Shown: one piece after another, positions 1 to 36,054 of the stretch | Layout: each line of letters starts with the position of its first letter | Position numbering within the stretch: the stretch's first letter is position 1 | Source of the DNA: a virus | IMG/VR virus record: IMGVR_UViG_3300025031_000230 | Length of the DNA stretch: 36,054 nt | Direction: 5' to 3' (one strand) | Translations under genes and position numbers: made by a program | The notes under the pieces: model-generated | What the model was told of the DNA's origin: nothing | Seen by the model: only the letters and a program-made list of their open reading frames with translations | Databases searched by the model: none

Positions 1-283
1 TTCATTTGGAAGAAAATGTTATTTGGCATAAACTTATGAATACTAATTTATTCACTAGTCATCAAGTTGATTCTTTAATTAATAAAGTTAAATCTGAACA
101 TAATAAAATTAAAGCATTAACTAAATCGCAGTTTAAAACAGCACCAAGCTAAAGTTGAAATGGAATGAAGTTTCTTCAGCTTTAGGAAAGAATAGAAATC
201 ATTGGTATAAAAACATAATGAATTATATTCAACCTACGGTAGTTAAACCTCAATCTGCTCAAGAGATTAATCCTTTTGAGTAG
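1..283 (+). pseudogene. TnpB-like gene relic: N-terminal piece joined out of frame to the C-terminal tail
   Basis: N-terminal frame (HLEENVIWHKLMNTNLFTSHQVD...) stops at TAA 150-152; C-terminal frame (LKWNEVSSALGKNRNHWYKN...INPFE) stops at TAG 281-283. Confidence 0.8.
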
Positions 284-387
284 AACCAAAGCTAGCATAA
301 GCTATCTTTGGAAGTGTAGGTTTATCAGCTTGGTTTAACAACCCCTATCAAGCGACTTGTTTTTCAACAAGGTTTCAGAGGGGCTTG
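284..387 (+). ncRNA. Candidate omega-RNA (reRNA)-like scaffold at the element right end
   Basis: Nested stems CCAAAG/CTTTGG, TAGC/GCTA, AACCAA(A)GCT/AGCTTGGTT, CCCCT/AGGGG and CTTGTT/AACAAG between the TnpB-like stop and the element end. Identity is inferred from position. Confidence 0.45.
360..387 (-). repeat. Right terminal inverted repeat (28 bp)
   Basis: TTTTTCAACAAGGTTTCAGAGGGGCTTG; reverse complement matches 34949-34976 at 27/28. Confidence 0.9.
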
Positions 388-918
388 TATGAATCATATG
401 GTAATGATGAGTATGAATTCATGCAGTTCATACAAAATAAAAATAATTTAAGAGTATGGGGAGATATTAATGGTAATTTATTTTTAGACCCTCAAATATA
501 TAATTATATTGGTGCTAATTTAAGTAATGGAGAATATCATCTTGATGAATTGGTTGAGTTTTTAATGAGTAGAGAAGATGTGGCTTTTATTACTAATTCT
601 GAATCTTCTAGATATGCTAACAATTCTAAATTACTACAGTGTCCATTATCATTATCCAATCCATCACTATCAGAAATTATTTCTGATATACCTTCTTATA
701 ATTCAAAAGAAGGAAATGATGAAACTATTTGTTTAGTTTTTACACCTAACACAGAACAAATAAAGAAAATGATGAATTGGGAAATTAAAAAAGAAACCAA
801 TTACATTCATAATCTTGAAAATTATGTGATAAGAGAACTGTTAGGCTGTGAAAAGTTTAGAAAGGTTCCAGTAGTAGAAGTAGAGCCAGTAGTTCCTAAA
901 AGAAAATTTAAGTCATGA
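385..918 (+). CDS. Hypothetical protein, probably 5'-truncated by the element insertion; basic C-terminal tail
   Basis: The TTG start overlaps the last bases of the TIR; no RBS; alternative ATG at 421; ends PKRKFKS. Confidence 0.6.
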   Translation: MYESYGNDEYEFMQFIQNKNNLRVWGDINGNLFLDPQIYNYIGANLSNGEYHLDELVEFLMSREDVAFITNSESSRYANNSKLLQCPLSLSNPSLSEIISDIPSYNSKEGNDETICLVFTPNTEQIKKMMNWEIKKETNYIHNLENYVIRELLGCEKFRKVPVVEVEPVVPKRKFKS

Positions 919-922
919 ATGA

Positions 923-952
923 TATAGGGTGCTAAAGAATTAGCACCTTATA
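923..952 (+). terminator. Hairpin, likely intrinsic terminator
   Basis: TATAG-GGTGCTAA agaa TTAGCACC-TTATA directly after the 918 stop. Confidence 0.55.
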
Positions 953-1207
953 ATTAATTACTTTTGAAAAAATTCAAAGAATGTAAGTCATCTTGAGTTT
1001 GTAAATTTAAGTTATTGTTTTCAATTGCTGTGGATTTGTTTTTTAATATTTCACGAATTTTAACTACATCAAAAAAAGATGCAATGCCCCAACAAAAAGT
1101 TGCAATTACATTAAATATTAAAGCAATATTATTATGGATTAAATAACTTAATATTAGTTTTATATTGTGGTATAATAAATTCTTGGAAACTTCACTATTT
1201 ATACTTT

Positions 1208-1612
1208 ATGTCACACTTAATTAATAAAATGGAATCAATAAATTATTCGGTTGAAGGAGGTTCGTTAACTGGATATGTAGTAGATTCATCTGAGGAAAAT
1301 ATTCGTAATTATTTAGAATCTCACGGTGCATCTGAAATTTTAATTTGTTCTCTTTTGGAGAAGTATTCTCGTATTGGATTAATTCGGAATATGTATGTTG
1401 AAAAGGGATTTAGAGGTCAAGGAATTGGTGGAGACTTAGTAAGTAATGCAATGAATGAAGCATTTTTAAGTGGTGCTGAAATTGTAATTTTGATAGCAGA
1501 TTTAGGTGAGGATAATTATTATGACCTATCAAAGTGGTATGAAGAAAATTTTGATATGGAAATTATTGGAACAGCAGGTTCAAACCCTATTTTGATTAAA
1601 AAATCAGAATAA
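1208..1612 (+). CDS. GNAT-family N-acetyltransferase
   Basis: Acetyl-CoA motif A: NMYVEKGFRGQGIGGDLV, followed by LSKWYE. Confidence 0.85.
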   Translation: MSHLINKMESINYSVEGGSLTGYVVDSSEENIRNYLESHGASEILICSLLEKYSRIGLIRNMYVEKGFRGQGIGGDLVSNAMNEAFLSGAEIVILIADLGEDNYYDLSKWYEENFDMEIIGTAGSNPILIKKSE

Positions 1613-1635
1613 TATTTTACTTTAAAGGAGAAACA

Positions 1636-1902
1636 ATGGATACAACTTTAACTAGGAAATTAGCTAATTCAGCTTTGGAAGACTATGATTTCGGTCAAGG
1701 GGTAACAGTAGAGGCTATTAATGGATGGGAGTATGATTCAGAATCATCAGAAGTATCCTGTACCGTATTTTTAAAATTTGATGATGATGAACTAGAAGAT
1801 GATTCTCATATTGCTCACTTCAATATAGAGTTTGATGGAGATAAGGTTAAGTGTGCTACTTGTTCATATAATGGTGAGGTTATTGGTCATACTGTTGCTT
1901 AA
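1636..1902 (+). CDS. Small acidic hypothetical protein
   Basis: AAGGAG RBS; co-oriented in the cluster. Confidence 0.75.
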   Translation: MDTTLTRKLANSALEDYDFGQGVTVEAINGWEYDSESSEVSCTVFLKFDDDELEDDSHIAHFNIEFDGDKVKCATCSYNGEVIGHTVA

Positions 1903-1929
1903 TTAAACTAACTTTATAAAGGATTTAAA

Positions 1930-2268
1930 ATGTATACAATTGTTAAACTAATTTATGGAGTTCCTCTTTATAATGGTAATGAAAGAAGTGAAGTAATTGA
2001 AGAGATGATTAAAGATAGATATAACGGTATTTTAAGTTTTTATAGTGGAAATGCTCCAACCCAACCTACTGCATTTGGATTGAATCTTGGAAGTATTGAT
2101 GAAGGAAAACATCATACGGAAATGAGTTCTTTAGAAAAGGTTATTAATGTTTCGGAAGATATGAAGAAAAGATACCAAGAACTTATTGATGAACTTGAAG
2201 AAGATCAAAAAGAGGCAATTCTTGAGTATGGAAGTCCACGAGGATTTCTATTGTGGACTTCATCATAA
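1930..2268 (+). CDS. Hypothetical protein
   Basis: AAGGA RBS; co-oriented ORF. Confidence 0.75.
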   Translation: MYTIVKLIYGVPLYNGNERSEVIEEMIKDRYNGILSFYSGNAPTQPTAFGLNLGSIDEGKHHTEMSSLEKVINVSEDMKKRYQELIDELEEDQKEAILEYGSPRGFLLWTSS

Positions 2269-2354
2269 TTAACTAAATAATTTTTTAAAATTATAAACAA
2301 ACAATAGTAATTAATGTTATAATTCAGTCATCTAAATTAAATAAGGAATTTAAT

Positions 2355-3317
2355 ATGTCACATTTTACAGTTGTTGTTGTTGGTTCTGATATTGATGAGC
2401 AAATGGAACCTTATGCAGAACAAGACTTCGAAGAAAAGTATGGTGTTTTTAATAATACAGAAGATGAGAATTTAGAAGAATATCAAAATAAAGATGTTGA
2501 TATTGTTGTATTGGTCGATGGAAGTCTTCATAATAAATATGAAGAACAGTTTAAGAGGATTAATGCAAAAACATTTAGTTCAGATTACATTTATCCAGAA
2601 GGTTCTGTAATTCGACAAGGTAAATTTTCTGAACTCTATTCAACTTTTGAAGAATTTATGGAAGGTTGGCATCGAACTTCACAACGTGATGAAAAAACAG
2701 GTCTTTATGGCTATTGGCATAATCCTCAGTCTCATTTTGATTGGTATAGTATTGGTGGTCGCTGGACGGGTTATTTTAAACCCAAAGCTGGGGCAACTGG
2801 TGAGTTAGGTCGTCCAGGATTAATGACTCAATCACCAGCTAATGGTTGGGTAGATTCAATTAAGGTTGGAGATATTGATGTAGAAGGTATGCAAGAAGAG
2901 TCTGTTCGTGAAGCTAATGAAACTTACGATAAAATTGAAGCAATTCTTCAAGGACGTACTTATCCATCATGGACTGTTATTCGTGAAAAGCATAATGAAG
3001 ACATTGAGGCTGCTCGTGCCGAATATAATGATAATGAAGTTGTGAAAGATTTCAATAAGGCTCAATTCCATATTTGGGGGGATTTCGTAGAAACATATGG
3101 TAATAGTCGTGAAGAATATGTTGAACGTCAAAAGAATAGGACAATGGTGCCTTTTGCAGTTGTGAAAGACGGTCAATGGTATCAAAAGGGTGAAATGGGT
3201 TGGTGGGGTTGTTCTACTGATGAAATGACTCAAGATGAATGGAATGCTAAGTTTTGGGAAATGATTAATTCACTTTCTCCAGAAACTGAATTAACTCTAC
3301 TTGATTGTCATATCTAA
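2355..3317 (+). CDS. Conserved phage-type hypothetical protein (SHF...DWYSIGGRW...KGEMGWWG...DCHI)
   Basis: TGTTATAAT extended -10 and TAAGGA RBS upstream; Trp-rich motifs I recognise from phage hypotheticals; function unknown. Confidence 0.8.
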   Translation: MSHFTVVVVGSDIDEQMEPYAEQDFEEKYGVFNNTEDENLEEYQNKDVDIVVLVDGSLHNKYEEQFKRINAKTFSSDYIYPEGSVIRQGKFSELYSTFEEFMEGWHRTSQRDEKTGLYGYWHNPQSHFDWYSIGGRWTGYFKPKAGATGELGRPGLMTQSPANGWVDSIKVGDIDVEGMQEESVREANETYDKIEAILQGRTYPSWTVIREKHNEDIEAARAEYNDNEVVKDFNKAQFHIWGDFVETYGNSREEYVERQKNRTMVPFAVVKDGQWYQKGEMGWWGCSTDEMTQDEWNAKFWEMINSLSPETELTLLDCHI

Positions 3318-3340
3318 AATTTAGTTAGATATTTAAAAAG

Positions 3341-3369
3341 AAACCTTGTGAGAAATTGCAAGGCTTTTT
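3341..3369. terminator. Possible bidirectional terminator between convergent genes
   Basis: CCTTG/CAAGG stem with A and T tracts; weak. Confidence 0.35.
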
Positions 3370-4649
3370 AATTTATTGTAAGTGATTTGTTTTGTGTTTT
3401 TAGTTCAAGGAATTTTTCTCGTAAACTACAAATTGTTTGGCTAAGGCTAAGATTATTTATTTTTTCTAAATTAATACTTAATTGTTGTGAATTGTAATTA
3501 GATTGTTGAGTTCCGTAATTTTCAGAAAATTGATTAAGTTTTAATTCAGAAAAATTAGCCTTATCAAACTTAATTAAGTCTTCTTTCTGTAGTTGTTTTC
3601 TATATTGTTTAATAATATCTTTTTTTGATAACTGAGAACATTTGTTATCAAAATCAAAATAGGGTGCATTATTATCTAGAGTATTTATTGAATCATATTG
3701 GCAATAAAATGTTCTAATATTATTTAAATGAGATTCAAATTTATCAAAAAAAGTATTGATAGAGCAGTTATGTCTTGTTTGACAAAAATCTTTTAATTCT
3801 AAGAGAAACAAGTTGTTATTTTTTGCTTCTTCTTTCATTGTTTTATATAAACCATCTAATGCTTCAACTTGAATGATGTGATGAATTGCTTCAAAATTAT
3901 TGTTAGCAATATTTAAAATATCTTCCTTTTGAACACTATTAATTAAATTATCTTTAAATTTTTGAATTCCATGAAAATTAAAATATTCTGTAGTAGAAAA
4001 TTTTCCTTTTAAAACTTGACCATCATTTATTGATAATACATTACTATCTTTTATTTCTTTATAATTAAGTTCTCTAAATGTTTTAATTTTATCAAAAATA
4101 TCTTTTGAATCATTTTTTAAATAAACAATCAATCCAGAATAAATGTCAGCATAAGATTCCATAAAGTTTTGTTGCATAAATCTTACTATACCATTAGGAG
4201 TTTTATTATTTGCTTTAAAAAAATCATGTATATCAATTAATTTCACATTAGGCGAGTCTGCTATTTTTGTATGAGTTAGGCAAATATCCCCATATTGTCC
4301 AATATTCCAATTACTTGCTGATTCTTGTTTCCTTAAAAAGTAATGATTTGCTTGATGACCAAATTCATGTGATACAATAGTGTCTAATGCATCTATACCA
4401 AAAATTTTCTGAGCACCTTCATAAGTTTTTTTATTTTCTAAATTTTCCAAAAATCTACTTGGTATATTTATTTTTTCTTTTTCCCGACTGTATTTCAATG
4501 ATTCGAAATTATTTTGGTCATATCCATCTTCTTTTATTTTATATATATAAGTTATTATCACTAATAAATTTCAAAACTTCATTTGTTTGAAATTTTGTTT
4601 GATTGTTAGTAAAAAATTTTTTAATTTTGTTATATGTTTTTCTTATCAT
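3368..4649 (-). pseudogene. HExxH zinc-metallopeptidase-like gene, frameshifted at a (TA)5 tract
   Basis: SHEFGH and ESYAD motifs in the 3368-4561 frame. An ATG at 4649 (ATGA overlap with the upstream stop) opens 36 codons that end just past the TA tract at 4540-4549; adding one TA joins the frames into 427 aa. Confidence 0.7.
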
Positions 4650-5062
4650 AAAATAATTATATCAACTTCAAAATCTGTTTCAATTTTTTGAAGTTCAATA
4701 TTGGTTTTGGCAATTATGATTTTATTATTTTTAACAAATGGATGATTAATAATTCTTTCATCTAAAGATGCTAGTTCATAATAAAATTTATCACCAAAAT
4801 CAAAAAGAATACTACTTTTCCATATATAAATTTTAGATTCAGTTGAATTATTAAATTTATCCCAAAATTCTTTTTCTTTGGAATCAATAAATAATGTATC
4901 TAAATAATTTTCTTCCATAAAGAAATTAAGACACTTAAGTTCTTTACCTTTAATTTTATTTCCTTTGTTTCCTTTATAATATGTAATGAAATATTCATTA
5001 TCATTTTCTATCTTAGGATATTGATTAATATATGCTTGAGCAATTTCTTTAGAAGTTTTCAT
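4646..5062 (-). CDS. Hypothetical protein, paralog 1 of a tandem pair
   Basis: Shares MKTSK..AQ.YI, YYKGN.GN, LDTL.IDSKEKEFWDK, SSILFDF, FYYEL and DIIIL with 5271-5696. Confidence 0.85.
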   Translation of the reverse strand: MKTSKEIAQAYINQYPKIENDNEYFITYYKGNKGNKIKGKELKCLNFFMEENYLDTLFIDSKEKEFWDKFNNSTESKIYIWKSSILFDFGDKFYYELASLDERIINHPFVKNNKIIIAKTNIELQKIETDFEVDIIIL

Positions 5063-5115
5063 AATTATTTCCTTATTTTTTTTAAGTAGTATAATTTGTT
5101 TACAAAATAAATCAA
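5063..5115 (-). promoter_or_regulatory. Sigma70-like promoter and RBS of paralog 1
   Basis: TTGATT-N16-TATACT (5115-5088), then AAGGAAATAATT-ATG; nearly identical to 5697-5747. Confidence 0.55.
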
Positions 5116-5141
5116 ATGTAGATGAAATAACTAATGAACAT

Positions 5142-5189
5142 AAGACTTTATAGAAAATAATTTCAAATTGTTATTTTCTATAAAGTCTT
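5142..5189. repeat. Perfect 19-bp inverted repeat with 10-nt loop
   Basis: AAGACTTTATAGAAAATAA (5142-5160) / TTATTTTCTATAAAGTCTT (5171-5189). Confidence 0.85.
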
Positions 5190-5270
5190 TAACTCCATTA
5201 AAAATGGGTGTGGTATCATAAGAAGAAACTTCTATTGAAGGTTTCTTAAAAATTTTATTCAATAAAGATT

Positions 5271-5696
5271 TCATAAAATAATTATATCAGTTTCAAAAGA
5301 TTCTTCAAAATTTTCTAAATTTTTATTAAACTTTGCTATATATGATTTTTGATTTTTTAAAATAAAACTATCAGAACCACTTAGCTCATTTCTTAGGCAA
5401 GGTAGTTCATAATAGAAGTTTTCATTAAAATCAAAAAGAATACTGCTTCCCCACATATACACGGTACAAGCTAAAGAACCATTTATTTTATCCCAAAACT
5501 CTTTTTCTTTTGAATCAATAAGTAAGGTGTCTAAATTATTTAAGTCAAGATAATGCTTCAAATATTTAGTTTTTTTAGCTTTAATTTCATTACCATTATT
5601 TCCTTTATAATATTCAAAAAGGCATTCATTTTCATTTCTTTCAACTTGTGAATATTCATCAATATATTCTTGAGCCATTTGTTTAGATGTTTTCAT
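5271..5696 (-). CDS. Hypothetical protein, paralog 2 of the tandem pair
   Basis: Start moved to ATG 5696 (MKTSKQ) by homology to paralog 1 and the shared RBS. Confidence 0.85.
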   Translation of the reverse strand: MKTSKQMAQEYIDEYSQVERNENECLFEYYKGNNGNEIKAKKTKYLKHYLDLNNLDTLLIDSKEKEFWDKINGSLACTVYMWGSSILFDFNENFYYELPCLRNELSGSDSFILKNQKSYIAKFNKNLENFEESFETDIIIL

Positions 5697-5747
5697 AATT
5701 ATTTCCTTATTTTTAAGTAGTATAAAAATGTTTACAAAATAAATCAA
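5697..5747 (-). promoter_or_regulatory. Sigma70-like promoter and RBS of paralog 2
   Basis: TTGATT-N17-TATACT (5747-5719); duplicate of 5063-5115. Confidence 0.55.
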
Positions 5748-5792
5748 ATATTGTTTTTTTAAAGTAGATTACACAAATTTAACTTACCCTAA

Positions 5793-6098
5793 GTATAGTA
5801 TTGGTGGTCGTTGGACAGGATATTTTAAACCAAAGGCTGGAGCTAGTGGTTATGTAGGAAAACCAGGATTAATGACTCAATCACCAACTAATGGTTGGGT
5901 AGATTCAATTAAGGTTGGAGATATTGATGTAGAAGGTATGCAAGCTGAATCTGTTCGTGAGAAACATAATGAAGACATTGAGGCTGCTCGTGCCGAATAT
6001 AATTCACTGCAAGTTGTGAAAGATGGTCAGTGGTATCAAAAGGGAGAAATGGGTTGGTGGGGTTGTTCTACTGATGAAATGACTCAAGATGAATGGAA
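5793..6098 (+). pseudogene. Partial duplicate of the 2355-3317 gene with two internal in-frame deletions
   Basis: Aligns to about 2744-3243 minus 75 bp and 120 bp; lacks both ends. Confidence 0.85.
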
Positions 6099-6107
6099 GA
6101 ATATACC

Positions 6108-6530
6108 ATGAGTAAAGTATATGAATTAAAACAAGACTTAGAAAACTATGCTAATTTTGTAGAACAAAGAAATACATTAGAAGATTCTTTTTATTATAAA
6201 TATTGGGGATTAAAAACTATTGATTTAAATGAATTTAAATCAATAAAATTAAAGTTGTATGTTTCTGATACAGGAAAGAAAAACTATCAAACAGATATTA
6301 GTCATATTAGTAGTGGTTCATTTGTTTTTAGTGAAAAAGCTATTAATTTTTTAAAAGAAATACTAGAAAAAAAAGGACAGTTTTCCCCTGTTGAAACAGA
6401 AAGTAAGAGAAAAAAGTTTTATGGATTTTATGCGAATAAAACCCCATACGATGGTTCTATAATTAATTTTGAAAAATCAGTTTGGAGACAGGCAGAAAAA
6501 TTTAAAGAAAAAGTTCTTCATAGTAGTTGA
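6108..6530 (+). CDS. Hypothetical protein, weakly Imm11/DUF1629 immunity-like, possibly truncated
   Basis: FVFSEKA..FLKEILE..GQF.PV...INFEKSVW resembles Imm11-type proteins from memory; ATG 6108 or 6093. Confidence 0.4.
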   Translation: MSKVYELKQDLENYANFVEQRNTLEDSFYYKYWGLKTIDLNEFKSIKLKLYVSDTGKKNYQTDISHISSGSFVFSEKAINFLKEILEKKGQFSPVETESKRKKFYGFYANKTPYDGSIINFEKSVWRQAEKFKEKVLHSS

Positions 6531-6730
6531 ATTACACAAGAAAAACATAATGATTTGTTGTGGGGCAGTTCCAAATAGTGAATGGGTTGATGTGTCAGTG
6601 AATAATCGTTTTAAAGAACGGTATTTTCATCTTCATCGTGACTGTGGAGCTAAAGTTTTTGAAATAATTCAAGAAAGTGAACTTGGTATAAATAAAGATA
6701 AATTTCAAATTAAAGAATGGAGATTAAATT

Positions 6731-7633
6731 ATGAGTTGGTTTGATAATATAAGTAACCAAAAGGTTGAAAGTATAAAATATGCAATTAATTATGAATTGG
6801 ATAATAATGAAAAAAAATTATTAGAATTATCTAAAAATCATACATATTTAGTTAAGTGGATTACTGAACCTTTTGAAAAATTTGGATATGCAAAAGAATT
6901 AATGTCTGTAAGAAAATATTACAGAATGAATTCTTTGCAAGAAAAAAACTATATGAATGTTTCAGCGATATTAGATTGGAATATTAAAAGTTTAGATATC
7001 AAAAATAGAGTTAAATATTTCTTTCTAAGCTTGTTTGTCGCAAAAGATATTAGTTTAATAAAGTCATTTTTATTTTATTTATTGTTTTTCGAGTCAATAA
7101 TTGTTATTTTTAAATCCATGGCTATAAAACTTTTAATGGCTGATGTTTTTAAATTAATTTTATTATTTACATATTCTATACCTATTATTGTAATTTCATC
7201 ATTGTTCGTTAATCTAATGTTGCCTTTAATTATGTTTTACAAAAAAGGTATATTTATAGATTTATATGGAAATAAACAAGAACAAGAAAAAACTAAAAAA
7301 TTAGCATTAGATACAATAATGAAATTAAGTGGTGTGTATGAAAAAATAAATATAAAAAAAGACGATGAAACAGACTTTTTATTAAGTGTGGAATTGTTAA
7401 GTAAAAAATATCAAAATGGAACAATTGAAAAATTAAAAAATGAAAATCCATATATAAATTTTTGTGAAGAAATATATGAAAAAAATAATTTATTACCAAA
7501 GGTTAATTATTCTTATGAAGAATTGTTGCAAAAAAATAAAGAAAAGTTAGTTCTAGAAAATAAAGAAAGTTTAGAAAAACTCTTAACAAATGAATTAAAA
7601 GAAGAAAAGGTAAAAAAACAAGTAAAAATATAA
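6731..7633 (+). CDS. Hypothetical membrane protein with K-I tail
   Basis: Hydrophobic stretches around aa 95-170; ends ESLEKLLTNELKEEKVKKQVKI. Confidence 0.8.
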   Translation: MSWFDNISNQKVESIKYAINYELDNNEKKLLELSKNHTYLVKWITEPFEKFGYAKELMSVRKYYRMNSLQEKNYMNVSAILDWNIKSLDIKNRVKYFFLSLFVAKDISLIKSFLFYLLFFESIIVIFKSMAIKLLMADVFKLILLFTYSIPIIVISSLFVNLMLPLIMFYKKGIFIDLYGNKQEQEKTKKLALDTIMKLSGVYEKINIKKDDETDFLLSVELLSKKYQNGTIEKLKNENPYINFCEEIYEKNNLLPKVNYSYEELLQKNKEKLVLENKESLEKLLTNELKEEKVKKQVKI

Positions 7634-7690
7634 TGATATAGGTTCACTTTTAATAGGTTCAATGTTAATTGTAGTTATACTTATCTTAAT

Positions 7691-7918
7691 GTGGAACATT
7701 ATAATTTTTCAGATATTCTTGCCGTAATTGTTGATATGGTGATTGCAAATAAAGTAGTTCAAAAAATCATTAATAAAGAAGAAGAAAATATAGATAAAGC
7801 TAACAAAAAAAGAAACTTTAATTTATTTAAATACTCAATAACTACCACTGAAAATCATTTTACTAGGACAAGCCGTAAGGCACCGAACTTCAGGTCGAAA
7901 GCTTCGCAAACCCTGTAA
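7691..7918 (+). CDS. Possible degraded ORF whose 3' end runs into a GC-richer insert
   Basis: GTG start without RBS; composition changes near 7862. Confidence 0.25.
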   Translation: MEHYNFSDILAVIVDMVIANKVVQKIINKEEENIDKANKKRNFNLFKYSITTTENHFTRTSRKAPNFRSKASQTL

Positions 7919-7965
7919 GTGTTGATGTAAGGCTTACAAACCGAAGCACATTGCGTAGGTTTGAT
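7862..7965 (+). ncRNA. GC-richer structured island, candidate ncRNA or IS-end relic
   Basis: GCC-GTAA-GGC GNRA hairpin, CAGG/CCTG enclosing CGAA-AGC-TTCG, and AAACC/GGTTT enclosing GCA-CAT-TGC. Confidence 0.3.
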
Positions 7966-7989
7966 ATGTATTATATCTGTTAAAATTGA

Positions 7990-8018
7990 TTGACAAAATT
8001 AAATATAAATTATATGAT
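7990..8018 (+). promoter_or_regulatory. Sigma70-like promoter
   Basis: TTGACA-N17-TATGAT upstream of 8124. Confidence 0.65.
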
Positions 8019-8123
8019 TATATTAATCATTCATGAACCCAAAAGATATTCAACCAAACCATAGAACTCAATCCATTAAAGAAACACAAGCTAAAAAAAT
8101 TGTAAATTAAAGTAGGTATAGAT

Positions 8124-8645
8124 ATGAAATTAAATGATTTTAAAATAGGTCAACAATTTATTGCTTCAGCTGGTCTGCCCTGGCTGTGCACAGATAAAGG
8201 CACAAGAACAATTACGGCTATTATGTTAGAACCACATAAGGATATGTCTTGGTTTGTTGGTCCCCCATATGTCGTGGATGAGGTTGTGTTTGATGAACAT
8301 GATATGTTAGCTTGTCATATTGATATAGAAAACATATTGTTAGATAGAGTGAAAAATAAAATATCTTGTCATCCTGCTTTTCTGTCAGAAGATGTTTTTA
8401 AAATGCTTAAAGATAAAAATTATAGTTATCATAGAAAAAATATTTTAAAAAAAGACAGAGTTTCGGGTGATGGAGGTATTATTCATCCATATTCAGCAAA
8501 GCTTACAAACAAAGGTTGGTATATTAAAACCTTTGAGTTGTTTTCAAGGGAATATTCAGAAGTTCATGAGAATGACTTTATTAAATTTCCAATAGCAACT
8601 GAAAAATCTATGAAAAGTAGAAAAAAGAAATTAAATATTAAGTGA
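8124..8645 (+). CDS. Conserved-looking hypothetical protein (W.CTD.GTRTI.A...SWF.GPPY...E.VFDE)
   Basis: ATG with AGGT RBS; motif seen in mobile-element hypotheticals from memory. Confidence 0.75.
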   Translation: MKLNDFKIGQQFIASAGLPWLCTDKGTRTITAIMLEPHKDMSWFVGPPYVVDEVVFDEHDMLACHIDIENILLDRVKNKISCHPAFLSEDVFKMLKDKNYSYHRKNILKKDRVSGDGGIIHPYSAKLTNKGWYIKTFELFSREYSEVHENDFIKFPIATEKSMKSRKKKLNIK

Positions 8646-8744
8646 ATAACACAAACCTAAAGACAGCCAACTTTCTACTATTCATAGTTAATATATAATT
8701 TCCACATTCACTCGTATTATTGCTTACAAATGGGGAAATGCTTA

Positions 8745-9095
8745 TTACATTTTCTTTTTTCTTTGATGGATAATATTATTGTCTATAAGGTTAAATTCTT
8801 GAGCAGATTGTGGTTTAACTACCGTAGGTTGAATATAATCCATTATGTTTTTATACCAATGATTTCTATTCTTTCCTAAAGCTGAAGAAACTTCATTCCA
8901 TTTCAACTCACCTACAAACAACCTATTGCTCTGTTTGGGTTGTTTGTGATAAGGGAATTTAATTTCTTCTTGATACATCTTCTTAAAACTTACATTATTT
9001 TCAGTTTTAAATTCTTTGCCAAATATTGATTGTCTTGCTAACCAAAGGCTCGCCACAATATCAACAGGTAATTTATTCAATAATCCATATTAAAA
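8745..9095 (-). pseudogene. C-terminal fragment of the TnpB-like gene
   Basis: YGLLNKLPVDIVASLWLARQ resembles the RuvC-III region; 8797-8908 is about 98% identical to the tail of the deleted element at 153-264; no TIR nearby. Confidence 0.75.
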
Positions 9096-9308
9096 TTTTT
9101 TTTAGCCATTTCAGAGTAATTAACCTCATAATGTTCTTGTGGTTGTTTAATAACGGAATCTTTAGCTAATATTTGATAGTAATTAAATTTTTTTAATGGT
9201 AAAAATTGTCGTAATTAGATTTTATATTGAAATTTTTTTCTTCTATACTTTTACTTTGTTATAATATAATAGGATAATTGAACTACAAATTATTACTATA
9301 TCTAAAAA

Positions 9309-9779
9309 TTAAGGTTTATATTTTTTTAGTTGTTGATTAATTTTTTCAATATCTTGAATAGAGTTTTCTTTTAATAAAAGATATTCTATCCTTCCCTTTT
9401 CCCAATTACATGGTCCACACATAGTTCGTGAATTAGCTAGGTTGTCTTCGCCACCTAATGCTCTAGAAATAATATGATCATGAGTAAAAATTACTTCTTC
9501 TTTGTTTTCATTATATCCGTAAAGATTAATGTGAAAGCCATCTTTACTACCTTTTGCTCGTTCAACAGCAAAAAATTCAGCAACAATATTACAGCATGGA
9601 CAAGTTGTTCCTGTTTTTAAAAATGTTTTTAATCTAAGGCTTTGAGTGTTAAAGGTAAATCCTTTAACCTCTACTTTAGTTTTACCAGGTTGGCCTAGAT
9701 TTTTTTCAATATGTGGAATTACATCAGATAAAGATAATATTCCTATTCTTTCATATGATTGTTGTTTCATTTTTTTCAT
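9309..9779 (-). CDS. HNH endonuclease with CxxC pairs
   Basis: CPCC...THDHIISRALGGEDNLANSRTMCGPCN. Confidence 0.85.
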   Translation of the reverse strand: MKKMKQQSYERIGILSLSDVIPHIEKNLGQPGKTKVEVKGFTFNTQSLRLKTFLKTGTTCPCCNIVAEFFAVERAKGSKDGFHINLYGYNENKEEVIFTHDHIISRALGGEDNLANSRTMCGPCNWEKGRIEYLLLKENSIQDIEKINQQLKKYKP

Positions 9780-9842
9780 TTATTTAAATGTTTTTAACTA
9801 TTAATAATATTTTAGATTGAGATCAATGAAGAATGCGAATAA

Positions 9843-10178
9843 TTATGTATCGAAACAATTCAATATGTTTTTTTCATCAACAATTTCAAAGATTGAATTT
9901 GGGATTTCTTTAAATTTTTTAACAAATCTAGTATAAACTGAATGTGTATATGATGACATTCCATATGTTGCTTTATTACAAAAATAAATAGAACCAGATT
10001 CATTCAAAAATTCATATCCTGTTTCAGTTTGGGTTGTTTTTATTACTCCAGAACTAATGGTCCAAGAGTCTGAACCTGCAAACCCACCAAACCAAGAGGC
10101 TAGAACTTTGATAATTGTGCCATATTCAGGAGTATATATTTTAACAAGAACCCATTTGTCTGGATAATTTTGACTCAT
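9843..10178 (-). CDS. Conserved phage-type hypothetical protein (PD.WV...KVLA.W.GG...SDSW..SSG)
   Basis: Start moved to ATG 10178, which overlaps the upstream stop (ATGA). Confidence 0.75.
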   Translation of the reverse strand: MSQNYPDKWVLVKIYTPEYGTIIKVLASWFGGFAGSDSWTISSGVIKTTQTETGYEFLNESGSIYFCNKATYGMSSYTHSVYTRFVKKFKEIPNSIFEIVDEKNILNCFDT

Positions 10179-10327
10179 TTGTAACCATCCTTTATCCATC
10201 CAAGTAAGAATTCTTGTGATACATTATAGGTTACAACTCCAAATTCAGGATGTTCAAATGGTCTTGTAATTTTACATGGGTTGTTAGCATCGTTCAGTTT
10301 AACATCATGTGTAAGAAGTGTTTTCAT
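10175..10327 (-). CDS. 50-aa hypothetical protein (below the ORF-track cutoff)
   Basis: MKTLLTHDVKLNDANNPCKITRPFEHPEFGVVTYNVSQEFLLGWIKDGYK; ATGA overlap with the next gene. Confidence 0.6.
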   Translation of the reverse strand: MKTLLTHDVKLNDANNPCKITRPFEHPEFGVVTYNVSQEFLLGWIKDGYK

Positions 10328-10463
10328 ATTAATCCATAAAGTTTTAGATGAGAAATTATATCACAATTAACTGTTAAATAAAATAAAATATAGTGTTTAA
10401 AAATCTATTTGATTGTTTTAATTGAGTATTGTATACTTTATATATGAAATAACTAGGAGTATT

Positions 10464-11036
10464 ATGGTTATAGTACAAGAACATACAAGCGAAAAATATA
10501 GTCCAAGAACATACTTCAATGCGAAATCTGGAGATGTAACATTAGCTCTTGCCGTCAATTTAGAAACTGCTGGAGAAAAGTTAACACATAAGGCGGCAGG
10601 AGACAAATATATTGGTTTCTTATTAACAGATGATACAGAAACAATAACGGTTGCTCGTGAACTATACAAATTCATGAAGGCAAAAAATGCAAAAACATTA
10701 AATATAGCTGGAAATGGAATTTATACATTAAGTAGCCATAATTGTAGCCAAGAACATATTAATAATTTTGTATGTGATGTAATTGAAAAGGTGCATCAAT
10801 ATTGGCCAATAGAAAAAATTTATACAGGTGGTCAAACAGGAGTAGATTTATCTGGTGCAGTAGTAGCTAAATATTTAGGTATCGATGCATTAATCACTTT
10901 GCCTAAGGGATATATTCAGCGCTTTGAAAATAAAATAGATATTACACAATCAAAAGAAGATGTAGAAAATCAAATTGAAAAATGGGTTAATTTATTGAAG
11001 AACCAAGATAAAAAAATAAATAAAGTAAAAATTTAA
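10464..11036 (+). CDS. SLOG-superfamily protein, circularly permuted YpsA/MoCo-carrier-like, with K-I tail
   Basis: TGGQTGVD and LNIAGN motifs, with LNIAG before GGQTG; AGGAG RBS before ATG 10464. Confidence 0.7.
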   Translation: MVIVQEHTSEKYSPRTYFNAKSGDVTLALAVNLETAGEKLTHKAAGDKYIGFLLTDDTETITVARELYKFMKAKNAKTLNIAGNGIYTLSSHNCSQEHINNFVCDVIEKVHQYWPIEKIYTGGQTGVDLSGAVVAKYLGIDALITLPKGYIQRFENKIDITQSKEDVENQIEKWVNLLKNQDKKINKVKI

Positions 11037-11043
11037 GGGAAAT

Positions 11044-12120
11044 ATGATTAAAATTGAAATAAGTCATTTAAATAACATAATTAAAAAATTAGGAAAAAAC
11101 TTTAATAAATTTGATTTTTTAAATTGGTATGAAAAGATTAATCAAAAATTTCAATTTGCAAATAAAAATAGAGAAAATATTGATTTAAGTAAATATTTTA
11201 TTGGAGACAAGTTAAATAATGTTGTTCCATTAATTATAGAAAATAAAGAGGAACTTTATCAGTTATTAACTTACCAGCATGGTGATTATCTTGAGCCGCT
11301 TAAAGATATTCTTAGAGATGATTTTAATATTGATTATTGGAAAGAGATATTTGAAATACTTTTTAATAGGGAAATTATTAATAAATCATTTCTGATGACA
11401 TCATTATTATCTCATTCAATAAATGATTTTGATTTTACAGAAATAAATATTGAGAAATTAAAAAAATTAATTGATAAAGAAATTGATGATATAAATACAA
11501 ATAAAGTAACAGGTTTTGTTCAAATCATTCAATATTTGTCCTTTAGTATTGAACAAAGGGATTTATTTGAAAACAAATGGATTGTAAAAAGTTTAAATGA
11601 GGTTTTTAAATTTAAAGAAAATGGGGATTCAAAACAATTTAAATACCAGATTGATCAAATAAGTAAAAGATTTATAAATTTAGATTTTTCTGTATTAAAT
11701 ACAAATATAGAATTAAAAAAATTAATAAAGGGTAAAATACCATTACGAGTAGTAAATGAAAACAAATGTTTTTTTTGGGAAATAGATATACAAAGATATG
11801 TATTGGCAAATAAGGTTGTTGACCAAATTTTGCACACAAATTGTATTGATGGAATTGATGTAATCGGAAGATTTTTGTCATCAAAGCATGATATTTTTTC
11901 ATACTTTATAAAAAGAGAAAAGAAAGTAATTTCTTTATCTGTAATTCACGAGAATAATGATTTAAATTCTGAGTTAATGAGATTGTTAAATGAAATATTA
12001 AATAAAACAAAATTAAATGAAGTATTAAATCCAAATGAGTTTGAAAAATCACTATTAAATATGGATTTAAATAAAAATTTAAGTAATGGTGGAGAAAAGG
12101 TTAAAAGAACTAAAATATGA
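11044..12120 (+). CDS. Hypothetical protein with K-I tail
   Basis: Long ORF; ends FEKSLLNMDLNKNLSNGGEKVKRTKI. Confidence 0.8.
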   Translation: MIKIEISHLNNIIKKLGKNFNKFDFLNWYEKINQKFQFANKNRENIDLSKYFIGDKLNNVVPLIIENKEELYQLLTYQHGDYLEPLKDILRDDFNIDYWKEIFEILFNREIINKSFLMTSLLSHSINDFDFTEINIEKLKKLIDKEIDDINTNKVTGFVQIIQYLSFSIEQRDLFENKWIVKSLNEVFKFKENGDSKQFKYQIDQISKRFINLDFSVLNTNIELKKLIKGKIPLRVVNENKCFFWEIDIQRYVLANKVVDQILHTNCIDGIDVIGRFLSSKHDIFSYFIKREKKVISLSVIHENNDLNSELMRLLNEILNKTKLNEVLNPNEFEKSLLNMDLNKNLSNGGEKVKRTKI

Positions 12121-13250
12121 GCATACATAATACATTAAGATTAGCTAGAACATTACGAAGAGAGAGGGATGTAAAGATTGTTTATGAAAACAAAGTTGCT
12201 TCCTGGACAAATATTTTTAAAAAACATCCATTAAAATCAATCAAAAATGAAACTATTTTTCATAAAATGGAACATTCAAAAGAATATTTTGGAGATAGTG
12301 GTGTTGAAAAAGAAAAGATTTTAATATTACGTTCTAGTTATACATTGGGTCTGTTAATGGAAATTGCAGAAAATTCATTATCTGATTGCAAAACATTTTA
12401 TGATATTTGTCAGAAAACATTTTTAAATCAAAAGGGCATATTAAATGACGATATAAATAGTTGGTTTAAGAATTCATTATCTACATTATATTTAGCACAT
12501 AAAGATGCCCCACAAGAATTGAATTACTTGTCTGAATTAACACAAGAAAAAAAAGAAAAGGTTTTATTTTTGGCATTTCAATATTATGGAATTAAAGCAT
12601 TTAATAACTATAAAGAATCTAAAGAAAATTTTAATATAGAAAATTTTAATGACAAATTAATTTTATGGTATTGGAATGCTAATGGAAAAGAAAAAAACTT
12701 ATTAACTGAAGTAATTGATTATTTAATAGATAAAAAACTTTTGAAGTTAGATTTAAATTATATTGCAGATAATTTACAGCCAAATAGTTTATTAAAAGAG
12801 CAATCATTTAAAATAAATAAAGACTATATTCCTTTTAATGAAATTCTTGTTTTGCCAGAGAGATATAATATAAATATTAAACAATTTTTATTTGAAAATA
12901 AAAATCAACAAGAAAGAATAAAATTAACTGATATATTTAATCTTTTGTGTATTCAAAAGGTATTAAGTGAAGTCGTTAAAAAAGGTGACTTAACAGAGGA
13001 TATGAAGAATGAATTAAATTATAAATTTATTAATGGTAAAATATACCATCATATAAATGAAATTTTTTTAGATTTTAAAGTTGAAAAAATAACAAGAGAA
13101 TCATTTTGTAATTTTTTAGATAAAAAGCTAGCTAAAAGTGATGATAATAAAATAAATTATTGGAATTTTGTTAGTAAAGTTTTAGAAAAAAATATATTAC
13201 AAGAGGATTTAGATATAAATAATCTTGTAAAAAGAAAAGTGAAGATTTAA
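12117..13250 (+). CDS. Hypothetical protein with K-I tail
   Basis: ATGA overlap; ends VLEKNILQEDLDINNLVKRKVKI. Confidence 0.8.
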   Translation: MSIHNTLRLARTLRRERDVKIVYENKVASWTNIFKKHPLKSIKNETIFHKMEHSKEYFGDSGVEKEKILILRSSYTLGLLMEIAENSLSDCKTFYDICQKTFLNQKGILNDDINSWFKNSLSTLYLAHKDAPQELNYLSELTQEKKEKVLFLAFQYYGIKAFNNYKESKENFNIENFNDKLILWYWNANGKEKNLLTEVIDYLIDKKLLKLDLNYIADNLQPNSLLKEQSFKINKDYIPFNEILVLPERYNINIKQFLFENKNQQERIKLTDIFNLLCIQKVLSEVVKKGDLTEDMKNELNYKFINGKIYHHINEIFLDFKVEKITRESFCNFLDKKLAKSDDNKINYWNFVSKVLEKNILQEDLDINNLVKRKVKI

Positions 13251-13301
13251 TATTGTAGTTTAATAATTAAATGTTAAAATAAGGTATATTTAGGATTTAA
13301 A

Positions 13302-14426
13302 ATGTTTAAAGAAATTAAAAAAATAATTAATGCTTTATTTGATAATATAAGGTTAAAGCAAGCCCAAGATAAAAGAGTTAATAATATACCTCTTTCAAAA
13401 GAAGACCCTTCATTGTTAGAAAATGTAAAGGAATTTATTCCATATTTTGTTGAGTATTCGCCTATTAATAATAACCAAATGAAAGAGCTAGAATATAGCA
13501 AGCAAGGTCGTCCATTAAGTATAGATGCATATAAAGATATATTTTACAAGTTTATATCCGCAGATAATTTTTTAAATAAAGATAAAATACAAATATTAAA
13601 TAATATTTGGGAAGATGCTAAGAGAGTTAATGATATGTTGAAACCGTTAAGTGATATTGGGATAAAGTATACTTTAGATTTAACTGGTGGTTCAGTGCGA
13701 GATTTCGTTTTAAACAAACATCATGAAATTAAAGATTTAGATTTTATGTTAAGCATTAATGAATATGTGGGAATTAAAGATTTAGAATCTTTTGGTGTTT
13801 TTACAAAAAAAGAATTAGTAAATATTGATTGGAATTTAGAAGATTCAATAGATATTCAAAAATTAAAGTTAATTCAATTATGTTTTAATAAATCAAATAT
13901 AAAAAGAATAACATTTGACCATACAAATAAGGATGTCCTATACATTAAGGATAGATTGTTGGCAGTAATTAAGCTAGATTCTACTAAGATGACATATCCT
14001 ATAGAAGTTTTAGTAACAAATTTTACAAAACTTGAGTTTATTGGTGATTTTGATTTTGATTTATGTAAGGCATCCTTTTGTTTTGTGAATAGTTATGTTA
14101 ATAAAATATTCCCCAAACAACCAGGTCATCTTCTTTCTAGGTTTGTGGCAGATGTTGATTTTTGGGCTGATGTAAGAAATAAAAAGATAACCTATAATAT
14201 TCAAGATAAAAGAGAAGACCAAATAATAAGTTCATTCAAAGACCACTTGCCACGAATTCAACAAAAATATAATAATTTAGAATATAGTTTGTTTTTCATT
14301 GGAAATGAGAACAGTCAAAAAGAAAATAAGAAAATGATTGAGGTTATTTTAGAAAAAGGGGATTTATCTGATAATTTACCAATTGATACAATCACAAAAA
14401 CAAAAGTAAAAAAAAATAAAATTTAA
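13302..14426 (+). CDS. CCA-adding/poly(A)-polymerase-type nucleotidyltransferase head domain protein with K-I tail
   Basis: LTGGSVRDFVL...IKDLDF (GGxVRD, DxD); ends ILEKGDLSDNL...KVKKNKI. Confidence 0.75.
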   Translation: MFKEIKKIINALFDNIRLKQAQDKRVNNIPLSKEDPSLLENVKEFIPYFVEYSPINNNQMKELEYSKQGRPLSIDAYKDIFYKFISADNFLNKDKIQILNNIWEDAKRVNDMLKPLSDIGIKYTLDLTGGSVRDFVLNKHHEIKDLDFMLSINEYVGIKDLESFGVFTKKELVNIDWNLEDSIDIQKLKLIQLCFNKSNIKRITFDHTNKDVLYIKDRLLAVIKLDSTKMTYPIEVLVTNFTKLEFIGDFDFDLCKASFCFVNSYVNKIFPKQPGHLLSRFVADVDFWADVRNKKITYNIQDKREDQIISSFKDHLPRIQQKYNNLEYSLFFIGNENSQKENKKMIEVILEKGDLSDNLPIDTITKTKVKKNKI

Positions 14427-14454
14427 TAAATTAAAATAAAAGCCTATTTTAATG

Positions 14455-14640
14455 CAAGCCCATCTAAAAACTTGTTAAAAAAGTAATTAAAACCATACTA
14501 CGTCCTTGAAATTCAAGGACTTTTTCATTTCTGTACTAAAAACTTTTTTGTGGTAAAAATTGAATTTATATAACTTGTTGATTTATAACGATTTAATAGA
14601 AAACCCCACACAAAAATCAACAAGATTTCGGAGGGGCTTG
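14455..14640. mobile_element. 186-bp MITE with imperfect TIRs and 9-bp target-site duplication
   Basis: Ends CAAGCCCATCTAAAAACTTGTT / AACAAGATTTCGGAGGGGCTTG (18/22); ATTTTAATG at 14446-14454 and 14641-14649; internal GTCCTTGAA-A-TTCAAGGAC palindrome at 14502-14520. Confidence 0.85.
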
Positions 14641-14670
14641 ATTTTAATGCCAGGTCTTATATCTGTGTAA

Positions 14671-14868
14671 TCAATTAATTTCGTCAACAACCCCGGCAAT
14701 AGAATCTTCATCGATAATTTTAGATAAACGTTCATGAAGTTCATCATTAGATAGTTTAAATAAACTATTTTTAGAATCAACATGTGCCATTAAATCTACA
14801 TCACTAGTTCCTGTTTTAACTTGATGAAGAATTGATACAGCTTGTTTTTTTGTGAAAATTTGTTTCAT
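14671..14868 (-). CDS. Small hypothetical protein
   Basis: ATG start; no overlap with credible genes. Confidence 0.55.
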   Translation of the reverse strand: MKQIFTKKQAVSILHQVKTGTSDVDLMAHVDSKNSLFKLSNDELHERLSKIIDEDSIAGVVDEIN

Positions 14869-14993
14869 ATTATTTCAAATTGTTGATATATGTCTATTAT
14901 ATCAACAATTGAATCAAATTCTACCGTTTATCAAAAAAAATTTGTTTTTAATTTTTATTGTGAAAAAATGAAGAAAAAAATAAAAACAATAAA

Positions 14994-15575
14994 ATGGTTA
15001 GAAAAATAATTACAAGTATTATGTTACTTATTTGGTGCCAATTGGCATTAGCTTTAGATGAGAATTCTATTAATACTGTAAATGTTAATGATTTTTGGAA
15101 CAATTATATTTCATATGTTGATGAGCCAATTGATTCCATTACGGGTAAAAAAGTAGATGTTTGGCAAACACCAAAAGAAACGATAGGTCTTAAAACAGGT
15201 GATTGTGAAGATTATGCAATTATTAAATATTTTGATTTGATAAATTCAGGAGTGGATAGCAAAAAACTATATTTAGCTTGGGTAATAATAAATGAAGATT
15301 TAATTATTAAAAATAATTTTAAATCACATATAGTTTTAGTTTATGAAAATGATAATAAAAGTTGGGTTTTAGATAATTATAGTAAAGAAATTATAGAATT
15401 GAAAAATCGTACAGATTTCTTAAGAATTGTTGCTAAATTAACTAACCATGGTAATAAAATTTATTTTAAATGTGGTGATAAAATAATTAAAAAATGGGAA
15501 TTGTTATTAGCTAATTATAATAGTAACATGTTAGATGTTGAAAATTTAAAAAAGATGTACAGAATACAAAAATAA
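14994..15575 (+). CDS. Transglutaminase-like cysteine proteinase (BTLCP/LapG family), exported
   Basis: Signal peptide; DVWQTP.ET...TGDCEDYAIIKY, H.VL, VLDN giving a Cys-His-Asp triad. Confidence 0.88.
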   Translation: MVRKIITSIMLLIWCQLALALDENSINTVNVNDFWNNYISYVDEPIDSITGKKVDVWQTPKETIGLKTGDCEDYAIIKYFDLINSGVDSKKLYLAWVIINEDLIIKNNFKSHIVLVYENDNKSWVLDNYSKEIIELKNRTDFLRIVAKLTNHGNKIYFKCGDKIIKKWELLLANYNSNMLDVENLKKMYRIQK

Positions 15576-15616
15576 TGTTATAATTGCTTCATGTTAAATA
15601 AAATGAGGTGATAATT

Positions 15617-16636
15617 ATGAGATCTTTAGCTAGTATTCGTGTAGCAGGAGAAAATTTTCCTATTGTTGGTGCTGATTTAATTACCGCAACACGTGTTGAT
15701 GGTTGGGTTTGTGTAACCCAAAAGGGCGAATTTAATGTTGGTGATTTAGGTGTCTATTTTGAAATTGATTCTTTTCTTCCAGGAACAGATAAACGGTTTT
15801 CATTTCTTGAAAAGACATTTATAAATTGGTTGGGAAATGTGGGGGCAAGATTGCGCACAATAAAGTTACGTGGGCAAGTATCTCAAGGCTTGTTTTTACC
15901 AATGCGTTTATTTCCAGAATTAGATGGTAAGGTCGTCGGTGATGATGTAACTGAAATTTTAAATATTCAAAAATGGGAAGCCCCAGTACCTACACAGTTA
16001 GCTGGAGAGGTTACAGGGAAAATGAGATCAGTAATTCCAATTACAGATGAAGAACGAATCCAAAATCTTATTGATAAGATTAAAACACATATTGCTGGTC
16101 AAACTTTTGAAAAAACTATAAAGTTAGATGGAACATCAATGACTGTATTTTGTCATGAAGGACAACTAGGTGTTGCTGGTAGAAATTGGGAGCTTCGTGA
16201 AAGTGAAGCAAATACTCTATGGAGGGTTGCAAGGAAGAATAAACTAATTGAAGCTGTTGGATCTTTGGGTAAAAATATTGCTATTCGTGGTGAGTTGATT
16301 GGTGAAGGAATTCAAGAAAATAATGAAAAGCTAGTTGGAAATGATTTTTATTTATTCAATATTTGGGACATTGATAAACAAGAATATCTTTCTCCAGAAG
16401 ATAGAGAGATTGTTGTTGCTGAATTAGTAAATCTGGGAGCAAAAATCAATCAAGTTCCAACTGAAGGCTTTATTGTATTTGATGAAAATGTTACTGTAGA
16501 TGATATTTTATCTTTAGCCGATGGGAAATCTTTATTTTCACCAAACCGTGAAGGTATTGTGTTTAAAAGAAAAGATGGAAAATTTTCATTTAAAGCGATT
16601 TCTAATTGGTATCTACTTAAGCACGCCAACCGTTAA
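15617..16636 (+). CDS. ATP-dependent RNA ligase, DRB0094/Rnl2-like family
   Basis: KLDGTS (motif I), GELIG, FNIWD, EGIVFK, FKAIS; N-terminal LASI...GAD...YFEIDSFLP; GAGGTG RBS. Confidence 0.92.
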   Translation: MRSLASIRVAGENFPIVGADLITATRVDGWVCVTQKGEFNVGDLGVYFEIDSFLPGTDKRFSFLEKTFINWLGNVGARLRTIKLRGQVSQGLFLPMRLFPELDGKVVGDDVTEILNIQKWEAPVPTQLAGEVTGKMRSVIPITDEERIQNLIDKIKTHIAGQTFEKTIKLDGTSMTVFCHEGQLGVAGRNWELRESEANTLWRVARKNKLIEAVGSLGKNIAIRGELIGEGIQENNEKLVGNDFYLFNIWDIDKQEYLSPEDREIVVAELVNLGAKINQVPTEGFIVFDENVTVDDILSLADGKSLFSPNREGIVFKRKDGKFSFKAISNWYLLKHANR

Positions 16637-16661
16637 TTAGCTTTAAATTATAAAAAAGAAA

Positions 16662-16691
16662 AAACCCAATGTCATAACTGGCATTGGGTTT
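16662..16691. terminator. Bidirectional intrinsic terminator
   Basis: AAACCCAATGTCA-taac-TGGCATTGGGTTT between convergent genes. Confidence 0.8.
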
Positions 16692-16709
16692 AAAATAAAA
16701 AAGTATTGA

Positions 16710-16985
16710 TTACTTGTTTACAGCTTCTTTCAAAGCCTTACCAGCAGAAAATTTAGGAGCTTTCTTTGCAGGGATTTTAATGGTTTTACCAGTTAATGGG
16801 TTACGACCATCACGTGCTTCTCTTTGCGCAACTGAGAATGTTCCGAAACCAACAAGGGTAACTGACTCACCAGATGCTAAAGCACCTGAAACAGATGCTA
16901 ATACAGCTTCTACAGCCTCAGAAGCCTTGACCTTGGTTACGTCAGCGGCTTGAGCTACGGCTTCAACTAATTGAGTTTTGTTCAT
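16710..16985 (-). CDS. hup: Histone-like DNA-binding protein HU
   Basis: MNKTQLV...VTLVGFGTF...[15 protein letters not shown]...[13 protein letters not shown]; AGGAG RBS. Confidence 0.97.
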
Positions 16986-17170
16986 AATTTTTCTCCTAAA
17001 TTTAATTGTTAAAATCCATTCGGTATTAAATGGAAAGAGTTTGAATACTCTTACTTATATATTTATAAAATTTTTTTCTTTATGTCAAGTAAAGAATGCT
17101 TTAAAGACCATTTTTAGGGACTTTATGGATTTTTTTTGAATTATTTATTATTTATTGATAAATATTTTGT

Positions 17171-18796
17171 TTATTCATCATCATCTTCTTTTTCAAGCAT
17201 AAAAGACATATAGTTTCCAGTATCAAGTTCTCCGCATGAATAACCTTGATTATATCCATATTGTGGGATTATTAATGTGAAATTTGATTTTGTTTCATTG
17301 GACATAGCTAAGGCATATTGATGACAATCTTTAATACATGGAGCATCATCGGTTATGAAGATTAAGGCAAATGAATATTCATAACCATAACCTTCTAAGT
17401 AGCTTGTTTCTTCATCTTCTAAATTAATAATATTTTCATTAGGATTTAATGTTTTTTCGAATTCTTGTTTAACAAATTTAAAAAATTCTTTAATTCTTTT
17501 ATCAAATTCTTTAGACCCTAAATCAAAAATATCATCATCATAAACAATAGATTGGCTGTCTATTTTTTCTAAAGGAAGATGTATCTTTACTTTAGTTGTT
17601 GGAACAAAATTAATTAATTTTTGTATCGTTTTTTTAAGTTTTGATTCCCCACCAGATATTTTAGTTAAGCAATCAATATTGCTTTGAATAACAAATAAAT
17701 TGTCATTATGTTTTTGTGACAACGAAAAATATGGCTGAGGATTGCCACAATATGTAGTCGGTTGACCTATATATTTGTGAAAAAATGGTATAAAGTCTAG
17801 ATATTGATATGCTTTTTTCATTGCATATCCATTGTAAATCTTATCTTCTAATAATGTTTTTAAAATAACATCTTTACGAAGTGTTTTTGTTTCTAATATT
17901 TGAGGTAATTCATGGTCAAGAATAGATTCTTTGATAAATATTTTAAGGGAAAATGTGTCAGAATTTATTTTTGAAGGATGAACTGTTTCTTCGTCTAAGT
18001 TATCGCCTAAGTATAATGAATAGTTTTCTAAAATTGTGTCATATTCATCACTAGCTCTATATGTATTATATAGGAATGTCTTATTTTTAAATATTCTTAA
18101 CACACAATGTGAAGTTCTTGAATTAGATGCTGTATCATTAACTATTTGTTCTAATAGAGAATTATCCTCACTAATAATATCATCTTCTACCATTTTATTA
18201 ATTAAGTCCATACTGATAAATACAACAGATTGACCATAATCAGATAGTTTTTTAGGTACTGTTTGTGTCCAAATAATCCCTAAGTCATTATGATGAATAA
18301 TACTAAAAGCTATCTCTTTATTTTCTGTTTCATTATTTAAAATATAGTCAGACACCTCTTGTAAGTCATTTCTAATTTTAATATTATCATAATCAAGAGT
18401 TCCCATTGTATCATTGCTAATTCCAATAACACGATGATGATTTCTAATTGCTATAGCACCATTAGGTAAAAGTTTAGGAACCCATGTTTCACCAGCCCAA
18501 ACACTAATATCTAAATTAGCATCAAAAATTTTCCATAATAAATCAAATTGTTCACCATTTAATTTTTTTCGAGCATTTGAAATATGAATTAAAATACTTT
18601 CTATTTTATCTTCAAGATAATCACAAGGTAAAGATATTGTGGAGTTATATGTTCTAGTTGCTTTAGATTTTATAAGTGCTTTTGCTAAAATTATAGAATC
18701 TATTTTGGGGAAAAAATCTGGTAGATTTTCAAAATCATTATTAAAAAGTTGGTCGACAACTTCATTTATTTGTTTGTTCGTTATTTTTTCAATCAT
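17171..18796 (-). CDS. Large hypothetical protein
   Basis: 541-aa ORF with AGGAG RBS; no motif recognised. Confidence 0.8.
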   Translation of the reverse strand: MIEKITNKQINEVVDQLFNNDFENLPDFFPKIDSIILAKALIKSKATRTYNSTISLPCDYLEDKIESILIHISNARKKLNGEQFDLLWKIFDANLDISVWAGETWVPKLLPNGAIAIRNHHRVIGISNDTMGTLDYDNIKIRNDLQEVSDYILNNETENKEIAFSIIHHNDLGIIWTQTVPKKLSDYGQSVVFISMDLINKMVEDDIISEDNSLLEQIVNDTASNSRTSHCVLRIFKNKTFLYNTYRASDEYDTILENYSLYLGDNLDEETVHPSKINSDTFSLKIFIKESILDHELPQILETKTLRKDVILKTLLEDKIYNGYAMKKAYQYLDFIPFFHKYIGQPTTYCGNPQPYFSLSQKHNDNLFVIQSNIDCLTKISGGESKLKKTIQKLINFVPTTKVKIHLPLEKIDSQSIVYDDDIFDLGSKEFDKRIKEFFKFVKQEFEKTLNPNENIINLEDEETSYLEGYGYEYSFALIFITDDAPCIKDCHQYALAMSNETKSNFTLIIPQYGYNQGYSCGELDTGNYMSFMLEKEDDDE

Positions 18797-18807
18797 GATA
18801 GCTCCTG

Positions 18808-19365
18808 TTATATTTGTTGGTTTTTAAGTAAAAATTCAAATGGTGATTTGGTTTTTAATGAATCAAGAATGAGGTTTTCCCAATTTGATGAATTAAAAAA
18901 ATCTTTGTTGCAGTCTGTAATTATTTTATAAAATCCGACTAAATCGGTTCTAACACCTATACTTTTATTCTCTAAGTCTTGATAATCAATCCATGGTTTA
19001 GTTCCCATAAGTGTTTTTCTACCATTTACTATTTGAATAAGTGATGGTTCCCAATCGCTTACAAAAATATTTTGATTTAAATCAATAAATACATTTTTAC
19101 GATTAAGATCTCCATGGGTTATTCCTAAATAAAATGCTTTTGTAACAATTCTACAAAGTTCAATCTTTTGAGATTTGGTAATCTTCCCATAGTTGATATT
19201 GTTTGATTTTATTCGTGTAGTTTTACGAATAATATTGTCATCATTTAATTCAAAATAAGTGTAGCTTGTTTCATTTAATGTTAACTTCTTAATTAAATCT
19301 ATACGAGATAATATTTTATCTTTATTTTCAATTAAGTTAATATAAGAATATGTTTTAATAATCAT
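18808..19365 (-). CDS. Minimal protein-kinase-like protein
   Basis: HGDLNRKN catalytic loop, DWE at the DFG position, GTKPW, TDL. Confidence 0.75.
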   Translation of the reverse strand: MIIKTYSYINLIENKDKILSRIDLIKKLTLNETSYTYFELNDDNIIRKTTRIKSNNINYGKITKSQKIELCRIVTKAFYLGITHGDLNRKNVFIDLNQNIFVSDWEPSLIQIVNGRKTLMGTKPWIDYQDLENKSIGVRTDLVGFYKIITDCNKDFFNSSNWENLILDSLKTKSPFEFLLKNQQI

Positions 19366-19595
19366 TGAGAAAGAATAGTTTTATCATTTTCCATCTCTAT
19401 TTCAAATTCAATCGAAACTGAACCAACTGAAATTATAAGAGTAGTTCCAAAACATGGAGAAGTTTCAATTGTATAGGTAACTCCTGGGAATTCGACTTCT
19501 TCATCAAAATGTCCCTTAACAATTGGTTTAATCCAATCAGAATAAAGTTTGGTTTGTTCTTCAGTGAGAATGATATTTAAATTTAAAATTGCCAT
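19362..19595 (-). CDS. Small hypothetical protein
   Basis: ATGA overlap with the kinase-like gene. Confidence 0.65.
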   Translation of the reverse strand: MAILNLNIILTEEQTKLYSDWIKPIVKGHFDEEVEFPGVTYTIETSPCFGTTLIISVGSVSIEFEIEMENDKTILSQ

Positions 19596-19740
19596 AAGAT
19601 ACTTTTTCTTAAAATTATTTTCAGTTTAATCTAATTACTTGTTTGATGTCAACTTATTTTAACCTTTAAACAAGGATTTTTATTATTGACTAAACTGAAA
19701 ATAATTTTAAGAAAAAAGAAATGATTATGGGTTTAAAAAA

Positions 19741-20247
19741 ATGAAAATAAATAAATTTTTTAAATTTAAAGATAATAAATTATTATTAATATCAATCTTA
19801 TCTTTTGGAAGTGTTGCTGGAGCATTAGTGTCACAATATGTGTATGATATGCAACCTTGTTCTTGGTGTATTTTACAAAGAATAGTTTTTATAGTTATTG
19901 GAATTGTAAGTTTAATTTTTTATATAAATTCAAAAATGAAAATTATTGGTTTTGGATTGGTATCAATTTTTTCTAGTTTAGGAATAATGGTAGCTATGTA
20001 TCAATTTTTTGTAGCATCAAAAAATTTTGATTGTAATATTTCTATTGCAGAAAAAATTATTGTTGCTACAGGATTAAATAATATTCCAGAGTTGTTTGGA
20101 ATATACGCATTATGTGCAGATCTATCACCATTAATATTTGGTATCCCTTATGTGTTATGGTCTTGTATTATGTTTTTAGGAATAATGATAATATCAGATA
20201 TATGTGTATTTAATACTGTTAAATTAAATAGAGTTATTGAAAAATAA
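19741..20247 (+). CDS. dsbB: Disulfide bond formation protein DsbB
   Basis: PCSWCILQR motif, second Cys pair (DCN...ALCAD), four hydrophobic segments. Confidence 0.9.
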   Translation: MKINKFFKFKDNKLLLISILSFGSVAGALVSQYVYDMQPCSWCILQRIVFIVIGIVSLIFYINSKMKIIGFGLVSIFSSLGIMVAMYQFFVASKNFDCNISIAEKIIVATGLNNIPELFGIYALCADLSPLIFGIPYVLWSCIMFLGIMIISDICVFNTVKLNRVIEK

Positions 20248-20321
20248 TTTAAACTTGATAATATATATAGATATATATAAAAGATGTTGTTTTGTTAACA
20301 TCTATTTTAAAAGGATTAAAG

Positions 20322-20792
20322 ATGAGGCCGTTAAGAAATAAAAAAGAAGATTTTATAATTGGAGTTGTTGATAGACTTAAAGATGGTCGTTGGGGGGTAA
20401 ATGAAATAGATTACTTGAATGAAAACCACTCAAGATACCATTTAAATTATGAAGATATAGGAATGTTGTTAGTATATGCATATAAGTATGCATATACTAT
20501 GGCAATGGAAGATGGTGTAGTTACACAATTAGAACAAGATCAATTAAATCAAATAAACTTAATGTATAACTATTCTTATTTACCTAAAAGTAGATATGAA
20601 AGAGAGGCATTAAAAGTAAAAATTCTAGTTTTAACGAGACAATATGAAAAAACTAATACAGTTCAAGAAAGTATAATATTAGAAGACCACTATAAACAAG
20701 AAAATGAAATTAAAAATGAAGTAAAAAGTATTTATTATAAAAGTAGATACCCAAGACCTAAATTAACACCATATTCAAATTATGGATATTAA
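20322..20792 (+). CDS. Hypothetical protein
   Basis: AAGGA RBS before ATG 20322; ends RYPRPKLTPYSNYGY. Confidence 0.7.
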   Translation: MRPLRNKKEDFIIGVVDRLKDGRWGVNEIDYLNENHSRYHLNYEDIGMLLVYAYKYAYTMAMEDGVVTQLEQDQLNQINLMYNYSYLPKSRYEREALKVKILVLTRQYEKTNTVQESIILEDHYKQENEIKNEVKSIYYKSRYPRPKLTPYSNYGY

Positions 20793-20795
20793 AAA

Positions 20796-20819
20796 AGGTC
20801 ATAATAAATATTATGACCT
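20796..20819. terminator. Bidirectional terminator hairpin
   Basis: AGGTCATAATA / TATTATGACCT between convergent genes. Confidence 0.7.
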
Positions 20820-20842
20820 AATGAAAAAAATAGATAAACTAT

Positions 20843-21364
20843 TTAAATAGTTTTATTTCTTTTATCCATTTTAATTTTCCATTTTTCAGTTAAAGTATCA
20901 GCATTAATTTCGTCAGTTAATTCATTAACTGTATATTTCTGAAGGTTAACTTCATCTTCTGTAACATTAGCAATAACATAGCCTTTTTTATTGGTAATGT
21001 TACCAATTTTAGAATTAGATGGTGAAACCTTCTTTTGCATAATTTCAATTTTTCTAATATCTGAAGATTTACGAAGTAAGATTTTCATCTCACCAACAAT
21101 AATATTGGTAACTAAATTAGAAGCGAGAGAATCACCAACTTCAATAAATAAATTAGAGCGCATAGAGCTAATCACACGAGCTAAATTATGTGCTGTTAAG
21201 ATTCCGGCATCATTAGCTTTAGCAAGCTGTAATATTGTGTTGCGAAAACCAGACATTATTTTCCCAGTCCGTTTAGCAACTAATGGCTGATCTAAAGTGT
21301 TTAAGTAGTCAGCAAGATAGAGTGCTGCCGGTGTTTTTCCAAAAGTGTTTTTATCTAAATTCAT
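20843..21364 (-). CDS. Hypothetical protein
   Basis: ATG with AGGT RBS. Confidence 0.75.
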   Translation of the reverse strand: MNLDKNTFGKTPAALYLADYLNTLDQPLVAKRTGKIMSGFRNTILQLAKANDAGILTAHNLARVISSMRSNLFIEVGDSLASNLVTNIIVGEMKILLRKSSDIRKIEIMQKKVSPSNSKIGNITNKKGYVIANVTEDEVNLQKYTVNELTDEINADTLTEKWKIKMDKRNKTI

Positions 21365-21433
21365 ATTTTTACCTATTTGTGTTATTTAATTAATATATGT
21401 GATTATATATCTTTTTTATTAAAAAATGTAAAA

Positions 21434-22183
21434 TTAATTAATTTTTAAAGAAAAAGAGTTGTTATATGTTTTCATATGTTCTGCGACATAAGCATTAGCT
21501 TCAATCGTTTTTTCTCCATTAGATAGAATTGATTTTCTGAGATCCGTTAATTCTTCTGAAACATATGCAGAATCTTGTTCATACATTGATTTCCAAATTG
21601 AGATAAGATTTAAGACATCAGCATTATCATATGACTGAGATAATGTTTTAATAAAACCGTTAGTAATTTGTTTGTAAGTGCTATTAATGAGTTCTTTTCT
21701 AGACTGAAGATGCCTAAAATATTTTAAACTAATTTCTGTATTGTTTTTATTATAGTATGATGCAGTTTGTGTCGTAATGATATTGTTCTTATTGAAAAAA
21801 TCAATATAGTAAAGGTTTTCTTGTTGATATTTTGAAGCAACTTTTGCAACATTATCAATGTAGCTTAAAATATTCTTAATGTCTTTCTCACTAATTGATT
21901 TAATCTTTAGAATTTGTTCTTTTTTAATGTCTTCATTAATTTTTTGATTAATAATATTTTCAGCTTGTCGTTGTTCAATAAGAGTTTTTACTGAGTAACT
22001 CCCAATCAAAATAATAAGTCCAATCAAAAAATATCGTAAAACTACTTTGATATTAGTAGCATTGATTGATTTTGAAAGTTGATAAATACTAAGTGCTAAA
22101 AAACTTGGTGAATCAGTTGAAGATTCTTGTTTCTTTTAAAAAAAATCAAGTTCATCTACATTACCTTTTGTGGAATTATTCAT
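21434..22183 (-). pseudogene. Membrane-anchored hypothetical gene interrupted by one in-frame TAA at codon 16
   Basis: AAGGT RBS and ATG 22183 are in frame with the 21434-22027 ORF; the only stop is at 22136-22138. Confidence 0.65.
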
Positions 22184-22241
22184 TTTATAACCTTATTAAT
22201 GGAGTTTATCGGATAGGATAATTATAACATGAATTAACTGA

Positions 22242-22835
22242 TTATGGTGTTATTGTAATTTTTTTATTATCTAGACTTGAGTTTTTAATATCAAAATTAG
22301 AGTATACACTTTTTTTATTTAAAAGATTATTAAGGATGATGGATAAGTTTTCATAATTAAAAGAATATCCATATTTGCTATCATCTGATTCTTTTGGAAC
22401 ATCCTTAAAAATTTCATTTTCATCAAAAGATTTATGTGGGGTAGTTATTGAAACAACTTTAGATGTTTCATTCCCTTGTTCGCTAATATAATAAAATTTA
22501 ATTTTATGAATATAGTCGTCAATTTTATCATCATAAAAAGTATGAGTTAATTTAAAAAATATTTTTTTATTTTGAATAAAATCATTTATAAAATGAGGTG
22601 TTAATTTTTCTTGGAGTTCTAATATTTTAACATCACCAACTAATTCATCATAACGCATTATCTGAAGAGGCATATTATTGGTTGCTTCATTAAGTAATTT
22701 ATGAATGCCAATACAATTAGCAAAAATTAGATAAATGAAATTATTAGAAAATATAAAGTTTTCTCTGTAATTAACACTTTGAATTAATTCCTTAAGTTCA
22801 TTTTTATATTCTTTGTGAAGCTGTTCATTAATCAT
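22242..22835 (-). CDS. Hypothetical protein
   Basis: 197-aa ORF with ATG start. Confidence 0.7.
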   Translation of the reverse strand: MINEQLHKEYKNELKELIQSVNYRENFIFSNNFIYLIFANCIGIHKLLNEATNNMPLQIMRYDELVGDVKILELQEKLTPHFINDFIQNKKIFFKLTHTFYDDKIDDYIHKIKFYYISEQGNETSKVVSITTPHKSFDENEIFKDVPKESDDSKYGYSFNYENLSIILNNLLNKKSVYSNFDIKNSSLDNKKITITP

Positions 22836-22966
22836 AAATGTGTATATCTTTCAATTGTAACAAATTATTATTTTATTTTAAAAATAAAAAATTGTCAATT
22901 TAGTATAAAGGTGAAGAATTGATTTTTTTTGAATAAAAATTATCATTCCATAGAAAATGGAACGGG

Positions 22967-22995
22967 TTGACACTTATTACTTTTTTACTTATATT
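22967..22995 (+). promoter_or_regulatory. Sigma70-like promoter
   Basis: TTGACA-N17-TATATT upstream of 23031. Confidence 0.65.
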
Positions 22996-23030
22996 GGTGG
23001 TCTAATTATGAAACTATCAGGATTTAATAT

Positions 23031-24683
23031 ATGTCACAAGAAGAAAGCAAAGAGATTATAAAAGACTTGTTTGATTCCAACGATTTTCAGATAATGTTTG
23101 AACTCGTTGCTGAAAGAAATCGCCAAATTAAGGAACATCAAGATTTAATGGGTAAATTTTTTAAGCTATTAAATATAGATAACTTAAGGGGATTATTGGA
23201 TAAAAACAAAATGCTTGAATTTTTAGATGCTTTAATTCCATTTTTTAGAGATGATGAAAGATTTAATAAGCAAGAAAAAAAAGCTTTTTTAAATGGTTGT
23301 GAAAATATTTTATTCTTAAATTCATTAATGTTTGAAAAATATGATTATGCAGAATATTTAAATCAATTTAGATTAGATAAAGATTTGAAGTCAAATCGTT
23401 CTTTTTTAATTCAACAAATAGAGGCAAATGATACTAAGTCCATAGAGAAGTTATTAGAGTATTCAGATAAGGTAAATTTTGATTCTAGTTTGGTTTTGAG
23501 ATTATTATATTCAAAGATGAATAGAGACTATTCGTTTATAAAAAGAATAATTGTAAAGCATGGATTAGATATTAATGGATTTGGTGAAATTTATAAAGAA
23601 TATAATGTAAGTGGAACATTTCTTCATTCAATTTTAATTGAAAAAGATGTATTATCACAAAAATATTTAAATAATTTCTTAAAAGATTTTGGTGATAAAA
23701 TTAATTTCGAATTAAAGATAAAAATAAAAGAAGAAGAATATACTTGGATTGAATTGATTTTAGAGGATAAAAATCTAGAAACAACCGAAAAAATAGAAAA
23801 AATAACAAGTGTATTAAATTATGGAAGTTTATCAGAAAAACAGATTAATGATTTATGTGGGATATTAATTTCAGAAGAAATAATAAGTATTTTCTATGAT
23901 AATGTAATTTATGATGCACTTTTTTCACATCAATCATTTAATTCAAGTTTTTTTGATAGAGAAAAAATAATAAATAAATTACTATCCTTGGATAATTCAA
24001 AATTATTTGATGCAGTAAGAGAAAAAACAAATAATACAATAAATCCAACATCTGTTATGTTAGATAAGTTATTTAGGTTTATTTCTCCAGTTAATTATAA
24101 TGATCCACATCCTTTTTCTATTTGGATGAAGGCTAATGGTTTAAATTTACATGCATCAATTAATACTTTAAATAGTTTAATTCTTCACTATAAGAGAGAA
24201 ATGGATGAAGTTTCATTTAAGGGAATACGAATTCATGATAAGCTATTAAATATATTAATTGATAATGGAATTATAGATGAACCAAAACGAAAAGTTAAAA
24301 TATTAGTAAAGAATGAAGAAGTAATAAAAGAATCAGAAAAACCTTTAATTGAGATGAAGGAAAAGATAGATCAGCCATCTACATCAAAAATAACAAAAGC
24401 AACGATTAAAGATATTAAAGATGTTGAAATAAAAAACTATATAGATTCTATAATTTTTGAAGCTCAACAATTCAAAACAATATATACTGAGGGGGATAAT
24501 GAGTCTCAAGATTTTGATTATATAAAAAATATATTGCCAAAATTATTAAGTAGAACGATTCAAAACTATTTAGAGTTTACAAGAACTAAAGATCCAATTG
24601 AAGTAAAGAAAAATACATTAATTCAATTAAAATTATTAAATAAAAAAACATTTGAAATATTAAATAAATCTTTAGAAAAATAA
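23031..24683 (+). CDS. Large hypothetical helical protein
   Basis: 550-aa ORF with promoter and AGGA RBS; C-terminus weakly XpaC-like. Confidence 0.8.
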   Translation: MSQEESKEIIKDLFDSNDFQIMFELVAERNRQIKEHQDLMGKFFKLLNIDNLRGLLDKNKMLEFLDALIPFFRDDERFNKQEKKAFLNGCENILFLNSLMFEKYDYAEYLNQFRLDKDLKSNRSFLIQQIEANDTKSIEKLLEYSDKVNFDSSLVLRLLYSKMNRDYSFIKRIIVKHGLDINGFGEIYKEYNVSGTFLHSILIEKDVLSQKYLNNFLKDFGDKINFELKIKIKEEEYTWIELILEDKNLETTEKIEKITSVLNYGSLSEKQINDLCGILISEEIISIFYDNVIYDALFSHQSFNSSFFDREKIINKLLSLDNSKLFDAVREKTNNTINPTSVMLDKLFRFISPVNYNDPHPFSIWMKANGLNLHASINTLNSLILHYKREMDEVSFKGIRIHDKLLNILIDNGIIDEPKRKVKILVKNEEVIKESEKPLIEMKEKIDQPSTSKITKATIKDIKDVEIKNYIDSIIFEAQQFKTIYTEGDNESQDFDYIKNILPKLLSRTIQNYLEFTRTKDPIEVKKNTLIQLKLLNKKTFEILNKSLEK

Positions 24684-24705
24684 AAAATTTGAGGACAATA
24701 AAAAG

Positions 24706-24736
24706 AAAAGACTCATGATGATGACATGAGTCTTTT
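24706..24736. terminator. Bidirectional intrinsic terminator
   Basis: AAAAGACTCATG-N7-CATGAGTCTTTT between convergent genes. Confidence 0.8.
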
Positions 24737-24759
24737 TCTTTACGTTGATTTAAATTGTA

Positions 24760-25953
24760 TTATTTAACAGAAAAAACTTGACGAAGATAAGCTAAATATT
24801 CTTCATTTTTACACATTGATTTTCCAGGTGAGTCACTAATTTTAGCAACTGGAGAACCATTGCATGAAGTCATCTTAATCACAATATTAAGAGCTTTAAC
24901 ACCCATGTCGTTAGTTAGATTGGTTCCAATACCAAAAAATGTTTTAACTTTACCATAAAAGGTTTGAAAAAGTTCAATTGATTTATCAATATTTAAGCCA
25001 TCAGAAAAAACAAAAATTTTTGTTTTAGGGTCAATTTTCATACTTTCATAGTGTTCAATCATTCTGTTACCCCAAATAACAGGGTCGCCACTATCGTGCC
25101 GAACACCATCAAATAGTTTACAGAAAAACAAATCAAAATCGGCACAAAATGCTTCCATACCAATCACGTCAGTAAGAGCAATACCTAAATCTCCACGGAA
25201 CTCTTGCACCCATTTGTCAAAAGCAAACTTTTGACTATCACGAAGCCGAGGACCAAGTGCTTGGCAACCTTGTAAAAATTCATGGGCCATAGTCCCAATA
25301 GGGGTTAGATTATGCCTCATAGCAAAAAGAACATTGCTAGTGCCTGTAAAATTATCAGGTAATGCATTTTTAAATGCAACAATAACTTCTTCTTGCCAAT
25401 CACGGCTGTAACGACGACGAGTTCCAAAATCAGAGAATTTAAATTCTTTATTATTAAGTTCACAAACTTTTTGAATTTTTACTTGAAGACGTTCACGACC
25501 AGTAACAAAATGTTCAGTATTTTGAGTTTGACGAAAGTAAACTTCATTAATGATAGAAAGAACTGGAACTTCAAATAAAATGGTATGAACCCATGGGCCA
25601 CGAATTACAACATCAATTTCATTTTCATTGAGAGCGATAATATTAATGTATTTGCGTTGAAGTTTGAAGATGCTCAAAAAAGCAATATAGTCATCAGTGG
25701 TATAACGAAGACTATCCATGAAATTTAATTCTTCTTCACTAAACTTGAGTGTGCAAAGGTGGTCAATTTGACGATTGATTTCATCAATAAACTGAACCAT
25801 ATTAATATTTGTGTCACGACATTTAAAGTGAAATTCAACATCACTTGCATTTGGAAACTGGTGCATGACAGCTTGTTGCATAGTAAATTTGTATAAGTCA
25901 GTATCCAAAAGAGATTCAATAATTGGAACGAATTTTTGTTGTTTAAATTTCAT
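24760..25953 (-). CDS. pncB: Nicotinate phosphoribosyltransferase
   Basis: SLLDTDLYKFTM, DFGTRRR, GTMAHE, RHDSGDP, FSDGL, FGIGTNLTND, AKISDSPGK. Confidence 0.97.
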   Translation of the reverse strand: MKFKQQKFVPIIESLLDTDLYKFTMQQAVMHQFPNASDVEFHFKCRDTNINMVQFIDEINRQIDHLCTLKFSEEELNFMDSLRYTTDDYIAFLSIFKLQRKYINIIALNENEIDVVIRGPWVHTILFEVPVLSIINEVYFRQTQNTEHFVTGRERLQVKIQKVCELNNKEFKFSDFGTRRRYSRDWQEEVIVAFKNALPDNFTGTSNVLFAMRHNLTPIGTMAHEFLQGCQALGPRLRDSQKFAFDKWVQEFRGDLGIALTDVIGMEAFCADFDLFFCKLFDGVRHDSGDPVIWGNRMIEHYESMKIDPKTKIFVFSDGLNIDKSIELFQTFYGKVKTFFGIGTNLTNDMGVKALNIVIKMTSCNGSPVAKISDSPGKSMCKNEEYLAYLRQVFSVK

Positions 25954-25981
25954 TTTTTTCCTATTTAATTACGATGAATGA

Positions 25982-26021
25982 ATTATAATACACTTAGTTG
26001 AGTTTGTCAACTAAGTGTATT
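25982..26021 (-). promoter_or_regulatory. Consensus sigma70 promoter of pncB overlapped by a 35-bp palindromic operator
   Basis: TTGACA (26010-26005)-N17-TATAAT (25987-25982); arms AATACACTTAGTTGA / TCAACTAAGTGTATT. Confidence 0.88.
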
Positions 26022-26042
26022 GTTTATTTTTAATAAGTTGGA

Positions 26043-26249
26043 TTATTTAAACTTAAGAGACTCTGCTCTCATTTTATCAATACTAGCAGAGATTTTATCC
26101 AATTGTTCTTCATTTGCTCGTGCATCGTCAAGAAGCAATTTACGAATTTGAGCCATTCTTTCCAATGTTCCTTGTCCTGGGTGATTGTCGCTTTTGCCAT
26201 CAATGTATTCAAACATTAAATCAAGTTGGTATTCTGACATTCCTAACAT
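26043..26249 (-). CDS. Small hypothetical protein
   Basis: GGAG RBS supplied by the end of the upstream gene. Confidence 0.65.
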   Translation of the reverse strand: MLGMSEYQLDLMFEYIDGKSDNHPGQGTLERMAQIRKLLLDDARANEEQLDKISASIDKMRAESLKFK

Positions 26250-26250
26250 G

Positions 26251-26514
26251 TTATTTTACTCCAAAGTGTTTAATAATGCTATTGCCTGATTCAACACAGG
26301 CAATATCCCAAGTATGGCCAAGCCGATCTCTTGCCTCTTTATCTTCATACGGACACGGGACTGCTCGTGCAATTCTAGCACATTCTTGAATAATCAAATC
26401 GGCTAATTTGCCAATATTGCGGTCACCCCAAAGTGTATTCTCGCTGATACCAAGCCCAGTGGGATACATTACCATACCAGCTTGTTTAGCAAGTGCTTCA
26501 ATTCGTTCGTTCAT
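26251..26514 (-). CDS. Small phage-type hypothetical protein (MNERI..LA.QA...A.LI..ECA...HFGV)
   Basis: Motif I recognise from aquatic phage hypotheticals; GGAG RBS. Confidence 0.75.
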   Translation of the reverse strand: MNERIEALAKQAGMVMYPTGLGISENTLWGDRNIGKLADLIIQECARIARAVPCPYEDKEARDRLGHTWDIACVESGNSIIKHFGVK

Positions 26515-26528
26515 TATTTTACTCCAAA
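26251..26528. repeat. 15-bp direct repeat flanking the 87-aa ORF
   Basis: TTATTTTACTCCAAA at 26251-26265 and 26514-26528. Confidence 0.8.
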
Positions 26529-26580
26529 AGTTTTGTATATTATGTTTTAAAAGAATTATAACAGGTTAATGTATTAAAAA

Positions 26581-27267
26581 TTAAGGTTTTGGTGAAGATT
26601 TTAAAATATTGCTATCAAAATTAAATACAATATCATTAACTAACGAATAAAGTTTAGCCGGGCGATAAGCTCCTTCTTTAATTTGTTCGCCAGTTTCAAA
26701 AAGCACACCAGTTTCATCAATTTTCTTTCTGAATGTACTTTTATCAAGAGGTTCACCAAGAATAATTTCATAAACTTGTTGTAGTTTTGGAAGTGTAAAT
26801 GGGTGTGGTAAAAAGTGCATTGGAAGTGTTGAGTAATTAACTTTGTCAGTTAATCTCTTAACTGCTAAGTCAATAATATGATTATGATCAAATGCAAGAG
26901 AAGTATTTTTAATTTCACTAATTGGCTTCCAAACAGCATTAGAGACAACACTTTGCTTATCAACTAAAGCAATATAAGCAATAGAGATAGTTGGACCACG
27001 AGGGTCATGACCACTTCTAGTAAATAATTGTTCAACATAATTAACTTTAGCACCAGTCTTTTCCGAAAGGACACGAGCAGTAGCATTTTCAAGACTAGTA
27101 TCTTCTTGGCTAACTAACCCACCAGGAAGAGAATATTTCCCATTAAAAACTCCGTGTGTTCGTTTAACAAGAAGAACATGGAGTTGATTGTCAATAATGG
27201 AAAAAATAACAGGATCGACACTAACTGGAAAAATGAATTTTTGAATTTCTGGTTTAAATTTAGGCAT
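26581..27267 (-). CDS. nrtR: NrtR-family Nudix/wHTH transcriptional regulator
   Basis: VSVD.VIF, degenerate Nudix box SLPGG...ARVLSEKTG, RDP-like HDPRG, C-terminal FTL..LQ.VYE.ILG..LDK..FRKK...RPAKLY; GGAG RBS before ATG 27267. Confidence 0.9.
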   Translation of the reverse strand: MPKFKPEIQKFIFPVSVDPVIFSIIDNQLHVLLVKRTHGVFNGKYSLPGGLVSQEDTSLENATARVLSEKTGAKVNYVEQLFTRSGHDPRGPTISIAYIALVDKQSVVSNAVWKPISEIKNTSLAFDHNHIIDLAVKRLTDKVNYSTLPMHFLPHPFTLPKLQQVYEIILGEPLDKSTFRKKIDETGVLFETGEQIKEGAYRPAKLYSLVNDIVFNFDSNILKSSPKP

Positions 27268-27279
27268 GAATAACTCCAA

Positions 27280-27801
27280 TCAAATATAAAGTAAATTGTC
27301 ACGAATATGTGCTGTAACTAGTGGACTACAACATTTTTCAACATTAATCCAATCTTTGTTTTTGCAAAAGTCTCTAATTTGTGTGCTGTGTTCTCCTGAA
27401 TCTTTGATAACAATAACACCAAATTCATTATCTATTTTATCATAAGAATAAAACTTTTCCCAAATTTCTTTTTTATAATTATCTTCACCAATAATCAATT
27501 TTGCATCAATTGATTTTTCTTGTTTAATATAAGTAAGCAAATCATAACTGTATGGAATTTGTTGTTTTTCCATATAAAATTTTTTATCTAGTTCAATAAT
27601 GTCAACCGATTTTAAATGCTGAAATAACATGGTAATCATTTTAAGGCGTTGCTCATATTCAATAAACTCCTTGTTAAAGGGATGAATAAAAACGGGAGTA
27701 ACAAAAACACGCTCACAAGATAATAGTGCATCTTCAACAGCCCTAAGGTGCCCAATATGTGGGGGGTTTCCTGTTAGACCGAATAAACCAATATTTCTCA
27801 T
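27280..27801 (-). CDS. nadD: Nicotinate-nucleotide adenylyltransferase
   Basis: GLFGLTGNPPHIGH (HxGH), IIGEDN, HSTQIR; AGGAG RBS before ATG 27801. Confidence 0.88.
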   Translation of the reverse strand: MRNIGLFGLTGNPPHIGHLRAVEDALLSCERVFVTPVFIHPFNKEFIEYEQRLKMITMLFQHLKSVDIIELDKKFYMEKQQIPYSYDLLTYIKQEKSIDAKLIIGEDNYKKEIWEKFYSYDKIDNEFGVIVIKDSGEHSTQIRDFCKNKDWINVEKCCSPLVTAHIRDNLLYI

Positions 27802-27822
27802 AAATCTCCTAATTATTATAAT

Positions 27823-27862
27823 ATTATAACACACTTAGTTTTAATAATCAACTAAGTGTGTT
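27823..27862 (-). promoter_or_regulatory. Sigma70 promoter of nadD-nrtR overlapped by a second copy of the operator
   Basis: TTGATT (27851-27846)-N17-TATAAT (27828-27823); arms AACACACTTAGTT / AACTAAGTGTGTT. Confidence 0.88.
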
Positions 27863-27880
27863 GCTTTTTAACAGATTTAT

Positions 27881-28423
27881 TTGTATTTTTTAAAAATAAT
27901 AAGGATATTAATTATGACTTTTTCTCAATTTACTATGACATATAAATTAATTTTAATTATGTTGAAATTATTTGTTTTATTAATTTTAGGTATTTGGATA
28001 AAAAATAGTTTCAATTATTTTGAAGGAGCAAATATTTTTAGTTACATAAATGATATTTCTAAAATAGAAAAAAACCTAGGCCAAATTTGGTTAATTGTAA
28101 ATCATTGGCTGATAGATACTGCTTGGTTAATGTTGAATGTAATTATAGTTCAAGTATTAAGTTGGGGATTTAAAAGAATTCCTGTAGCATCTAAATTCTT
28201 AGAGTATTGGGATAATTTAGGTGGCATATCATATATATTGGGAAGATATATTACGAATCATCTAAGAAGAAATAATTTAATAAATTTTATGGATATTGTT
28301 TATTTATCTGAAATTAGTAATGCAGAATTAAGCCTAATAACTAAACATAGTAAAAATGAAGTGTTATTTAAATTGTTTTCCAAATATGATAAAAATTTTA
28401 AACAAGATTTGGAAAACAAATAA
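27881..28423 (+). CDS. Hypothetical membrane protein
   Basis: Two hydrophobic stretches; real start probably a downstream ATG. Confidence 0.65.
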   Translation: MYFLKIIRILIMTFSQFTMTYKLILIMLKLFVLLILGIWIKNSFNYFEGANIFSYINDISKIEKNLGQIWLIVNHWLIDTAWLMLNVIIVQVLSWGFKRIPVASKFLEYWDNLGGISYILGRYITNHLRRNNLINFMDIVYLSEISNAELSLITKHSKNEVLFKLFSKYDKNFKQDLENK

Positions 28424-28466
28424 AAGAAGCTATTATTAGAATTCTTCAGTTAAATAATCATAAATT

Positions 28467-29159
28467 TTAATTTTTACCAAGCTTATTTTCTTTTCTAAAT
28501 TCAATAAACTGTTCTGGGGTAAGAGTGTTTTGTCCAACAGAGATAGAGGACACTGAAAGTAGACTTGAGTTCATTTTTTCAAAATCAATAAAAACATTTT
28601 CCATAGCCAATGCTTTTTTAAATCCAAAAGTAACAAAATCTCTAATAAAATTTAGAGTTTCAGATGCATCTGTATCTGAATCTTCACGAAACTTAAGACA
28701 AGCAAGAATGGCTGGAAACCAAATATCTGTAATTTCTTCTGTTTGTAAAATTTTTTTAGTTCCAATATATCCATAATCTTCAAGAAAGTAACCATTAAAC
28801 GTAATATCAAAAGTGCTCCCACCCCTAAAGGATTCTTTTGTTTTATCAATTGTATCGTGATCAAAATAGATTATTTCCTCATTAATTTGAAGCATTAATT
28901 CTTTAGCCGTTTGCTCAAAATACTTTTCTCTATCAATATGAAAAATAAAATTTAATGGCTTTGGGTTCATTTTTGATAATTTTTCTTTAATAATTTTATT
29001 ACTAACATCAAAAGTTAAGTTAGTAATAAAAATAGATGTTTCAGTATCATTATCCACCTCTGTATTATCTCCAATAGATTTAAGATGTTTAGGAAGCTGA
29101 ATAGAAACCAGGTGTTTAAGTTTATGTTGAATTTCTTCAGTAAGTGTTTGGATGTTCAT
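28467..29159 (-). CDS. Hypothetical protein
   Basis: AAGGA RBS; 230 aa. Confidence 0.75.
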   Translation of the reverse strand: MNIQTLTEEIQHKLKHLVSIQLPKHLKSIGDNTEVDNDTETSIFITNLTFDVSNKIIKEKLSKMNPKPLNFIFHIDREKYFEQTAKELMLQINEEIIYFDHDTIDKTKESFRGGSTFDITFNGYFLEDYGYIGTKKILQTEEITDIWFPAILACLKFREDSDTDASETLNFIRDFVTFGFKKALAMENVFIDFEKMNSSLLSVSSISVGQNTLTPEQFIEFRKENKLGKN

Positions 29160-29309
29160 TTAATTCCTTTTTTAAAAATGATTATTTAAATATATATTAT
29201 GTGGGAATGTTAATTAGGTCAAGTAATTAAAGTGGATAAATTCATTTTAATTGATGTTTTATATGATATAATTAATCCTCAGAGAGAAATTAACTTAAGG
29301 GAATGTAAA

Positions 29310-29948
29310 ATGCAAGAACTAATGGGTAATGACAATAGCTATCAAAGCCTTTTTATTGCAGTGCGTTATTGGTTGATTGGAATTTCTCAAAATGACCATC
29401 AGTATATTCCAGCTCTAAAAGCATTGGAATATGCTAAAAATATTCATATTGGTTTAAGAAAAGATGGTAAGACACCAGAATTTCAACATCAAATTGAAAT
29501 TGTTCATTATTTACGAACACTTTACACTGGCCTCATGTATCCTGGAGCTACATTTGCTGCGGCACTTCTTCATGATGTTCCAGAAGACTATGATATTTCT
29601 TTTGAAGAAATTGAAGAATTATTTGGGAAAAAAATTAGTGATGCTGTTAGATTGCTAACAAAAAAGCATCGTGGAGAAAAGAAAGAGATGGAGCTTTATT
29701 TCGAAGAAATGGCACATTGTCCAATTGCAAGTGTAATTAAGGGGGGTGATAGAATTAATAATCACCAAACAATGCATCCTGTTTTTACAAAAGAAAAACA
29801 AATTTCTTACATTACTGAAACAAAAGATTTCATTATCCCAATGTTAAAGAAGGCTAAGCATATTCATGTTGAACAAGAATATATTTATGAAAATATTAAG
29901 TTTATTCTTAAATCACAAATGGTGATGGCAAATCATCGATTAAGCTAA
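29310..29948 (+). CDS. RelA/SpoT-type HD hydrolase (Mesh1/small alarmone hydrolase-like)
   Basis: H...RKDG.TP...H, AALLHDVPED, IKGGDRINN; AAGGGA RBS before ATG 29310. Confidence 0.85.
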   Translation: MQELMGNDNSYQSLFIAVRYWLIGISQNDHQYIPALKALEYAKNIHIGLRKDGKTPEFQHQIEIVHYLRTLYTGLMYPGATFAAALLHDVPEDYDISFEEIEELFGKKISDAVRLLTKKHRGEKKEMELYFEEMAHCPIASVIKGGDRINNHQTMHPVFTKEKQISYITETKDFIIPMLKKAKHIHVEQEYIYENIKFILKSQMVMANHRLS

Positions 29949-30715
29949 TGATAGCTTAGAGATTCAAATAATTTGAGTGGCTTTTCATCTTGCATATATT
30001 GAATTAATCCAACTATTGTTTTCATATGAGGATTGTCTGTGTGCATATAAAGAAGAGCTTCTTTAGGAATTATTTTAATTAAAACCCTAACACCTTTATG
30101 ATGAATTCTTTTTTGACTTAACAAGTGAAATGGGAATCCAATTTTTTTAAAGAGAGCAAGCATTTTTGTTTCACACATAAACAACATGGAATCAAGATTC
30201 TCTGATAAAATCATCGTGGAAGCAAATAGACTTAATAATAAATAGTTGGTTGTTAATGGATTATGATCATTATTTGAAGACTTACTACGAAAATCATTTA
30301 AAATAAGAAGTCTAGATATTTCTGCATAATTGTTAGTTTCAATATTTGATTGAACAGCATTATATTCTTCGGGATGTTCTCTTCGGAAAGAATTTAAACA
30401 TGGAAGTTCAATCGTTTTGTCAATTTGTTGAATCAATCTAACACTAGCAATTGGTTCTTTAGATATTTTTGTAGAAATTAAACAGCCAGCCGAATTAGCA
30501 TCATAAAGGTCAGTTTCACAACGAGAATAATTAGAAGATTCAAATCCTAATTCTTCACAATATACCTGATGTCTTAATTGATAGCTCTTTTTAGCAATGT
30601 CCTCATTAAATTTTAATTGTGAATTAAAAAATTCTACAGTATAATGGTGTTTGAAATACTGTAACGTTAATTGAGGAATATTTGTCTTATTTAATTCTTT
30701 TAATTTTGTATCCAT
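29945..30715 (-). CDS. GNAT-fold acyltransferase of the FeeM / PEP-CTERM-associated / LuxI-like type
   Basis: YQLRHQVYCEELGFE...ETDLYD, ASVRL, LP, AEISRL. Confidence 0.8.
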   Translation of the reverse strand: MDTKLKELNKTNIPQLTLQYFKHHYTVEFFNSQLKFNEDIAKKSYQLRHQVYCEELGFESSNYSRCETDLYDANSAGCLISTKISKEPIASVRLIQQIDKTIELPCLNSFRREHPEEYNAVQSNIETNNYAEISRLLILNDFRSKSSNNDHNPLTTNYLLLSLFASTMILSENLDSMLFMCETKMLALFKKIGFPFHLLSQKRIHHKGVRVLIKIIPKEALLYMHTDNPHMKTIVGLIQYMQDEKPLKLFESLSYH

Positions 30716-30767
30716 TTTATTTTTATTATAATAATATTTTTAACTCCCAATATATAGTATAATGCTT

Positions 30768-30820
30768 GAAAAACTTTAATCAAGTGTCGAAAAACTTTAA
30801 TCAAGTGTCGAAAAACTTTA
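30768..30820. repeat. 21-bp tandem repeat, 2.5 copies
   Basis: GAAAAACTTTAATCAAGTGTC at 30768 and 30789, partial at 30810. Confidence 0.9.
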
Positions 30821-30873
30821 CATATATAAGTAAATCTTGATATTTCTTTATAGTGTTGAACAAAAATAATTAG

Positions 30874-31644
30874 GTGAAAAAAATGAAATTACATATTGTC
30901 TCTGATTTACATATAGAATATTCAAATTACCCACTTCCTGTTCAAGATGCTGATGTGTTAATATTGGCTGGTGATATTGGAAATGGATTAACTGGATTAA
31001 CGTATGCATCTCAATATAAAAAAGATTATAAGCATATAATTTATGTGCCTGGTAATCATGAGTTTTATGGTCATCATCTTTCTAGATTAAGTGTTGAATT
31101 AAAACAATATTCTAAAAGTTTAGGTATTATTATCCTAGATAACGATACTGTGCAAATAGAAGATGTTGTTTTTATTGGGTCTACTCTTTGGACAGATTTT
31201 AGACTTTATGGTGATAAGTTAGAACAAATTGGATTCTATATGAATAAAGCAATGAATGGAATTAATGATTTTTCACAAATAAGGTATGCTCATTGGTGGT
31301 TTCAACCAAGCAATTGTGCATCTTTAAGCATTGTTGCTCAAAGTTATATTAAGAATAAATTAATTGAAAATAAAAATTTAAAAAAGGTTGTAATATCTCA
31401 TCATTCACCAAGTTTAAAAAGTGTGCATGAAAAATATTTAGGAAACCAATTAAATCCAGCTTTTGCGAATGATTTAGATGAATTAATTAATCTGTCAGAT
31501 TTTTGGATTCATGGTCATACTCATGATTCTTTTGATTATTTAATTAATAAATCAAGAGTGATATGTAATCCACGTGGATATTCAAAATATGAATATAAGC
31601 AAGAAAATGAAAGTTTTAATCCTAAGTTTTGTTTAGAAGTTTAA
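30874..31644 (+). CDS. Calcineurin-like metallophosphoesterase
   Basis: SDLH, AGD, PGNHE, SHH, GHTH, NPRGY. Confidence 0.92.
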   Translation: MKKMKLHIVSDLHIEYSNYPLPVQDADVLILAGDIGNGLTGLTYASQYKKDYKHIIYVPGNHEFYGHHLSRLSVELKQYSKSLGIIILDNDTVQIEDVVFIGSTLWTDFRLYGDKLEQIGFYMNKAMNGINDFSQIRYAHWWFQPSNCASLSIVAQSYIKNKLIENKNLKKVVISHHSPSLKSVHEKYLGNQLNPAFANDLDELINLSDFWIHGHTHDSFDYLINKSRVICNPRGYSKYEYKQENESFNPKFCLEV

Positions 31645-31749
31645 AAAATAAACATTAACCTCATTATTTATTAATATAAATATATATAATAGATTGATTA
31701 TTAATTTAATTTCTTTAGTATAGAGTAAGACCAACTAATATGGAAAAAT

Positions 31750-32100
31750 ATGGAAACATCTTTATCAATTATAGAAAATTATGAAATAGTAAATAAAAAA
31801 GAAGCGGAATCTGTTGCAATAACTTATTCTTTAGCAGATTCTAACAAGCTTGTTGACCTAGAATCTGTTTATGTATTTGCTAAAGAAAAAAATAATTCAA
31901 TGTATGATTTAGTTATAACAAATGAGAATGGTAAAGAGTTGATTGTTTTTAAGGATTTAGATAATCAAAACTTACAGGAAATAAGAGATAAAAGAATTTT
32001 AATAGCTGGATTATCTGAAGATACAAACGAAATATCAGAAGTATGTGCAGTTTTACATGTAAGTATAGAAGGGAAAAGAAAAATAAGATTTGGTGGCTAA
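31750..32100 (+). CDS. Hypothetical protein
   Basis: ATG with GGA RBS; ends KRKIRFGG. Confidence 0.7.
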   Translation: METSLSIIENYEIVNKKEAESVAITYSLADSNKLVDLESVYVFAKEKNNSMYDLVITNENGKELIVFKDLDNQNLQEIRDKRILIAGLSEDTNEISEVCAVLHVSIEGKRKIRFGG

Positions 32101-33352
32101 ATTGACGAAAAATAACAAACTATTAGAGGAAGCCAAGAGCTTGGTTTATGGCAGTGAAAGTCATGAAATATCCTATGTTGGGGTTAAGCCTTGGTATTCA
32201 AGAGCCGTATCTAAATTTAAATTTGGAATGGCAACTGGAATGGCAACTGGTTTAATAGCAGGTTTGGCAGGCTTTGGGGCATTTAGTTCGGCAGATTTAG
32301 CTGAATTAAAAGATACTACTCTTTTAAGTAATCTTAGTGTTGGGAAACTAATAGATATTAATGCTGAAAAATTATTAGTAAGTTCTACAAATAATAAATC
32401 TGTTGTTGAAAATAATGGATTTGAGAGTGCATTAAATATTTTAAAAAAAGAACATGTAAATATTAATTTTACAGATATTGAAAATCAAAGAGATGTTTCA
32501 AAAGCTTTTTTAGGTAAAAATAATTTTATTGCTCTTGCTGCTGAAATGGAAGGTTTTCGTGGAGATTTACATAAGGATCCAGCAACTGGACTAAATATTG
32601 GTTTTGGTTACAATATATCGAAAAGAATTGGAAGTTCAACAATTGTTGTGGTGAATGACTTATCTGCTATTGGCTTATCTCATGAAAAAATTCAAAAAAT
32701 TCTTGATATTGCAAAATTACCTCAAAATAAATTAAATTTTGGAATAAAAGAGTTTAATAAAGGATTAGCTTCAGAAGATAAGCAATTAATTACGATTAAA
32801 CAGGGTGTTGCTTTACTAAAAAGAACACAAGCTGAATATAAAGAACAAGCTAGGTTATCGTTTGAAGGGGTGTTTGATAAAATGGGTAAACACCAACAAG
32901 AAGTTTTAACTTATGCTGCTTATAAAGCTGGTTATGATGCTTTATCTCAATATAAAAAAGCTATTCGTATAGCATCTAGTGTTTATGCTAAAAATAAAAA
33001 TCCAGGTATGGCAGAATTAAAAACAATAGCTAAAGAATTAACTTTCTACTATAGGAAAGATGGTAATGAAATGGTTCTAGATGAAAGAGCCAAATTGATT
33101 GCACAAACATTTGTTAATCAAGATTATTTAGGTGTTCAAATTGGTAAGAAAGATGGATTAACAAATTCATTGAAAAATATAAATAAACAGAAAATAGATT
33201 TTTTACATTTAAAAACAAATTTAACTTCTGAATCAAGTAATGCTACAAAGGTTGCAATTGAAATAAAGCAAAAACCTGATATTGGTGATTTTTTAAATAA
33301 ATTAAGAGATACAAATAAAGAGAGTTCAAAGCATAAAATCAAACAAGGTTAA
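32090..33352 (+). CDS. Membrane-anchored lysozyme-like (GH24-like) protein
   Basis: Gly-rich hydrophobic segment at about aa 45-67; EMEGFRGDLHKDPATGLNIGFGYN resembles E-x8-D-x5-T with Asn for Thr. Confidence 0.55.
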   Translation: MVAKLTKNNKLLEEAKSLVYGSESHEISYVGVKPWYSRAVSKFKFGMATGMATGLIAGLAGFGAFSSADLAELKDTTLLSNLSVGKLIDINAEKLLVSSTNNKSVVENNGFESALNILKKEHVNINFTDIENQRDVSKAFLGKNNFIALAAEMEGFRGDLHKDPATGLNIGFGYNISKRIGSSTIVVVNDLSAIGLSHEKIQKILDIAKLPQNKLNFGIKEFNKGLASEDKQLITIKQGVALLKRTQAEYKEQARLSFEGVFDKMGKHQQEVLTYAAYKAGYDALSQYKKAIRIASSVYAKNKNPGMAELKTIAKELTFYYRKDGNEMVLDERAKLIAQTFVNQDYLGVQIGKKDGLTNSLKNINKQKIDFLHLKTNLTSESSNATKVAIEIKQKPDIGDFLNKLRDTNKESSKHKIKQG

Positions 33353-34184
33353 GAAAATTAGTTGGAAAGTTTTCTTTTGACATATAGTCAGCAAATTTAT
33401 TTTTTTGTCTAGGAATCCAGGCAATTTGATAAAATTCAAATAGTTCTAAATTGTTAGAAATTTCTTCCAAAATGTTTTTAAATTCATTTTTTACATTTTG
33501 TGGATTAATTTTATACTTTTTAAGTAACATAATAGACGGATCTGAATCCGTGAATATCTCAAGAGATGATACATTCATATCTTTTGCAAGATAAATAGCC
33601 ATACTAATGGCTTTAAGTTCTGCAATATTATTATCATTGGTAGAGTCTTTTTTTCTAAAGCTAGCAACAACATTGTGGCCAGAGACACCATATCCAGCTA
33701 AATAAGTTTTAGAACTTACTGATGCATCAGTAAAAAAGGAAACATCAGGCTTAATAAATTTATCTGATTTCAAAATGTTTGCACCAATTTTCATATATTG
33801 TGTAATGATATAAGGTGGGTTTAACTTGATAGAAAGAGATTGGTCATGTTCAATTTTTTGAATAGGACTCAATAGAGAAACAAGTTTTTTAATTGTTTGT
33901 TTTTCGTTATAAAATTTTTCAATCATAAATTGAATAAATTTTTCAATATTCAATGTCGCATATTTAAACTTGTTTTCAAAACTTTTACCATAACAAATGT
34001 CTAATATTTTTGTTATTTGCTTAGGGAAACAAGAAAATTTTAAAATAAGAAAATTAGAATTTAAAGCATATTTAATTGCTTCACAAATAGAATCATCAAT
34101 ATGATTGGATGTTATTTGGAAAATAACATTATTATTTTGAATAATGACAACTTCATTGTTGCCATTATATTTTAAATTAATCAA
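33339..34184 (-). CDS. Protein with C-terminal RNase HI-like domain
   Basis: FFTDAS, NNIAELKAI, IFTDS, WIPRQKNKFAD (D-E-D-D). Confidence 0.85.
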   Translation of the reverse strand: MINLKYNGNNEVVIIQNNNVIFQITSNHIDDSICEAIKYALNSNFLILKFSCFPKQITKILDICYGKSFENKFKYATLNIEKFIQFMIEKFYNEKQTIKKLVSLLSPIQKIEHDQSLSIKLNPPYIITQYMKIGANILKSDKFIKPDVSFFTDASVSSKTYLAGYGVSGHNVVASFRKKDSTNDNNIAELKAISMAIYLAKDMNVSSLEIFTDSDPSIMLLKKYKINPQNVKNEFKNILEEISNNLELFEFYQIAWIPRQKNKFADYMSKENFPTNFLNLV

Positions 34185-34825
34185 GAATTAATCTCAAACA
34201 AATTATTTTGAGAAAATTTTGATTTAAGAAAGTAACCATTAGCCTTTAGTGCAGTCATGTCATTTTCATACATACCATAAGAAATTTCTTGAACTTGTTT
34301 TTCCAAAATTTCTAACTGTTCAATTAACATTGTCTTAGCTGTCTTTCCATTAGAGGCTTTAACATCATTTGCATAAGAGGATGGAAATCGCTCATATTGA
34401 TTAATTATTTTTGGAAGATAGGCATCAAAGATTGAAGTTAGATTACGCATGTCTTCATTAAAGCTATAATTTTGATTGTCTTTTTGTAGAAATGTTAGAA
34501 GTTCAATTGCATTTTTAGAAATACTAGAAAAAATAGATTTAGCCTCATTAGGAAGTTTATTAGATTCATTAACTGTCTTTTGCATTTTAGAAACAAATCC
34601 AATGTAATCATTAAGGTTTTCACCTTTAATGTGAAAAAAATTAATTTCTTTTTCTGCTGGAATTGCAATATAACCAAAAATATAACTCATAATTGCAATC
34701 GGAAGCCATAATGTTTTAATGACTCCAACAAAAGCAAGAACAAGAACAAGAACAATTGATGCAAGATCACAACCAATAATATTCTTGTTAGAAAGGAGGA
34801 ATTTTTTTATTTTTAAGATACTCAT
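34181..34825 (-). CDS. Membrane-anchored XpaC-like (5-bromo-4-chloroindolyl phosphate hydrolysis family) protein
   Basis: Two N-terminal TMs; YLP..I..Y..FP..YA...GKTA...L.EQL..L...I....YEND...L.AN..FL..KF. Confidence 0.6.
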   Translation of the reverse strand: MSILKIKKFLLSNKNIIGCDLASIVLVLVLAFVGVIKTLWLPIAIMSYIFGYIAIPAEKEINFFHIKGENLNDYIGFVSKMQKTVNESNKLPNEAKSIFSSISKNAIELLTFLQKDNQNYSFNEDMRNLTSIFDAYLPKIINQYERFPSSYANDVKASNGKTAKTMLIEQLEILEKQVQEISYGMYENDMTALKANGYFLKSKFSQNNLFEINS

Positions 34826-34948
34826 TTGGTTTGTTTAAGTAAGTTTAACATGGTGTTATTATAGCATGGAAAGCATTTATTTTTTGATTTTAAATATAAA
34901 AAAAGAATGAATAAATTAAATATTTAATAGAAAAAGCCCCAATTTTGA

Positions 34949-36054
34949 CAAGCCCCTCTGAAATCTTGTTGAAAAATTTGACAAATTTTCATTAATTGTT
35001 AGTCTAAATCATATGATTAATACGATAGAAACTAGATTGAAATTAGATTTAACACAAGAATTAGACATTAATTCTTGTGTTTCCTTATGGTCTGAATTTT
35101 ATCGTAAAACTTGGGTTATGTTTAATAATCTTCATTTGGAAGAAAATGTTATTTGGCATAATCTTATGAATACTAATTTATTCACTAGTCATCAAGTTGA
35201 TTCTATCATTAATAAAGTTAAATCTGAACATGCTAAATTTAAAGCATTAACTAAATCTCAGTTAAACACACACAAAAATAAACTAGACAATATTAATAAG
35301 TTTATTAACAAAGAAGATAAGTTAATTGCTAAATTAAATAAAGACATCATTAAACTTAAGTCTGCTAAAAATTTAGATTATCCTAAAATATCAAAACTAT
35401 TTAACTCCATCAAGAAAAAACAATTTGTTATTAATCAAAAATCTATCAAACTTCGTAGATTAACCAAGTCTATTTTAATTTTACAAAAAAGGATAGATAA
35501 TAATACTTTTAAACTTTGTTTTGGTAGCTCTACTTTACTTAAACAAAGACCTGGTAACCATACTGATAAATTTAGATTAAATTCTAACCAAAAAGTTTAT
35601 GATAACTTGTCTGATTGGAAAAAAGATTGGGATTTAGCTAGAAATAATATTTTATATTCTGTTGGCAATAAAAATAAACCTCAAGGTAATGCTGAAATTC
35701 AATATTACCATGATTCTAAAACATTAAGACTTAGAGTCACGGATAAAACTTATCTCAATAGATTAGAAATAATTTCAAAACAACTTAATATTTCAGTTAA
35801 TGATTTAGACGATAATAAAATTATTAAAAATGGAATTTATCGTATGCAAGCCAGATTTATAGAAATAAATAATGTTGAATTTTGTGCTAAAAATCAAGCT
35901 AAATTAATTCATTCTATCAATAATAAACAACCAATTGCAGCTAAGATAATGAAGAAATTAACTCCTAACGGTCAAGATGTTGGGTTTTACTTACAATTAT
36001 CTTTTTCTGAAGTTGTTATGCAACAAGTTAAATTAAATCTTAAACCAACCACAA
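34949..36054 (+). mobile_element. TnpB-like TIR element, left part (runs off the window)
   Basis: Left TIR CAAGCCCCTCTGAAATCTTGTTGAAAAA at 34949-34976, TTGACA at 34978 and TAGTCT at 35000, then the ORF. Confidence 0.8.
35013..36054 (+). CDS. Large TnpB-related (IS200/IS605/IS607 accessory-type) protein, N-terminal 347 aa, partial
   Basis: Open frame with no stop to the window end: MINTIETRL, long coiled coil, LCFGS..L, W..DW..ARNN....VG.K....GN, LRLR. RuvC-I is expected just past the window end and is not visible. Confidence 0.75.
   Translation, partial: MINTIETRLKLDLTQELDINSCVSLWSEFYRKTWVMFNNLHLEENVIWHNLMNTNLFTSHQVDSIINKVKSEHAKFKALTKSQLNTHKNKLDNINKFINKEDKLIAKLNKDIIKLKSAKNLDYPKISKLFNSIKKKQFVINQKSIKLRRLTKSILILQKRIDNNTFKLCFGSSTLLKQRPGNHTDKFRLNSNQKVYDNLSDWKKDWDLARNNILYSVGNKNKPQGNAEIQYYHDSKTLRLRVTDKTYLNRLEIISKQLNISVNDLDDNKIIKNGIYRMQARFIEINNVEFCAKNQAKLIHSINNKQPIAAKIMKKLTPNGQDVGFYLQLSFSEVVMQQVKLNLKPTT

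Follow-up and report, generated by a model that had tools for sequence, protein, structure and literature searches.

The AAAAGCC motif beside the element ends of this viral DNA is an A-run followed by the base of the stem of a terminator-like hairpin. We consider it probable, at roughly 0.7, that it marks the target of a transposon family whose insertions lie at a constant distance from the A-run and stem of such hairpins, placed there by a DDE transposase. The family is an undescribed group of DDE transposons, some of whose members carry a TnpB-like gene. The window, by which we mean the whole 36,054-nucleotide stretch analysed (IMG/VR record IMGVR_UViG_3300025031_000230), holds several of its members, and their features are collected in Table 1.

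The motif keeps its register in independent insertions

At positions 14438-14444 the window reads AAAAGCC, followed by T, the 9-bp sequence ATTTTAATG (14446-14454) and an element end that starts with CAAGCCC at 14455; at 34932-34938 it again reads AAAAGCC, followed by C, CAATTTTGA (34940-34948) and CAAGCCC at 34949. The motif thus stands 10 nt (1 nt plus the 9-bp duplication) before both left ends. AAAAGCC occurs five times in the window, about the number expected by chance, with two of the five in register before the only two left ends, and a 22-nt sequence from the element end occurs four times against 0.02 expected. The chance that two random 30-nt flanks from the window share any 7-mer in register is 0.005, falling to 0.00025 for a 7-mer with at least three G or C. 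A metagenome scan for the terminal repeat, which measures 28-30 bp and is inverted at the two ends, gave 87 distinct element ends. Nine elements show the 9-bp duplication at both ends within one locus, and a further 15 pairs were matched across loci.

For the TnpB-like element we compared 21 left ends, which represent independent insertions because their 9-bp duplications all differ. Setting aside the window and one doubtful end, the 19 further metagenome insertions share the left-flank consensus A5-R-C-C at -18 to -11, with A at each of -18 to -14 in 16-18 of 19, a purine at -13 in 18, and C at -12 and -11 in 14 and 15, respectively; AAAAGCC is exact in four of these flanks and AAARCC is present in nine. 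Across all 21 flanks, AAARCC occupies -16 to -11 in 10, compared to 0.00085 per background position (binomial P ~7e-26), and the A-run ends at -13 or -14 in 14 and between -17 and -13 in 19. A chance likeness of two AT-rich flanks might be suspected from the window, which offers two instances only and no excess of AAAAGCC, but recurrence in register in 19 further independent flanks refutes this reading, whose probability we regard as negligible. The earlier note on this DNA had placed AAAAGCC at the same offset before both left ends and concluded that insertion is site-selective; its coordinates are exact, the register recurs in the 19 further insertions, and site selectivity is strongly supported by the 21 independent flanks. 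The pyrimidine that it had expected at -10 did not hold, A being the commonest base there (12 of 19, with C in four, T in three and G in none).

Table 1. Positions of family-related features in the window
Feature	Coordinates	Strand	Remark
Target motif left of MITE: A-run + GCC, one spacer base	14438..14445	+	register matches the consensus of the 21 left flanks
MITE 9-bp target duplication, left copy	14446..14454	.	exact repeat of right copy 14642-14650
187-bp MITE with the family's terminal inverted repeats	14455..14641	+	
MITE 9-bp duplication, right copy	14642..14650	.	
Target motif left of full copy: A-run + GCC, one spacer base	34932..34939	+	
9-bp duplication of full copy, left copy	34940..34948	.	
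TnpB-like element, left terminal inverted repeat	34949..34976	+	
TnpB/Cas12f-like gene, first 347 codons	35013..36053	+	full length ~606 aa in relatives
Internally deleted copy, 3' part, including the gene's C-terminal codons	1..387	+	
Deleted copy, conserved structured non-coding tract	284-359	+	
Deleted copy, right terminal repeat	360-387	+	
Deleted copy, 9-bp duplication, presumed right copy	388..396	.	
Stranded fragment, C-terminal part of TnpB-like gene, without element end	8782..9080	-	
Unoccupied A-run/stem-loop/T-run hairpin between convergent genes	3336..3372	.	site type used by the family

Most empty sites are terminator-type hairpins

Twelve empty sites were reconstructed for the TnpB-like element. 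Eight fold as A-run/stem-loop/T-run hairpins, in six of which the apex lies no more than 0.5 nt from the centre of the duplication, and four carry the left-side motif only, without a hairpin. Seven of the 12 fold far better than shuffled sequences (z -4.5 to -7.4). The earlier note had raised, as an alternative to its own TAM-like reading, that the loops of AAAAGCC...GGCTTTT-type terminators are the target, and with eight of 12 empty sites forming hairpins this proves the best fit and a better reading than a TAM-like motif. Where AAAAGCC-type flanks recur next to ends of this family, annotators should treat them as split terminators and not as TAM evidence. At the L184/L127 site the motif register is kept with the hairpin apex 6 nt off, and targeting of the apex is therefore not separated from targeting at a fixed distance from the A-run.

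All observed sites lie between genes, those beside the MITE being convergent, as would follow if elements inserted anywhere and the survivors were those in intergenic terminators. Selection of this kind, however, cannot set the distance from A-run to element end to 1-2 nt or bring the middle of the duplication to within 0.5 nt of that of the loop, nor does it account for L184, in which one element sits inside the terminal repeat of another copy and uses its AAGCC in the same register. Since the register holds at the level of the nucleotide, survival of intergenic insertions alone is insufficient, and we judge this explanation improbable.

Several single loci add detail to the sites. In a related metagenome contig (L144), a right end is flanked by the same 9 bases as 34940-34948, with GGC and a T-run next; the presumed right duplication of the deleted copy in the window has no such GGC and T-run after it. 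Two ENA contigs (L228 and L229) share the window's own left flank and both stop inside the element, and no matches were found in a phage collection and two viral-contig scans. The MITE contains a hairpin and T-run of its own at 14502-14530. A 15-nt pattern scan of genome contigs returned one real relative among chance matches, L019 from an Asaia MAG; a reading of L019 as a motif-less insertion is rejected, since its site also forms a stem-loop with a T-run behind it and has a weak A-run.

Relatives without the TnpB-like gene use the same sites

The same ends and the same site type occur in MITEs of 47-190 bp, in a 0.8-kb element with a small HNH gene (110-aa product) and in 6-9 kb elements encoding a ~590-aa DDE transposase, and the motif is thus not tied to the nuclease. 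Of 40 ends from these other cargo types, 33 have A at -17 and 27 have an A-run that ends between -16 and -12. In DDE-carrying elements of GC-rich hosts, seven of nine distinct flanks show an A-run plus GCC, a flank also seen beside a copy on Polaromonas JS666 plasmid 2 and beside L210, a TnpB-like relative that is 32% identical and resides in a host of 50% GC. Hosts of the family span 25% to 60% GC. Among relatives at 33-41% identity (L208 and L209), no recognisable ends were found. The TnpB-less elements with the same ends are also without the RNA-like tract found at the right end of the TnpB-like element. Because TnpB-less relatives choose the same sites, the choice is that of the transposition machinery and appears to belong to the transposase.

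These relatives also bear on whether the TnpB-like protein could itself direct or catalyse insertion, through a CAST-like guide or as a RuvC-fold transposase. Cas12k ranks among its top structural matches and the 2-kb element has a single gene, as such a role would have it, but elements lacking the gene share these ends and sites, a DDE transposase gene between identical ends accompanies TnpB-like copies in one contig, and the sites differ in sequence, so that one guide cannot specify them all. We therefore hold a TnpB-directed insertion to be highly improbable.

A zinc-finger-less TnpB relative and its structured right end

The TnpB-like protein is real, with a Cas12f/TnpB fold and an intact D-E-D triad but no zinc finger. 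Its AlphaFold model (pLDDT 86.6) has Cas12f, Cas12k and ISFba1 TnpB as top Foldseek matches (probability 1.0, E down to 1e-7), and the shared fold spans the whole protein in a WED/REC/RuvC architecture like that of solved members. Within the RuvC triad, the first D and the E are invariant in 23 relatives and the third D is kept in 20 of the 23. The C4 zinc finger between RuvC-II and RuvC-III is absent, with a Y-S-S-V-G-G stretch instead; some recognised TnpB clades also miss this finger (Altae-Tran et al., PMC10691335). In sequence searches, tblastn gave direct matches to annotated TnpB at 22-25% identity and the NCBIfam guided_TnpB model NF040570 scored a sub-threshold 28 bits against a cut-off of 100, while no Pfam match (OrfB/TNB) was obtained for the window protein or P0001, and a profile search of PDB sequences returned weak Cas12f/TnpB matches only, swamped by coiled-coil matches. 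The ~105 nt from the stop codon to the element end are conserved, and their stems persist where loops change and where paired bases are substituted together; half of this right-end tract repeats the terminal repeat in degenerate, inverted form, an arrangement also seen in 47-50-bp mini-elements.

A nuclease of this fold, with its conserved triad, matches to TnpB and adjoining structured tract, might use the motif as its TAM. An RNA from the right end would then carry the duplicated 9 bp and right flank as guide, and the nuclease would cut unoccupied sites with A-R-C-C-N directly 5' of the guide-matched sequence. The geometry proposed in the earlier note is self-consistent, G is absent at -10, and AAARCC is more frequent in left-end than in right-end flanks (10/21 versus 2/26, Fisher p = 0.003), an asymmetry that is also a counterpoint to a symmetric, transposase-only model. 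Nevertheless, the site preference is present without the nuclease and so does not count as evidence of a TAM, the putative guide-bearing tract is for half its length a degenerate inverted terminal repeat, and a resealed donor site of the IS605 type, on which such a nuclease could act, does not arise in DDE transposition. The TAM proposal has a workable geometry and some backing from the left-end bias, but a TAM is unneeded to explain a motif whose sites TnpB-less relatives share, and we regard the proposal as rather unlikely. We hold equally unlikely a combined account in which the half-site A-R-C-C-N is read twice, by the DDE transposase for placement and by the TnpB-like nuclease as a TAM, the latter cutting the same terminators when unoccupied by way of the right-end RNA; if true, a non-autonomous DDE element would gain an IS605-style homing or retention drive.

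Elements encoding a DDE transposase share the ends of the TnpB-like element

The ~590-aa protein has a fold like those of the ISCth4 and Tn5 transposases, with weak N-terminal matches to the IS1 zinc finger and helix-turn-helix over ~70 residues. The IS1 equivalog model scores 30-33 bits in the N-terminal region only, short of its cut-off of 100, and the protein passes no curated family threshold. It has ~1000 homologues, carries no Pfam or NCBIfam name and is annotated as 'hypothetical' on plasmids of Pseudomonas, Polaromonas, Enterococcus and Staphylococcus. The gene is located within elements of 6.2 and 8.7 kb that end in the family's repeats, and one 221-kb contig holds both this gene and TnpB-like copies that share an identical 30-nt end. 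No DDE gene lies within the window; the 2-kb element has the TnpB-like gene only, the DDE gene being found in larger relatives with the same ends, and an hhalign comparison of the DDE protein with the TnpB-like alignment detected no relation. Most likely the ~590-aa transposase moves all element types, and we infer that it is the cutting enzyme.

In the mechanism that we propose, with insertion placed by the DDE transposase, AAAAGCC would be the left half of the preferred insertion site, comprising the A-run and the first G/C pairs of a short stem, and the full site would typically be of the kind formed by a bidirectional intrinsic terminator, a hairpin with A-run, stem-loop and T-run. The elements, bounded by terminal inverted repeats of 28-30 bp, would be DDE transposons that move by cut-and-paste or copy-paste. 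Their transposase, most likely the ~590-aa protein with IS1-like N-terminal zinc fingers plus helix-turn-helix and a Tn5/ISCth4-like catalytic core, would make cuts staggered by 9 bp, with the end of the A-run 13-14 nt outside the element end, and the hairpin loop would therefore usually fall within the duplicated 9 bp. Without a transposase of their own, the ~2-kb TnpB-like element, the 570-bp derivatives formed from it by deletion and the window MITE would be moved in trans. The site may be read through its sequence, an A-tract bend or an extruded hairpin.

Placement in terminator-type hairpins is near-nucleotide-precise in hosts from 25% to 60% GC, and the family is well suited to asking how a target made of an A-tract and hairpin is recognised by a DDE enzyme. 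Because some non-autonomous members carry nucleases, either the zinc-finger-less TnpB relative or the 110-aa HNH protein, the family also lends itself to testing whether the TAM of an RNA-guided nuclease becomes adapted to the site of a DDE partner.

Comparison with known systems

TnpB branches associated with DDE transposases, named DDE-1 to DDE-6, have been described (Altae-Tran et al., PNAS 2023; PMC10691335). Like the DDE branches in the available portion of that paper, the elements here have a TnpB-type gene no more than 250 bp from one end and inverted terminal repeats, and they include solo TnpB copies with ends near-identical to those of transposase-carrying relatives. The sole DDE partner with a named family in that portion is IS630, in contrast to the ~590-aa enzyme and 9-bp duplications seen here, and a terminator-type site preference does not appear in it. 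Insertion into short G/C-stemmed intergenic palindromes is shared with the REP-targeting insertion sequences (IS1397, ISKpn1, IS621 and others), and in IS1397 and ISKpn1 the transposase itself sets target specificity (PMC1525189). Unlike these, the present family is not confined to a single repeated REP family; its targets are generic A-run/stem-loop/T-run hairpins that vary in sequence and occur in many hosts, and its transposase is of another family.

The family shares with IS200/IS605 elements a short conserved motif 5' of the left end and the pairing of a nuclease gene with a structured right-end tract. In IS200/IS605, the TAM of TnpB is the transposon's target motif, which abuts the left end, and the elements have no inverted repeats and make no duplication, whereas here the motif lies 10 nt from the left end, the elements are of DDE type and the motif is common to nuclease-less relatives. 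Group IIC introns likewise insert at intrinsic-terminator stem-loops, and do so in one defined orientation; unlike the elements described here, which have inverted repeats and a 9-bp duplication, these retroelements recognise the hairpin as single-stranded DNA and have neither feature. With IS1 the family shares the 9-bp duplications and an N-terminal zinc finger plus helix-turn-helix that match the IS1 profile, but its transposase is ~590 aa rather than ~230 aa long and has a Tn5/ISCth4-like core, and the element ends are unrelated.

Site-selective insertion of the TnpB-like element

Both occurrences of AAAAGCC that the earlier note had described were confirmed: at 14438-14444 one base and nine base pairs separate the motif from the element end (CAAGCCC at 14455), and the identical arrangement recurs at 34932-34955. 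Judged from the window by itself this coincidence is suggestive, as two random window flanks would share a 7-mer in register with a probability of 0.005 (0.00025 if the 7-mer has three G/C). A scan of public metagenome contigs with the 23-nt terminal repeat yielded 86 loci with 87 distinct ends. Of these ends, 21 bound the TnpB-like element on its left; because the 9-bp duplication differs in each, these represent independent insertion events. Positional base counts from 19 of the flanks (excluding the window and one doubtful end) gave A in 16-18 flanks at positions -18 to -14 outside the element, A or G in 18 at -13, C in 14 at -12 and in 15 at -11, and A, C, T or G in 12, 4, 3 and 0 at -10. 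Exact AAAAGCC occurs in four of these flanks, and AAARCC lies in register in 10/21 left flanks against a background of 0.00085 per position. Absence of the motif from other insertions, which the earlier note had named as fatal to its claim, is therefore not what the metagenome left flanks show, and site-selective insertion is established.

Coordinates of elements and genes (L-numbers denote related loci or contigs outside the window)
Feature	Location	Strand	Remarks
9-bp target duplication of MITE	14446-14454 and 14642-14650		Exact repeat, one copy past each MITE end
MITE			187 bp, between its two 9-bp duplication copies
Internally deleted copy, right end	Ends at 387 in window		
Stranded fragment of TnpB-like gene	8782-9080	Minus	
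HNH-gene element, ~0.8 kb	L019:5402-6175; also L124, L132, L136, L140:5869-6243		Family ends; sole gene, 110-aa HNH_5
DDE transposase gene	L140:1576-3327	Minus	
DDE transposase gene	L184:8017-9801	Plus	
DDE transposase gene	L224:2456-4228		

Most targets are terminator-type hairpins

Pairing left and right flanks through the 9-bp duplication allowed us to rebuild empty sites, 12 for the TnpB-like element and three for other family members. Seven of the 12 are folded much better than shuffled sequences (z -4.5 to -7.4), and one more is folded more weakly; in all eight an A-run and a T-run flank a 5-8-bp stem with a 3-5-nt loop, as in a bidirectional intrinsic terminator, and in six the hairpin apex lies at most 0.5 nt from the duplication centre. 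The window's own left duplication matches the right flank at L144, where it continues into GGC and a T-run to give a terminator-type hairpin, and an unoccupied hairpin of the same type lies between convergent genes at window 3336-3372. Given this architecture, AAAAGCC is the A-run plus the stem base of the hairpin. With 8/12 rebuilt sites being such hairpins, terminator-loop targeting, which the earlier note had offered as an alternative, is the better reading of the motif. Four of the 12 sites show the left half only, and the L184/L127 site keeps the motif register with the apex 6 nt off; the enzyme may therefore take its register either from the junction of A-run and stem or from the hairpin apex.

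What is new here is the targeting of generic terminator hairpins in such a way that the 9-bp duplication is centred on the loop. Group IIC introns target terminators via different chemistry. REP sequences are intergenic palindromes targeted by DDE insertion sequences, with specificity coming from the transposase (PMC1525189).

Three further observations concern insertions. At L184:2601-2631 an element has inserted 16 nt into the terminal repeat of another copy and uses that repeat's own AAGCC in the register of the flank motif; at its tip, the terminal repeat resembles the target motif. Several 570-bp to 1.1-kb copies at L144, L158 and L188 carry left and right 9-bp duplications that do not match each other; their matches lie in flanks on other contigs, a pattern indicative of recombination among copies. 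The MITE has its own hairpin and T-run (window 14502-14530, plus strand), which could serve as a stand-in terminator for the upstream plus-strand gene whose signal the insertion split.

A DDE transposase family shares the ends

The family terminal repeats also bound mini-elements of 47 and 102 bp, another of ~50 bp consisting of little more than two terminal-repeat copies placed back to back, the HNH-gene element (in an Asaia MAG and elsewhere), and cargo-bearing elements of 6.2 and 8.7 kb. The large elements code for a protein of 583-594 aa that has about 1000 homologues and belongs to no family named in Pfam or NCBIfam; its model (pLDDT 80.9) best matches the ISCth4 and Tn5 transposases, and its N-terminus gives a sub-threshold match to the IS1 zinc-finger/helix-turn-helix region. 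On one 221-kb contig, the 30-nt end of a DDE-gene element is identical to that of nearby TnpB-like copies.

Elements that lack the TnpB-like gene have flanks of this type too. Among 40 ends of other cargo types, A occupies -17 in 33 and an A-run ends at -16 to -12 in 27; in GC-rich hosts, 7/9 distinct insertion sites of a DDE-plus-restriction-system element have the family-type flank, and so does the Polaromonas JS666 plasmid 2 copy. At L210, a TnpB-like relative (32% identity, host with 50% GC) also splits a terminator hairpin at the apex, and the A-run lies on the side of the element's left end. Most parsimoniously, the DDE enzyme would mobilise the whole family in trans and set the site preference, the TnpB-like gene being a passenger on the mobilised element. 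A 2023 report (PMC10691335) described TnpB genes within inverted-repeat DDE elements as well as solo TnpB copies whose ends are the same as those of transposase-bearing relatives; new here are the unnamed transposase family and the nuclease passengers on its elements.

Plasmids of Pseudomonas aeruginosa, Polaromonas JS666 and Trichlorobacter carry members of the DDE family under the label "hypothetical protein", and about 100 plasmids of Enterococcus and Staphylococcus hold more distant copies (25% identity). In L211-L220, an 866-aa N6_Mtase/Eco57I-type restriction-modification gene always adjoins a DDE-carrying relative, whose other flank varies; this transposon apparently carries the restriction system as cargo. 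The HNH_5 protein, like the TnpB relative a nuclease aboard a non-autonomous element, is 81-95% identical between the Asaia MAG (58% GC) and unrelated metagenome contigs.

The TnpB-like protein and the TAM reading

Pfam and NCBIfam searches with the open frame from 35013 returned no hit. Exhaustive searching with HMMER recovered 98 relatives (full length ~606 aa), in whose alignment G-x-D-x-N and E-N-L-D-F are invariant and a V-D-x-A-A motif is also present. The AlphaFold model (pLDDT 86.6) matched Cas12f, Cas12k and ISFba1 TnpB over its whole length, the NCBIfam profile guided_TnpB scored 28 bits, below threshold, and tblastn recovered annotated TnpB genes at 22-25% identity. On these grounds, the element's gene is a divergent TnpB relative with its catalytic triad intact; the usual TnpB zinc finger is absent.

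The earlier note had preferred to read the AAAAGCC half-site as the TAM of this putative nuclease, which we consider unlikely. The geometry is sound, the nuclease looks active, and a tract of ~105 nt ahead of the right end is conserved, with stems kept despite loop changes and a paired substitution following the terminal-repeat variant; half of this tract, however, is a degenerate inverted terminal-repeat copy, as in the mini-elements. AAARCC is commoner beside the left end (10/21 versus 2/26 right flanks, p = 0.003), as is an A-run ending at -17 to -11 (19/21 versus 15/26, p = 0.02), and no rebuilt empty site carries the motif only on the right. A symmetric transposase model does not explain this left-end strictness, which could reflect an asymmetric transpososome, selection on how the element is oriented with respect to the terminator it splits, or an added TAM constraint. 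The note's observation stands and extends to other copies; its interpretation is supported in part, the TAM preference being outweighed by its own terminator alternative.

Other genes of the window

The window contains duplicated gene segments (2744-3244 versus 5793-6098, and 4646-5095 versus 5271-5729; 89-97% and 74-82% identity for the two sets), paralogous neighbours within 3 kb. Most of its large genes had no match in Pfam and PHROG searches; the few matches, a PHA02142-type RNA ligase, RNase H, NAPRTase and phrog_10079, are compatible with a phage-like or other mobile replicon.

Follow-up and report, generated by a model that had tools for sequence, protein, structure and literature searches.

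The stretch of DNA analysed here (36,054 nucleotides of the IMG/VR virus record IMGVR_UViG_3300025031_000230, hereafter the window) ends within a TnpB-like gene that is preceded by a terminal inverted repeat (TIR), and this locus raises the question of which enzyme moves such a gene. The usual view is that TnpB earns its keep in elements whose excision leaves no scar, those of the IS200/IS605 and IS607 families, and links between TnpB and cut-and-paste DDE transposons are rare in prokaryotes. The IS200/IS605 and IS607 families have neither TIRs nor target site duplications (PMC13565253). A first-pass annotation, made from the letters of the window, had proposed a non-autonomous TnpB element mobilised in trans by a DDE transposase, and had seen in it a prokaryotic parallel to the capture of Fanzor by DDE transposons. 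The novelty of this was overstated, since Altae-Tran et al. (2023, PMC10691335) had already described six branches of TnpB that are associated with DDE transposases and have inverted terminal repeats (DDE-1 to DDE-6), as well as solo TnpBs that are moved in trans.

The GC content of the window is 26.6%. At 24760-27279, 15608-16636 and 33339-34184 it carries a NAPRTase gene beside an NrtR-like NUDIX/winged-helix regulator, an RNA ligase gene and an RNase H-like gene, all amid many ORFs without a Pfam family. A giant-virus origin was considered and rejected: the Mimivirus-type early promoter motif is not enriched, and the flanks of related loci include bacterial genes, ftsZ among them. Some gene segments are duplicated locally at 74-97% identity (2744-3244 and 5793-6098; 4646-5095 and 5271-5729), and these duplications are unrelated to the element. 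The features that belong to the element family are the following.

1-285, plus strand: internally deleted copy of the gene, consisting of a 5' piece and the last codons; the RuvC domain is missing
286-387 (102 nt), plus strand: 3' UTR and right end of the deleted copy, a structured omegaRNA-like tract; right TIR at 360-387
8787-9092, minus strand: third piece, a 3' gene fragment without UTR or TIR, 94% identical to L024:6482-6789
14446-14649, no strand assigned: MITE with its duplication; the MITE proper is 14455-14640, 186 bp
34932-36054, plus strand: left flank and left end of a full-length copy at the 3' end of the window, from an insertion sequence of ~1.97 kb in all
34932-34939, plus strand: left flank with an A-run and a short GC stem half; the same layout, with nine bases next to it, stands before the other scored elements
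34940-34948, plus strand: CAATTTTGA, the nine bases abutting the left TIR, the would-be left copy of the target duplication
34949-34976, plus strand: left TIR of 28 nt, tip CAAGCC, inner GTTGA, matched by the inverted 360-387
35013-36053, plus strand: TnpB-like gene, first 347 codons of 598 aa, open to the window end (36054)

The window thus contains four pieces of one element family, namely the left end of a full-length copy, the deleted copy, the 3' fragment and the MITE. The annotation had noted the same 28-bp end before the gene and, inverted, in the deleted copy, and this is indeed the case: 27 of the 28 positions match, and shuffled sequence yields no comparable pair. In the deleted copy, positions 1-140 are 94% identical to 35131-35270 in the 5' part of the gene, and ~153-285 correspond to the gene's last codons with the stop at 283-285. 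The MITE is, as had been claimed, flanked by an exact 9-bp duplication (ATTTTAATG at 14446-14454 and 14641-14649). Its ends are imperfect copies of family-type TIRs and its interior is unrelated to the long element, the sequence common to both being limited to ~24 nt per end. Sharing the TIRs and nothing else with the full element, the MITE indicates that the TIRs suffice for movement. The MITE interior also has its own terminator-like hairpin and T-run (14502-14520), which may stand in for the terminator split by the insertion of the MITE.

The RuvC motifs of the full-length gene fall past the window end. A copy 99.9% identical to that of the window is present at another site on a 93-kb metagenome contig (L024), where the whole 598-aa ORF lies at 5001-6797 and the contig stops within the right TIR. 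The flanks of the two copies differ right up to the first TIR base. Promoter and terminator scans of the left end of the element gave nothing informative.

The encoded protein is a remote TnpB/Cas12-fold RuvC protein without a zinc finger. Its closest database protein, P0001 (598 aa), is the product of the L024 copy and is listed at 100% identity over 347 aa, with one visible difference at residue 2. An AlphaFold (AF2) model was built from 28 relatives (pLDDT 76) and compared with known structures by Foldseek; the top matches were nearly all Cas12 (Cas12f, k, m, a, c and l), CasX, TnpB or RuvC, with E-values of 2.5e-8 to 1e-3 and TM-scores that are low (0.2-0.36) because of domain placement. 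The model thus has the fold of the TnpB/Cas12 superfamily, with WED/REC and a split RuvC domain. The NCBIfam model guided_TnpB matched with E 1e-6 to 2e-7 at 28-30 bits, under its cut-off of 100. Pfam TNB (Cas12f1-like) gave E 0.06-0.18 and the curated Pfam cut-off (OrfB_IS605 or TNB) was not reached, and a profile search of PDB sequences returned no match to the protein. The catalytic residues D351 (GIDLN), E422 (AIENLDF) and D505 (VDIAAS) of the RuvC domain stand in the motif context usual for it, are invariant in 28 sequences and are conserved in the Cupriavidus copy. The fold matches, the guided_TnpB match and this D-E-D triad bear out the description of the gene as TnpB-like with a RuvC domain. 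Between E422 and D505 we found no conserved cysteine of the C4 zinc finger (TNB), a short SSIGG..KYG loop being present instead, which indicates that the zinc finger has been lost. A similar loss has been described for some large TnpB branches (PMC10691335).

An exhaustive profile search placed 1410 clusters in the family at E <=1e-3 and 81 at E <=1e-30. The longer homologues (650-780 aa) have no additional Pfam domain, so a fusion to a DDE domain is not evident. No relative of the protein was detected in IMG/VR and a phage collection; plasmids hold relatives at only 25-30% identity, annotated as TnpB-related, and in a 400-genome sample of the class of the starting genome the family profile matched the starting genome alone. 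Distant homologues (E 1e-19) with the same full architecture are found in a Cupriavidus genome directly after an IS607-type serine recombinase gene. Such a position of the nearest outgroup indicates that the lineage descends from accessory TnpBs of IS607-type elements. In this outgroup (L018:614-2889 and L015:1354-3657) an H replaces the third catalytic D, and in one of the two loci a single 767-aa frame fuses the N-terminus of the recombinase to the TnpB-like part.

Related loci were collected from seven Burkholderiales species in GTDB (28-36% identity) and from AT-rich metagenome contigs (49-67% identity), and the limits of the elements were set by a script search for inverted repeats flanking each gene, followed by hand checks. 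Fourteen elements were scored. The full-length ones measure 1.93-2.08 kb with a single gene each, the exceptions in size being the MITE, one derivative with a deletion and one copy made longer by the insertion of an IS. TIRs of 27-28 nt are conserved in all 14, with the consensus C[AT]AGCC ... GTTG[AC]TAA, and a 9-bp duplication flanks 12 of them (nine exact, two with one mismatch and one at 7/9), as listed here.

Exact 9-bp duplication: MITE, L025, L027, L029, L041, L006, L050, L008, L009 (L009 with a one-base junction ambiguity)
9-bp duplication with one mismatch: L049, L003
Duplication matching at 7/9: L005
No duplication: L028, L038

The two elements in the last line are probably recombinants between copies. 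L038:4937-6023 is a 1087-bp deletion derivative with both TIRs, unrelated flanks and no duplication, and L028 is similar. The empty sites in three related Cupriavidus species are uninterrupted and hold a single copy of the 9 bp, which establishes a genuine target duplication and extends to the family the TIR and 9-bp signature that had been proposed from the window. Nearly all reconstructed targets fold into strong hairpins, preceded by an A-run and followed by a T-run, and the duplicated 9 bp are centred on the loop; the element therefore inserts into terminator-like hairpins. A motif AAAAGCC beside the element was considered as 'TAM-like' and is better read as the A-run and stem half of the terminator target, the bases beside the duplication varying between elements. 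In Cupriavidus necator A5-1, the second element copy (L003) carries in its 3'-UTR hairpin loop a 1.16-kb IS630-family element (L003:7733-8896) with a DDE_3 and HTH transposase, its own TIRs and a CTAG/TA target, and it differs from copy 1 by a 225-bp internal inversion.

The right end of the element forms a conserved structure. In an alignment of 11 right ends of the AT-rich clade, from the last codons to the terminus, RNAalifold predicts a closing helix that pairs the last codons with the outer TIR, plus three hairpins, the last of which has the inner TIR as its 3' arm. Compensatory changes occur in 11 of 31 pairs against 2.3 expected; none of 500 shuffles reaches 11, and slid controls give 1-3. 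In all 11 sequences a possible pseudoknot is available between the second hairpin's loop and the terminal 8-9 nt of the element, and two lineages re-pair differently. The CCCC..GGGG stems, in which the annotation had seen a likeness to the end hairpins of Y1 elements, belong to this covarying RNA-like structure and not to an end of the Y1 type. No Rfam family matches it. The structure resembles the guide-RNA scaffold of TnpB and Fanzor, and we regard it as a putative, omegaRNA-like RNA; the Fanzor1 scaffold takes in TIR and target site duplication (PMC10711439).

The sequence of the ends gives an indication of the enzyme that uses them. A core, GCCGTTCAGTTAAG, is common to the family TIRs, to the inverted repeats of Escherichia coli IS4, taken from the annotated K-12 record, and to those of an IS4-like element of Cupriavidus (identity 14/17, at a one-base offset). 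In shuffle tests the TIRs of Burkholderiales members scored z of 3.2-6.0 against IS4 and IS4-like repeats, with IS2 and IS630-like controls at <=1, whereas the TIR of the window clade gave z of ~1 against IS4 directly, so that its resemblance is transitive, through the Burkholderiales members. Such IS4-type ends point to a putative DDE transposase of the IS4 family. In that family duplications span 8-13 bp, about one helical turn, the tips are CA or CT, and the IS4 and IS4Sa subgroups have a striking specificity in both target arms (PMC2266710). The 9-bp duplication of the TnpB-like family is likewise about one helical turn.

The Cupriavidus IS4-like element (L102:1361-2769, Cupriavidus necator A5-1) encodes a 442-aa transposase 40% identical to InsG and is flanked by a 12-bp duplication. 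Its insertion site, a terminator hairpin loop with an A-run on one side and a T-run on the other, is of the type used by the TnpB-like family. Immediately after the left TIR of this element comes an inverted copy of that TIR, the two forming a terminal hairpin, and part of the right-end structure described above may therefore be a feature of IS4-type ends. The TnpB-like family itself has no single-ORF DDE transposase with a YREK motif and no detectable homology to InsG (hhalign probability 0.6%). The element is thus a user of IS4-type ends and not a member of IS4.

We searched for the transposase in several ways. None is encoded in the window, as had been stated, nor in any of 39 related loci, which were compared by all-against-all ORF searches and of which ~25 have enough flank; there is neither a recurrent neighbouring gene nor a second gene inside the TIRs. 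An IS4-like gene is absent from the window and from ~100 loci. No partner with matching ends was found in Cupriavidus necator A5-1 and Pelomonas, in both of which the TIR core is confined to the ends of the element itself. IS4-family elements resident in these genomes make 10-12-bp duplications and carry TAATGCC or CAAT tips, and for these reasons they are not the partner. Across 401 Burkholderiales genomes, a degenerate TIR pattern with 3 mismatches matched at the level of its reversed control, and the scan gave only two exact orphan TIRs of the family type (L097:3038-3060 and L098:2994-3016). Both are single TIRs with no adjoining TnpB-like gene, on contigs that end, and that of L098 abuts a terminator half-site; they may represent other cargo types or remnants. 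A scan of IMG/VR with a 15-mer of the TIR gave 48 single matches, about the number estimated by chance, of which 2-8 are TIR-like, without a mate and without a gene.

Taken together, these results make it probable that the element carries TnpB, is non-autonomous and depends for its movement on an IS4-family DDE transposase acting in trans, a partner that did not turn up in the loci searched. Since no transposase is encoded, we regard both the element and the MITE with the same ends as non-autonomous. The element inserts through a 9-bp staggered cut in the loop of a terminator-like hairpin (A-run, GC stem, loop, stem, T-run). Both this chemistry and this choice of target are those of IS4-family DDE transposases, which work by cut-and-paste and duplicate about one helical turn of target. 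The transposase that mobilises element and MITE in trans would be of the IS4 family and would generate duplications of 9 bp. In the TnpB-like protein the ancestral function of its relatives has probably been retained: with the structured RNA that extends from the last codons to the right TIR, it may serve as an RNA-guided nuclease and so promote the persistence of the element. The trans mobilisation proposed by the first-pass annotation thus gains support from the IS4-type ends, while the transposase that it called for was found neither in the window and the 39 loci nor, with matching ends, in the two genomes searched. Against mobilisation in trans also stand the differing tips and duplications of the resident IS4-family elements, the lack of a two-gene form in the 39 loci and the transitive link between the TIR of the window clade and IS4; moreover, an autonomous element would likewise be compatible with the intact D-E-D triad and with the occurrence, in several genera, of single copies that have clean duplications.

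A rather unlikely sub-case of mobilisation in trans holds that rare two-gene masters, with an IS4-family transposase and a TnpB-like gene within the same TIRs, supply the transposase, the solo forms being their deletion derivatives. It finds a precedent in the published solo TnpBs, the ends of which are nearly identical to those of transposase-bearing forms (PMC10691335), and family-type TIRs do occur without a TnpB-like gene at the two orphan sites. However, those orphans are single TIRs on contigs that end, and the count of second genes inside the TIRs stands at 0/39, with ~25 loci offering enough flank to see one.

We favoured at first an autonomous element, in which the TnpB-derived RuvC protein is the transposase, or its essential catalytic part, and binds the TIRs and makes the 9-bp staggered cut. 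Each of the 39 loci has one gene per element, no other element with the same ends was seen in the two genomes searched, and one genome holds two 99.7% identical copies with separate duplications. Moreover, the TIRs have been conserved while the protein diverged to ~30% identity, the catalytic triad is invariant, and a MITE with the same ends shares a replicon with full copies. We lowered this estimate because of the IS4-type ends and the shared type of target: the IS4 DDE transposase is unrelated to the protein, so convergence on both ends and target would be needed. The nearest outgroup being an accessory TnpB beside an IS607 serine recombinase, and the retention of the covarying omegaRNA-like tract, also argue against autonomy, to which we now give roughly one chance in eight. 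Nor is the joining of DNA strands known for any protein of the TnpB lineage. That the protein is the transposase of a new IS family, possibly one still using the right-end RNA, appears slightly less probable again; if true, a lineage of RNA-guided nucleases would have been converted to TIR-directed cut-and-paste, its staggered cuts of 9 bp falling at terminator hairpins. Finally, an ordinary solo tnpB of the IS200/IS605 or IS607 type, which a Y1 or serine recombinase would move by way of subterminal hairpins, the TIRs and duplications being coincidental, would account for the CCCC/GGGG and other stems at the right end and for the distant homologues in IS607 elements, but it is highly improbable, being already contradicted by true 27-28-nt inverted repeats at both ends, by 9-bp duplications in 12/14 elements with a single copy at empty sites, and by a MITE that shares the TIRs only, with no TnpA in the element.

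The window family can be compared with known systems. The DDE-TnpB branches are alike in having the TnpB gene within inverted repeats, with the 3' end of the gene near the end of the transposon, and in having solo forms presumed to be moved in trans. The DDE families linked to TnpB are, according to a review of 2026, IS630, ISL2 and IS1031 (PMC13565253), not IS4; the window family also differs by a co-encoded transposase in 0/39 loci (a limited sample), by the 9-bp duplication and by its terminator-hairpin targets. The texts that we consulted on DDE-linked TnpBs describe no carrier with IS4-type ends that makes a 9-bp duplication, targets terminators and lacks a transposase gene of its own.

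With the IS4 and IS4Sa subgroups (De Palmenaer et al. 2008, PMC2266710) the family has in common the TIR core, CA/CT tips, a duplication of about one helical turn, a strong preference in both target arms (A-run and T-run) and, as in L102, terminator hairpins. It differs from IS4 in having no DDE/YREK transposase gene, its interior being a TnpB-like gene and a structured RNA, and from the IS4-like elements that we examined in its tips (C[AT]AGCC against TAATGCC or CAAT) and in the length of its duplication (9 bp against 10-13 bp). Insertion into terminator loops would be a safe-haven strategy, and knowledge of it is useful for genome annotation. The TnpB of the IS607 family, as in L018, where a serine recombinase gene is followed by a 554-aa homologue, resembles the window protein in its full-length architecture, missing zinc finger and C-terminal extension; it differs by its serine recombinase TnpA and by the H instead of D at the third catalytic position in the copies seen.

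The family is clean and well defined by sequence; it unites IS4-type ends, a fixed 9-bp duplication, terminator-hairpin targeting, a TnpB without a zinc finger and a putative guide-like RNA that contains the TIR. Its layout is the one described for Fanzor1 of eukaryotes and their viruses, the non-autonomous elements of which have TIRs and target site duplications, encode a TnpB homologue only (Bao and Jurka 2013, PMC3627910; PMC10711439) and possess a guide-RNA scaffold that appears to take in the TIR. The window family differs in being prokaryotic, in its IS4-type ends and in lacking the zinc finger. The family therefore offers a bacterial system in which to ask in what way a guide RNA accommodates both a TIR and a duplicated target, what service TnpB renders to a cut-and-paste element and whether a solo TnpB element in fact depends on a foreign transposase.
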